Source: Ascidiella aspersa
Taxonomy: Eukaryota
DNA: 64,000 bases
Assembly: GCA_963924565.1 (NCBI GenBank)
Contig: OZ004613.1
Span: 22,506,001-22,570,000 of the forward strand
Direction of reading: 5' to 3'
In this document: piece after piece, positions 1-64,000 of the stretch
Position numbering within the stretch: the first letter of the stretch is position 1
How the letters are laid out: the number at the start of each line of letters is the position of its first letter
Notes under the pieces: generated by a model
Seen by the model: only the letters and a program-made list of their open reading frames with translations
Told to the model about the DNA's origin: nothing
The model's database searches: none
Made by a program: the position numbers and the translations under genes

Positions 1-3000
1 ATACCTTGAAGAAGTCAAAACCGAACTGAGGGGTGAGTGTGTCATTTTTTCTTTGAACGTTTTTACTTTATTTTGTGAAATTTATTGTCGTTTTGTGGAT
101 AACTTGTTTAGCATCACACCTTTGAACTATAAAAGGCATTTCTACTCAATTATATAGTTTAACATTGATTTATGTGATTTAAAACCATTGCTGAAATATT
201 TGTGAAACTTTGCGAGTATGATCAAGAATGGCAGCATAAGGAGCACATGGACTTAAAATTAGCACAATTAATTCAAGGTTATACTGAACGTATTTTAGTA
301 AGTTTGGTAATCCACTTGCTGTGCCACCAAACGTCACATGTTGCCTATTTAATATTACCTTTTGAAACAACCACTTAAGATGTTGAAACACTTCAGAAAG
401 TAAAAGGATCTTTCGCGGACAATAAAATGTAAAAGAAAGATTCTTGTCTTCGTATCCAAAGATCTTAAGACTGTTTATTTATTAAAACAGATAAAACATA
501 AAATCATTTCTTAAAATCTTACAGAAATATATATATTACGCCTATAAGGCATCATCAGTTTCTGTACAAAAAACAAACATGTAAAAATGCCAATATGGGT
601 CTAGTTGTTGCTTTTGCATCTGACATCTGCAGGTGTTTTATGATTTTAGACCTATACGCTATCCTACTCTTTTTAATTTTATATATTTTACTTTTTAACG
701 ACCCATATTGGCATTTTTACATGTTTGTTTTTTGTACAGAAACTGATGATGCCTTATAGGCGTAATATATATATTTCTGTAAGATTTTAAGAAATTATTT
801 TATGTTTTATCTGTTTTAATAAATAAACAGTCTTAAGATCACTTGAGATGTTCTAAGCACATTTTCGTATTGATTAGCAAACAAAGGTTACGCTTACAAC
901 CCATTTAAAATGAGAAAAACATATAGGCATTGCAAAGCAAAATTCACGAATTAATCAATTGCGAGTAGCGGTATATTAACTCCATTTTTACGGAACATGT
1001 TTGCAGTATCCTGCAAGTTTGCTGCTTCCTATGTTATCGACCTTGAATTCACGATTGTCTGCGAGCACGGTTGCACTCGGGCGCCCCCTGAGGATTGGAT
1101 GGACAGGTCAAACCAGGGTCTCTACTCGGCCACAACTCCAATATGCCTTATAAGTGAGCATTTCGAGCCAACTGTATAGCAATTAACGAAAAGTTACTAG
1201 TTTTGAACACCATTATTTTAAAGGTATTTACCAAATGGGAAGCAAGACTTTTTCAGTTCATTGTTAACGGAAGCATTATGCGACAATTTGGTCTATTTGC
1301 TGGATTTTGAGGGGTTGCTGTGTTTTTTCTGTTTAATAATTTTGGTTTTCAATGTTAGTATGCAAGTCTCTAAGTGCGCACGATTTATTTGACACTCTGT
1401 TCAACATCACATATAGACTAACGTCACCAACAACCATATGCAAATCCATATCGAGGTTTCTCAGTATAATTTTATTAAGAAGTTTAAGAAGATTTTATCT
1501 ACTGATTTTCGTTTTGCAATAAGTTACTGAAGGCTGCTATTAGATTTTACCAGTCTGCCTCGCTAAACTATAAGCATTGTAGAAACAGTTGTTTGTTTCA
1601 CCAAAACAAAATATTATGTTTAGGCCACCAATGGGCTGGAAAGCAGATTTCTATAAGAAGAACCTCGGGTGGCATCAAATACACTGGCGAATTCGAGAAA
1701 TACGTCACCAGCGAGAGTGGCCTAGTGCGTAACCCAAGTCAGGGACACTACCTAATTCAAGGTTGGTGTAACTAGTTTCTATGTACATATTAGCTATCTT
1801 GAACCTTATAAACTGACTCACACGTGAATGATTTGTTAAAAAAGAAAAAAAACAAAGACCCATTTATAGGCTAAATAGTTGGATTTATTTACTAAGGCTG
1901 GTACAATAAAATTTAAATGAATTTTCGCAAATATCTTTATCAATTTACTAGTAGGCTACAGCCAGTCGTTTTAAACAATCTTTGTCATTTAAAAAACTAC
2001 AATTTTCTTTTAACTTATTTTTGCAGACAAGAGCTTCCCGGAAGAAAAGGTGCTTTCAGGTAAATTTTTATTCATTTTGCAAACTTGAAGTCGACGCGAG
2101 CCGTTTTTAAAACAACCTTTTGGTTTCAGTCGGGTGCGAAACAACGGTTGCGTTCGTCAACAGCGACGTGTACACGGCAATCTGTCCTCCGGGATGCAGC
2201 GGAAACACGCTTTGGGGAACTGGAGTTTACTCCGACGACTCCAGTCTGTGCCTGGCTGCCGTCCACGACGGTAGAATCGATTGTGAGTTACAATTAGGCG
2301 CTTCAGTTCTTTCGTTTTACTTTCGGTTTTGAAAATTAGCACTCTTATGTTGTATTGAATGGAGTAACTGTTGTGAAATAAAATAACTTAATTGCAAGAA
2401 TTTTGGGGTTGAAACGACACGACAAGGTTCTTCGAACAAATGATTGGGTTTGGATTTAAGTTATTGCGACGGAAGTTTAACTGAAATGTTTTTATAACAA
2501 TTAAAATGCTTTTCATCACAGCTGAAATGTTTTTCATAACAGCAAAATGGATTATTTAGCTGAGATTTGTATGTAAAACAGTAGGCCTACGCTTGCTATA
2601 TGTTTTCGTTTATGTTCTTCTCTTTATATTCGACACCATTTATTTTTAATGATTTAGATCAGGGGTGAGCAACTTTTTCTAGTCGTGGGCCAAAACCAAT
2701 CTAAAAAAGGTCTCCGCGGGCCGTAATATGTCAACTTTGTAGACTTTACGCATCTTATTATCACTGCAACGACAGTTAATTAGGGATAAAGCTAGGGTAT
2801 TTTACAATTTACACTAGATGGAGGAACAAGATTAACGCAAAGCGCAAAAAATATTTGCTTTTTCGTAGTTAAAATAGCTAAAAAATATGAAGAATGACCT
2901 CGTGCCCAGTTGTAAAATAGGTCGCGGGCCGGATCTGGCCCGCGGGCCGTAAGTTGCCCACCCCCCCTGATTTAGATTGTCGTCAGTGGTTTAATTATAC

Positions 3001-4347
3001 TTAAACGGGATTTCAGTCATTTTTTTATATGCGATAATAATGGCAAGATCTACATTGAATTGTTGACCTTACTTTATGGAAACAATATTGTAGGAGAAAT
3101 GTCCTTTTTTGTGTAAAATACTTTATTAGGAGCTTGCAAAAATGTTACCGACTGTATTGCAAAATAATGTAGGCTATTGTGTACGTGTTCCACAGGGAGA
3201 CGTGGTGGAGCGGTAGCCCTACGAAAAACTCCAGGCCTCGATGCCTACATCGGAACGGAAGAGAATGGAATTACAAGCCAGTCTAAAGATCATCCCTGGA
3301 TGACATCTTTTGTTTTTCAGAGTAAGATTTCTCAACATAGGCCTAATAAAGCTAGAATTTAGAATATAGCCTGCCACGTGCAACGGGTAGCGATGTTGAC
3401 AAAGATCTATAAGTTAGCTTTGTACGGTCCAACAATAAGAACTACAGAATTACCATTGTAGGCCTAATTTATCAGACCACAGTGATCATTGTACGCTTTC
3501 TTCTAAACCTGTTTGCAACTACATTTTCTTGTTATTTCAGATGTATTGCAACACCGAACCTCCACGTTCACAAGTAAGTATGACAGTTTGATCTAAGTCA
3601 AATGATTGCCAATGTATTTCGCACTACGATTGCTCTTAATACGTTTTAGTGGACTAAAATGCTCCAAATAACAAGTTGTTTAAACCCGGTTAGAAAACAT
3701 GGTTTTGTATGTTCCTTTCAGTCTCGTGCAAAACGATGGCAGTCTCGATTGAAAGCGAAGAGTTTGGGGTGATCTGTCCGAGTGGCTGCGAAAACAACTA
3801 CGAGGTTTGGGGCACGGAAAACTACTTTGAATTCTCGTTGATCTGTACGGCCGCTATACACAACGGAACTATAACAGGTAAGAGCTCAAGTTGCAGCAGT
3901 GGTTTCAATCGTTGGTGCCTGTAATGTTTCTATAAGATTTTTTAATCTTGTCGGTTTAAGCAAAAAATAACAGGCCACACTTAATGATGGAATAAGCCAA
4001 ATCGAACGAATTCCGATCTGTGTATGTATGGAGATTTTTTCACATTGAACCCGGAAAAATTAATTTAATAAAAATGCTAGCAAATTATTAACTAAACTAC
4101 AAAGTTTGTTTATTCTCAAACTGGTGGAAAAAATGGGGTGATATAAGCGACTCGTACAGCGCAAAACACAAGTTGGTCTGCAACATGTTACCACGCTACT
4201 TTTTAATCGTTTTCAGCACAAGGAGGTTTGGTGAAAGTTCTCAAAACCGACCCGCAACGTATGTACCGGGCAAGCCTGCGCAACGGCATCCACAGCATGC
4301 CGATTCGGGGTCAGCAGGGACAACGCTCCTTTGTCGTCTTTGCGTAA
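1..4347 (+). CDS. LCCL-domain repeat protein, 3' part (>=3 tandem LCCL domains; 5' end outside window)
   Basis: Exons <1-32, 1007-1153, 1624-1761, 2027-2059, 2130-2282, 3196-3321, 3541-3573, 3722-3877, 4217-4347(TAA). All introns GT-AG and phase 1. LCCL motifs: CPPGC...WGTGVYSDDSSLCLAAVHDG...GG...YIGTEENGITS and CPSGC...VWGTENYFEFSLICTAAIHNG...GG...YRASLRNGIHS...SFVV. Confidence 0.85.
414..840. mobile_element. Inverted-repeat element with 141-bp arms (461-601 / 700-840) carrying a minimal hammerhead motif; probable Penelope-like retroelement remnant
   Basis: Arms are reverse complements with one mismatch. A related copy lies at ~31537-31796. Confidence 0.7.
735..781 (+). ncRNA. Minimal type I hammerhead ribozyme motif (core GAAA mutated to GUAA); mirror copy at 520-566 (-)
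   Basis: TACAGAAA-CTGATGA-T-GCCT tat AGGC-GTAA-T ATAT A-TA-TTTCTGTA: stem I, core, stem II, 2-bp stem III with palindromic loop. Confidence 0.6.
1007..1153 (+). CDS. LCCL protein exon (degenerate LCCL N-half)
   Basis: ttgcag|...|gtgagc; VSCKF...VCEHGC...GLYSATTPICLI. Confidence 0.75.
   Translation, partial: YPASLLLPMLSTLNSRLSASTVALGRPLRIGWTGQTRVSTRPQLQYAL
1624..1761 (+). CDS. LCCL protein exon (degenerate LCCL C-half)
   Basis: tttag|...|gttggt; HQWAGKQISIRRTSGGIKYTGEFEKYVTS... Confidence 0.7.
2130..2282 (+). CDS. LCCL protein exon (LCCL N-half)
   Basis: tttcag|...|gtgagt; CPPGCSGNTLWGTGVYSDDSSLCLAAVHDGRI. Confidence 0.9.
2660..2969. mobile_element. hAT (Charlie-like) MITE
   Basis: TIRs CAGGGGTGAGCAACT / AGTTGCCCACCCCCCCTG; exact 8-bp TSD ATTTAGAT; GGCCCGCGGGCC subterminal motif. 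Confidence 0.9.
3196..3321 (+). CDS. LCCL protein exon (LCCL C-half)
   Basis: cacag|...|gtaaga; GGAVALRKTPGLDAYIGTEENGITSQS...SFVF. Confidence 0.88.
3722..3877 (+). CDS. LCCL protein exon (LCCL N-half)
   Basis: tttcag|...|gtaaga; CPSGCENNYEVWGTENYFEFSLICTAAIHNGTI. Confidence 0.9.
4217..4347 (+). CDS. LCCL protein terminal exon (LCCL C-half, stop)
   Basis: ttttcag|CA CAA GGA GGT...; QGGLVKVLKTDPQRMYRASLRNGIHSM...SFVVFA*. Confidence 0.85.
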
Positions 4348-4442
4348 CTCCGCGCGGGAGCCAACGCGCATCTCGACACTATAGTCCCGAAACCTAGTCA
4401 ACTATTCGCCAGTCAACTTTCGCATCGGTCATTCATCTAGCC

Positions 4443-4631
4443 CAGGGGTCACCAAACTACGGCCCGCGGGCCAGATCCAACCTGTCGGGTCAAATATTCC
4501 GGCTTGATGCTTATCTTTTTGATGAAGATGAACTAAAGTTTGAATGTTGTTTGTATTTACTTCGTTTAACGATGATTAAGGTATTAAAGTTCGGCAAGAA
4601 TAGTTTTCCGAAAAAAGTTTGGTGACCCCTG
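4443..4631. mobile_element. hAT (Charlie-like) MITE
   Basis: TIRs CAGGGGTCACCAAACT / AGTTTGGTGACCCCTG; exact TSD ATCTAGCC. Confidence 0.92.
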
Positions 4632-5359
4632 ATCTAGCCGGCGCTATATTTGCGTCTTGGGAAATGTTGTACATATGTTAAACCGAGCTTCGTTTCTCTT
4701 TCGTGACAAGGTTCCCGTGTTGGGCAGTTGCATTGACTTCTAGCTACGCCAAGACCGCAACGAGGTCTAATCGTGCTGTAACAAAGTCGACATTCCAAGT
4801 AGTTGTTTAAGCTTATATAACGACATATATAAGCTTAAATTTATAACGACAAACTACTGCTTAAGGGTTATTTGTCACCGATAATTGATCGGCTTTTGTG
4901 TGATCGACTTTTCATTTTGGGCAGACCTTTTGGAATACACAATCGACGTGATGGTGCATAAAGTAAAACCAGTTCATACATCAGCTTTGAAAAGTTTATT
5001 TAAAGGGATAATGACACAATTTACCACTATGTTAAAATACGCTTTAAAACCCAAGAATGTATTGGTGTAAAGGAGGCTTGAAACAAAATGTGCACCGCGT
5101 GCTTACTGAGCCGACACGTACAGTGAATTATTTAATTAACAGTAAAAAACTGTGATTTGTTTAATAGCGCATGTAAGTTTCCCCATAGCGTATGCTTTTG
5201 CTTGTGACGCAATTTCCGAAGAGATATGCCTTTTCGTCTGGTATTTTAACGATGTGTAACCATTATGTGCTTCAATAAACATATCATGCATATTTGAATG
5301 TTAGTGTGAAGTTTGAAAACTTCCGCTTGTTTTTTTGACGTTTAGAATTTCAATAAACA

Positions 5360-5443
5360 TCAGAATAGGCCGACTTTTAGAGAAAGATTTTTGCATGCAG
5401 GTATGACGTGATCTTTTAATAGTTCCATCAATGACTTGCGCAC
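5360..5443 (-). CDS. CMSS1: CMSS1 terminal exon
   Basis: tttcag|[27 protein letters not shown]. Confidence 0.92.
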   Translation of the reverse strand: MRKSLMELLKDHVIPACKNLSLKVGLF

Positions 5444-8400
5444 CTGAAATAAAGCATATATTTGTTAAATGCTACAGCTAGAAGGTACTAATAATATTGA
5501 AGTATAACGATATTTGTAGGAAAAGGTTAGCGGGGAACAGTAAAACAGCCGCTTTGTCTGCTTCAAATGAGAACAACCCTAAAAAAACCTATAGCTGTTT
5601 AAATTATGTAATAGAGTAGGCTGCAATATTGCAAAATCGCTATAACAATTGCAAATAACCAAAAGCAAAGCAGCCAAGTGTAGAATGAGGACCAAGTGTA
5701 GAATGAGGACCAAGTGTAGAATGAGGCGGTTGTTTAATTTAGTCATTTTCAACTGGATTTTCTTTCGCCAATAATACCGTACTGTATATTCCATTGTTCC
5801 AAACTGTATTTTTGCCTATCATGACTATGTTAAAGCAAACTGTTTACAGGTTGACTATCTAGTCTTATCCCATTAGAAAATATGTATAGGCTATCCTGTG
5901 ACTTTTTGCAAAAAGCAATTTCAGCCAATTTAATCCAATCGTACCTCTTCGATAACGTCCTAATAATATGACATTTAAACTTACTTTCAACGTATTGGAA
6001 CTTAACTTTTACAAAATAAATGCACTGTATGTGTAATGCATATCTGGAAATAAACCCTGACAATTGTTAGCCTAAAATATAAGAATTCCGTTACGTTATG
6101 TTAGATTTTAATTGCACACCCCAGACACCAAATTTCAAAAGATATCTCATTCTTTATAACGTATCGTTTTAAAGTAACTTCGTATACGGCAATGTTTTGA
6201 TGTAACTTTATAAGGTTATATTTGACAATATTCCTCCTACCCTATCAAAAATCCTGAAACCGCCCTTAGGCATATGGTTAAATTGGAATTTTTGAAATTG
6301 CAGTTCTAAGCAAAAATGTCTAAGACAATTAGTGCATCCAAAGAATCAAAAAGTCCGACTTTTAAATTTTGAGGTCTTGGAAAATACACTAATTTGACTT
6401 AACAAATGTGCATAAGAAGTTTAAGTTTAACAATACTTGATCCACACAAACCCAAAGGTTACCAGCACCCTATCCCAAATAATGTGCGTTGATTTAATAA
6501 AGACATAAACGTTTAAGACCCCAATACCTCAATTTGTTACGTAACAATCCTATATACAATGGATGAGGAACTATCTTATGCCCACCCGAGTTTGGGTTTT
6601 TTCCCAGCGTTCAAATATTTATTAAATTAATGCACATTATTTGGGTTAGCGTTTGGGTTCTGGTGGGTCAGGTGTTAATAACCACATCTCACATTTTTTG
6701 CTATCTTTTGTGAATTCACAGCGAGTATTAAAAGGTCCAAACTAGTGCATTGCCACGACCTCAAGGTCAGAATTTTTTGCCCTTGGATGCCCTAATTGTC
6801 GTAGACCTTTTTGCTTAGAAATGCACTAATTTCTAAAAATTAGGTGATTTGCTTTAGCTTTGGAAAGCTTGTTTACTTTAAGTGTGGATTTCCTATGTTT
6901 TTGTAAATATAGCTTTTCCGGTGGAAAAGGCTGCTTTGGATTGCAAGCTATGGCCCAGATGTCGACTACAGTCTGGTTTACGATTTACCGATACCACAAA
7001 ATACTAAGACGCACCAAAAATCCCACTTGACAACGTGCATTGTTCAGATCTGACAACATTGGACAATACAACCGGTCATTTTCTTTAAAACAATAACCTA
7101 ATTGTAGCGCTTGGGCAGTGTCGCGAAAATTACCTCGGGTACGTCCATGATGGTTTTGCGTTTGACGTCACACCAATTCCAATCGATGACGAAAGCTCGC
7201 GTGTGTTCCAGTGAAAGCATTTCTAACGAAAAATAATTTCTATTAATACCGTTTGCTAACAAAATCGGATACAATTTAGTTAGCAATGCTAGGTATTTGC
7301 AAGATAATGAAAATGTCAAATTTTAAAACAAATAAAAAATGGCTTGTGTTGAGACGAAATACTAGTCATGTTTGGAGCCAATATTGCTGTACAAAGTAGG
7401 TTAGTATGTCACATTGGGGTTTTAAACAGGGTTTGGCGTGTTGCCAATTCAATATGGTTTGGATTTTTAAAGGTAAAGAAAGTATCAATATATTGCTTTA
7501 ATAAAACACTTATCACTTACTAGTATACTAATGGTAAAAAAATATATATATTATTTTGTTTTCTACGCAATACAGAAGGCCAATAATCAAAATGTTCAAT
7601 ATTATGAACTTAATGTTGTCTAATTTTCATAGAAAACACTTTTTTTGATCTGAAACTCTCGGAATGCAAAATGCGACAAAAAACTGTTTTATCTTGTAAC
7701 CTACGAAGTAGGTTAACTAACAGTCCCAATTGAAATCCGTTGAATGGATTTAAACGGTATTTGACAACAATTTTATTCGCAAAACATGAGCAAAAAACGA
7801 GCAAAGCGCTAACGGCAATCAATTTACAGGAAGCCAAGATCCACTCGGACATGCGACGCGCAAAAAAACAAACAGGTAAGTTGAAGTATCGAAACACTGC
7901 GCATACACAAAACGAAAAACTTGTATGTACTCAGGTTTGTCATGCTTTTTACAGGCGACGAAGAATAAACGAGAGAAATATAATAAAAGCGATTAAACAT
8001 AATTAAATATAGGGTAATGGTTCGGGTGAGTTGGCAGTGGTGAGCACCGTATCAGCGCAAAGTTTCTTCATATTGAGCATTGAAAGCAGTTTTAAAAAGC
8101 CGAAAAGCAAAAACAGAAGAGCTAATTCAAACTTCTGCAGGTTAAAACCTTGGGCTGGTGAGTGACACCGCTGAGAATCAAAGTTTTATTTCGCTGGAAT
8201 CCAAAGGCGGAACTCTTGATCTGCAAAAAAACAACAACTAGCGAAATCGAGTAAGCTGGTGTTCCTAGCAAGCTCTTCGAAGACTTGGGGTACAAAAAGA
8301 CGTACTTGCCGCGTTCACATGGAGCAAATAATTGCCTTACACAAATAGTACAAGCTCTTCGGAGACTTCGGGCGCAAAAAAACGTTCTTGATGCCTTGGA

Positions 8401-11400
8401 GCCGACTCCACGGAGCAAATAGTTGCCTTACACACATAGTATTATAAAACGTGAAAGCAAATTAAATCAATCCGTTGTGTTGCAAGTGTGGCGGTGGTGG
8501 TGGCAGGTCTGAGGGAGATCGAACCGGTTGAGACCGGTTTTCCAGGCGGGTCGACTCCGAACCGGAACTAGAAAGAGTTGGACTGTCCCGGGACGACCCA
8601 CTGTCCGCCCTTTGACCTCTGTTGTTGTTGTCTAGTGATGACGTGGTCGATTGGGCCTCGTCGATTCCGCTGTCCACGCCCGATGTCGTCACACCCGGAA
8701 GCGATTTGAGCGTGTGCGAGTTTGGGCTTGATGTGATTGACTGTATGTAAAACACATAGTTTTATCATTTATTATTGTCGATACAAACCCATTATTTATT
8801 TAAAAAACTGTATCACGCTATAGAAGTGATTTTATTAGAATACCTTTAAGGCCTCAAATTGTTACAAAATTATAAATGGGTTCGACCAACCTTACGATAA
8901 AGTAATGATTTATCGTGGAAAACTTTGTTTACATAAAAAGCCTAATCACGTATTTTTTTTTTAAGATTTTTAGGTCGCTATAGTATTTCATAGAATTCTG
9001 AACTCAATCTTTAGACTGTTTAATAAAAGCAAAAAACACGTTTTTCAAGATATGTTTTTATAGTTTCCTTACATACGAAGGCGTTTAAACTTGTTTGTTT
9101 AATTTGATCAAAATATAGCGTTTAACGATCGTTAGTATAAATTATGTAAGCGTGGTTTTCCAAAGTTATTAGTTCGGGTTAGTTTTGCAAATCTTAAGGG
9201 ACGGTGAGCTTAAATTTTTTTCAAAAAGTGTCCCCTACTGAAAAAGGTTGGAAACCACTGCTCTAAGGAGACGGATTGTGTGGTAGCAGAAATAGGCTAC
9301 TTACGCTGGCTGGTTCTTTTCCGGCTTCATTTGCGACTCTGATGTCGTCGAGAGAAACGTCGTGGTACATTTGAGGAACAGACACTGGTTGGCGCTCGCG
9401 GTACTTTCGTCTCGGAACCCATTTGCCTGAAGGAAAATTATTACGTATTTATGGAATGTTTTGCGTTTAAATGGCATGCAGCACGATTTTAAAACAAGCG
9501 GCATTATATAAAAGGTATGCACGCAAAAAAAAACAGGAAGAATTATATGTTTTATGCAAACCCTACTTGTCATCTACGGCATGGAAACGTCAGTTCAAAA
9601 ACATCGAGAATTTTTTCGTTTTCAAAATAATGCTATTAGAGTACAAGCTAGGGTAGCATTATTTTCAAATGATAAAATTAGATAGTGAATGCGATGATGC
9701 TAATATATGTAATGACGCAATGTGCATTGCGGGTAGAAGTGAGTCTCTAGGAAATATGGAAAAGCTAGTCGCCACGACTTTCTTATCTTTGCAACAATGT
9801 CAGTTTGACCTTACGTCAAACGAATTTATTATGTCACAAGAAAAGTGTTTTGCTAATGTGTATAAATCAAATGTTTTACTTTTTTACAAAACGTCGCTCG
9901 ACTATTCCGAAAAAAAAACAAGTTGTGCGATTTCGCGAAGGCCTCGTAAAGATCCAAACTTAAAAGTTTGACCAGACATCGAATAGAGCAGCTAGAACCC
10001 TATCACTGATTAACAAGAATCTCACCTGTTTTTCTTCGTCGCTCGGAACAGCAGAACACCATCGTCAAAATAACCGCCAAAAGAATAAGAGCTGCGACCA
10101 CGGCGAGCGCAATAATGAGGGTGAGGCTGATTACAGCAATGCGGGGTTCCCGTGGGGCCGGGCCGGGGTCGGTCACGTTGCCCCAGTGGGTGCTGTTACC
10201 GGTGAGGTTGACGTTGGAAGTGGTGAAGGGGAAGGGCGTGCTTCCTGTGCAGCAACGAACAGAAGGTTAGAAGGCGTTCGACAAAATTGTATGACTGATA
10301 TGATATTGGTTGAACCCTTGGTGTGGGTTGTATAGGCTTAAGCTATATAGGCTTATTAATGTTAAAGTATTACATTTTGTGCAGCTCTTTAGGTAAAATT
10401 TATTGAAAAATGTTGTATGCAGGAATGGCGAAAAAATGTGTACCTTTGTTATTAAATGAGGAATACACGATTCAAAATTCAACTTACCAAGTTTTTCGGT
10501 TGCGTTTTTGATAGTTTGCGTCGTAACAGAAACCGCTGCCGCCGTTGTCAGACCCGGGGAAGTTTTAGTCGACGGGTCACTTGTGACGACATCACTAGTG
10601 ACGACATCACTGGTGACGTATTCAACGGACGTTGTAGCGACGTCATAGGTGCTTTGTGGCACGGTTGAGGTAGTTGCACCGGCGCTCGAAGTTTCAGAAT
10701 CAAAAGATGTCGAGGTGGCGGCGGACTGTGACGTAGCGGGATACGACGTGATGGGTTGTGACGTGATGGGTTGTGACGTAATGGGTTGTGACGTAATGGG
10801 TTGTGACGTGATGGGTTGTGACGGGACGGGTTGTGACGTCACCATCTCTGACGTAGTCGTCGTTTGAGGTTGCGAGGTTTCGGTTTGAGTGGTTTCGCCA
10901 ACCAGCGGGACGGTGATAGTGGAAGTGTATTGTAGAAGGGTGGACAAGGTTGAAATCACCCTTGTGGTGAACTCGCCAAGCGTGGTTTCACTTGGCGTGC
11001 TTTCCACGGTCGTGGGCGACGTTTCCGGGGCAACAGAGGTGGTCGGGAGGCAGGGGGGACACACCTCGGTCTCGGTCTCCCTTCCCGGATCGCCGTTGGG
11101 ATGCTCGTAATCCTCCACGTGTCGACAACTGGCAGGAAAGACTTCCGAGCCGAACTTGTTGACGCACGTGCGCACTCTGCAATGCAAAAGTATAGTCGGA
11201 TGGTCATCTTTTAGTTTTTTTGTTCTTTATGCTTTTAACAGATGTGTGCAATCATACCGATAAGCAACCTATCGATAAAAACTTTGTCTGCCTGAGAACG
11301 TAAGAGTAAATTTGACTAAACTTCAGTTTTTGTAACACGGAACCTTAGTTTCAACTTGGGTTTCCCATTTCGGCATTGCATTTAAAAGCATATACTTTGG

Positions 11401-14400
11401 TGGCAACGATTAAATTCGGTGAACTGTCTCCAAATCTTGGTTTAGCAAATTAAAGTTAGTTACGTCCGGTTGTTAACCAAACTCTTTTTTTATTTACCTT
11501 TCAGGTAGAATGCACTAAACCATTTAAAGGTAAAACGTTAAGCGATGAAACAGTTCTGTTTGTTTCGCTTAACCCCAAATTTAGGTTTGATTTTGCGGAA
11601 ATTAACAAGACACAGACAAAAGTAGTTCTTTACCACCATATATTAAAGGAAGGCCAGTTTCATGCAAGTTACAAGAGCTAGGAAATATTGAGATTAGGCA
11701 AGACCAAAACTGAAAATAAACGCTTTCCGGGCGTCTTTGTGTTACAAAATGACTTTTAGTTTATTTTCAACAGCCCTTAATCTTTTTAATATCGACATAC
11801 GGGCACGCTAAACAAAAATAGAAACACGCATTTGCATACCAGCACTTAACGATAATTGCCCTACCAAGGGCGCCCCAAATAGAGTACACGATAATGCAAT
11901 TGCGTTGTAATGGCACGTGTAAGACTCCGGCCCGTGCGAAAGTTTTCCATAATTAGACGTGTTCGAGTCAGCGACGCGTTAATCCGGCAAAAACGCGCCT
12001 GTTACTTTTCATGGATGAAGCACACAAACGTGAGATGAGGGCGTTGTTTCAGCAATTGCCCCCAAACGAAGCAATGGCGTCGACGCAAAATGCATAGGTG
12101 TCTGCGAACCGGGGACTGCGCCGTTTTTTTTTTTTAAAGAAAAACGACCATTAGCCATATCGGGCCAGCGCTAATCTTGTCTCTTATTTAACCGAGTGAA
12201 TGTTGTTACATCAAGTGAAGAATGTTATTCCCAAAGCAATATATTTATGCCTTGTCATTCATTTTTATCGTACTTACAACAGCCTGCTTAAAACCCCAAA
12301 ATTATTGTCCATAAACAGTAATAAAACCAAGTATAACAAGCTTAGGCTCTATGTAGCGCAAGGGGTCAGTGATGGCTCAAACATGCTGCTGATGGAACAT
12401 TCGGTAAGGAAATCTCCGGCCGATGGTATCAATGGACATCATAGGCCTCCTTCCAAATGGCAACATGCCACTTGGGGTTGCCTAGCTATCAGCTATAAGC
12501 ACTTTTTAATTAAACAATCGAGATGACAGTTGGGTAAAAATCTTACCTGGTCCTGGTGCAGACATATGGCGGGTAGCAGGTGCTCCACCCGGCCCACTCC
12601 ATCCAACGATAGCAGTTCTGTTCGTCGAGCGAGTTATTGCAGTCGCGGATGCCGTCGCACACGCGAAAGTTGCCGATGCACTGCGCCGTGGTGGTGTTGG
12701 CGCCGGCGTGGGCCAGCAGTACTTCAGGGGCGACGTCGGTGCGCTGGTAGACCGAGCAGCGGAACTGCATGAGGCAGTAGCGACAGTTGGACTCGTCAGA
12801 GCCGTCCAGGCACTGTTTGGTGCCGTCGCATACCTGAAAGGACAAATCGAGCGGATGGAATAGGTTAGTGGTGCGCGTTTGCGTATAAGGCTAAGCCAAG
12901 GGTCACCAAAATACGGCCGGTGAACCAAGTCCGGCCCGCGCATAATAATGAAGATAAGTGCAAAATCCCCTCGAGCCGTGGAAGATAAATATCGACCTCA
13001 ATTCCTGATCACTATGATCAGTAGCAGCAGAATAGTCTAGAAAAGCTAGTAATTCGGGTCAGACGCTATATTTATAGGCGATAAAAGATATATATATATA
13101 TATTTTGCTGGCAAAGGCATCGTCAGTACCATTTGAATAAGATATATTGATGATGCCTTGTGCCTGCCAAAAATATTTATTTATTTTAAAATTTACAAAT
13201 ATTGTCAGACTTGAATTACTAGCTTTGCGAGACTATTCTGCTGAAGATAAATAAAACACAGTTGAAATGTTGCAGGATGAGATTTCGAACTAAATATGGG
13301 TGAAATTATGAACTGAACGACACTTTCAAAAAAATCTGACTTCGGTTTTCGGAGTTATTTATATTTCTTTCGTTTAACAATGACTAAGTTAATTTGACAC
13401 TGACTTTATATCGGGGCCGTCATTGCAGGGAATTACATTTATAGGGCCCTTTATGAAAAAAGTTTGGTGACCAATTTACACATTGCACAAGAGTTATTAT
13501 TGTTTTTACTTTATTTTAAGTTGATACATAGACGCACATCTTGAACTATACCAAAACCACATACTTTAGGCCATAACAGATTATGCCCAGACGGTTTAAT
13601 TAACGTCTACCGCTAAAATTAACATAACTAATAAACTAAATCCACAGGACGGAGTCCTTAAACCGGTTGACATTTGTTTGTACTCGATAAAGGTTAAACA
13701 CAAGCCTTAGATCAGGGATGTCCAACTCAAACATGCCGGCGTGCTGATTTTTATCCTATAACTTCATCCCGTGCCAAAGTTTAGTAATATAATTCTTTCT
13801 AATAATAAAAGCGTTTTTTTACAAACAATAAAAACATGTAGTTAGCAGTGCGCATTACTGCATCTAAATGTCCGTCGGTGAGCTGACTTTTGCTTTTTGT
13901 TTCTTCACACCAAACTTTATAGTTATGTGAATGCTATAGCCTCCACTACAATATAATGTTATAGTATTAGAAGTAATTGTTAATTGTCGTGATGGCAGCG
14001 AATGTTTTGTCGTGATGGCAGCGAAATGTTATTGTGAATAAACAATGAAAATTTACTGTATAAAAAAATAGGTATTTTTTTTACAATTGGCTGAATAGCA
14101 AATTAACTAATTTAGGGGGGCTTGCGTGCCATTTTTTATTTGGTCGCGTGCCACGTGCCGCTTGTTGGACACCCCTGCCTAAGATGATAAAATGATCACG
14201 AGTTATAGGCACGTAAAGGCGAAATTGGGGTAACGACCAGAACAGTATTTTTGTCTGCAAGTTGGAATTCATTGTTAATTTTTTGCATAACAACTCTTTG
14301 AACATGTATTTATTTTGTACGAGTTGTTTTATCGTTTGTTGCGTGTTGTTTTCGCATTGTGTTAACTATTGCGTTGTGAATCACTTAACTTTTCGTGCCC

Positions 14401-17400
14401 CTTCACTTCTGCACCCCACCTTCACTGGCTTATACCTTATCTTACCATGTTTGTTGTTAACGCCTTTTTGTCTGTAGTTAGTGTAGCCATCACACTTTTT
14501 TTGAATGACGTATAGTTTTGAAAAGCTTTATGGTAGTCGACAGTCAGGTTGGGCAATGCTGGGACAACCACCTGTTTAGATCGTCGTCGTTTACGCCCTA
14601 TTTCAATCTGTTACGCGCTTCCATTGTTTTTTGTTTTACATGTTAGTTCACCTATCGCCCTATATTATATACAACACTGATAAGTCTCGTGCAGTGTTCG
14701 GAGATCCGACAGGCCGTGAAGTAGAACGTTCTGAAACTTTGGCGTAACATTTACAATTACATGCAATTGCGAGTCTGAATAACAAAGGTCGACATTTGAC
14801 GCCTCAAAGGCCAAAGAAAAATGCACCGATGACAGTTCTTTACAAAAATTCTTCTAGACATTTTGAAGTCGGTCAACTTAGCGATTGTCCGAAGTAGGCC
14901 TTTGCTTCATGCTTGGCTAATGCAAATTTAGAATTTCTTAAGGGCGAATAAATTTCACAAACAAATCACGATGGCAAATGTTGCACGAAAAAAAGATGGC
15001 AAATGTTGCACGCCGGTAAAGCCCTGCCTGAGTTCAACCAAAATGAAAACGCATATAACACACTAAAACACAAACGCAAAGAACTCAATTTCATCGCATT
15101 GCTACCGTCACGACAGTTTATAATCCCCAGGCGACTGTTGCATTCTATTTACAGCTAATAAAACACTTTAATTCCCCGCGATTGGCCGGGGAAAGCAGAC
15201 CGGCAGAGTTAAGCAGGCCAACTCGAAAAGCTTAGACGAGAATTAGGCGTCGTCGACCTTAATGGCCCGGGGTAATTACTTTATTGACGTATTGTCCGAG
15301 CGAAAATGTGGGCCAGCTAAGTGGGTCCTTGCATATGGATCAAACGTGGGATTTGCTTTTGTAAGTGCCGGATTGCATTAATGGGGTCGTACAAGCTATA
15401 CGCTGCTGACCGTAGAGCGTTGGATTGCGTAAACTGTTGGATGTTACTTTTTCCCATGTGTGTACGTTTATCATGCAGACCTCTGGTGATCCCATAAGTG
15501 TATTTTAATGTAAGCAAAGTATTTTACAACTGTTATGCCAGGAGTTCTGGGGCGCTTTCGTGAGAAAAAATGGCACAATACAGTTGTAAACAGGTGTACT
15601 CCCCCAAAAGTAATATCTGCAGTTAACTCGATAAACTTAAGCCTTTGTATAATATACCGCGATAAGGCTTTTCAGACGCTTTAGTGAACAACGATATGCC
15701 ATTCACATCAGTATATCGAGTCACAAAATATACAGCAAATGCAGACCCCCGATGCCTCATAAGTTACGATAAGATTCGAACTTACAGCCTAAGCTCCCAG
15801 AGTCCCAGCACATGATCAACGGTATATGATGTCATGCCAAAAATGACCAACAATTTATCGGCCAGAAATAAAGCATTCCAATAATTGTGAAAATTCCCAA
15901 ACAGCGTCCATCACTCAAACCATACACTATAAGGTTGTGATGGAGGCCGAATCTAAATGGCAGCAAGATGTTACATCATGCTTACCTGTGACTTGGGAAT
16001 GCATCGTTCATGTGGCTTGCCGCATCGAAATCCGTCGCACCAGCCTCTGTGCCAGCTGCAGCCCGTCTCGTCAAGTCCCAGTGCGCAGTCCTTTTGGCCG
16101 TCGCACACCTGTCAAAGGGCAAGTGCGTAAGATATGAGCGTCAGCGGTGTGTTTCAAACGCCACATGCGAATATAAGGATATAACACATGCAACGATACG
16201 AAGCCCTCCTCGTTTAAACGACAAAGATTTAAATAATTCCGAAACCGAAAAACTATTTTTGCAAAAAAAGTACCTAGCTGTTTGATCCAATACTAAAAAG
16301 GTTTGTTTATCAATATTTCCCCTATCTATTAGGAACAAAGCGATTTAACGTTAAAGCACTGTTCGGTATTTTGAAACTATGGTAAGTTCCCACAATCAAA
16401 GAGTAACTTAAATTGTGCCCTTTATTGCTACTACTCTTTGGCTGCATCTACATTGATTGCGACCTATTAATTATCAACGATAATAAGTTAGCGATGTTTG
16501 ACATTCATATATGATTTTCAAAAGTGTATTTTCATAAGAATTTAACTAAGAATTGATAGAGGTAAATTTGTGTCATTGAAAAAAAACCCAGATAACTTAG
16601 CCTGGAGAAATGACTTGAAATCAGGTATATTGGGTGCAATGTATATACATTATACACAAGGCTTTCTTATTTTTAATGTAGCAGAGAATGGTTGGTGAAA
16701 ATCGCGAAAGCGCATTTACGGCGTTCATAAATAATGTGGTTATGGTCAAGGGCGACAGGTTGTGGGCAGTAAACAGTGGAAGCGCATCAATATTTAATTA
16801 ACGGACAGCGGCGTTTAGAGTCCAGTCGCGAATAAATAAGCAGCACAAAAATTCAAACATTTAAGCAATATCAAAACACAAGTCGCGCAATATTTACAAA
16901 TTCGCCAGGTAAAGATTTTGGCTTAATTGGGTAGCTCAACATTTTGGCTTAAGCAGAGTAAACCTTATAATTTTGAAAGAAGAGTTTATAGCGATGAAAC
17001 CTTTTGCTTTTTCCCGAACGTCTTTCGAAATACTTTCCTGTAAGATGGCTTACCTTTTGCTGAGAAATGCACGGCTTTGAATCGGCGTGATGCAGGCAGG
17101 AAAACTGGCTGGTGTTTTGACAATCCCGGCATCCCAGTTCATCACTACCATCCGGACACTGGTTCACTCCGTCGCACTAAATTGCAAAGATTTTTTTTTC
17201 GTTTACTGGTTTTTAATCAACTTTGTAATTTTAAATTATACGCAAATAAAACCCATCAGTGCGAAGGTTAGAGCCTTCAGTTAAGAAGTATTTTATTTAC
17301 TAGTAAATGCTCTGTATAGAACATATTGTGTTAATTATACGTCATATTTAATAGAAACAGCACGTTGCCTTAAATATGTTGACCAAGACTACATTGCTTT

Positions 17401-20400
17401 ACGTTACTTTTTCGTTTTATATTCACGCTTTTATTTACTTTAAAACGTCGTCAAATGAATCTGCTGCTTATTACAGGAATTGTCGAAACATTTGTTTTAC
17501 ATTGTAAACTATTTAAATCCGTATAAGTACATTGGATTAAGTTAAAACCTTGTGAAAACATCAAATACCGCTTGGCTTATAGTTGTGAGACAATTTGAGA
17601 GGATTACAAAAGAGACCATTTGGCACTAAAAGCAAAACTTGTTCTGTCGCGTTGGTGACACGTAATCCTACTCGTTTATTATAGTAGCATGTCGTGGTGT
17701 ATTGCACGGAATGTCTCGAACCATTACGCGGGTCCCACGGGCATAGTTTGGACGTGTAAGACTAGAAGAAAACTAAAAGGATAGTAAAATTTTTCACAAA
17801 AAAACGTACTAGGCGGTTAGTTTTTAAACGATTATATTCATATTAACGCAAGCCATCGGATAAATATTACCTGACATAACGCGACGGACCCTAAAATATT
17901 TTTCTATGCAGTTGTTTTTCAGACTTGGGAAACAGATCGAAATGCAAGAGTGCGATAGAGATAATCAGCGCTGGTTTGTTATATTAGTAAAAACGTATGA
18001 AACGAAAATAACAAACTATTTTTTTAAGTATTGCGAAAATCTTGCTCATAACCAATCGCAATACATTCCACCATGTAAAACTACTACAGTCGTCGCTCTA
18101 ACTAAATCAAACAGCGACTTATTTTACGGTGGTGGCGCATACAATGAGAAACACTGTTGTATCTGAACACGGCGAAAATTAGCTTTATATAGGTTTACCT
18201 TAATTCCGGCGGCGCAGGTGGTCGAGTTGTCGGCGCCGCTGACCGGACTGCAGTTTCCCTTGGCCCGCAGAACACCGCCGCAGCATTCCGACTTGGCCGC
18301 CTTGCTTAGGGAAAGGAGGGTCACCGAGCTTCTGGAACATTCGACGCAGGACTGGGTCGAGTCGTCAAATTGAACCCAACCGTCGGGGGCTATCGCGGGG
18401 TCGTAAAGTGTCGGCCGGCACCACCTTACTTCAGCCATGGTGGGAACACATAGACAGGAGACCATGCAGGTCACAATGGCGCAGAATGCCGTCGTTTTCA
18501 TTTTGAAGTCGATCAACGAAAGGTTTATTTTGTTTCGCTGAAAATTCCGTTCAAGTGCAACCCAGATATTGGTTTGTAATGATTTTCAGTTGTTCTCGGT
18601 TTTCTGTGCGTTTGAAATTTTTTTCAGCTAATTTAATTTTTCTTTGCTTTAATTTTCTTCGTTTGTCTTTGCTTGTTGGGCAACAACAAAAAATAAACTT
18701 ATCTCTGTACATGCAAATTCGAGAGAAAAACAATGGGTTGATTCCAGAGTCGCAACGGATAACAACGCAATTATAGGCGATTTAAAAAAACTTATTTTGT
18801 AAATCTGCATGTGGCACAATCTACATACTACGCGGTCTTTATCAATTCGAAAGACCGGAAGCCTATATTTCACCCTTTCAACAGTAATGCTATGAATCCT
18901 TTTTAATATACCCCAGCATGACGCTGGTTTCGTAATACGAAGTTCAGATGTACATATGAATAAACCGTTCTTGGCAAACTTCAGGCTTTCTACCTTACAA
19001 GCTCGTATAGAATCAATAAACAAACTATAGCAACTGCCCTAACCGCATACGCTATATATACTCGTTTGACTTTAGCTTAAGCAACTCAATCATTTTTTTC
19101 TTAAGACTTGAACGCTATGAAGGCTCAATAAAAGATAATCGTTTGTTGCACCTAGGTCCTGATTCAATTTGTTCTCATCTCGTAATATTACACTTAGATG
19201 TCGAACGCAAACAGTGGAGGCAATTAGAAGGGCGGATCAACATTTGCTGACAACAATATCTGCATGCTGAACCAGACTTTAACTTGGTCTTTCGCTTAAC
19301 CTGCTCTTTACGCAAATGAATAATTTTACATTGAAACTGAGTTCTGGAAAACGTCTGTGCGTGACCAATAACCTCGCATCGTACTTGTAATACCCTATTA
19401 GGCATGTTTGGCTACTACTGATCTAAGAAAAAAAAATTGTTCTATCGTTGCGGCTAGAATTTTTCATATACGCGCTTCCCTAAATTGAACTAAATTGGCG
19501 TTTTTTTTCACCTCGTTTGACCTTACCTGATTGGGTTCTGCTGACCTTAAGCAATTTTCATCTTTTATTGTTTCGGCTATAAATTATAGATATATGCGCT
19601 TCCCTGACTCTGATAGCAAAGCACAAAACTATAACGGGACGTATAGTCCAAAAGTAAAAGTATACCGCAATCCTATAAAGTGCGCTACAACTTGCAAACG
19701 CGTCACAATTCCCACGCACAGATCACAATTAAGACAGGATGCCGACGGCAAACCAGCTCACGGCACTACCCCGGGGAGACACGGCGTCCAAATCGCAAAT
19801 AAACTCGAAACGGGCCGCCGCAAATTTCCCGCGCAGCATCCAACGCGCGACTGATGTGCGTCGTGTCGCCGCAGCAGCAAATAAAGCGCTTTGGCGGCAC
19901 GCGACAGGAGAGAAGTCGCCCTGTGCCGAGAGAAAAACGCCAGATTCCGGCCGTTTTGGACTGCCTTGCCTTCTAAAACCTGAAACGCCGCTCGTTGGGC
20001 GCGAAGCAAGGTCGGCGACACCTTTTCCTTTGCCGGGCGACCGACTTTTGGCGGATTAAGTGAAGTCGTTGAACTTCGCACGCGCGTAAATAGAAGAGCA
20101 TGCTAGGCTGGTATAGGTTTACCGTTATTTCGGGTTTCCGGAAAATTACAAACCGACAAAAAAATTGTTAATTTAGAAATAAATAGAGCACTCAAGTACA
20201 AACAATAATATATCGCTAAAGTACTGTAATACTATATTTCCATCGCTCATTGGTTCGTCCTATATCAGCAAACGTTGTGGAAAACGAAAAAATACGCCAT
20301 TTTTGCTATGGTTTTATTATATGCTTGTGTTTTAGTTAACGACATGTTTTCGAATGAGGCTATACAAAAAAGGTGTGCGCGATTCTCGTGATTTCTACAA

Positions 20401-23400
20401 ACCATTTAAGAGATAAATCGACATCACATTCCAAACCAGAAAGTTTTTTCCGTTTTACGTTTTTACAACTGTAAAAACCCAATTCAGGTCAGTCAAAAAT
20501 CATAAGGAGAACACATAAAGTGAATTCCACGAGGAATCTCGAGTGGGATTTGCCGCAGAACGACGAACGAAGGCAATAACAGCAGATTTCGACGGGCGAC
20601 CATTCGTTAGCGGGTTAACAATGTGTTTATATGGCGGCGGCAGATTAAGGGCGCCTGAAGTCGCGGTCGGGGGTACTGGGCCCGTGCATTATTAAGGACT
20701 TGAGGACATCTGGTCATTATATGCGCCGCTGCGGACGGCATTTCATTGGTCTTCGGCGGTCGCCCGTGGCTTTGCACTTGCTTAATGGAGCGGCCACAAA
20801 ATTTAATGCGAAACAAACTAACGAGTTTTTTTGTTTCCAGCAGTATGCGTTTCAATTTGCAACATTTTTTGGCAAGTAGTTCAAATGACTGAAACAGTTT
20901 ACCAAATCCGACCGCTGAAGATTTTTACTTGAAATTGCTATTAAACAAACAAACACTATAAAAAAATAAAATAGTTTCTTTAGTATCAAATCTGATTTCC
21001 TCCTTCTATAGAAGAAATATTATCGGCGATTTTTTTTTAATTGTGATCAAGTGTTCACTTGCTATTTGCAACATAGAGAAGCCAAACTCTATATTTTCAA
21101 GATCACGGCATGTTTTAGCTTATGCACATTAAACTGCTTTACCTTGTGCTAGTGCGCAATAAAAGGTAACGTACATGGAGTTATTAAGATTGTTTGCTGC
21201 AATGCATCACTGAAGTTGGATATACTGCGTACACCACGGAACGCAGTACATTTTGGAAATTAAGTTATTTTGCTATTCTCAGTGGCCATTCCTTTGCTGT
21301 ACGCACGGCCTGTAAATGTATTTTTCTCTGAATTGAAAAAAATATACTCTAAATTTAAGAAAATCATGTAGAATAAAGTTGTTAAACAAAAACGTGTTTT
21401 ACACAAATAAAACACGAAAACAGCTCATTAAATATGCAATCATATTTTGCTAGACACAAATATGGAGGTAAAACTATTGCATTGGGTATATACTGTATTA
21501 ATTGGGCACGACCACCCGCATTGATTATAACTTACAGCAAACGTTCGAGGGAAATAATTAAATGAGAAAGTAAAGCGAAGGGGTATAAAGGTAAGTTATC
21601 CGTCTTTCCGACAATTAACGTCTGAGGCACAACAAATTTGCGTTGAAGGTCTTCTAACTGGCGCAAGTGTCTCTCGCTTTAAAGTTTAGAACGCGCGGGT
21701 TTTGGGTTTTAGACGCACTTTCCTTTTCAGTGGATCGCCGCCTTTACCTTGCTAATCGTACATGCCGCGAAAGCCGATATTGGGATGTCAAAATGAAATA
21801 TAAGCCGGACTGCAAGTAATTAACAAACATATGTGATCGTTTTTTCAGCATAATGGTTGGAGGTTGCAGTACGACGTAGTACGTTTTTTTTCAACATAGT
21901 TTCGACTCATAGAATACGTTGAAAATAAATCAAGAGCGAAATCTTCAAAATTCCGCCTATACTTTCGTATGGGCTTTGATATTCTTACTATGTGATCGTG
22001 TTTGGCGTTATATGCCATGGGAGCCACAGCTTCATCATTAGCAAGAATTAACAAATCATAATTCCAAAAAATCATAAAACAAATTGACTTTAGGTCAAAG
22101 TATTCATTATTTGTTGTATATTGGTGCCTTAAATTTAAAATAAAGCTGAATCATTTTTGTTATATACTTTAACGGTATTTAAAGAAAAATCTACACCATA
22201 AGGTTATATACCCAATTGATCAGGTTTGCATATTCTTTTCTTTTTATAATACTGCCGACCACGCGTAGAAGATATGAACCATATTTGCAACCTATATCCA
22301 CAATTACCATTCTCTTGTCTCATATGTTAGATGTGCAAAGATTCGTGAAAAAAATACACTGTGCTGAGAACGGTTACCCACAAACTCAGCTGAACCTTTA
22401 TAGGAAACGTGACTTACTGAACTTTCGTTTTTCTGTTCCGGTTTCGAAAATCGAACATTTTAAGAATACTGCTAAACTGACGGACATAGGTGACGCAAAC
22501 ATGCGTGTTGTGTTGTACAAAGAAGGAATTACGTTTTGGAAATTGTCTTACGCAAGACTTTCCACCGAAATTGTCTGACCAGTGCACAACCTCACGCGGT
22601 TTTAGCTGAAATCGACCTGGTGTGATTGTCACCTAAATTTGGCAAAATCTATTTCTTTGTTAAACTTCTAACCATGTTCAATCAAAAACAACACTATAGC
22701 TATAATCATACAAAATATTAACAAACCATCGAGCATAATGGTTTGAGAATGCAGTAAGACGTAGTAAGAACACCAAAGCCTAGACAATAGGTAACATTTT
22801 AGACGTTTCTAACAACTCTTTGTTCATTTTCAACATTACTGAATGAAGAGTTATTCAAAATGTTGATACCTACCTCTTAAAAATGATACCTACTTTTGCA
22901 TGGACTTTCATATTCTTACTATGTCCTGTTTAACCATAAACAGTTTTATTGCTTGAATTGCAGTCTTTAAGCATGTCAGTGTATCATGCACGTTAATTAC
23001 CCCGTTCTGAGCAAACGCAAAAACTTTATATGTCATAGCATTTGGATGATACTATACCGAGAAATAATGCAGCATGTGCTGTACTGTTTTCGAATGTATG
23101 CGTATAGTTCCTAAAAGAAATAATAACAGAAGACCGCTATGCAAAATGCAAACCAGCAAATTATTTTTATTTTATCGTCAGTACACGTTTTGTTGCGAAA
23201 ATAGGAATAACATACATTTAAGGCAAGCAACAGCAGTCCTTTTAGTGCTGGTTACGCAACATTCTGTCGTTTACCAAATGTTATCAAGGCAACAAATCTG
23301 CAAGTCGTCAATTACCTAATTCAAAACGATCGCTAATGGGACCTTAAGGAAAGCTCGACCAACCAAAACAACACGCCACAGTCCTTTAATTGACAAGGCA

Positions 23401-26400
23401 GCGTCAGAGCATTTAAACAACACTTGTGGCATACAATGGCCGGACTGCCCTTGCATGTTTTTTCGATGCTGCATGTCCTACACAGGACATAATTCTCCCG
23501 AATGCAATGTCGTTCGGCATGACATAAGTTTTTTTCGCAAGAAATCTCTGGTCTTTGAAACCTTTCGAGAAAAAAGTTGCCTATGCCATAGCTATTTGGG
23601 GAAAGTGCGAAAGCGGGGTTGTTACTGAGCAGCGTGTAAATGCACAAAACGTGGACGACAGCGATTCTCGTTTCCGAAATGCGTTGCCGGTACAATTTGC
23701 GAACATTACGGGAACACGTGTAGAAAACCACGCCCTTAGTATTTCAGTCTTTCTGGACGATTATGGTCCTTGCGGAATTACAAAGAACGTGATCATGGTC
23801 TGTTTGCATTTAAAAGCTGGACAAATGTGCTTTACTCTCCGATTTTGAAGATTATAATTTCTTTTAAAGGGAGAAAATTCATATTATTTATGATAATTAC
23901 AGCGGAAAATTAGTAAGATAACGTTATAACTTTGCTTGTTGGCATGTTGTCCCTGTGTAACATATTTTTTAGTGTAAAATTAACAAGAGACCGTTAACGG
24001 TCATTGCTTTCGGGTCACCAAAGTTAACAAGAATGAGGTAATATAGAGGATTTTTGCGAATATCAGTTATTCGAAAAACACACACGCATTAATAACATCT
24101 GTCTGCGCCTTTTTATGAAAATGCTTCTAGTTTTGGTGCTTAAAAGGCTAGGGTAAAAGCACGTTGTTTGTAATAGCCTTTAAACAAAGATATTACCTTA
24201 AATAACCCTTATGCGATGCGGAAAAGCGGTGACTTAAATGCTCACAAATGGATGTGAATGTCTTCCGTTCAAAACAATTCCGATTCGACGAAACACAAAG
24301 TTCGAACTCAGGTGACCTTACGCGCGGCGCTCTTTGATGTCGTATCGAATTGGGCGCTGGTCGAGTTTGTCTTATTATGACGCAACACATCAAACATATT
24401 CGAACCACCAACGCAAAAATAGGCATTTTAAAAACGCCAGCTAGGCGTAGAAAATATATTTTGCCCAATTGATGCCATAAAATTTCTCCTCAATATAGTT
24501 GATAATGAAGACTCGTGTTGGTAACATTTCCTCTACGCAGGCTAAATTACGTAGAAAAACACACACAAAAAATGGTATCTTATTTTTTTAAACCAGATCC
24601 TTGTTGTCCATACGTATTCCATCTAAAACCAAATTGTTGATGCCATAACTGTAAATAACCACCCTTATTACCGTATATAGGAGTTACAGAAAAGCAATTT
24701 AAAAGCTGGTGTTGAAAATGAATAAGGAGTTACGAAACTTAAAAAAAAAGACACTTACACTTCTACATTGGTTTAGATATTTCCTACTACGTAAAAAACA
24801 AATACGACTGCAGCCTAATTCGATATTGCTACTATGTTACTAAAAAAGTGTAATTTAAGAAAAATATTCCCCACTTGGGTAGAACTGATGGGGGAAAGGG
24901 TTTACCCGGTGAGAGTACGGTGCTTGAGGAAATGAGTAGACGAGTTTAACCCAGTGCTCCTAATTTGTTTACAATAAATGTAAGACGTTAGGCGTCTTAT
25001 ATTACAGTGGTGATAAGTGGAGGTATAAAATCAATTCGTTAATGACATAATCTTAATAGTGTGGAAATAACCTTGGTTATATAAAAAAAACAATCTTGGT
25101 TAGTAAAATAAAATTATATTTTCACGCAAGGCCTGTTCCAAATTGGAAATGTTAGCGGCACTAAAAAGCAATATGTGGTTGGGCCAACGCCAACGCAAAT
25201 CTGAAGGAGAATCCACTCAAATGCGATACACGATTGCCGTGCGAAAAACGCCCAAAAATAGCGCGGGGACGAAGAAAAAAAAGGAAACGGATTTCTAGGT
25301 ATAAAGTCGGATAAAGTTTTTTTAACTGGATTTGCGCTTTCATCATGTTAACTCGAGAGGATGCCAACTTAAAAGACAGTTTCGCATTTCATGAATCATT
25401 TTTTGAGGGCGTCATTGTTTGTTGACGTCATCAATGACGCGTTTTCCTGAGGTTCCGGGGTTAATGTCCTTAAAATGGGGTTCGAGTTTGTATTTCTGAC
25501 GATGAATATATTTCTTGGCAAACCCCGAGTCTGATTTTTTTGCTTCCGGATAAGGTTTGCTTGACGCTGGTGTTTGGTAATATTTCGGCAAACAGCGCAT
25601 AGCGGAGTAAGTGGATGTTAATCATAAGATTTTAGTAAGCTTACTTACAAAAAAATAATGTTTGCAATTATTATATTTTATTTGGCTTTAGGTCAACTAA
25701 TTTGTGCAAGTGATCATTAACAAGAAACACTCTGTTGTGGTGAAAAGTATTAATTTTGTGCGTCGAATAATAGATATCACCACGAACTCAACAATAAAGA
25801 CTAAAAAACTAACCACCAACTAACTAAGCAATATTTAAGAGCTTTCTGTGAGTTACAAAACATACGCTCGTATATGCAAAATAAATAAAACAACACGATG
25901 TATCTTTGTAACGATAACAACAATAAGTTTTTTTCGTTTTACAATATTGGTTGGGGACCTGCATCAACAGATTTTTAAAGTTTTATAATTAAAAAAATAG
26001 TTAAACATCCCTTTTAAACTGTTTTTTTTTTCATGTGGTAAAGAACTTGATACGTTGAATTTAAGTCAATGTTAATAACAACCAAAAAGGTTTTGATCCA
26101 CAGGTAACCCTTGACATAGCAATCCGGTTACTTCAACAATATCAAACTGGCGGGGTCGCGAAATTGCGCTACATCACCTCGCATGCTTAAACTCTATTGT
26201 TTTTCGCTTAAAACTCGCAAACGTCCCGCTATATCTCCGGCTCTAAATAAGGCAAGAATGGGCGCGAGGCCCTGAACAGCCTTGCCGTGCCGAGTTACAG
26301 CAAATTACAAGCTTATTTACTCCCGGGAGCCACATCAAACGAAAGTAACACGAAGAGGAAGGATTTGTTGACCAAACGATCAAAGCGCTTCGCCTTTTTA

Positions 26401-29400
26401 CTTGTGAAGAAATTCGAATTGAATTCGGTGTTAAACTTAGCGGCGATATCACCACGCGGAATCTTGTTTCGAACAGTTCGAGGTGGGTGTAAGCCGTATG
26501 ATTTCAAGTTTGACAACGCGTGGCGAAAACAATGTAAATTTCTGCAAACGACGTGGTAATGTTGCACATCAATGACGACATATCATATACAGGAGCGAAC
26601 ATTTGAAAACAACGGGGAAGAATGTATTGGCTTTCATATTTTAGTATGGGCTTTGATCTTCTTATTACGTTTTACTACAACCTTCAACCATTAGGCTCCG
26701 AAGGGAAAGGATATTTTAAAAAGCGTGTTTTCATGACGTTGAAAGAAACGCTAGCGGTTAACTTTCACATAATCTAAATAATGTCTAATTCCCTTATGAT
26801 ATTTCCAATACATTTCGATTTTAACTTCAACTATATAAGAAACCAACGGGAGTTTATCAAACCACTTTAAGGACAACAAGAAGAAAAATAATAAATACTA
26901 ATAAGTTCGGCTGCACGATTGACTGTACTATGATACAATATGTGAGTATTTATTTAAGGTCGGCGTATTTGACATAATATCAGCTACTTGTATTAATCCA
27001 ATAGATCCGGTTGCATATAGGTGAATAAAAATGCATGCCAACATACTGGACATTGCTATAGCCACGTAAATAGCCCCAGGTCAAAAAATCAAAAAAACCT
27101 TACTTATTGTGATACATTTGTTTTCGGTACATGCTGAAAGAGCAAAACAACGAGCAAAACCGTTATGAGTTAAAACTATTCAATGAAATATTTTTCAGTT
27201 CGTATAAAATGGAAAATTAGTTAACTTTTATGAATAAAAAATACTCACACACAGGCTTTTGAGTTTGGGACCTTGACTGCCTTTTTATAGACCCGTGTGC
27301 TTAACAGACGCAAAAAACTTGATAATTTGGGTTTGTCGTTACGTCATCGACACTAAATGTCTGCCTAACACAAAAACTTATCCCCACTAATGGTTTTAAA
27401 CGTATTTCGTAAAATTTACGTCCATAATTTTATATGTTGACATCCATAGTTTGAAAGTTAAACACTTTAAAAACCGGGAATTTTGAGAAAGGCCTCTATT
27501 AAGTGACACGATAGAAACACGATAATAGTATTGTCGAAATTAAAAATACCAAAGTATTTATTAGGGGTTAATTACGGTAACAACTTTTTTCGACATTGGT
27601 TAAAACAAGGGTTATCGTGGCAATATCAACACGATTAATGTAGTTTTACAGAAGCGCGAGTAGTTCCTTTGCTTTAAATGTTTTTTTCATTTAGATCGAA
27701 TTTAGTTGGGTTCTATCGAAAGAGATGGTGACCAGCAGGCTTGCAAACATAGATATACATAAATCATGCGTCAAACTAATTATATTTTTATACCAGTTTG
27801 TGAACAATTTATACAAAGTGGATAACAAGCAAAGAATACGACAAAGGTCTATTAATTAATCGATCAAAGCGTAATTGTATTAATGTCAAATCGTATCGCC
27901 TTGTATTGAGGCCATAGGAAGGTCACTCTTGTATTCTAAGTGTTTTATGGCATGATTAGAGCAACTAAAATGCCACCTTCGCCCTATACGCGTCGTTACT
28001 GACCAGGCAATGTTAATTCATCCGTTTAGTATATCAAGCATATAAAAAACAAATTTGCGCAAATGATCAGGCTGTATATGGCCGACCATAACGTGCTGTA
28101 ATACAGAAAACACAATTGCTCATTTTTTTTGCTAAAGATTCGCGTTTCAGTATGGCAATTACGCTCTCTTTTTTGCAAAACAGACCGACAAACAAACAAG
28201 ATGTTCAAAAAAACACTTTTTTGTTTAATTTCAGTGGGGAACCCCTAGAATTATTAGGTTGCGTCTAAAAACCCCACAAACCAAATAGTGCATTTAGTCT
28301 TCACACAATTATATCAATTACTTATCTAAAGTTCAAAAAAACGTGCTAAAAAGCCATTTTTCGTACAAAACAGCCTAACAAATGTTGTTAAAACGGGACA
28401 TTTGTACCATGACTACTCACTTTTTTACTGTAAAACAGGTTTATTCATAGCTATTCAATTGCAAAGCAATGCAAAAAAGTAGAAAAAAATTTTTTTCAGG
28501 GGGAGAATAATTTATTTTTTTCAAAAATTTTAGCCTAAATCTGAATTTTCAAATTGACGTAGCACGGTCAATACTGAACCAAACGTGCTTAGATTTGTTT
28601 TGTCAGATTTTTAGACGAAACCTAACAATTCCAGGGGATCCCCACTGAAATTTTACAAAAAAGTGTTTTTTTTAACAACCCTATTGTATAACCATGATTT
28701 ATCATATCGGCAGAACGAACAGGCAGCCATGCATACAATACGCTGGGCAAAGTCGTGACGAGTACCTGATTGAATAATTTAAAACTCAATTTGCAAAACC
28801 CTGTAATTTATTTTTTATTTCGCAAATAGCGGAAAGTTATTATTCGAATAGTCGTTTCATTTTCACAGGTAAACACATATTTTAAAGGTAAAAATTTGCC
28901 TTAGTTCAAATTGGTTTTAAAATCAACAGTTGATCAACTGGCAGAAGATTTTCCACTTTATAAAGATTTTTCCTAAATGAAAGACTGCATGTCATCGTTG
29001 TATTACAAAACATAAAGTCGATACCTTGTTGTTGCGTTAGTTTAAATATGGTTTTAAAATCAACACTTGATCAACCGGAAGAAGATTTTCCATTTTATAG
29101 AGATTTTTCCTAAATGAAAGATTTTCAAAATATAAAGTCGATACCTTGTTGTAAAAGGGCCTTGATCCTGGCAGGAGTTCCCACCGCAAGATGCGTCACG
29201 TTTTTTCGGAGTGCCTTGGCTTGCTCTTCTATCTTCATGTGTCGCGAGAAGAGCTTTAAGGACCTGGATTGCCGACAAAACGATTGAATTGAGAAGTTCA
29301 AGTCGACTTGAAAAAGGGTCAAGGAGAATTCGGCCACACTTGTGACGAACTTCGAGACGACAGTACAATGGTACTCTGAACGCAGGTGATTTAACGGCAT

Positions 29401-32400
29401 AATAGACTATAGTTTAGTCGAGTATTGAACTTGGTTAAGTTGGATTTTCACCAACGGGAACCGAATTATTTAGAATTCCCTGTCAAACCATCAGTAGACC
29501 CGAAAACTCGTTCAAAATTTGAGTAATTTGTTTTGAAAATTGTTTACATGTTAATTAAATATACGCCATTTACTCGATCGATGTTTTTTTTATAACATGT
29601 ACCGCTTTAAATTTTTTTTATTCATAAAATAAAACTAAGTAATACGCTTAGGTGACAGAAAAGCAGAAGGGCGCTAACTTAGTTGTTTAGTCAAAAGCAA
29701 TGTTTCTAAACCTTTTCTATCGCGTGGACCCTTTAGACATTATTCAAATTCAATTTCCACAAGAAAAAAACAGCACCTGTAAATTAGAGAATGTATAATC
29801 GCTTTAAAATTGCAAGTCTTTCAGCCTATATATCAGTACCAACTTATTAGTAATGACTTTGGTCAAGGATATTTAGATAAAAACAGCGTTATGTATTCGT
29901 ACAGTGAATAAAGGGAAAACAGAGAGCGCATCCTTTGACCCCAAATAAAACGAGCTTTTTTGGTCAAATTCCAAATCCCCCCTTGGGACTTCCAAATTAC
30001 GCCCTACGGCTAATCACCCAAGGTTTAGAATCTCTGGTCCAAATATAAGTGTTGCAATGTGCAGGATGCCGAACTGCACACCGGAATGTGGAATGGCATT
30101 ACCAAACTGTTTACTTTAAAATAAAACTAAAACTCCCGCATCAAGTGAATCAACATTCCAACTAAATTCGGAATGTGTTAAAACAATTTTGTTTTTTAAT
30201 AATTTACAATTAGGACTGAACAAAGCAAATAACCAATACTAGGAACGTGTTGAGTTATTAGATTTCAAACACTTGCAATTTTTAAAGGCAATTCAACTCC
30301 TACCTGCATTCTTTGCCTTTAAACGCTTGTGTATCTGTGTTTAGGTTTGAGGCTCGCAAGGCATTTCCACAAACTATGAGGACCAACGGCGACATCTTGT
30401 GAGTGTGATTCAAAGAAAATTTCCGCCACTTGGGTAGAACTGATAAGCAAAAGAGTTTACGCGGTGTGAGTATGTGCTTGGGAAAACAAGTCGACAAGGT
30501 AAATCCAACGCACCAAATCAGCTTGCAATATATGTAAGGACGTTTAACAATAAATGTTAGGCTTCTTCTATTACAGTGGAGGCAGATGACAAACTTTAAA
30601 ATTTAATTAAAAAAACTAGTTAAAAATATTTGTTAATAACGTAACCATCCAAGTATTATGGAAATACTCTTGGTTAGTTCATAAAAATTATGGACGCACA
30701 AAAAAACTTTTTGTATTCCAGTGTCACTTAAGCAAGAGTTGTTAGCAAGTAAATTATAACCAACCATCAAAACATATAAAATTCAAAAAGCTACAAACCT
30801 TGTTTTAAATAGGATACTATTGTGTGTCCTTTGTCGACGTTGCAAGTATAAAAATGTACATCTGTAGCAAGATATAAAAAACGAATTAATTCACAATTTT
30901 TAAGCTTTTTTTAATATAATGTACTTGTTCACCCTTTCAAACAAAAAAACAATGGACACGAATCAAAGTAAAACGTAATCTGTAAATCAAAACGTATTCC
31001 CAAAGAACCGCAAGACAGGAAGGTTACGAATTAAGTTAAACGAACCTTTTAATGCGAGGTCTTCTTCTTCTATGGCAGATAACGCTTTGTAATGTCGGTT
31101 AATTGCGGAACGAAGCGTGTCCGGGTCTCCGCCTTTTTGCGAAACGACCTCATCCGTAATTCTCTATAATGAGGAACAGGACCACATCACGATTTTCGCT
31201 TACAAAAACAACGCTTTAAAACATTGTCATGCGGAGGGCAACATTAACCAAATGTTTAGAACAGGGATATATCTGAGAGTTTACTGCTTCATTTTGCAAT
31301 TATGTCCGACCCGTGGCTCACTGTGACCTACAAAGGTTACCCTGGTGTTGTTACAACTATACAGTACATAAGCTATTGTTACCAGGCATATTATTAATCA
31401 AACAAGTACCAGAGGAGCTGTTTTTTAATTGAATATACAGTAGATTGTGTGGTGAATAACCAACCAACAATTACAAGGTCCCCCACAACTACATGCTACG
31501 ATCTAAGCTGAAACACTTTCGGAACTAAGGTATCTACCGCAGACCATAAAATGTAAAAGAAAGATTTTGGCTTTCGTATCAGATGATCTTATGACTGTTT
31601 ATGAAAACAGGTATAAAACATAAATTCATTTCTTAAAATATTTTTTTTTTTTTTATATTTTATTACAAATATTGCAATTTTACACATGTTTGCTTTTTGA
31701 ACAGAAACTGATGATGCCTATTTATAAGGCGAAATTTATATTTTTGTAAAATTTTAAGAAACGATTTTGTTTTATACCAGTTTTCATCAACAGTCTTTAT
31801 TTTCATCAACAGCCAAGATTATTACTACAAACAATGTATAACCCAAGACGTAAAACGACTGTGTACCACTGGTATACAGCGTGCCCACCAACCGACGGTT
31901 TAAGCAACCTTGATCATCGTACCGAGCAACTTACCAAAAAGGCAAGTTCCATTCGCTATACGAGTTCAAGTAGAGAGGCGACGTGCAATCAAATCAACCA
32001 AGAGGCCCCCGGTTACAAATTAAGGGACGCACTCCACGTCATTTGGACAAATAATCGGCGAGCAGCGCGCGCTACCGCCAGGCATTGCAGGAGCATCGCG
32101 TAAACAAAACGGGTCCGGGACTAGCGCTAACGTACAATGCACGCAGCAGCCTACGACGACAACAAACTGCAAGCGCTGTAGCCAGTGTCAGCAGCATAGA
32201 GTAGAGCATAGGCGGGCAGGAAACAGCCAGTTTCCTTTAAAAAGCCTCAAAAGCGATCGCGCTTTGGGCTCCCGTAGAGGTTATTTATAATTGAGTCGAC
32301 ACAGCGCGTTACGTTTCAGGCGCGTTACGGAAGATCGTGCGGTGACGGCGTTCGATGGACAGAGGCGCTTCATTGTGAGGCTCGTAAACGCCTACAAAGC

Positions 32401-35400
32401 TTTGCCATTTAGTTGCAGAAATGAGGACAGCTGCGTTTAACGAGCGTTGAAAAATCGTTTTGGGAGATACAACTCCTTTAACAGAAATTACGCTGAAAAG
32501 TACTACAGTGACTTTGAAATTGACTTGCTGCAGCTGGGAGGTAGCGCGTATGACTTTATTACGCGTGGGTGGCAGTTCTTCTAGTAGACCAGACTTGCTG
32601 TATCTGGAGGCTTTATTTATTAGCAGTCAGATTTAACTAGTTTCACATTATATTTGGGGTTTTATTTATTTGTCCTATATAGCCTTGGTTTTGTCGGCAA
32701 ATATACCGAACATGAAGCTTTTCCATATAGTTTCAGAAATTTAGACGAATGCGTTTGCGAAGCGCTGAACAATATTATTTTTTTGAAACATGTCATATCA
32801 TTACGGTAAACCGAAGTACGCCAGCAACCTGCGAGTTGTAATAGCTGCGAGGTAGCTATTTGACTAGTAGGTGGAACCTCTAGTTGCACAGGCGTGCAGC
32901 ATGTGGCTATATTTAATAGCTGTGATGTTGTCGACTATATTTTGACTCTTTGCTTTTAGTTCTTTTCAGCAAGAACAACCAATGTCGTTTTACAGGCTAA
33001 AAACCAGGTATTAAGGTTGACTGATTGTTCGTCTTATAGCGGTCGGTGGTTTGTACACTGAAAAACGATTTTGGCCAGCTAAAAGGACTACAGTATTACT
33101 GCTGCTCTTAACTCGTTTGTGTGCCAACGACGAAAAGGAATCCAACTTATGTTCACACGTTAAACGTATACACACGCAGTTCCTATATGGCAACAAAAGG
33201 AAAAAAGCTAGTTATAGGGTTTCATGAATTAAAACAGTGTTTCTCAACCTATGGGTCGCGGCCCGAAATTGGTTCGCCCTTTGATTTGGTTGGCTCGCCG
33301 ACTACAGTAGTTCACATGGTTAGATTTATTGCGATTAGAGTTTCGCCCGATATTTCTCAAAAATTTAAGAAAACTCTAGAACAGATGCGAAGACATCTTT
33401 CATCATTACTAGATTTCGAATTTTATTTATTTTCTCTTAGGCCTTGTTCCCTTTTTCAGTAATGAAATTGGGTCGCCAAAGCTTTGCTGTTGTACTTGGG
33501 ACGCCACGAAAAAAGGTTGAGAAATACTGGGTTAAGTAAATCGGCCTAAAACAGCTCAGTAGCAACGATACATCCCGGCGGTAAAATCCATGTACATTGT
33601 ACAGGATTGACATTCAGAAGACCGCACTTTTACTGTGCGTTACCGTAAGGACGTTCGACCGTTTTGTCGCACAGAACACGTAAACACGACTCTTATCAGC
33701 AAACAGTGCGCGCTGTACAAGGTGCCTTATCTGGAGGTCTGTACTGAACACAGTGCGATTGGCGGTAACGCACAGAATAGGTCAGGCAAATTCACCTATA
33801 CGCTCGAGATATAACCTAGCTGTCACAACAAGACAGTTCGCTTTGCGAATTAAGGTCGAGTGGGTGTTGTGCTGGACAAAGGGCAAATATATATTATAGG
33901 TTAAACGATAGGGCAGTGTTATCGCCTGAGTTTTGTTGTCTTTTCGGCCCAAATCCGAACGGGGTTTGTTACAGTTGCTACATTCAGTCAAAAATTGTCA
34001 CTGGCTGTCACGCTCGCTTAAGTTAAACCGTTGCGATCAATAAATCACGGAAGAATAGAATCGCCTTAATATACGCGGGGATTTATGTCGAATTTTTTTT
34101 GCATTTCTTGGCACAATAATGGGTTTTAGTTTCCTTTACTAAAAAACACTAAGCCATAGCTACTATTACAAACTTTTTGTTGACCTATGAAGAAATGTAA
34201 CAAAATAAATTAAGTCTCAATCGGTTGTTAAATTGAATAAAGTTGGTTTAAATTACACATGACAAAATTAAGACATTTAAAGAGCAACGTATGTTTTTAA
34301 AAATAAAGCATTTGGGACAGGATAATATGTTGCATATAATGTTTAGCGCATGCAAGTTGTGCGTGCACTATTAGTATTTAAAAGTGTTATGTATTTCTTG
34401 TGTTATCGAAAATACCGCTACGAAGTTTCGGCAGTAAGATGTTCGTCCACAAAAAAATGTTAAAACTGAAAAATATTTCCAACAAACGTTATAAGCTGTA
34501 GCTAACGTTGCAAACAGTGCCACATTGGTTAAACAAAAAAACTAAAGAACCTAATATTTTTTCAATAGAACGTTGTTATCTGATGTTAAAGATCCCGCAT
34601 CTTGTTCTACACTGAGAAATGGACACTTTTTTAGTAAAAATCTAATTAGAATGGGAGTTATTTAAACAGCAAACTTAATAACAGTCAATCGAATCAGGCC
34701 GTTTTGTAGAGAAATGCACATGAGTAAACTTCTCCTATTGTTTGTATTATTGTTAGTAACGAAAATACGGGTAGAATTATGGTAAAATTATTTCGTTATG
34801 AGGCGGAAGTTTATACACCCATATATCTAGGTGATTTGAGTGATTGCGAAAGTGCACGTGTGTAATGATTAACTGGTACCACCTCACTTACGGGAAGCGT
34901 CATGTTACAAACGGCTAGGGGTAGTTGAAATAGCATACTAATGAAGTAATAAAAAGCTTCCTACAATAAAAATCTTTAACCAGAAGCCTTACACGCACCG
35001 ATATGACAAAATATACGTTAACCTGGAACAGGCCGTGCGTTTTTATTGCCATATAAATTGTGTCAGTTGTAAGATACTTTTCTTACAGCTGTTCCTGTAG
35101 TTAGGACAGAACTGTTTAGAGCGGTCACGGCTATTTTGTATACACTGTCGAAGTGTTTTTGGGGGTACTTACACAAGTCATCATTTTACAATTTTTCGGG
35201 CTGTTAAAGCGAAATTTAATGTTAACAATGTAGTATTATGTTTGTGAAGCATTTGGGGAGTTATTTATTTGTTGGTCTTAGTAACGTTGGCATCAGCAGC
35301 TTATTTCTGTCGACATTTTCTAAATTTTAGTAAACAAAACTGTCAGAAGGAAATTTAGATTAGATTAGGATATATAGTAGTGGTGAGTTGATTTGCTACA

Positions 35401-36900
35401 CATATGGATAAGGAAAAATAAACCAAATACGGCGAACGCAAAACAAAACCTCATCCTCATCATGACCGGCACAACGAGGGACCCTAAATACCTTTCAAGT
35501 TAGCTGTGTTAGCGAAGGTTAAAGTCCGGTTTACCATTCATGCTTTTTTACGATTTCTGCTTATTTCTCGGTTGTGTGCTTAGTTTGCCTTTATTGTATT
35601 GCTGTGGATGATTTTGAACAACTAAGCAAACTCGCAAAGAACTTGTCAAGAGGAATAAGTAAAAGTTTGCATTGAATATTTACGGGAGGTGAACTGCTAT
35701 GTCTTAGATATTACCGTGCTTGTTGTACGGTCTTCGGAGATGGTAACCCTGGATATTGTGGAACAGCAAGTTAGCGTTCTGTGTTGCAAATGGATCAAAG
35801 TAACTGATCCGCTGCCAAGTGCAAATCAATTTCATTTTATTAAGTGCATTTGATTACCTTTGCAAACGATTTTTAGCGTGCGCTATATCAGTGTTTGTCC
35901 CCAGTCCACGAAATGCACTAAATTATGGAAGCATACACCCTGTTGTGCTGCAAAAATAACTATTAACCGTTATGAAGAACTACTTAGTACCTCACAATAA
36001 CGATTATCAAGAGAAATAATTGGGTAGGATGTCACAAATAAAATATCTCACAAGCTATCAAGGCTACGCTTAAATACATGTTGTGCGATGTATTTTACAC
36101 TCCAGCCTGGTATTAAACCTGTTTTTATTAATTATGATACCTGATCATAGGCTAATTGTCCTGCGGTATCTTATAAACCCCAGTACACTCCATCAATGTG
36201 CACCCTTTAACAATTCTGGTAGATCCTGGGGTATACAATACACCAGTGTTGTAATGACTTGTCATTAAGTCAACTTAAGTCACTGATTTCAAATGACTTG
36301 ACTTGACTTGACTTGACTTGACGTAAGGACAACTGACTTGTCTTAGACTTAAGAATTTTTTTTAAATAACATCAGATTAATTTAAAGGTACTTAATTGAA
36401 ATGTATCTCAAGTTTTGCACATTTAACACTTTTATTACTGTATATTACGTTTGTGTTATTTATTAGTTAAATTGGTGCTTATAATCGGACAAGTATACCA
36501 ATTTTATTAGTTTAAAAGTTGACTTTTATGTCCATGACATGATTTGAAATTGACTTGCTCTCATAATGACATGACATGACTGGGACTTGACTTGGGCAAC
36601 GGATGAGTTGGACTGGGACTTGGGTAATATATGCAAAAAGACTTGACTTGGACCTAAGTTATTTTTCAAATGACTGGACTGGGACTTAAATGACTTGTTT
36701 ACAACACTGCAATACACCCGGTTGAAAACCACTGCGCTATATCATCCTCGAATTCAGAAAATAAAACACTGAGCAGCGTCTTACCTTTCGTCGACGTTTC
36801 TTTTTGGGTGGAACTATAGGTTCACCGCTACCGGTAAGAGGTTCGGAAGCACTGCGTTTAGTCGCTTGTTCCGTTTGGTCCTGCTGGTCTTCCTTTGCAT
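5360..36900 (-). CDS. CMSS1: CMSS1 (Cms1 ribosomal small subunit homolog), coding exons 2-8; first exon uncertain
   Basis: Exons 36785-36900, 31046-31163, 30799-30861, 30304-30439, 29145-29263, 7134-7222, 5360-5443 join in frame (~241 aa). Motifs match recalled CMSS1: [81 protein letters not shown]. Confidence 0.92.
5673..5726. repeat. 18-bp tandem repeat x3 (CCAAGTGTAGAATGAGGA)
   Basis: Directly visible. Confidence 0.9.
6287..6840. repeat. Foldback (long imperfect palindrome) in the last CMSS1 intron
   Basis: ttctaagcaaaaatgtctaagacaattagtgcatccaa vs ttggatgccctaattgtcgtagacctttttgcttagaa; inner aaataatgtgc/gcacattattt. Confidence 0.75.
7134..7222 (-). CDS. CMSS1: CMSS1 exon 7
   Basis: cgttag|AA ATG...GAG|gtaatt; [30 protein letters not shown]; phase-1 entry matches exon 6. 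Confidence 0.92.
8462..8740 (-). CDS. LDLa/TSP1 membrane protein terminal exon
   Basis: atacag|SITSSPN...DSGIDE...[15 protein letters not shown]. Confidence 0.8.
   Translation of the reverse strand, partial: SITSSPNSHTLKSLPGVTTSGVDSGIDEAQSTTSSLDNNNRGQRADSGSSRDSPTLSSSGSESTRLENRSQPVRSPSDLPPPPPHLQHNGLI
8462..18501 (-). CDS. Type I membrane protein: signal peptide, LDL-receptor class A repeats, TSP1-like module, Ser/Thr mucin stalk, TM, cytoplasmic tail (~714 aa); nested in CMSS1 intron
   Basis: Exons 18199-18501, 17054-17176, 15986-16108, 12547-12833, 10488-11176, 10026-10244, 9305-9426, 8462-8740 join in frame with GT-AG. Four CDGxxxCxxxxDExxC motifs; [10 protein letters not shown]...RTRVRTC; hydrophobic [31 protein letters not shown] followed by RRRK. 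Confidence 0.88.
9305..9426 (-). CDS. LDLa/TSP1 membrane protein exon 7 (cytoplasmic)
   Basis: ccttcag|GC AAA TGG...|gtaagt; [28 protein letters not shown]... Confidence 0.8.
10026..10244 (-). CDS. LDLa/TSP1 membrane protein exon 6 (transmembrane helix)
   Basis: gcacag|...|gtgaga; long hydrophobic run, then CCSERRRKT. Confidence 0.9.
10488..11176 (-). CDS. LDLa/TSP1 membrane protein exon 5 (end of TSP1-like module, mucin stalk)
   Basis: VRTC...ETEVCPPC then a Ser/Thr-rich tract with TSQPI repeats; |gtaagt. Confidence 0.9.
12547..12833 (-). CDS. LDLa/TSP1 membrane protein exon 4
   Basis: [17 protein letters not shown]...[29 protein letters not shown]. Confidence 0.92.
12897..13452. mobile_element. 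Decayed hAT MITE of the 4443 family, interrupted by a foldback insertion
   Basis: caagggtcaccaaa...ggcccgcg at left, aaaaaagtttggtgacc at right; shared internal tttcgtttaac.atga.taag. Confidence 0.65.
13025..13243. mobile_element. Foldback element with degenerate hammerhead-like cores in both arms, inserted in a hAT MITE
   Basis: cagcagaatagtct...agctagtaattc / gaattactagct...agactattctgctg; CTGACGATGCC on - (13116-13126), TTGATGATGCC on + (13147-13157). Confidence 0.55.
13713..14177. mobile_element. hAT MITE
   Basis: TIRs CAGGGATGTCCAAC / GTTGGACACCCCTG; near-TSD CCTTAGAT/CCTAAGAT. Confidence 0.85.
15986..16108 (-). CDS. LDLa/TSP1 membrane protein exon 3
   Basis: [17 protein letters not shown]...FRC...CIPKSQ|gtaagc. 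Confidence 0.9.
17054..17176 (-). CDS. LDLa/TSP1 membrane protein exon 2
   Basis: [16 protein letters not shown]...FSC...CISQQK|gtaagc. Confidence 0.9.
18199..18501 (-). CDS. LDLa/TSP1 membrane protein exon 1 (signal peptide, Cys-rich)
   Basis: aaa[26 protein letters not shown]...CAAGIK|gtaaac. Confidence 0.8.
22731..22937. repeat. Dispersed foldback family; other copies ~21846-22030, 26628-26702, 44880-45035, 49072-49230
   Basis: Shared core aaaatgatacctactt...atgggctttgatattctta.tacgtcttactacaacctccaaccattatgctcc in both orientations. Confidence 0.7.
24832..25110 (-). pseudogene. Decayed duplicate of the CMSS1 exon 5 5' end plus upstream intron
   Basis: ccacttgggtagaactgat is identical to 30426-30444; similarity continues ~230 bp into the intron; translates [13 protein letters not shown] vs [13 protein letters not shown]. 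Confidence 0.8.
28203..28677. mobile_element. MITE with ~70-bp terminal inverted repeats
   Basis: aaaaaaacacttttttgt..aatttcagtgggga.cccct.gaatt.ttaggtt.cgtctaaaa and its reverse complement at the right end. Confidence 0.8.
28912..29152. repeat. Tandem duplication containing the CMSS1 exon 6 donor site
   Basis: tggttttaaaatcaaca...agatttttcctaaatgaaaga...ataaagtcgataccttgttgt occurs twice; the donors are 120 bp apart. Confidence 0.85.
29145..29263 (-). CDS. CMSS1: CMSS1 exon 6
   Basis: [39 protein letters not shown]; ends phase 1. Confidence 0.93.
30304..30439 (-). CDS. CMSS1: CMSS1 exon 5
   Basis: [46 protein letters not shown]. Confidence 0.92.
30799..30861 (-). CDS. CMSS1: CMSS1 exon 4
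   Basis: [21 protein letters not shown]; phase 1-1. Confidence 0.88.
31046..31163 (-). CDS. CMSS1: CMSS1 exon 3
   Basis: [39 protein letters not shown]. Confidence 0.88.
31537..31796. mobile_element. Diverged copy of the 414-840 hammerhead-bearing inverted-repeat element
   Basis: Shares ataaaatgtaaaagaaagatt...cttcgtatc...gatctta.gactgtttat and the hammerhead arm. Confidence 0.7.
31701..31747 (+). ncRNA. Minimal type I hammerhead ribozyme motif with intact CUGAUGA/GAAA core
   Basis: ACAGAAA-CTGATGA-T-GCCT atttata AGGC-GAAA-TTT-ATA-TTTTTGT. Confidence 0.6.
33235..33529. mobile_element. hAT-type MITE
   Basis: TIRs CAGTGTTTCTCAACCT / AGGTTGAGAAATACTG; internal GGGTCGC motifs; TSD decayed. 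Confidence 0.8.
35012..35344 (+). repeat. ~330-bp direct repeat, copy 1
   Basis: Near-identical to 39070-39403. Confidence 0.9.
36244..36709. mobile_element. hAT MITE with internal (GACTT)n arrays
   Basis: TIRs CAGTGTTGTAA / TTACAACACTG; exact TSD CAATACAC. Confidence 0.92.
36785..36900 (-). CDS. CMSS1: CMSS1 exon 2 (acidic/basic N-terminal region, NLS-like KKKRRRK)
   Basis: ttctag|AT GCA AAG...AAG|gtaaga; phase-1 entry. Confidence 0.8.
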
Positions 36901-39069
36901 CTAGAAATAATATTAAAAAATAAATTAAGGAGCGATTTACGTTTTCCTGAATCAAGAGGGTTTTCATTATGTTATTTTAGAGGAAATTTAAGATTGACCC
37001 CATGAGAACGAACAAGATTCCGTCAATTATAACTTTCCTGCTCTGAAGAGCGAGGCGTTTCCAAATTTAGCTTGAATTTCTTGGTATACTGGTTTTAAAT
37101 CTTTTTTAATTCATGGCCCCTTTAGAGAGACAATAAAAGTACAAGACTTTAAGTTCCTATTCCGTTTCGTTTGTTATTTTATTCGTCACGTAAAACGATC
37201 AGCAATTTACAGGACAAATGGGTTGTGTTTTGAGCTTACGCTTACAAGAATGCTGTTGAAATATAACCCCTGTATGGACCGGGTAAACATAAATTGCGAC
37301 AAAATTGCAAAGCTTCAACCCGATTTATTAGCGTAAATAAAATTTTAAAGGCAAGTTTCGGCCAGTTGACAGCTTCGGGCGTAAAACACTGTTTTTTAAT
37401 ACACGTACAAGGCTCTATCTATAAGCTCTATATTGGGTTTGTTTTTCGCTACGATGCAATTATTGACGTTCAATGCCACTGCGGTAAGATGCTACAATCA
37501 ATAGAGAGCCCTAGAAAACGAATAAACAACGACCTGAAAAAGCGAACATCAATAATTGATGGTATTTCATGCGTAATTAAATGACAACGTTTTGAACTTG
37601 ATTACAAATGCACCTTAGTACGCTTCTAACGAGTGTGATTTGTTAATGAAGGATCAAATTCAGTCGATATTGAAACAATTACTGAATGGAGGAATGTTTG
37701 TATTGCAGGCTTCTGTTAGGATAAAGTAAAGAACAAAACATTTCGTCTAACACAAAATAATATTACTAGCATAATAATTATAATCAATCCTTGGTTTTTC
37801 AGCGCAAAACCGTTTGTGTTAGGGTCTTAAAAATTGACGAAAGAGCTAATGTTTTACCTTTTTTCAACTAAGACCCACTACCTTCAGAAATGTAACTGAT
37901 GTTGATGTCGCTGGGGGTTACATAATGGAACAGGCAATAAACAAGTATTTCATAAGAAAACTTATAATACATCGATCTTGCGAAAACGTGTTTAGGTCAC
38001 TGTAGGAGTATTATAGGCGTCCGCCGTCCATGTTGAATTCAAGATACTTGTTATTTTCCATTAGAACCATCATGTAGCAACAATTGCTCGCGTTTTAGGA
38101 ACTGCTTAACGCAATACGTCTTGCCAACACCCGTTACCGACTTAGGGAAGTCGAAAACGATTTTTTTAGGTTGTATAATTTTCGTAGTGTACACTGCACA
38201 CAAGTGTAAACTGTATAGGTTGTAAAACTGTGCTCTTTACAAAATAGGTTTTCCAGAGTAATTTGTTTTGAATATCAGCTACGGGGTCCACAGCAGAAGA
38301 AACGTTGAAAAACAGTGTCTTTCCGAAGGCACACTTTAACAATACTCGTACTATTTCGTCAACGCCGTTAACGTGTATATCGCAACAGAGTAGGAAGTCT
38401 CGCCGGGTTTTCGAGCGTGTCGCAAAGGTCGTAAAGTGTCGCGCGCCTCTGATTTAATTGTCGCCCTCGATCAATGCGACACGCGCGCGCGCGACAGCAC
38501 GCTACAGCTTTAACTGATTGCATTTCGTTTCGCTTTCGCCCGAGCTGCGTTTTTTCAAAGCACGCCTGGTCGCCTCCAATACCGAGAAACTAAACGCGAC
38601 ATTTGCGTTAGCGAGCGGGTGCCAAGTGCTGCCGAATTAGTTTCGACGGAGAGCCGATTTTCACCCAGCCGTATGAAACAGAAATGGAGAAATTAGGGCC
38701 TAATCAATATTGTCGGAAAGAGTTCAGTGGTGAATCATATGGCGATGAATTATATAGCTGTGCAGATAATGGGCTGTTAGTTAGGCTGACTGGTGTGTAG
38801 ATGAGAAATTTGGTCGGAAACTATTTCTTAAACTTAAGAGTTTCAGGCTCGGGGAATTAAAGATACTGATTTAACTTCCGAGGATCGTCTACCATAAAAG
38901 CAGCATAGAGTTTGAAATTTTACTTTTGAATGCACAGCAGAAGCTAAGATGTTGTTACATAATGTATTGATGCAGAATTTCCTATTCTAGCGAGCTCGTC
39001 GAATTTTAACTGAAGAGATTCGTTTTCCAAGTGAAGTGTAGACTTCTTAGAGCGTGGGAAATTAGATAA

Positions 39070-39403
39070 TATACGTTAGCCTGTAACAGGCCGTGCGTTT
39101 TCATTGCCTATGAAATGTGTCAGTTGTAAGATACTTGTCTTACAGCTGTTCCTGTAGTTAGGACAGAACTGTTTTTATACACTGTGGAAGTGTCTTTGGG
39201 GGTACACACAACTGTTTATTTTACCTTTTTTTTTCTGATAAAATAGGCTGTTAAAGCGAAATTTAATGTTAACAATGTAGTATTATGTTTGTGAAGCATT
39301 GTGGGAGTTATTTATTTATTTGCCTTAGTTACGTTGGCATCAGCAGCTTATTTCTGTCGACATTTTCTAAATTTTAGTTATACAATAAAACGAACATACT
39401 GTC
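39070..39403 (+). repeat. ~330-bp direct repeat, copy 2
   Basis: Near-identical to 35012-35344. Confidence 0.9.
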
Positions 39404-40167
39404 CCAGCAGCTTTTAACCTAAGAATACAGCGAGATATCAACGGGAAAGGCCACAGATTCAAACGAGACCAGAGGGAGCCATAAAGCGACGCAATCCATC
39501 GTCCGAGCCGTCCATGCAGGCGCGATAAAGCCACGTAGGATATGGGGGCTAATGAATGTTTAAATGCAAGGGGCGCGGGTCTCCGACAGGCCGTATATCA
39601 TCGACCCGGGCAGTGGTAATCGAGGCTTTGCTGTTTGTTGTGCGATACGAATGGTGGCTTAAGCGAGGTTTAGGAAATGTTTAGGAATTAGTCTCGTATT
39701 CTATATACATATTGACATGGTTGCCACACAATTTTATGAAACAAATTCTAAGACTTTTCAAAGAAAATTAGTAGTTTTTTTTAGAGACCTAAAATTGGAG
39801 AGATCGACGTTTGTTAAATAAGATTTCTTTTTAAAATAAGATTCGAAAACAAAACAGTATAAATGCTATGGTCAACACAATTAAAAAAGACATTCCAACG
39901 GCACTCGACATAATATAAATTCAAAGACGTTTGGGAAAAAAGTGGGTTTTCAAATACTGTTGTTTAATAACAATGTCTAAATTTAAAGACATTCAGACTT
40001 CAGAGACTTTTAAAAATTAATAGACTCAGTGCCAACCATGTTTATATACGCCCGCACTTGAGCAGTACACTTGAGCAGGCGTTTAAACGTGACTGGCAAT
40101 AAGAAACCCCAAGGCAACACTTTTTTATTATTTGTCAAAATGTTTTCTTTTCGATGAAACTTTAGGG

Positions 40168-40583
40168 CAGGGGCGTGCAACTGTTTATCGCAACGGGCTA
40201 TAATATATAGTTATGATGGTGCTGCGGGCCAGACAATCGAACAACATATACATTTTTTGAACAATTTTTTCATTAAAACAACGTGAAATAATAATAAATA
40301 TTTTAAACACTGCACCTACATAGTAAGATCACGACCATGTTACTGAATCATTACCAGCAGAACAAACAGTTTGACTACAATGCACACTATGACGCAATAA
40401 TGGATGTTTGGTCAGTGTGACGTAATACAAGTTGAAAAATGCCAATAACTCCGTTACAAATAACTTTTCCAACAGTGAAAAGTATTTAAAATTAATGGGC
40501 TACCTGACGAAGTATGTGCGGGCCACGTAAATAGGTACAGCGGGCCGTGCTGTGGCCCGCGGGCCGTATGTTGCACGCCTCTG
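40168..40583. mobile_element. hAT (Charlie-like) MITE
   Basis: TIRs CAGGGGCGTGCAAC / GTTGCACGCCTCTG; exact TSD CTTTAGGG; GGCCCGCGGGCC motif. Confidence 0.92.
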
Positions 40584-41031
40584 CTTTAGGGCAATGGTAA
40601 TTGTAAGCATGGTTGACTTCTTTTTAAGTCTACAAACGTGTCTATTGTAGCCCACAACATCATCGGTTGTACAGCAGTATAGTTTGTCAACTTAATACGT
40701 ATAACACATTTTCAATTATGGCGACCTTCCAAAATTATTTAAAGACAAGTTAAGTCCTCATAATTGTGGTGCTAAATCCTTTAAAATATTTTTTTACATT
40801 TAAACCTTTGGATATTCCAACATACAACATACGCCCAAAAGCCTCGATTATTTTAAGTGGAAATTGTAGCGAGCGAGAAGGAAAGATTAAACTGTAGTTA
40901 GCCACACAGAAATTAAACATTTTCGCATACACGACATTGCGACCGAGTCACGTATTTTTGTCTTAATCATAATATATATCCGTCATCATAAAACATAAAC
41001 ATATATTTGTACTTGCTCTCAATCAGCTTAC

Positions 41032-41041
41032 TTGTCCGCAT
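41032..41041 (-). CDS. CMSS1: Candidate short alternative first coding exon of CMSS1 (ATG CGG ACA A|GTAAGC)
   Basis: A-rich leader aaaaca-ATG, strong donor, phase 1 compatible with exon 2. Only 10 nt, so it could be chance. Confidence 0.4.
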
Positions 41042-41564
41042 TGTTTTGTTTATTTTTAGTGACTAGCAAATAATGCATTGTTTTGTAGTGAAATAAATTT
41101 CTTTGAAGAACTTACAAATGACTGACTTTGGTTGAGACAGGAAAGTCGAGAACATATATTATAATAGAACGAAGTAAATGGTTCTCGGCATTTAAACATG
41201 TTTAATTCGTGGTGGCTCTTTCAAACCAGTTGCTTTTGGGTCGTTTGTGTCAAAGAACTACCATGCAGTCAGTAAAGGGCTATGATTTCTGGGGTAGTAT
41301 AACAGCAATGAAATTCTGCTGAACCGTAAAGCGGCCGGAGAGATTGGTGTCCCACATATAGCCTGCAAATTCCATTAGAAGCATATCACCTTTTGCAAAT
41401 GCGTTTTCCTTTTACAGATTGGACGTTCGCACGCCTGATAATGCAATTCGCTTGTCGGTAGCAGACTGCTTAGGACATTGCTGGCCGCCTCTGCCAATTT
41501 GGATTACTGTTTTGCGAGACCGGAAAAGTATGAATGGGATTTAACAGGAAATAAACAAGAAAAA

Positions 41565-41591
41565 ATGCTGTGTTCGAAAAAAATTCCGCTG
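41565..41591 (+). CDS. Candidate distal alternative first coding exon of the FILIP gene (MLCSKKIPL)
   Basis: aaaaATG, donor CTG|gtaagt, phase 0 compatible with exon 47853; strong acceptor ttttcctttacag at 41416. Confidence 0.45.
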
Positions 41592-44500
41592 GTAAGTGTT
41601 GGTTTATTTGTTACTTTGTTTGTAAATGTATAAAGTGGTAGTATTGAAACCAACTATATAGACGCCTTAGCTTAGACAATCCGACAAAATAAAAGTTAAT
41701 AGTGCGGTCGTAACTGTTTCGTATAGGCAAGCTTGCACTTGAACAAATATAGACAGACATATAGTGTTTTATTATACTTGACTACCATGACAATATTTGC
41801 ATAATATGGGGAAGAGATTTGCTTTAACAGAAACTACAAATTTAAACAGAAATCTGCAGTTTTAAGTTGCGCTGTGGCAATAACATTTAATACTCACAGC
41901 CTTACACTCATAAGAAAAAAGTTTGTAAAATCCACTCTTTGTTTGGTGGCAACAATTTGGAGAGTGTGGCCTATAGCGCCAACATTGGCCTACTTTAGTT
42001 TCGACCTTTGCAAAATATGCCGAACATTGGTATTTACCGAGTATTAATTTAAATAATTTAAAATCAAGGCTACATGCCAGGTCAGCATAACAACGGCAAT
42101 TCTGCTGACCAACAATGTGATTTATCCGTAATTTATAAACAAAAGACTTCTGGTCAAGAGCGGTTAGTTTTTTTTTCCAGTTTTTTTTTTGCAAACGGTT
42201 AATTTTTTTTCAATATAACCAGCCATAAACTTTGGCACGATTTAACTAAAAAAAACAATTTATTGGTGAATAAGCGAAATGCCCTGTGATGGGAACACAT
42301 CACTTTAGATCGCAGGTGGCCTGCTTAAGCAGTTTGCGCGAGCTATCATCAAGGCACCGGGCAAGAATTCGAACAGGGGCTGGCCTTTAATAATTGATGC
42401 CCAGTCGGAGTTCGATCGGCGGTGGGCCACCTACTTTTGTCGGGCCCATGACGGCCACCCCACGTCGCTGCCACCAAAGTCGAAGAGATAAGTTCACGTT
42501 CGCCGACTCATGCTGCTCCAGCAAGCAGTCGTCGGTCGGTTAAGCGTTCGCAGGGCCTCGCGTCTAGACTGCGCGAAAATCTCTACGGGGTTTTATTGCA
42601 AACGTTTTATCGAAACTGCAAACCAAATGCTACCACACAAAGTTGCCAACAAAGTTGTATTCGACTGGGAGTAACGGTTTTGAGGTTGTGTGTATATAAA
42701 TCACTCAACTGTATTTGCCACACCGGGCCAGCATCAAGATAAAATATTCTACTTTGCGTATATAGGTGTTTCGTTCTGAATCAACCTTTTTATCGTTAAA
42801 TACAGCTAAATAAGTCCCGAACTTTTAACAGGGAAATTTGCGTAAAAAAGCTGATGTGCAACTGCTATTTAAAGCCATTCGAAAAACGCAATTTCAAACG
42901 ATTTTCATGCTTCTTAAACAATCTTTGGTCAAATTTTGTTAATGTTGTGGGTGACTGTTTAGAAAATTAACAGTTAACCAATGATCCTACAATGAGCAAG
43001 TTCCGACGTAGTATCATTAGAAGTCGTTAAGGCAATGTTTTATATGAAAACAATTAGCTGATGTTATTACCAAGGGCAACTTACTACAATATGCTTCAAA
43101 TCCCATAGGCACAATAAAGCAACCGATTTACAAGAAAATAATTGTTTTGGAAACGAATAGTCGTTTGGTAATGGTGCGGTGTCATCATCATTACTGCTTT
43201 CTTGGTATAAAATTAAGTAAGTAGCAGGGATATTGTTTGTCGGTTTTGGAAATACTGAACCAATTTTACAATACGATAGGAGATGTGTATGGTGTATTTA
43301 CAGTATCAAAGATAAATATTTTAAACAACGCTATTTGCCGCCCAGTAACTTATCACAACTTGGTAGTCTACGCCGCCACAACAATTGAATTATAACTCAA
43401 AGGATTCTGTCAAATATTGTACACCAAAAAAACAGAACCTTTAATTTGGTTAGCGGTCGATTTTATTAGGTTTATGAGTCGGCACTTGAGACAAGCGTGG
43501 TGATAGTGGCTCGGTGGCCACTCATAACCGTCCATAAGCCTTGGTCGTCGGTGCACAAAACACCACAATGCAGCTAAATCAACAGCAAACATTTCTGTAT
43601 TCTGTGGACTTTTGTGAGCGGTCAAATACGGGCATGTGGTGTGCTGATGCTGGACGTTGGCCTCCTGTGAGGAAACAAAGGCTTTCAAATTCATTTAACA
43701 CAGTACTTGAAAAAATACAAGTTCAATAACGTATAATGTGAACTGTTTGTTTGTCAAAAGTTGAACTCGGGGCAACTGAAATAATTACCCAGTGTTTGGC
43801 TACCTAGCGCAATTTAATTTTAGGTTGCATTTTTTCCTTGCTATTAAACGAAACCTTCAAGAGGTAGTAAATTTGTCTCGCCAAAAAAACTATGAAGCTA
43901 TCGTCGAAAACAAAACAGGATACAACAGGCAATTAAAAAGGCCGTGACCAGACTGCGTATAAGGCCAAGAACAAAACAAATGCGAGCGTCGGTGCAATTC
44001 GTAAGAGTCGCCGACATTTAGAAATGACGCCATTGGGCCACGACAGGCATTCGTAGGCTTTGCCTGCCTCAGTCGACGCCACAGTCAATAAGCAAAAGCG
44101 GTAAGGCAGCACTTAGCCTCCACGGCTCGTCTATCAGTGTGGGAGATAGGCGACTGGCTGCCACTGCTGCTTTGAATTAACAGGCGACCACCACATGTTT
44201 TGGAATTGGCAAGGGGCGTCTGAACCGCGCGGCCTTGACGTAACTGCTGTTCTTGGGCGAGCGATGTGCCTGTCTGCTGTGAGAGTCGCATGGCAAAAGA
44301 AGCAGTGACAGCACTCAAGTTTTGGTAGCATTTGGCAAGATGTTTGTGTTGTGTGCTGGCGAATCTAAGTAATGTTGAGAACCTAGCGCGTTTCTTGTTT
44401 CAAGGATTCTTGTTTTACCGGTAACATGGAGGATTACGATACGTTAGTAGGCAGATTAGCTATGCAAACCAATGTCCTGTGGTTGGTCCACACAACGGCA

Positions 44501-45117
44501 AGACTGAAACAAACAAATTTTATCTTCCGTTGTGCGCTCCAGGTCAAGAAAAAGTTCCGTTTTGGAAATACCCATTCAAGGTTTTATTTCTTCCGGATAT
44601 CAATTCTTTAGAGTTTGCCACCGGCTGCTTTGATAAGCGCGTGGACGAATCACGATAATCTGATTAGGTCAACAGTTTACAAGCGGTAAGCCATACCCGA
44701 CGGGATCCAATTGCAGCGGAGAGATCAGCTCTAATCTAACCATAGGCTGAATGTGCTAATTGGAAGTATCTGATCGTTTTGTAACAGTTCCAGGTTGCTA
44801 AAGGGGTTCAGGTTTACACAAGTTTTGTTCGTTTGAGGTTAGTGGCGGTGACACTAAACACCATTAGACAATACACAGTAAGAATATAAAAGCCCATACA
44901 ACAAAAGTAGGTAGACATCTGAAGTTGAAAATGAAACAGAGATATTCGAAAGGTTTAAAATGCTACCTACTTCTGAATGGGCTGTGATATTCTAACTACG
45001 TCTTACTACAACCCCCAATCATTATGCTCCAAAGTGTGAGGCAATAGTTCGTTCATTTCGACAAAGTGGAAATGTGTAGTGTAAGAAGTTCAGTTTATGT
45101 CATATAGCGACGTGACG

Positions 45118-45119
<2 letters not shown>

Positions 45120-45156
<37 letters not shown>
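45120..45156. repeat. (GT)n microsatellite
   Basis: Directly visible. Confidence 0.95.
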
Positions 45157-45160
<4 letters not shown>

Positions 45161-46590
45161 AAAAAGTGGAACCAGCCAGCGTAGAAATTGTTGGCTGACA
45201 GATTTCAAACGTAAACAACTGCCACTTTACATGAAGTACAGTATCGTGCGTTCAAATGTATATTTTCGTGTAAACATACGGCCCTACACGCACGCACGGG
45301 AATAGAGTATTTTCGATCGCGAATTCAGTAAAGAGCGCTATCAGTTATAGCGTTTCGATCGAACAAGGCGAGTAATTTCCATGGAGCGCGGTTCTTTTCC
45401 AATTTCCAGGTAATAATCGGGAAAGCGGGCACCATAGTATCGTAGATCGGCAATTAGTCATTTGGGACTGCGCGCGCGCAAATTGCAATCACTTGCATCA
45501 TATCTCGCCGGCGCGCTGTGCAAGCACTTTATATTTCAATGATTGTAAGCTACAAAAGTGTAGATTGAAGTGCAGACATTCCTAACACATATACAGGTGT
45601 AAACTAGTTTGCTTAGCAATGCAGATTGTATGCTCCTTAGATTTTCACTCTACAGGAGAGAAAGTAAAATTGGTGGACCAAGGTTAATTTATTTGCTGAT
45701 TCAAGGTGTTTTCCACCAACCTTGAATGGGTTTCAAGTTACAAAGTTTGAAGTGCAGCATTCATTTAAAACATTTTTTTTTCAACAGTTTAATCGCAAAG
45801 GAAGTGTAGTCCAGATAAGTATAATGAGCCAATAATAAAAAAGTGGGAGATACAATAAAGAAATGCTCATACGGTCCACGCACATATATATTGTGCAATG
45901 CGCCCACATGTGTACACTGCATTCATTTAAACTATTGTCAACCAAACTATCATAGTTTGTATTATCATAGTCATAAGTTAAAAAAACCCTTTATAATCAA
46001 TGTTGTACTTGAAATAAAAGCGTCCCATAATAAGTTTGACTGAACAACCAGGAGTTAATAAAGAAATGTAAGAAAACAATACCTTTATTGGCATAATAAT
46101 GGATGACTGTTTTGAAGACATTGACTTTAGTTTTATGGTAAGTTAACCAGTATACATATAGTATACAAAATGTTCAATTTTTGACTTTTTTAAATCACTA
46201 TGTAGACCATTGGTCAGGTCTTTCTGTATTAGCAATTTTGAAAAACTGCAAGTTTAAAAACCGTAGAGATGTTGTTTATATTGCTTAAATGTTTCCAACT
46301 GGACTTCTTGGTAAACTATCGAAAAAGCACAAAAAATAACATTCAGTCGATTGTGCTTGATATACATTTTGTATGAATAAGAAAATACCCCTAAAAAGTG
46401 ACGACAAAAACTTTCGCCAACACCCTTTAAAATTTTCTGTTGTCAACGCTAATGGAGTTCAAAACAGATGGCCGATGCATATTACTAAAATACTACAAAT
46501 CGAATTATTTCAAGGTGGTTATGGCCAGATTTAAAGGGACGCCCAACAGTCCTGAAACGGTTCGAATATCTCCCGGGTGACTGGGTGCCT

Positions 46591-46599
46591 ATAAATATA
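46591..46599 (+). promoter_or_regulatory. Candidate TATA box for the proximal FILIP first exon
   Basis: cTATAAATATAg in GC-richer context ~330 bp upstream of ATG 46922. Confidence 0.35.
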
Positions 46600-46921
46600 G
46601 CCAGGAGGTCGGGGAGAAAAAAGAAACGGTTGGAATGCAATTAGAGTCGCCTGTATGACCTCTTCCTTATGCGCTGGATTATTCCTGCGGTTGAGACTAA
46701 CAGAGTCTCGGTTGATACAATACTGCAGGCCGCGGTATTAACGTACGCATTGCAACCGCACAGCTATCGCCACATTTAAATGTTACACCCAGGCCGACCG
46801 GACGATAGCGGATTACGTCAAAGGGCAGGCTCCTAAAGCGCGAAAGAAAATAGGCCGAGAAATTTTTTGAGTTGCACTGGATTTGTAAATTTCGCTGTTG
46901 TAACGGACAAAGAAAAAATAT

Positions 46922-49900
46922 ATGCGGTTTAGCGAAGCAACAGGGAGCATCATGTGTGGAAACCGCTATTCGCGCGAATTTCGCGACAAAGACGACAATT
47001 GTAATAACGGAGTCGCCAAGGTTCGCTTGAAAATGTTTGCGGCAGAAATTTCAAGTTGTTAGCTACTGTATTTAAGAGATGTGTTTACAAGCTAAAGTGC
47101 TCCTGGGATATCGGATCCGTGAAATTTAGAAGCTGAAAAAAATGTAAAAGATGTTTTGCCCTCAATATTTATTCACAGTCAAAGGCGAAAATCTAAACTA
47201 TTTTTTAACGAGAAATAAAATATACTTTAAGAACATCGATTTTCTCGCAGTTTTATATAAAAAAATTTAAAGGTATTACTTATAGGTGCAAACCAAGGAT
47301 GAGTGCAAACCAAAGATAACTTAGTGCCATGTGCGTTAAAGTCCTTAAACAAGTTAAAATAACCACACCAGTATGGGTAAAAAAAAAGTTTGCGTTCCAA
47401 GAGTTAAATAGTAATAAAAACCTTGCGCGGGTTTTTTTCTAGTGTTGAAAACTGCAGTATTCATCCGAGTCAGCTGCATTAGAATGTCAAACGTTGACAT
47501 TTACTGAAAGGAAACTGATCTCACAAGATCAGTGACGCTATTTTCCTTTACAAAAATGTCGCAAACTTTAGAGCAAACTGAGCGAGAATTCAGTAATTTG
47601 GTCAGTGTACTTTATTACACGAACAATACGATTGCAGCGCACATGCTTATAGTTAATTTTGAATATTTCAAGTTTAAGCTCTTCGTGATATTATAAATAT
47701 TATACGTAGCTCATTTGACATGTGTAAAGATGTAACAACAACCTGAACTGATCATATAACAGAAGGGGTATGCTGTTACGCTTTGCACGGCATTTTAACG
47801 TCAAACTCTTGCGTTTCTATCAATATCAGTTGTTTGACTCGTTTGCCTTTAGGTTCCAAACGAGATCGACACAGGAACGGTCCGCAAGCACAAGAAGAAG
47901 CATGCCGACTCAGGTAACGCCTGCTCGACGTTTTTTTTAAACCTTAACCTTCAAGGAAGCGGCGCGAGCAGTTTCGCCATTTAAACGTAATAGCAAAACC
48001 GAGCGTCGAATATCGCTGGCGAAACAAAGGCGAATGGAAATTGCGCAAGTATAGGGTACAATGAAGCCACCGCACTGCGATTAAACACTCGCATCGGACG
48101 GCAATCGAAACACAACGCCGCGCGGGTGTTTGTTTTAAGGGGCCGGGTCATACAAATGTTTCCCGGAAAAAGGGTACAATTTGAAACGGAACACCGGCCA
48201 TAACAGAGTGCGCCGCATCGCAGCTAGAGATATGCCAACACAATCAAACGCCGCAGCCGACGCCGAAGGACGTTATACATTCGCTCGGAGTATTTAATTG
48301 ATAGGCTTAATTTAGGGAACCCGGCATAGTGTTGAGGTAGGTTACAGACGCTGAAATTGCAGTTATGTTGAAAATCTATGATCGTTTGTGTTGGTAAACA
48401 AACTGTAAAATGTATTTCGATTTGACAAATGCAGTACGCTCAGCAGAGCTTTAACATCTCACTACAAGTTAAGTGTGGTGCTTTGATTCTACAAATAAGC
48501 AAAAATAGTCTTTTCATGACTATTAATGAGTTATGCTTCACCGCTATGCCAGTTTAAGATTAAGGAGGGGCTTTAAAAAGTAGAACGGGTTAATCTGGTC
48601 AATAATGTCACCCGTGCTATAGTTTGCAGGTTTTCGATTTGGCTTATCTGTTTATTTAGATGCGGATTACCACCTTTGCTAAAAGTTTTATGAGCGTTAA
48701 AAATGCAATTCAATTTATCAGCGGGGGTTAAAACTAGGGGTCGATCGATAGCACTTTTTTGGACCGATACCGATACCCGATTTTTTACAATTTTGTCAAC
48801 CGATACCCGATACCCGATACCGATTTTTTTTATATACCTTAGAAATGTTCAAAATTTGAATTAATTGAAAATAAAATCCAAATAACGTTTTAGATTATAT
48901 ACCTTTATTAATTATTAAACTAATATTTTGCATATTAACTTGGTGTGATTCTAAAACCCATTTTTTTTTGTTAAAAAACCGGTAGAAGCCAAATATCGGC
49001 CGATATTATCGGTAAACCGATATATCGTTCTATCTCTACTTAAACATCCTAAAGAAATTCAGCTTTATAAAAATATCAAAGTCCATACAGTTAGGTATCA
49101 TTTTGAACATTTTGAACAACTCTTTATTTAAAAATGAATTCGAAACGTCCAAAATGATACCTACTTCTTTATGGGCTTTGAAATTCTTATTACGTCTTAC
49201 TACAACCTCCAACCATTATGCTCCAAAATTCAGTTTTATTTTTCGTACACTCAAACAATCTCTCTCTCCGGCAGATTCGGACCGTGCACGGGACAGGACA
49301 GACAACCACAGCGACGCGGACAACGATCAGCAGCACAAAAACAGCAGCTTGGCTTCGCGCTACAAGCAAAGTCGTGAACAGGAGGATAACTCCGGCCTCA
49401 AGTCGTCTCTGACTGGCGGCGTCGAACCCAACATCAACCTTAGCAGAGACGAGCTTCTAAAGCTGCTCAGCGTTTTCGAGGGCGAGCTCCAGGCCAGGGA
49501 CGAGGTCATCGCCATCCTGAAAACGGAGTGCGCGCAAAACCCGGAAACGAGGTTGGTTTTGCTGACGCGCTGCTTTCGCGTTAAGTCATCAAAAATTGGC
49601 CGATTCTTGCGCTGCCGATTTCAAAATGAATTAGAGTTTCTGTGGTTTTTTTCGCCGTTAAATCGGTAATGTTGCAAAGGTGTTAAGCGATTTATTGTGA
49701 GCGCATTTGTTTTTTAGACAATCAGATTGGTGGTTAAGATGTGCATGGTATTGCGAAGTAAAATGCTTCTACCTATATTATTATAATTTAAACGCTGTCG
49801 CTTAGTTGCAAATCTACAAAATCAGCCGTTATCCTCGACTGTTGGAATCCCTTTTGTTATCACTTTTTGTCCCCATCAGTCATGAATGTATAATTTCCCA

Positions 49901-52900
49901 TGAAGGTTTTCGCAATTGAAAGTGGCTAAAGCTAACCGATTTGACAACATTTTGGACGTAATACGCGATTCGCAGAAAATGCTCCAGACATAGTTCAAAT
50001 AAACTAGGCTCAAATCAGTCAAAGCTTTTAGGTTTGTAGGTTAGTGAATGATAGTTTATTCAATTGTATATCAAAAATATTTTGTTTGTATTAACCACGA
50101 AATTTATTATGAGAAACATGAAAGGTTTAGCCAGTAGCAAAAGTTAACAAAAAATCTTAATTCTGATAAAGTTGGTTCGAAATAAAAGTTAGAAAAGGGC
50201 TACGACGTTACAGCATAATTAACGAATTGTGTTCAGTGAAAAATCCCCCAACGTGTTTGACCATGTAAACGAGTTTGACCATGTAATTTTTTGTTCAAAG
50301 CTTATGTTAGTTATCCATTTAAGGGTGTTGTTTGTTATTTATTTTGCGCACTAAACGATGTTTGGTTACTTTTCAAGGTACGGTCTCACTACTCAGCCCA
50401 TGAGAGCGCTCCAACGTGACGCAGCCACGCTGGATGTGACGTCACAAGACGAGGTCTGTGAGCAAACAAAGGAACAACTTAAAAAAATCATCCAGGTATT
50501 CAAAAATGTCGAAATGCTGTTGTTCCTACTGTTTAAATGATTACAATTCAGAATCCCCAAGAGTGATAGTCACGGCTTGTGTGTGACGCAAGCCAATGCT
50601 TTAAACAAAAGGCCTTTCACGATAAACCAATCAACATGATAGGGTCAATGCGGTTATGAAGAATGGAAGTTAACTGTTCACGATTAAGTCAGTGTGAACA
50701 TAAACTCGTTGTAAAACGCACTTTGCAGAACAAAGTTATACACAGAGTATAAATAGAGCATGTTATCGAAACTGTAAACTGATCGTGACTGATTCATTGC
50801 GTCCCCACTGTACTTGATTTTTGTGTAAAAAGTCGAAAGTTCGACGCATGCTTTGTCAACATGCGTAGGCTGTGAGTCAAACAGCAAAATAGAGGCCGCT
50901 GCTTATTCTGCTTTTGGAGTATATTCTGTGTAGAGTGTCAGCTTCAGTAAATGATACCAGACAATAGCTAGACTAATGGACTTGTTTAGTACTGCTTTTT
51001 AATCTTCTATATGGGAGTTTAGATTTACGTTAAAGATTCTTAGCGTAAAATGTGTTGTTCAGAGGTACACTGGGAGCATAATTATAAGTAATACACAAAT
51101 GGTTTTGGTTTGGACACTGCACAAAACCCGCTAAGTTTATTCGATGAGCACTGTACTCCTGTCATAAATATCTGTTTTTCTGTCATTCATTTTTATTGCT
51201 TCACAAGGTGTATTTATAGTTACAAGTTTTTTAGGTCAACAATTTAAGCAAGCTTTACCTAATGCTGACGGTGGTTTGAAAAATCGCTTTAGTTTTGCAT
51301 GAATATTTACAAAGTATAATTGCCAACTATACTTGCAACACTTTAGAATGGGTCTCTTTAACTTTACACGGCCAAGGCATTTGGGTGAATTTTGCCCGCT
51401 GTTGCCAATTCTACAAAAACTGACTGTACCTGGAACCCCGGTCGAGGTGGGCATCCTATACGCACACCTGCGCTTAAAAACTCGATAAAGCAAGCGACAT
51501 ACTTTCATCGGGTTTTCGGAGTGAAACAGAAACCCACTTTATAGGGACCGAGGCAGCACACACTCGCAACGGGGGCGTGTGCATCCCGGCAATAGCGCGC
51601 GCCAGAATAGAACAGGAAAGACTGATGCTGGCTTAAAACTCAATGCACGAAACCGGCCGCTTCCTACAAAGCAAGCTCTGCTGAGCGGCGGTATATGCTC
51701 TTAACTTGCTGTATACAGTTGCATGCGAATGTAAAAAGATCAAAAAGGAAATGCAGTGTCAATATAACGCTCGTGGTCATGTAGTGCAGGTGGCTATGTG
51801 ATTGCTGTTGAACTTCTGAGTGCAGCAACAACTTGCGTATTGTAGGAGAGGAATACGTTTAACGCAATTATGGCTACCATTGGTTGAATATGTTCGTTTG
51901 CCATATAAGTTACACAGCAAATTGTAGTAAATTTAATTTAAAAAAAAGGTAACGACTTATGAGTTGCTGTGTTTAAGTCGCACTTAATACAGTGATGTGT
52001 CAAGCATTTAAGTCCTGGGATCTTTAGAACAAACCTAGTAGTATAATTACTATCCTCCAGAAAAAGTTTCATCCACACAATTCAAAAAGTTTAGCAGTGA
52101 TATCTAAACAAAGTGTGGATATCTGTCAACAGTCATTACAATATTTTCTTTAGCACCAAAAAGAGTCTTATAAGAGACTGAAACAACTGCTTCTATCCTC
52201 GCAAGACAAGTATCAGAGGATGTCGGTGGACATGGAAGAAGAAAAAAGGAAGCATCAGGAGTACATGCTAAAGTCGGACGACTTTGTCAACCTTTTGGGT
52301 AAGTTTGCTTCTGGAATGTTTGTAAAAAGTTTACGAAGGCTAGACGGATCCAATAACCGCAAAATAGAAAGAAAATATTCGTAAAACTGCAGTAGAAGCT
52401 TGGTTAAGACGGTTTGCTTTTCGAAAACGGCATATGCGCCATTCGACAGACGTAACTCTAATAGTGTCTAGCATATTCATGTTTTGTGGAAATACTTCCT
52501 AGCCTAAATGATCGAAATATCGTAAGTCATGTGGGTAGGTCATTTGATAAGATAAGACGTTTTATAATTTTAATATTCGTTGCCTTTTAATTTGACGCCG
52601 AATTAGTAGAAGCGTTCGGCGGAATAACGACATAAATTACCCAAAACATTTAACGAAATGTCTGTTAAGCCTATCAGTCAATGCATTAACGTCACAGGCA
52701 CTTGAGTACAGATAATAACAAGGCGTCAAACGGATCTATTGCTGTCGTCCTATCAGTTGTCGTATCTGCTTTCATAATTTAAAACAAGGGTTGCTCCTAA
52801 AGCCAGAGCTATACACAACCCGTTAACAACATCAGCGTAAACTAAATAAGTTCTTTGACAACCACAAAATGCCGAGTGCAATAACGTATGCGTCACAATT

Positions 52901-55900
52901 TTGTTCGGGCAATAATTTGAGATAAAGTATGCGCCACCAAAGTCATAAACAACAATAGAAAGCGGTAAATGGTGGCTGATCTTCACAGGGTTGTATCTGG
53001 CACCAACTAAAGCGCGAGCAAAACTATTGGATACAGAATACTATGTACTGAACACGAAAGAGCGCGAGAAACTGCAATTTTAAATCATTTGTGACAGTCG
53101 TACTACATCTCGTACAGCTTCGAAACCTACAAATTCAGACCAGCGCGAGAAATAAGCCATGCGCGAGACCGCAGATGCTAACATGTACGCAAGTTATGCA
53201 CGCGTTTTATAGACAGCTGTTAGTTAAACAGCCGTGGCGTTGGCTGATTTAGGCATCTTACACCTGTTTTATATTTCCTAAATGCAATTGTGCAGCTTTG
53301 CTACCTACATCACTTATAATGCAATCCTCTCGTTATTGCAATGAATAAGATAGGCTTTTCTTTTACAAAATAATAGTTATTAGTAAATTACCATTTATAA
53401 TATCCTTATACTAATTTGCGTTAATAGTAAAGAATTTCGGATGTTACTAGGATTTAAACCAAAAATAATATTCTTATATATCCAACCCCTTTTAGATAAT
53501 GTGAATATAGGAGTCGAGTGACACATGATCTGTAATAGAAATAGAACTGGGCGTACAAACTTTTAATTTGTTGCCAAACTTTTCTCATCGAGTTTACGTT
53601 TGATTTAAAGCACCACAAATACGCTTTGTTCGTGGGAGCGTTAAAAACTTGTATTTTTGCAAATAATTGTAATTTTAGTGAAATTATGCGTTTAATATAG
53701 TATAAAAAATGCATTACCTACTGCACCTCAACAGCAACCCTAGTTTGGCAGCGTAGCCACACTCACATGTTTCCAATTGACTATTTAAAACAGATAACCC
53801 ATCTTTTAAATTTATTTCATGTATTTAACACAGAACATGACAGAGAAAGACTTAAACAAATTCTGGAACAGGAAAAAGGAGTCCACGAGCGAAAGGAAAA
53901 GGAATTAATTCGCAAGATTAAAGACAACAAGGTGAATGGCGTTTTTCTTACAACATAAATTTAATAGTTAAATGAAATATAACTGTTCTTTATCAGATGG
54001 CGCATTTTTAGCGAAACTTTGAGTTTAATTAGAGTTAACTTGTAAATTTATAAATATTATAATAACATAATGAAAAATAATTTCCGAATAATACACTGTG
54101 GTAGTTACTTGAAATGGTTGCATCGTTAAGTTTATATTATAAACAGTCTGTTACTAAGCGATATATAGTTCCCTATCACCAATAGCCAAACCATAAACCA
54201 ACCGCATTAGCTATCATCATTGATGAAGGTGCTAGACAGGATATGTTCCCAATCAAAGTCATTTAAAACCATACGAATCTTAATCCATAACGGCAGGACG
54301 AACTCTCGCGCCTTAAATCCTTGTCTCTGGAGTTGGTTGAAGAGAGACAGGAACAGCTGCAGGCACTCAACGAGCAGAAACAGCTGGTCTCTACGCTGCA
54401 ACGCCAGGCTCAAGAACTTGAAGATAAGGTAAGGAAAAAGGGAGAAACAATCCGAGAGCGCCCTGAGCATTCCATAATGACGTAACAAAGAAGTGTAAGA
54501 ACTTAAATTCGATCGGGAAATTCGAATGTAAACAAATGCTTGTTGACTTCTGCTATAAGAACGTCCGCTGTAAATGCTTGTTTATGTTTAGGAACACGAT
54601 AGAGAACTTCCGCTGAATGCTAGCAGCCGAACATATGCTCAAGGGTCGCTATATCAATAATAAAGGGCATATTTTATAATGAATATAACAAGAATTTCCA
54701 TTTCTTCTTATTTGAAGGCCATTTCAATTGCAAAAACATCATTTGGAAAAATAACGCTATCGAAACAATTTAGATTGCAACTTCATATGGTTACCAACTA
54801 TAGTTCTTAAAAATGGTTTTCGACAAATTAGTATAAATAAAAGCCTTGATCTGAACAGACCTACGTCTTCAACATTTTGATATCAGTTTGCACTTACCAA
54901 GTAAAAATGATAGTTAATTTTGTGACAAATATCGGCATTAGTTCATAATTTCATGAGGACTGACCATTAACTAAAAGACTCAATATTATAAGTTGAGAAA
55001 GATTTTACTAATTCAACTTTTACGCACTTCTTAAAGGTAAAAGACACCGAAAAGCTTGCTGCCACTGAAAAAGATCACGCGACACAGCTGGAAAACGAAC
55101 TTGAGGAACAGTCGAACAAGTTCTACCGAGAAAACGAGGAATTAACCGCCAAGCTTGTCGCCGAGGAAAACAAGACGCAACAGTTGGAAGAAAAGGTGCC
55201 CATATATCTTGTTAAGCACAAACAAATTATACAACAAAGGCATTCTGTAATAAAACGTTTCCCATGAATGTTAAACCTCTTCCTGAAGAGGCATTGTCGG
55301 TGTGTTCACTGTCATGTGTCCAAACCGCGCGTCACTTACAAATTTTAACCAGTTACCAAAAACCATCAGAGATGGCCAAGCTTGTAGTAAAATGCGCAAT
55401 TGTTTATTCGCTTTTACTTACGCGCCACACAAACTTTTATTGTCTGAAGAAGAAACTAATATACGCATACGGAATAAAAAAAAACACAAACAATATAAAA
55501 GTATTTCTATGCTTCAGTTGCATAAAATTCCTCTTATTTTCTATAAATCGGATGTTATTATATTTTACGATCGGATATTTTCTTTACAATTTATTTTTGG
55601 TGTGTAGTGCGCCACTTGGAATCTTGTAAGCCCCCACTGTTGGCGCATGTGCCACAGGTTTGCCACCCCTGCTGTAAACGAACGAAATCGCTACATAGCC
55701 CTTTTTTCAATATTGGCAAAGATGCACAAATATAAAATGAATTTCGAACCTTGAACCTTGTTCAACGCTCATTTTACCGAGTAACAGATATAACAACAAC
55801 ACGTCGTTCAACATTCTTCCGCAGATTATCACACTCACAAAGCAGATGAAGAAGCTCAAATGCGTGGACAAAAACCTCCGGAAGACCGACGACCAGCTCT

Positions 55901-58900
55901 GGAGGATCAAGGAGAAGCTGGAGCAGGACGACAGGCAGGAGGACCTACTGGAAGAGGTCGAGCTCCTCCGGAACACAGTGAGCGACATGCAGGAGGCAGA
56001 GAAGATATACGTCCAGGTAAAGGGAAGACACGGTGTTGTAGTGAAAATGCTTATTGCACGTTTTGCTGAAGACGTGGCCAATGTGTGGTTTGCAGAAATG
56101 TAATTATGTAAGGTAACAAACAGACAAAAAGTCCCACAAGATTTTAATCCATTATAAGCATGTTGAGGCAAGTGCAGTCCTTTAATTAAATTCTATTGAT
56201 TTAAAGCTCTGCAACCAAGTTAACTTTGTAACATTCTGAGCAATTTTCCTGATTGCATAAAGTTAACATACAACAGGCAGTAGTTTTTTGCCTACCACAA
56301 TAGTTTCCATTTTAACCACATTAAACGTGGATCATAAAAACTAAGATCTTCGGCTTGTTCACCAATGTAACAACAATAAAACTCAAAGTTTAAAAACCTG
56401 AGTGAATACAGGATCAGACATTGCAACAATGAATTTGACCTAATTCCCAAAATGTGCCTTCATGCACTGCCAATAGAATAATAGCAGTTTTGGTGTAAAT
56501 TCGCAACACTTTTAGGGACTTAAACCATGTTTATACAAAGGCAAACTGATCAGTTTACAGCCTTTTCTAACGGTGTGATAGAGCAAAACTGAAAAATTGC
56601 GCCTAAGAATGCTGTACTCAACCCACAGCATGTCTTCACAGCCAAGATGGGCTAAGTTAGCCGGTGGCCTAGAATCTCAGCTTAATTAAAATCACGCCGT
56701 TGGCAATCGTTACCACGCCGTAAATACGCGTTTCGAAAAAAAAAAATAATACGCGAAACGTCAGTTTTGCAACATGTCACGGGCAAGCGGATCATAGGTT
56801 AATTACGCTATTTACGGTGCAACGCCGTACTCTTCCAGGCGAGTTAGCGCACTTAATTTTTTTCCAAGGCCCAGGACGAGTGCCGCGAGTTGCGAGTCGC
56901 GCTCGAGTCGGAGTTGACGCACACCAAGGCGCTGGGCGGTGAGGTGGAGCGATTGCGCAAGAACGCGCGCAACCAGACCGAGATGGAAAGGTGCGTGGAG
57001 GAGGCCAACTTCCGACTGGACGAGATGCAGCAGTTGCTTGTGGCCGAATGCAGGAAGGCTGACAAGATGAAGGCGCAGCTCGAGGTGTGCCTACTTATGG
57101 GGATGTTTTTTTAGGTTTTGTGATTAACGTTGAAGGCATGTTATCATACGCGAAAAAAAACAAAAAAAAATAAAACTAAAAACGCACTGCACACCAACGT
57201 TCGGCGCTATGGATGTCATATAATACCAGATGAGCCGATAACTGTTACGAGGTCGTAAGATCGGGACTCGGCGATACTAGGTGTAACCATACTCAGACAA
57301 CTAGATAAATTAATAATACTAGTTTTCTAATTCACTAAATTAGAGCAAAACACGGCAATTCTAATCTAATTTGTAAATTGCTTGTGGGCTCTTATTCGAG
57401 TTGTAATCTAATTTGGATTTTACCTAAAATGCTATTTTTAGTTTCTTACTCTTTGGTTGGAACTACTTGTATGTAATTTGCGGTCTGAAAAGCATATTAA
57501 AATATCACAAACATATTTACCATTCACATTCGTATTAGAAAAAATCGCAATTTAAATTAAATTGATTGTGAATTATTAAATGTAATTCTAGTTCAAATTC
57601 GTTTTTTTAAGAATTCGGTAATTCTAATTCTAATCTAATTTGAGAAAACTCAACATTATCCAATTCTAATCTAATTTTAAAAGGCTAAAATAGATCTAGT
57701 TGACCAAGTCTGGGTACAACTGCCAAATTTTATGAGGAACTCAGTAAGCATAACTAATGGGGTCCAAGGCAGCAAACATTATTTAAAGAAGAATATATTT
57801 TTGTCGAAACATAATATTTTACAACTATAAGTAGTCTAATATCTAATGCTAAAGCGACTTTTGTCTCAACGTCATAATTAAAACAACTTAAGCATTCTTT
57901 ACGTTTTGTGTTTGTTTTGCCTTTGTCATAATCAGACGGCCCTTCTGCTGACATACAAGTTCGGCTTTTGGAAGAAAATAGGTAGAATATGGCGCAACCC
58001 TAGCAGCGTTTTACGACGTTAATGAAAGGCGGGAAATTACCTCCGATCCGATATTATCGGACATAACTAGCAGCGTTTATCAATCGCTAACAAACGGGAA
58101 CATATCCGTTTGGTCAGCACTCGCAAAGCGCGAAATATGATTGACATGGTATAAAACCTCACAGGAGTTCCAGGTGCGCTTTGCCAAAATGGACGAAACG
58201 GACGAGACGCTGAAGCTTAGCGAAAGCAAGGTGAAGCAGCTGCAGCAGAACATCGCTGACCTGACGAGCGAGAGGGACAGGCTGGAGACGAAGTTGGGTG
58301 TGGAGAAGGACAAGTGCGCTCAGTGCCTCGAAATGCTCGAAGACGAACGGGACACGGTGCGTTATTTTGCTTTATAGCTGTTCTGACCGGGGATGAATGG
58401 CCTTACTCGACTTGTCCCATAGAAGATCCAGTGTTACTAACATAATGTGGCAAGCATTGGCGCATGGTTGCTTTTCGATTCGCTCCTCTCTGAGCCTGTG
58501 TAGCTCAGTTGGTAGAGCGACGGTCCCGGTATGGCCGGAGGTCGTGAGTTCGAACCTCACTGTAGACTACTCATTTTTCTAGCCTGCCCTGCTTGGATCA
58601 TTGATTGACAGATTCGGTGAGTCTGCAATGGCTCTCGGTGTACCAAGACCCAGTGTTGTAATGAACTAAGTCAGTAAACTTAAGTCGCTGTTATTCAAAT
58701 TACTTGACTTTATTTTGCTGTATAGCCGCACTGGCCGGGGATAGAATGACCTTACTCGACTTGTCCCATACCAAGATGCAGTGTTGTAATGACTTAAGTC
58801 AGTGCACTTAAGTCACTGTTTTTGTATCACGTGACTTGAGATAAGTCCTTTGGGCCTAATGCTTTGGCTTGAGTTACGTCTTTCAGGTTAATGTCTTCGG

Positions 58901-61900
58901 TTTAAATGTCGTGTTTTCAATAAACAATTTTTTCATAAAACTGGGTTATTTTAATAATTTTTGCACATAAAGCAATTCGCTCGCTATTTAGTTTACCAGT
59001 TTTATTAGTTTAAAGTTTTACTTTCATGTCAATCACATGACTTGAAGTTGACTTGCTCTAATTATGACTTGAGACTTGTCTTGAAATTAAATCAAAAAGA
59101 CTTGACTGGGGCTTAAGTTATTTCCAAATGACTTGTTTACAACACATCTAATATCATTATAAGTTATTTTGGATTGGTTTACCTTCTATTTATATATATA
59201 TACTTTTTTTCTCAATTTTTTTTACATTTTTAAGAGTTTAGATTAGTACTTGATTTACAGCAAAAGGAACCAACCAAAAGAGTTAAAACCTCTGAATAAT
59301 TCCAGATTACCAAGGTGTCGCAGAAAATGATCGAAGAAAGCAAAAAGGTGCTGAAACTGAAAGAGCAGCTCGCAACGCTCGACACAAAGAAGTCAGAAGA
59401 AATCGAGAAGCTGCGCCAACGACTGGAAGCCTTAGAAAAGCTGCATTCTGAATGCATGCCCAAGGTATAGAAATTAAAATAAATACATGTATTTCGCTAT
59501 GTGTGATGCAGTCGTTATTAAGGGACTTAAAAAAAAGTTTTTATTATAAGATTATATTTGGAACAGAATTTGCCTTTTTTTAATTTATAGTCCACGCAAA
59601 GGTTCCAATTTTTTGTGGTTTGCGAACGAAAAGAGCTCCTATGCAGTAATAATATGATACCAATGTTTATCGTGCCTAAGTGACACTAAGTTGATTTGTT
59701 TGGAAGTACATACTAGAGAAAGACTAATGTATCGGTTTATTTTTAATTAATTTATATTGTAACTATTTTCCAGGTATATAAAAAAATCGTTATCGGTATT
59801 GGCCCGAAAAAGAGATATCGGTCTATCTCTACTATATTGATCCCTTTCAAACACAGCACGCAAAATGGCTTTTGGTCTCCAAATTTACCATGGCTCGATT
59901 TTGAAGAGCGCCCAATCTAACTTAATGTAGTGATTTTTCGACTTTTTCGTTATTGCCATTAGCATGTTAATCTTAAAAAGCGGACCGATTATTTCTTAGT
60001 CTTTTCGGCGTGTAATTTAGAACATTTTCTATCAAACGTTCTTGTTTTATTCCTTGTATCGACAAAACATCCATATGCGCAGGAGAGGAAGGCCCAAATA
60101 GACGCGCTAAACGTGAACCTGAAGAAGCAGGTTGCTATGCTCAAGACTAGGCTGGACCGACTCGAAGACGACAACGACCTCAAAGAAAAGGAGCTTAAAC
60201 TGGCGCGACAAAATAACGACAAGGCGAACACAAACGTAGGTTAACCCTGTCGATGTGTGTTTTTCTTTATACTATAGGCAACGCACTGGAAAGGCATCGT
60301 TATACGGTATTGCTTCTTCTTGCAGATAACTGCTAGCAAAACCTAATCATTTTAAGTAGAAGTGAAAAAACACTTTTCTGGGCGAAAAATTTGACCTGTG
60401 CGGATAAGATACTCGACCGGTTTAGAATATTTAGTAATTAACTTAAAAGTGTTGATAAGCAAATAAGACTTTAGAGTTGTTGTAATTTGTAAACCTGATA
60501 TTAGTAGGAAATGTAAAATGTGCCGAATTATTAGCCAAACACCCTTCTAAATCGAAAAATAGCACACAAACACCGGTTTTGAAACCTGTAATTAGTTTCT
60601 TTGGTTGAGTTCATTTGCTGTGTCAAAACATCTTACAACAATTTGCGCGTTTAGCTCCAGATTTCAACCGACAAGTTGAAGAAGTTGGTTTCTCTCGGCC
60701 TCAACGAGCAAGTTGCGATTGCAAGGTACGAAGAGTTCAAGGAGAAAACCTCGGTTAGTAAAACATTAAATCTGTACGAACTCTAAATCAACCAACAAAA
60801 TTGCGTCAATATTAACATAGGCTGTTTTTTAGACTTTGGAAATTGCCAACGACAATCTCAAGAAAGAAGTTGCCTTGTTGGAAGAACGACTTCAAGGCGA
60901 AAAGTTACCGAAGTCCACCAACACCAATAACAACAACATTATTTTGAAAGTACGTTCCTTGTGTGTGACATGAATAATCATGGACTTCATATTGAATAGT
61001 TAAAACGCATATTTTAGCTAAGCAATCTGCCCCAACAAGCCCAAACTATACGCCGCAATATGAGCAATAAGAACAATCTGTGATGATAGAAGTCCACCTT
61101 TTTTTCAACATCTGTTTTCGAAACATCTCCGCCCTCGGTTTAAATACTAGGTAATAGTGACAAAGACACTGCATTTTAAACGTTGGACTCCAAAAAGAAG
61201 CAGGATATTTTAATATTTTTAAGGTTTTAAATATCACTGTAGCAGTTTTACCATAAAAGATATTTCTTTCCCTGTTCTATCTTAAGTAATTAAACATACG
61301 GACAATCCAGGGGGTCGCGATGTCCAACATTGCCACGCAAACGACCACGGACAACGGATCACCGATTCCTACGAGCCCTCGTGTGGCGGCCACACACCGA
61401 AGCACTTCGTCGCGTGGGGGAGCTAGCGAGACCACCACTACGCGTTCGTCGTCTGTACGACGCGTTTCGTCATCAGGAATACGTAGGGAAACGTCAACCG
61501 ACGCTAGATCGACACGAAACCACTCGGCAACGACTGCTACTGTAAGATATAGTTTCTACTAAGATACTTAAAATCTAGTTACTTGTAAGACATTCAATCT
61601 TGATATATACACCGCAAGTCAACGCAGACTAACCGAATCTGTCGATCAATGATGCACGCAAGACAGGCAAGAAAAACAAGTAGCCTGTAGTGAGGTTCGA
61701 GCTTACGACCTCCGACCATACCGGAACCGTCGCTCTACCAACTGAGCTAGACAGCTCGAGAAACAACCATTAATGTATTGTAGATTTGCAAAAAACCTTA
61801 ATATGTGACATTATCGAAAACAGATGCGTTGATTATAAAATCTGTCGCAGATGCGTTGATTATAAAATCTGTTTCTATTCACACTGAACTATTTGAAACA

Positions 61901-63862
61901 ATAAAAGTCTCTGAAGTGCCGAACGGAAATGAATAGACATATGTCCCAAATTATATATATTGGAAGGGAAAGGTGAAAATTAAACGAACTTTTTAGCAGT
62001 CTCTCTAACGACTAATGACATAGCCCCAGAGGCATAAAAAGATAAGAAACAAACAATTTGTCAAGAACCTGAATATGTACCCCCTAAAAACGTAGAATAA
62101 TGCCTGATTTGTTCGTACGAGAGTATCAAGTTTGGCATTAGCAGGATTACGTCGGTTTTTCCCAGTTTTCCAAAAAGAAAATCCTTATTAATCCAATCAC
62201 AGGAAATCGACCTCCGAACGTTTTACCGAGCGTTTGACGACACCAAAGCGTTTTTATATTCTAACAACTACGTTGTAGCTTGATGTTCGAGAGCCACTAC
62301 GCGTTTAACGCCTTTAGAGGCAAAACCTTAAGGTTGTAGCTGTACTATATTGGACAATATTACTTAACAAAATAACGCCAAACTTCCTAAAATACAGGCC
62401 GCACTGCGAAGACGGGAAGGCAGCTCGTCCAGCGCTTCACAACACCAACAAGCAACGACGCAAAGCAAGGCAAACGGCACCATCCTGGTCCACCTGAAGG
62501 GCAACGACGAGCAGGGAGCCGGTCCGGGTCGCCAGTCTCCCGTTTCCATGACGATAAGTCACGACCCGTCGGCAGGTGGCGCCACACCGACGTTCCGCAT
62601 CGTTCGCGACGCCAAGACCGGATCGTCGCAGATCGAGACTAGCGTAAGCGAGAGCAAGAAGGGAATCAACATCAAGATGACTGGCGGGAGGCCGAAAGGT
62701 ATACAGCGGGGCTGTTGGGAGCCGTTCGATTTTCCTTTCCACTATTGCTGTACTAAAATAATATTACATTTAACTATTCACAATCAATTTAGGTTAAATC
62801 GCAATTTATTCTCATAAGAATGCAAATTGCGAATATTTCTGTGCTATTTTTAATAGGTTTTGGCTTTTGGGAAAAAAATCACCAGCAAGTCGTTTCGACC
62901 GAAAGTTTTAATTCCAATTCTTTGGTTCCGACTAAAAGACTAAAAAAGTTGCAACTTAAAATCTTAAAATACACAAATTCAACAAGGCGTCGCATTGCAA
63001 ACAACCAAGCCACAATTATTTTTCTACTTTTAGAGTCAGCAACGTCCACCAAACCTCCCACGTCTGCCGGGACAAAGACAGGCTCGAAATCAGTATCGGG
63101 CCAGAAAGTAACCAGCAGAGTTACCGTTCATCCTACGCCGTCTTCCAAAGCGCGCACCACCACTGGGAAAATCGCATCTCAGGTAGAGTTTTTATAATTC
63201 CGTGTGTTTTTTTTATAACAAATACTGGCCAAAATAAAATGGAAAGGCGGTGATTAGCCTTGTAATAATAATTGGATTACGTTTGGCAACTAAAATGTCG
63301 GCCATTCCTAATTACTATATGTATGAACTTTAGAGTTTGAATACAGAATCAGTTCAACAAAGTGCTCGCTTTGCGTCTGAGATTCACTTTTGCTGGAGGT
63401 TAATTGACTGTATTTTATGACGTCATTACATTCATTATTATATGACATCATTACCGTCACTATTTTATGACGCCATTACCCCTTAACGTTAGACGAAAAA
63501 TGGTAGAATTTTTTAAGTTAAAAATTCGCAATTTACCCTTTAGTTTCTGGATAGTCCAATGGAAGACTCACAATATTACGTGATTAAATGCCTTTCATTC
63601 TGTCGTTTTTTACGGCTATTCAATTATAATACTCACATTACTCGAAATACATTTGCATTTTTATTTGGTTGCTAAACCACCAGTCATTTAACCAATTCTC
63701 AAACTTGCTGTGCAGGTAACGCGACGCCCTTCAATCTCACCAACAAGGATACCCAAGCTTCGGGGAAATACCCAGTCGCCTTTGCCCCCTTCTTCAACCG
63801 CCTCACCCAACCTGACAACGAGGCTGTCCCGTTCCGCCACCAAAACGCCCAGCCCGAGATAG
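46922..63862 (+). CDS. FILIP1L: Filamin A-interacting protein 1 / FILIP1-like orthologue (CortBP2 N-terminal domain + long coiled coil + low-complexity tail), ~1014 aa
   Basis: Exons 46922-47020, 47853-47913, 49275-49551, 50378-50495, 52154-52298, 53834-53931, 54297-54428, 55037-55195, 55825-56016, 56869-57084, 58165-58356, 59306-59464, 60083-60235, 60655-60753, 60833-60949, 61311-61541, 62398-62698, 63034-63182, 63716-63862(TAG) join in frame. [77 protein letters not shown] and PTRIP match recalled FILIP1/FILIP1L. Likely co-orthologous to both; the first exon is the least certain. Confidence 0.88.
47853..47913 (+). CDS. FILIP1L: FILIP exon 2
   Basis: cctttag|VPNEIDTGTVRKHKKKHADS|gtaacg. Confidence 0.7.
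48735..49038. mobile_element. MITE with TAG-starting TIRs and CCGATA subterminal repeats; short relative at ~59714-59831
   Basis: taggggtcgatcgata ... tatcgttctatctcta; many ccgata/tatcgg hexamers. Confidence 0.65.
49275..49551 (+). CDS. FILIP1L: FILIP exon 3 (start of CortBP2 domain)
   Basis: [28 protein letters not shown]. Confidence 0.93.
50378..50495 (+). CDS. FILIP1L: FILIP exon 4
   Basis: YGLTTQPMRALQRDA...LKKIIQ. Confidence 0.9.
52154..52298 (+). CDS. FILIP1L: FILIP exon 5
   Basis: HQKESYKRL...[21 protein letters not shown]. Confidence 0.93.
53834..53931 (+). CDS. FILIP1L: FILIP exon 6
   Basis: EHDRERLKQILEQEK... Confidence 0.9.
54297..54428 (+). CDS. FILIP1L: FILIP exon 7
   Basis: DELSRLKSLSLELVEERQ... 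Confidence 0.9.
55037..55195 (+). CDS. FILIP1L: FILIP exon 8
   Basis: ...QSNKFYRENEELTAKLVAEENKTQQLEEK. Confidence 0.9.
55825..56016 (+). CDS. FILIP1L: FILIP exon 9
   Basis: ...KNLRKTDDQLWRIKEKL...EEVELLRNTVSDM. Confidence 0.9.
56869..57084 (+). CDS. FILIP1L: FILIP exon 10
   Basis: AQDECRELRVALESE...EVERLRK. Confidence 0.88.
57295..57712. mobile_element. MITE-like element with TTCTAATCTAATTT internal repeats
   Basis: cagac..caactagat / atctagttgaccaagtctg ends; repeated ctaatctaattt. Confidence 0.55.
58165..58356 (+). CDS. FILIP1L: FILIP exon 11
   Basis: Coiled coil, phase 0-0, cacag|...|gtgcgt. Confidence 0.87.
58492..58645 (+). mobile_element. tRNA-derived SINE
   Basis: A box TAGCTCAGTTGG, B box GTTCGAACC, no proper acceptor or anticodon arm; ~80-nt non-tRNA tail shared with 61608-61757. 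Confidence 0.85.
58779..59145. mobile_element. Second copy of the GACTT-rich hAT MITE
   Basis: cagtgttgtaatgactt ... aaatgacttgtttacaacac; shared internal ttttattagtttaaa.gtt. Confidence 0.8.
59306..59464 (+). CDS. FILIP1L: FILIP exon 12
   Basis: [22 protein letters not shown]. Confidence 0.9.
60083..60235 (+). CDS. FILIP1L: FILIP exon 13
   Basis: ...LKKQVAMLKTRLDRLEDD...; phase 0-0. Confidence 0.85.
60655..60753 (+). CDS. FILIP1L: FILIP exon 14 (alternative acceptor at 60661 possible)
   Basis: ttag|CTC CAG ATT...TCG|gttagt. Confidence 0.75.
60833..60949 (+). CDS. FILIP1L: FILIP exon 15
   Basis: TLEIANDNLKKEVALLEERLQGE. Confidence 0.8.
61311..61541 (+). CDS. FILIP1L: FILIP exon 16
   Basis: GVAMSNIATQT... 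Ser/Thr/Arg-rich; |gtaaga. Confidence 0.8.
61608..61757 (-). mobile_element. tRNA-derived SINE (inverted copy)
   Basis: Reverse complement ctagctcagttggtagagcgacggttccggtatggtcggaggtcgtaagctcgaacctcac...atcattgatcgacagattcgg. Confidence 0.85.
62398..62698 (+). CDS. FILIP1L: FILIP exon 17
   Basis: ...SPVSMTISH...FRIVRD...KGINIKM. Confidence 0.82.
63034..63182 (+). CDS. FILIP1L: FILIP exon 18
   Basis: ...[12 protein letters not shown]... Confidence 0.82.
63716..63862 (+). CDS. FILIP1L: FILIP terminal exon
   Basis: tgcag|VTRRPSISPTRIPKLRG...PSPR*. Confidence 0.82.
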   Translation, partial: VTRRPSISPTRIPKLRGNTQSPLPPSSTASPNLTTRLSRSATKTPSPR

Positions 63863-64000
63863 AAGGCTAACGATCTTGACGGGAATGGGGCTATGAAACT
63901 TGAAAAGTTGTCTGGCGAATTTTTGTCATCGTTTAATTATGTACCAAGCGCTTAATGCCCGGGTTGGTAAGTTATGAAATACGCGAAATATGAGTTTTAA

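Follow-up and report, generated by a model that had tools for sequence, protein, structure and literature searches.

The window analysed here, a stretch of 64,000 nucleotides from Ascidiella aspersa, carries near its start a long inverted repeat with hammerhead motifs in both arms, and the question raised by this locus is what kind of element left it there, how its two arms were made and whether the ribozyme is needed for mobility. The original prediction, made from the letters alone, saw a young insertion of the kind made by Penelope-like and derived non-autonomous elements, in which one arm had been copied from the other. The explanation that, taken as a whole, best accounts for the results, and that we hold with considerable confidence, is a young Penelope-like element (PLE) inserted by dual priming, whose RNA would be trans-spliced by the host and whose GUAA hammerhead would be weak and dispensable. 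Papers are cited by PMC number, for the extracts of their text that were available.

The near-perfect 141-bp inverted repeat expected at 461-840 was recovered. Its arms (461-601 and 700-840) are 141 nt each, 99% complementary and 98 nt apart, with a sole mismatch at 505/796, and the hammerhead parts were all in place in both of them (735-781, mirrored on the minus strand at 566-520). The fold of 372-852 reaches -244.8 kcal/mol (z -31, with none of 100 shuffles equally good). The long hairpin foreseen in the LCCL pre-mRNA stands as a prediction from this fold, and both hammerhead motifs are predicted to be locked in a 140-bp hairpin. The insertion itself is about 457 bp (384-840) and exceeds the inverted repeat, as the tail (384-460) and 601-699 are also element sequence; the latter, apparently a spacer, is element DNA and not host DNA. 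The pairing of 601 with 700 is a coincidence, G700 being private to the window copy (the family has C in 38 of 45 arms). A target duplication of 13 nt with one mismatch surrounds the insertion (Table 1). The inverted ends had been called tail-to-tail; the layout is instead head-to-head, the usual PLE arrangement (PMC3846280). The young age was right, the median divergence from the family majority being 1.4% (74 arms). The window locus is, in short, a truncated non-coding insertion of a young PLE, ordinary and inert.

Table 1. Features of the insertion and of its surroundings, in window positions.
Feature	Position	Strand	Remark
Left target-site duplication CACTTAAGATGTT	372..384	+	terminal bases common with element end
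77-nt PLE "tail", on minus-strand arm only	384..460	-	in near-full-length copy L036 runs on towards ORF start
5'-truncated pLTR arm, unspliced form	461..600	-	begins 39 nt upstream of acceptor
Left-arm minimal type I hammerhead fold, G12-U13-A14 core	520..566	-	motif match
Element sequence upstream of plus arm, 3' UTR / predicted outron region	601..699	+	family comparison
Tail-less pLTR arm, unspliced form	700..840	+	with 601-699 begins 139 nt upstream of acceptor
Pyrimidine tract and ACAG, predicted 3' splice acceptor	723..739	+	in sister copies, 16-nt leader joined after 739
Plus-arm minimal type I hammerhead fold, G12-U13-A14 core	735..781	+	predicted cut after 773
Plus-arm motif, TACAGAAA	735..742	+	
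Plus-arm motif, CTGATGA	743..749	+	
Plus-arm motif, extra T	750	+	
Plus-arm motif, GCCT/AGGC	751..761	+	
Plus-arm motif, GTAA	762..765	+	
Plus-arm motif, TATATATA	766..773	+	
Plus-arm motif, TTTCTGTA	774..781	+	
Right target-site duplication CACTTGAGATGTT	840..852	+	one mismatch vs left copy
Open frame with LCCL exon, host gene downstream of insertion	2111..2329	+	Pfam PF03815, E 7e-11
Older head-to-head relative, 76-82% identical, canonical GAAA core	31505..31797	.	in CMS1-like gene intron

A search of the species' own 308-Mb genome returned at least 98 matches to the window repeat, drawn from the best 40 of 759 candidates. Upstream of 601, other copies continue, with variable 5' truncation, into an ORF, so the genome-wide search with the arm did find the linked Penelope RT/GIY-YIG frame that had been anticipated. 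This single frame encodes YIDD, a CGKCALC linker and then a C-terminal GIY-YIG domain; GIY-YIG passes the Pfam cut-off, and RVT_1 passes it in the full-length relative P0003 and falls below it in the truncated copy. The order pLTR, tail, ORF start (ATG at L036:457) is seen in L036, which alone among the copies found has both pLTR and ORF start; it carries frameshifts, a deletion and one more change in the core. The search for an intact copy of the family found none. The linked ORF supports the assignment to Penelope; the idea of a separate non-autonomous element fails, since the locus derives by truncation from a coding family. The features of EN+ PLEs are all present, namely RT and GIY-YIG in a single ORF, pLTRs with 5' truncation, a tail on one end and a short target-site duplication (TSD). 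The tandem hammerhead repeats of non-LTR retrozymes are not: the arms are dispersed, inverted or single, and ORF-linked.

Concerning the clade, the CX2CX2C linker (CGKCALC) is present in L031/L036 and in P0003. A CX2-5CxxC zinc-finger linker between RT and EN marks the Neptune and Nematis clades (PMC8557442), and the family linker fits this definition as read from the protein sequence. The best protein match of L031:7600-9342 is P0003, a Phallusia mammillata sequence of 930 aa, with 78% amino acid identity over the query of 581 aa; the next matches lie at 45-49%. Such a match could mean that the hosts are closely related or that the element passed horizontally between ascidians. Together with the Ciona-type leader described below, it points to a likely ascidian host. 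Among the other copies, L332:1446-1762 is a complex insertion that takes in about 100 nt past the end of the tail, with a brief tandem stutter, and reveals templates continuing into the ORF.

The closest known counterpart is the EN+ PLE Pen2a_Av (PMC3846280; PMC8557442), with which the family has in common 5' truncation, head-to-head inverted pLTRs, a tail on one end, a TSD of about 9-13 bp and a single ORF with RT and C-terminal GIY-YIG. The tail is 77 nt here and 30-40 nt in Pen2a_Av-type PLEs. Many sister arms of the window family carry a host spliced leader, unlike Pen2a_Av as the available extracts describe it.

Regarding the ribozyme, Rfam detected no hammerhead at E<=10 in window positions 1-3000. 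The minimal type I fold was therefore not confirmed by model search; it was borne out by motif and by covariation across families. Helix I has a mean of 4.56 bp, against 2.56 bp when the partners are shuffled (a mean reached by none of 2000 shuffles; 16 motif groups that are not independent, in the register picked for maximal pairing), and the helix III palindrome covaries among families (TATA/TGCA/CTAG). This covariation indicates that the fold is a true hammerhead derivative. The conserved core, C3 U4 G5 A6 N7 G8 A9 / G12 A13 A14 A15.1, is matched in the sister families and broken by U13 here, and by its letters the window motif reads as a hammerhead-derived fold with a core variant.

The GUAA core had been taken for a change in this copy. 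It is no private lesion: U13 is the family state, found in 53 of 54 copies retrieved with a pattern that leaves position 13 free (A in none) and in 33 of 34 picked by similarity. Genome-wide there are 658 GAAA motifs and 58 GTAA motifs, GAAA being kept in sister families that include the relative at 31505-31797 and subfamilies about 86% identical. Copies with U13 span 0 to 6.6% divergence, which means that the source lineage went on inserting with U13. The PLE type I hammerheads of PMC4209133, including that of D. virilis Penelope, likewise have an extra base between positions 9 and 10.1, G10.1-C11.1, a short palindromic helix III and an acceptor at the 5' end of helix I; the family-wide A13U sets the window family apart from them as described there. 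A literature search returned no natural A13U variants; variants at A13, or from tunicates, may be present in the supplementary alignments of PMC4209133 and PMC8557442.

Changes at A13 cost 10-100-fold in activity (PMC4075628) and hammerhead mutants insert unaffected in vitro (PMC11167929); by analogy, the GUAA ribozyme is probably weak and dispensable for mobility. It is unlikely, on the other hand, that selection keeps it as a natural variant with full activity, either aided by protein or acting as a dimer. The remainder of the fold is intact, the main variation in the core falls at position 7, which is free, proteins can assist PLE hammerheads (PMC11167929), and helix II and the palindrome vary by 0.7-1.6%, against 1.5-2.7% in the flanks; the family is, however, too young for such low variation to indicate selection, and A13 belongs to the conserved hammerhead core (PMC3088659, PMC4075628). 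No arm among 92 in the family starts at the predicted cut site, and neither do any of the truncated partners (0 of 12 in GAAA families, 0 of 8 in GTAA ones), a lack that is no test of ribozyme activity. Homodimer cofolds of the spliced forms gave alternative duplexes and no hammerhead, and were uninformative.

Two features go beyond the original prediction, an acceptor inside helix I and sister copies joined to a spliced leader. The pyrimidine tract and ACAG end at 739, which places the predicted acceptor (738-739) within the hammerhead helix I, and the D. virilis Penelope intron ends at the same place, the 5' end of helix I (PMC4209133). Some copies of the sister families retain the acceptor and others carry a common 16-nt piece joined exactly after it. 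Typing of 77 arms by script gave 19 leader-joined (10 with a first leader type, 9 with a second), 52 unspliced and 6 other, with a partial leader visible by eye in four of these 6; none of the 77 is cis-spliced. As two of the 19 come from a sister subfamily, the count for the family itself is 17 of 75 arms, a fraction biased by the choice of the first loci for covering 601-840 and of later ones for GTAA. Leader heads occur on both tail and tail-less arms. The starts of 20 of 92 arms fall at -2 to 0 of the acceptor, and the others are scattered from -1070 to +145. Genome-wide, 204 sites join the first leader exactly to a hammerhead core (control 0), and in these DNA copies of the species' own genome the leader is joined precisely at the AG acceptor that unspliced copies retain.

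The leaders have an apparent source in the same genome. A 15-mer of the first leader occurs 2789 times (control 1) and the leader is followed by GT 2301 times, most of the listed places lying in a 429-bp tandem array with GTAAG next. The second leader (16 nt) occurs 623 times, partly in a 584-bp tandem array, also with GTAAG next, and has the same sequence as the Ciona spliced leader (PMC7986045). The end of the leader in the junctions is the exact start of the GT donor of the array. From their sequence, these arrays are likely SL RNA genes; the Ciona Sm motif AGCTTTGG was not seen by eye in either array unit. The 429-bp units lie on C7 from about 14.77 Mb (L117) and the 584-bp units on C3 at about 5.24-5.29 Mb (L208), with different leaders. 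The Ciona intestinalis SL system (PMC7986045) has this identical 16-nt leader, highly repeated tandem genes and a GT donor. Besides the Ciona-type leader, the window genome has another, more abundant type, whereas Ciona is described with a single one, and carries hundreds of leaders retrotransposed on element copies, unlike the Ciona system in the available extracts.

These data make it very likely that the host trans-splices a spliced leader onto the element RNA, and the leader-tagged copies are likely a DNA record of copying from a capped, trans-spliced message. The acceptor would be used in trans with the leader and not with a cis donor as in Penelope (PMC4209133). It is quite improbable that the leader-headed arms are instead template-switch chimeras, in which the enzyme, while copying unspliced element RNA, switched through the AG to SL RNA or to a host mRNA leader. 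Leader and acceptor do have this terminal AG in common, and snap-back and rearranged leader pieces at the junctions indicate that the enzyme does jump, but the junction falls at one exact predicted acceptor in several unrelated families and coincides with the start of the GT donor of the SL genes, while other 5' ends are scattered over 1.2 kb. RNA reads from one same-species raw-read run also leave room for such jumps: 109 reads on L036:100-2700, from mixed family members and both strands, gave no leader junction in the 6 of 12 loose ends shown, at low depth. One L036 loose end is an inverted leader from a transcribed genomic copy. At similarly low depth, 147 reads on window 28900-48800 gave no leader among the 6 of 9 loose ends shown.

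Spliced leaders recorded in DNA through reverse transcription are found in the SL-bearing retrocopies of dinoflagellates, and retroelement RNA that uses host trans-splicing in the Tor env RNA of Oikopleura. Neither case concerns Penelope or has a link with a ribozyme helix or with inverted insertions made by dual priming. A literature search brought up no account of Penelope elements being trans-spliced to an SL, most subscription papers being outside its reach. Trans-splicing would also change helix I, which has 8 bp in the unspliced and 5 bp in the spliced form of the window family; in several GAAA families the last leader bases add one pair to it.

Leaders were also observed without hammerheads. 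Several repeat families start with a leader and have no hammerhead core (L077, L079, L088, L094, L100, L111, L188, L196-L198). In other dispersed leader-headed copies without a hammerhead (L107, L109, L110, L112-L115, L201-L203), an ATG and short coiled-coil-like frames follow. These are possibly the 5' ends of LINE or other trans-spliced retrocopies, and L107 holds no ORF of at least 100 aa.

Furthermore, a metagenome scan gave at least 121 stretches in which the Ciona-type leader is joined to hammerheads of other families. Among the matches listed, they are about 80-85% alike to own-genome loci over about 70 nt, and because the likeness is only of this order their source is probably another ascidian. 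Direct TSDs of 9-16 nt flank 30 of the 82 stretches with distinct flanks (control 0). A G stands just 5' of the leader in 51 of these 82 (background 0.17) and in 14 of 37 in the own genome (background 0.14). Such an extra G agrees with copying of the cap, as for LINE-1 and retroviral RT. Snap-back leader copies at several junctions indicate that fold-back priming also occurs, and as they can also add a G, the extra-G count could be inflated. In this other genome, L209-L329 form an abundant, leader-headed and SINE-like hammerhead family of about 90-95 nt with direct TSDs, and one of its subgroups was re-amplified along with a fixed upstream flank.

The origin of the two arms can be approached from the 63 family loci examined, which comprise 32 head-to-head pairs (L179 and L180 among them being one duplicated locus) and 31 single or unparsed loci. 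One tail and one tail-less arm make up every one of the 32 pairs. A TSD-like match of 10-16 nt, lengths that may take in 1-2 element bases, flanks 31 of them, and matches of at least 10 nt were found in 44 of 2083 non-cognate control pairings. Of 31 pairs compared by script, 21 have a tail-less arm that extends further 5', 8 a tail arm that does so and 2 equal arms, a count in which two rearranged tail arms were mis-parsed and would shift to the tail-arm-longer class. At the window locus only one arm has the 77-nt tail and the tail-less arm reaches 100 nt further 5'. With starts at -39 and -139 from the acceptor and a one-sided tail, neither arm can have templated the other, and the copying of one arm from the other has to be abandoned. 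The same starts and one-sided tail agree with two priming events on both target strands.

We thus consider dual priming, at two sites within the RNA and on both target strands, a likely origin of the pairs. The element enzyme would cut both target strands about 13 bp apart, two separate cDNAs would be primed on the sense RNA at internal sites 77 nt apart, and the two would then be joined head to head. Poseidon_Ac provides a parallel in vitro (PMC11167929), with two internal starts bounding the tail, extension of both strands and a hammerhead dispensable for insertion. It belongs to a different clade and host, its ORF start lies inside the hammerhead and not after the tail as at L036:457, and the window family is known here from genomic evidence. 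Whether the two arms come from one RNA is less clear, and we lean only modestly towards it. Of nine informative pairs, seven are unspliced/unspliced (one doubtful), two leader/leader and none mixed; against a single RNA, two other arms start at -3 and -1 with no leader, and the window arms differ at the polymorphic site 796.

Very improbable, and slightly more so than template switching, is that the inverted arms arose by fold-back self-priming of a single cDNA or from an antisense template (PMC3846280), one arm copying the other. The near identity of the arms, the palindromic leader snap-backs and two pairs with equal leader starts (L169, L171) would be expected from it. However, the tail-less arm is longer 5' here and in about two thirds of the pairs, the tail cannot derive from the tail-less arm, and leader-joined arms require a sense, spliced template. 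At the window locus it is contradicted, and the arms there also differ at site 796, a polymorphism common in the family (11 of 87 arms). A MITE or DNA transposon, which the long, terminal-looking inverted repeat could evoke, has practically no chance of being correct and is ruled out by the variable 5' truncation, the one-end tail, the TSD of 10-16 nt and the contiguity of the arm with the RT and GIY-YIG ORF.

Dual priming and trans-splicing can be joined in one reading, which we find somewhat more plausible than not: the helix I site would have been co-opted for trans-splicing, and capped sense RNA would be copied to the cap from two starts, on both strands, the ORF passing only through the unspliced precursor. 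In the best explanation, too, the host spliceosome would join the spliced leader to the acceptor within helix I. With the capped spliced RNA as template, the cDNA would reach the leader, often with an extra G, and leave dead-end arms of about 117 or 194 nt. With the unspliced precursor, as at the window locus, the arms would retain the acceptor and could carry the ORF. With copying started about 101 or 178 nt 3' of the acceptor, only short, promoter-less and SINE-like copies could come from spliced RNA; ORF-bearing copies need an unspliced downstream acceptor, so the splice site would be kept in the lineage without an antisense template.

The family therefore bears on three questions about PLEs, which are the strand and splice form of the RNA that is copied, the retention of splice sites and the need for the hammerhead. 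An antisense template was proposed and favoured for PLE copying in PMC3846280, whereas the leader copies of the window family require a sense, spliced one. The significance of splice-site and intron retention in PLEs was called unknown (PMC8557442), and selection on expression is another proposed reason for intron retention (PMC2377424). The host leader is a natural tag for sense, spliced and capped RNA copied to its 5' end, with hundreds of junctions in two genomes. If the joint reading is true, the question of sense versus antisense would be settled and splice-site retention explained. As the leader extends helix I in several families, splicing would retune the ribozyme fold, and the spread of one family with a core-mutant ribozyme would be natural evidence against the need for full cleavage in vivo.

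Regarding the host gene, LCCL exons lie also upstream of the insertion (profile matches in L034), and the expected position between LCCL exons agrees with domain matches on both sides, on the plus strand. The insertion would be intronic by these matches, rather than by RNA reads. On the plus strand, the gene holds five or more segments with LCCL domains (window 1-4000 and L034). The older relative at 31505-31797 sits inside a 5.6-kb intron (31164-36784) of the CMS1-like gene confirmed by RNA reads, and four introns of this gene were confirmed with the reads mapped on window 28900-48800. Elsewhere in the window, the minus strand at 10270-12997 shows an LDL-receptor class A exon and a long mucin-like open frame with a 15-bp tandem repeat (10712-10861), and a CortBP2-domain exon lies at 49016-49666. 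Further inverted-repeat pairs are found at 58496-58642/61608-61754, 57488-57593/62756-62861, 28202-28286/28593-28677 and 6299-6341/6783-6825, and these are probably DNA transposon or MITE ends.

What the first reader, a model, noticed from the sequence alone, without database searches (positions are those of the whole stretch)
7223..29144. A complete 8-exon receptor gene nested on the SAME strand inside a 21.9-kb CMSS1 intron
Seen: CMSS1 exon 6 (29145-29263, ends phase 1) continues in frame at 7134-7222 (DWNW motif) and 5360-5443 (LKVGLF*). I found no other copy of these two exons in between. The whole LDLa/TSP1/TM gene (18501-8462) lies between them on the same strand. Established: most nested genes are antisense, and same-strand multi-exon nesting is less common. 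Inference: full-length CMSS1 needs Pol II to read through the inner gene's poly(A) site and the spliceosome to skip 8 good exons. Phase-1 junctions also allow in-frame chimeras (CMSS1 exon 6 to TM exon 10244; receptor exon 5 or 6 to CMSS1 exon 7).
Basis: partly seen in the sequence, partly recalled or inferred. Interest (0 to 1): 0.85.

Follow-up and report, generated by a model that had tools for sequence, protein, structure and literature searches.

The report
Receptor gene nested inside CMSS1 intron
In a sea-squirt genome, an intact 8-exon membrane-receptor gene sits on the same strand inside the 21.9-kb last-but-one intron of the ribosome-biogenesis gene CMSS1; this is a real but ordinary example of a gene within a gene, and I could get no expression data for it.

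Summary
CMSS1 (minus strand, 8 exons, 244 aa) has exon 6 at 29145-29263, exon 7 at 7134-7222 and exon 8 at 5360-5443. The joined model runs end to end with ascidian CMSS1 proteins without a gap (65% identity to Clavelina lepadiformis). Exons 7 and 8 are single-copy in the genome, and intron 6 holds no second copy of them.

Intron 6 (7223-29144, 21,922 nt) contains the whole coding sequence of a single-copy, 8-exon, 714-aa gene on the same strand (18501-8462). That gene encodes:
- a signal peptide;
- four LDLa modules;
- a WxxWxxW segment that Pfam does not call TSP1;
- a Ser/Thr/Pro-rich stalk;
- one transmembrane helix;
- a cytoplasmic tail.

The genome is ascidian-type: it carries 573 copies of the Ciona-type spliced leader.

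Same-strand nested genes are well documented: about 29% of nested genes in Drosophila, and roughly half in mammals. This case is therefore a new member of a known kind. The phase-compatible "chimera" junctions occur at chance frequency.

Read-through, exon skipping, or SL trans-splicing of the inner gene out of host pre-mRNA all remain inference.

Other unchecked notes in this scan list several more same-strand nested genes in this genome, on other DNA.

The parts
41032..41041 (-). CMSS1 exon 1 (10 coding nt, ATGCGGACAA|GTAAGC, ends phase 1)
   Evidence: Frame-consistent with exon 2. This is the weakest part of the model, since no homology covers it.
36785..36900 (-). CMSS1 exon 2 (acidic stretch followed by KKKRRRK)
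   Evidence: Splice sites and frame. Aligns to the basic stretch of the orthologues.
31046..31163 (-). CMSS1 exon 3
   Evidence: tblastn with P0003 residues 55-102; splice sites.
30799..30861 (-). CMSS1 exon 4
   Evidence: tblastn with P0003 residues 96-113; splice sites.
30304..30439 (-). CMSS1 exon 5
   Evidence: tblastn with P0003 residues 114-160, E 1.6e-12; splice sites.
29145..29263 (-). CMSS1 exon 6, ends phase 1; its donor AAG|GTATCG is the weakest of the 14 donors in the two genes
   Evidence: Pfam CMS1, E 6.9e-8; 76 CMSS1-type hits in a search of 1.84 billion proteins; donor comparison.
7223..29144 (-). CMSS1 intron 6, 21,922 nt, GT...AG, the host intron
   Evidence: The window contains no N.
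7134..7222 (-). CMSS1 exon 7 (contains the DWNW motif)
   Evidence: tblastn E 7e-9; single copy in the genome.
5360..5443 (-). CMSS1 exon 8 with the stop codon (...KVGLF*)
   Evidence: tblastn E 5e-5; single copy in the genome.
18199..18501 (-). Inner gene exon 1: ATG, signal peptide, Cys-rich N-terminus and the first half of LDLa module 1
   Evidence: Unique in the genome.
17054..17176 (-). Inner gene exon 2 (second half of LDLa module 1 and first half of module 2)
   Evidence: Pfam Ldl_recept_a, E 0.0029; model.
15986..16108 (-). Inner gene exon 3 (second half of LDLa module 2 and first half of module 3)
   Evidence: Pfam Ldl_recept_a, E 7.7e-4; model.
12547..12833 (-). Inner gene exon 4 (second half of LDLa module 3, all of module 4, and the start of the WxxWxxW segment), ends phase 2
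   Evidence: Pfam Ldl_recept_a, 37.1 bits against a cut-off of 24.1; model.
10488..11176 (-). Inner gene exon 5 (rest of the TSR-like Cys segment and the Ser/Thr/Pro-rich stalk with 15-nt TSQPI repeats), ends phase 1
   Evidence: tandem 15-nt repeat at 10712-10861.
10026..10244 (-). Inner gene exon 6 (N-glycosylation sites, transmembrane helix, RRRK stop-transfer), phase 1 in and phase 1 out
   Evidence: hydrophobic segment at residues 540-578.
9305..9426 (-). Inner gene exon 7 (cytoplasmic), phase 1 in and phase 0 out
8462..8740 (-). Inner gene exon 8 (cytoplasmic tail and stop codon)
18502..18544 (-). TTTTCAG| acceptor-like site (18544-18538) followed by a 36-nt leader before the inner ATG; candidate cis- or SL trans-splice acceptor (inference only)
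   Evidence: Sequence read.
19501..20250 (.). GC-rich segment (GC 0.50 against about 0.37 in the flanks), unique in the genome, 1.0-1.7 kb upstream of the inner ATG; candidate inner promoter or 5' exon region (inference)
   Evidence: Composition; single copy; no Pfam domain.
7772..8190 (-). Two AATAAA signals, 272 and 685 nt after the inner stop codon (8190-8185 and 7777-7772); they lie 550-970 nt upstream of CMSS1 exon 7
24847..24989 (-). Decayed copy (76% identity) of the CMSS1 exon 5 acceptor region (matches 30402-30544) inside intron 6
   Evidence: only these two copies exist in the genome.

Best explanation
This is a genuine host/nested gene pair in an ascidian genome. The single-copy ribosome-biogenesis gene CMSS1 has a 21.9-kb phase-1 intron between exons 6 and 7. 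The whole coding region of an unrelated, single-copy type I membrane protein gene lies inside that intron on the same strand. That protein has a signal peptide, four LDLa modules, a TSR-like segment, a mucin-like stalk, a transmembrane helix and a cytoplasmic tail. The architecture is shown directly by the sequence. The rest is inference. I think it most likely that the inner gene is a separate transcription unit with its own start inside the intron, probably within about 0.4-1.7 kb upstream of its ATG. Its mRNA may or may not receive the spliced leader at the TTTTCAG acceptor 36 nt before the ATG. It probably ends at one of the AATAAA signals 272 or 685 nt after its stop codon. Full-length CMSS1 mRNA is made when host transcription passes that poly(A) region and exon 6 is joined to exon 7. 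Host transcripts that pick up inner exons would mostly be out of frame (exon 6 ends in phase 1, while inner exons 2-4 start in phase 0) and would be lost to nonsense-mediated decay. Different tissues or timing of expression probably limit the conflict, as described for same-strand nested genes in flies.
For: - The CMSS1 exon chain has canonical splice sites and an unbroken 244-aa frame.
- The model aligns without a gap across the exon 6/7 and 7/8 junctions. Identity is 65% to Clavelina lepadiformis CMSS1 (E 2e-101) and 54% to Ciona.
- There is no other copy of exons 7 or 8 in the intron or the genome.
- There is no CMSS1 paralogue. The only other CMS1-like hit is a bacterial-type DeaD helicase on contig C12.
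- The inner gene has 8 exons, all with AG|GT sites, an open frame of 2,145 nt, LDLa Pfam hits in three exons, four six-Cys modules, one signal peptide and one transmembrane segment. It is single-copy.
- In two related genomes, predicted ORFs covering the exon 6 equivalent (P0001, P0004) stop following the CMSS1 sequence right after ...LLQQ/LLEQ, which I read as the same intron position there.
- The genome is ascidian-type with SL RNA arrays: 573 matches of leader plus GT, against 0-1 for the control pattern.
- Same-strand nested genes are a documented class (PMC3814207, PMC11694760, PMC8527503).
Against:
- There is no read-level check of the assembly.
- No orthologue of the inner gene was found. 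The exon 1 and exon 4 searches were blank, but they could only see proteins of similar length. Its conservation and expression are therefore unproven.
- The inner promoter is only guessed from a unique GC-rich segment and TATA-like strings.
Confidence: 0.75

Rival explanations
1. The inner gene has no promoter of its own. It is cut out of CMSS1 pre-mRNA by SL trans-splicing onto the TTTTCAG acceptor 36 nt upstream of its ATG, and by polyadenylation at its own signal. Each host pre-mRNA would then yield either the receptor mRNA or full-length CMSS1, making this an operon-like unit embedded in an intron.
For: - The genome carries hundreds of Ciona-type SL RNA genes.
- About 50% of Ciona genes are SL trans-spliced, and weak upstream donors favour trans-splicing (PMC11155486).
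- An acceptor-like TTTTCAG sits just before the inner ATG, with no ATG in between.
- The CMSS1 exon 6 donor is the weakest of the 14 donors.
Against: - Acceptor-like AGs are common, so the motif alone means little.
- Ciona operons are defined by abutting genes with under 100 bp between them (PMC2760879). Here the inner ATG is 10.6 kb from exon 6, and the inner stop is 1.2 kb from exon 7.
- A housekeeping nucleolar gene and a receptor are unlikely to share regulation.
- No RNA data are available.
Confidence: 0.12
2. The arrangement is an assembly artefact or a rare haplotype-specific insertion, and in the normal genome exons 6 and 7 are closer together with no gene between them.
For: No read-level validation was possible. 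The intron shows signs of local rearrangement: a pseudo-exon-5 fragment and a tandem duplication of the exon 6 donor region.
Against: - The window has no gaps, and the assembly is highly contiguous, with 308.6 Mb in 75 contigs.
- No long repeats flank the inner gene that could mislead an assembler.
- The inner gene and both CMSS1 3' exons are each single-copy, so there is no alternative placement in the assembly.
Confidence: 0.04
3. The inner gene is a silent or recently dead gene, or a mis-modelled one, so there is no real conflict with CMSS1 processing.
For: No orthologue or paralogue was recovered for exon 1 or exon 4. No expression data exist.
Against: A 714-codon frame that stays open across eight canonical exons, with intact Cys and DxSDE patterns in four LDLa modules, an intact signal peptide and an intact transmembrane segment, is not expected from a decayed locus. 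The blank homologue searches were limited to proteins of 0.55-1.75 times the exon length.
Confidence: 0.05
4. The phase-1 junctions are used to make functional chimeric proteins: CMSS1 exon 6 joined to the transmembrane exon, or the receptor ectodomain joined to CMSS1 exons 7-8.
For: The phases match. CMSS1 exon 6 ends in phase 1, inner exons 6 and 7 start in phase 1, inner exons 5 and 6 end in phase 1, and CMSS1 exon 7 starts in phase 1.
Against: Compatibility (2 of 7 acceptors and 2 of 7 donors) is what chance gives at one third. A nucleolar protein fused to a transmembrane tail without a signal peptide, or a secreted ectodomain carrying a CMSS1 tail, has no evident function. There is no transcript evidence.
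Confidence: 0.03

Closest known systems
Same-strand (parallel) nested intronic genes of animals, as catalogued in Drosophila (PMC3814207), mouse and human (PMC11694760) and across Metazoa (PMC8527503)
   Same: A complete protein-coding gene lies inside one long intron of an unrelated host gene on the same strand. This raises the same questions about intronic polyadenylation, mis-splicing and transcriptional interference.
   Different: In Drosophila, same-strand nested genes are usually single-exon, and hosts of intron-containing same-strand nested genes are less often essential. Here the nested gene has 8 exons with strong splice sites, and the host is a single-copy ribosome-biogenesis gene. 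The organism also has SL trans-splicing.
Vertebrate CMSS1/FILIP1L overlap (mouse Filip1l and Cmss1 on opposite strands, PMC8138604)
   Same: The host gene, CMSS1, is the same and again shares its locus with another gene. A FILIP/CTTNBP2-type gene (CortBP2 domain) is also next to CMSS1 in this window.
   Different: In this window the FILIP-type gene lies on the opposite strand upstream of CMSS1. The gene nested in intron 6 is an unrelated LDLa receptor on the same strand. I recall no LDLa gene in the vertebrate CMSS1 locus, but that is from memory and was not tested.
Ciona operons resolved by SL trans-splicing (PMC2760879)
   Same: [quoted passage not shown]
   Different: Operon genes abut with essentially no intergenic DNA, and the downstream gene follows the upstream gene's 3' end. 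Here the inner gene lies inside an intron, 10.6 kb after exon 6 and 1.2 kb before exon 7.
Small LDLa-repeat type I membrane proteins (for example CD320, LDLRAD3; recalled from memory, not tested)
   Same: A few LDLa modules, followed by a stalk, one transmembrane helix and a short cytoplasmic tail.
   Different: This protein has four modules plus a WxxWxxW Cys-rich segment and a long Ser/Thr/Pro stalk. No orthologue was found here. Each LDLa module is split mid-domain by a phase-0 intron.

Membership tests
CMSS1 / Cms1 (Pfam PF14617) | Match to the CMS1 profile | tested here: inconclusive
   Tested exon by exon only. Exon 6 scores 32.6 bits (E 6.9e-8), just under the 35-bit whole-protein cut-off, and exon 7 scores 11.4 bits. 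The joined protein was not sent to Pfam.
CMSS1 / Cms1 (Pfam PF14617) | Full-length collinearity with named CMSS1 proteins, including the C-terminal DWNW and GLF motifs | tested here: met
   A local blastp of the joined model gave 65% identity over 201 aa to Clavelina lepadiformis CMSS1 (E 2e-101) and 54% to Ciona CMSS1-like. The alignment has no gap at the exon junctions.
Nested intronic gene, same strand | The whole inner coding region lies within a single host intron on the host's strand | tested here: met
   The inner CDS (18501-8462) lies inside intron 7223-29144, and both genes are on the minus strand.
Nested intronic gene, same strand | The inner gene is an independent transcript whose 5' and 3' ends lie inside the intron | not testable with these tools
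Only AATAAA signals and an acceptor-like site can be pointed to.
LDL-receptor class A domain (PF00057) | Profile match above the cut-off, plus the six-Cys and DxSDE pattern | tested here: met
   Exon 4 scores 37.1 bits against a cut-off of 24.1, and exons 2 and 3 give partial hits. The joined protein has four six-Cys modules ending in CDGxxxCxxxxDExxC.
Thrombospondin type 1 repeat (PF00090) | Profile match to TSP_1 | tested here: inconclusive
   Neither half gave a TSP_1 hit, even at E up to 10. The segment is split by a phase-2 intron, so each half was tested alone. Only the [10 protein letters not shown] motif and R-x-R spacing are seen.
Ciona-type operon | Same-strand genes separated by less than 100 bp, with the downstream acceptor abutting the upstream 3' end (PMC2760879) | tested here: not met
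   The inner ATG is 10.6 kb downstream of CMSS1 exon 6, and the inner gene lies within an intron rather than after the host's 3' end.
Ascidian genome with SL trans-splicing | Tandem SL RNA genes carrying the 16-nt leader followed by a GT donor | tested here: met
   The pattern leader+GT gave 573 matches, mostly in 584-bp tandem arrays on C3, against 0-1 for the reversed control. The 16-nt leader length and about 50% usage in Ciona come from PMC11155486.

The most novel reading that the evidence does not exclude
The receptor mRNA is produced from CMSS1 pre-mRNA itself. The spliced leader would be trans-spliced onto the acceptor at 18538, and cleavage would occur at the inner poly(A) site. One housekeeping promoter would then drive two unrelated mRNAs, and each primary transcript would yield either the receptor or full-length CMSS1. 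This would be an 'intronic operon', a form not described for tunicates.
Probability: 0.1. Interest if true: 0.6.

Novelty: new member of a known kind. Interest (0 to 1): 0.27.

Why it matters
As it stands, this is a clean and well-delimited example of a multi-exon gene nested on the same strand in a presumably essential host gene. Fly genomics suggests this configuration is selected against. The organism has SL trans-splicing, so the locus could serve as a test case for three questions: how a chordate relative keeps the two sets of splice sites apart, how it handles an intronic poly(A) site, and whether trans-splicing helps. It does not change what is known about nested genes or about CMSS1. 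It is useful for annotation, because gene finders are likely to truncate CMSS1 after exon 6 or to fuse the two genes.

Tried and rejected
- **Inner gene homologues.** Exon 1 and exon 4 gave nothing. These searches only see proteins of 0.55-1.75 times the exon length, so the blanks say little. The Atlas returned only generic LDLa clusters scoring under 0.8.
- **TSP1 label.** There was no Pfam hit in either half of the segment.
- **Second copies of exons 7/8 or a CMSS1 paralogue.** None was found. The weak CMS1 hit on contig C12 is a bacterial-type DeaD/DbpA helicase.
- **Other content of the intron.** No Rfam family, no tRNA, and no Pfam domain in the longer intronic ORFs.
- **Classical Ciona operon.** Rejected on the distances involved.
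- **Phase-compatible chimeras.** Rejected as a signal because compatibility is at chance level.
- **N-terminal DEWW motif of CMSS1.** Not found on the minus strand between 29 and 48 kb.
- **Joined models.** The joined (spliced) protein models were built only inside local scripts from window coordinates. There they were compared with proteins the tools had returned.


Full report
**What is there**

The window is G000:C7:22506001-22570000 of a 308.6-Mb, 75-contig assembly and contains no N.

- 29145-29263 gives ...[39 protein letters not shown] and leaves one extra base.
- 7134-7222 supplies two bases and then [29 protein letters not shown].
- 5360-5443 gives [27 protein letters not shown] followed by a stop.

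Exon 6 matches Pfam CMS1 positions 156-191 (E 6.9e-8), and exon 7 matches positions 195-222 weakly.

**CMSS1 is one gene that spans the inner gene**

A search of 1.84 billion representative proteins with exon 6 returned 76 CMSS1-type proteins. tblastn of three full-length ones against the window placed collinear minus-strand exons at 31163, 30856, 30443, 29263, 7223 and 5446. For the C-terminal 56 residues, nothing else in 7223-29144 scored better than E about 1.

With splice sites added, I obtain an 8-exon, 735-nt, 244-aa model. Its introns measure 4131, 5621, 184, 359, 1040, 21922 and 1690 nt. A further search seeded with the hit P0003 brought in named proteins. In a local comparison, the joined model is 65% identical to Clavelina lepadiformis CMSS1 over 201 aa (E 2e-101) and 54% identical to Ciona CMSS1-like. 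There is no gap at the exon 6/7 or 7/8 junction.

Several checks show there is only one CMSS1 gene:
- Exon 7 and exon 8 DNA each occur once in the genome.
- The CMS1 profile finds only exon 6 on C7, plus a weak hit on C12.
- That C12 hit is a bacterial-type DeaD/DbpA helicase, not a paralogue.

Intact, conserved, single-copy 3' exons with no alternative copy mean that exon 6 must be joined to exon 7 across 21.9 kb. In two related genomes, predicted ORFs covering the exon 6 equivalent (P0001, P0004) stop following the CMSS1 sequence directly after ...LLQQ/LLEQ. I read this as the same intron position there, so the intron is probably old.

**The inner gene**

Reading the minus strand from 18501, I get eight exons, every one with AG|GT sites:

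| Exon | Coordinates |
|---|---|
| 1 | 18501-18199 |
| 2 | 17176-17054 |
| 3 | 16108-15986 |
| 4 | 12833-12547 |
| 5 | 11176-10488 |
| 6 | 10244-10026 |
| 7 | 9426-9305 |
| 8 | 8740-8462 |

Together they give 2,145 nt and 714 aa. The protein has the following parts:
- a hydrophobic N-terminus (residues 1-25);
- four six-Cys LDLa modules (73-257), with a Pfam hit above the cut-off in exon 4 and partial hits in exons 2 and 3;
- a [10 protein letters not shown]...Cys-rich segment;
- a Ser/Thr/Pro-rich stalk (44% S+T+P) with 15-nt TSQPI repeats;
- one transmembrane helix (about 545-574) followed by RRRK;
- a 140-residue cytoplasmic tail.

Pfam gives no TSP_1 hit for either half of the "TSP1" segment, which is split by a phase-2 intron. 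That label is therefore motif-level only.

The gene is single-copy. I found no orthologue, but the searches could only see proteins of about exon length. The Atlas gave generic LDLa clusters only.

AATAAA signals lie 272 and 685 nt after the stop codon, which is 550-970 nt upstream of CMSS1 exon 7.

**What organism**

CpG is not depleted: observed/expected is about 1.1. The Ciona-type spliced leader followed by GT occurs 573 times, mostly in 584-bp tandem arrays, against 0-1 for the control pattern. The best named CMSS1 relatives are ascidians. This agrees with earlier notes in this scan that call the genome a sea squirt.

In Ciona, about 50% of genes receive the 16-nt leader, and weak upstream donors favour trans-splicing (PMC11155486). 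About one fifth of Ciona genes sit in operons with essentially no intergenic DNA (PMC2760879).

**How it most likely works**

Shown directly by the sequence:
- the geometry of the two genes;
- the reading phases;
- the single-copy status of both genes;
- the integrity of both genes.

Inferred:
- The inner gene is its own transcription unit.
- Candidate start regions are a genome-unique GC-rich segment at 19.5-20.25 kb and TATA-like strings at about 18.9-19.06 kb.
- A TTTTCAG acceptor-like site lies 36 nt before the ATG and could take the leader.

CMSS1 needs read-through of the inner poly(A) region and an exon 6-to-7 splice. The exon 6 donor (AAG|GTATCG) is the weakest of the 14 donors, whereas the inner donors are near consensus. 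Host transcripts that include inner exons 2-4 would be out of frame, because exon 6 ends in phase 1 and those exons start in phase 0.

However, 2 of 7 acceptors and 2 of 7 donors being compatible is what chance gives.

The main rival specific to tunicates is that the inner mRNA is released from host pre-mRNA by SL trans-splicing. The locus does not meet the operon definition (10.6 kb and 1.2 kb spacers), and nothing here tests the idea.

**Comparison with what is known**

Nested intronic genes are common in animals, and parallel (same-strand) ones are repeatedly described:
- In Drosophila, 71% of nested genes are on the opposite strand. Same-strand nested genes tend to be single-exon, and hosts of intron-containing same-strand nested genes are less often essential (PMC3814207).
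- In mouse and human the orientation bias is only slight, and nested pairs involve over a tenth of genes (PMC11694760).
- A survey of 1058 genomes notes many parallel nested genes (PMC8527503).

An 8-exon same-strand nested gene in a single-copy ribosome-biogenesis gene is at the less common end of this class, but inside it. Unchecked notes from this scan list at least four other same-strand nested genes in this genome.

In mouse, Cmss1 overlaps Filip1l on opposite strands (PMC8138604). In this window, a CortBP2-domain (FILIP/CTTNBP2-type) exon lies on the plus strand at 49.1 kb, so that neighbourhood looks conserved. The LDLa gene is a different guest.

**Limits**

- The spliced protein models were assembled only in local scripts and compared there with proteins the tools had returned. 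Database searches were done exon by exon by reference, and the joined step was left out.

**Verdict**

This is a new member of a known kind, of modest interest.

Noticed in passing
window 24847-24989 (minus strand): A 76%-identical copy of 30402-30544, which is the first 38 nt of CMSS1 exon 5 plus 105 nt of intron 4 including the acceptor. It reads [13 protein letters not shown] where the real exon reads [13 protein letters not shown]. Only these two copies exist in the genome, so this is a decayed local duplicate (pseudo-exon) inside intron 6.
   Followed up: partly
window 28896-29152: A tandem duplication of about 130 bp directly 3' of CMSS1 exon 6. The second unit repeats the last 8 nt of the exon and the GTATCG donor (29003-29032 matches 29123-29152 at 93% identity).
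   Followed up: partly
L002 = G000:C12:3506-6826: A 616-aa intronless ORF with DEAD, Helicase_C, DeaD_dimer and DbpA domains, that is, a bacterial-type DeaD/DbpA helicase. Contig C12 of the assembly may be bacterial (a symbiont or a contaminant).
   Followed up: partly
window 49103-49666 (+ strand): This ORF hits the CortBP2 domain (PF09727, E 2e-12, above the cut-off). It marks a FILIP/CTTNBP2-type gene on the opposite strand to CMSS1 and upstream of it. The CMSS1-FILIP neighbourhood known from mouse (opposite strands, overlapping) therefore seems conserved in this tunicate.
   Followed up: partly
window 41032-41041 and 36785-36900: The CMSS1 model starts MRTNAKED... and lacks the (M)ADxLxDEWW N-terminal motif seen in Ciona, amphioxus and the unnamed relatives. 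No such motif is encoded on the minus strand between 29 and 48 kb. The annotated Clavelina protein also lacks it. The 10-nt first coding exon has no homology support.
   Followed up: partly
window 18199-12547 (inner exons 1-4): Every LDLa module is split in the middle by a phase-0 intron just before the (V)CDG motif. This differs from the one-repeat-per-exon, phase-1 layout I recall for vertebrate LDL-receptor genes (from memory, not tested).
   Followed up: no
G000:C3:5.22-5.45 Mb: Large arrays of Ciona-type SL RNA genes with a 584-bp period. They occur in two blocks of opposite orientation, interrupted every few units by spacers of about 8 kb.
   Followed up: no
window 8269-8441: A tandem duplication of about 85 bp (75% identity) in the presumed 3' UTR of the inner gene, just after its stop codon.
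   Followed up: no
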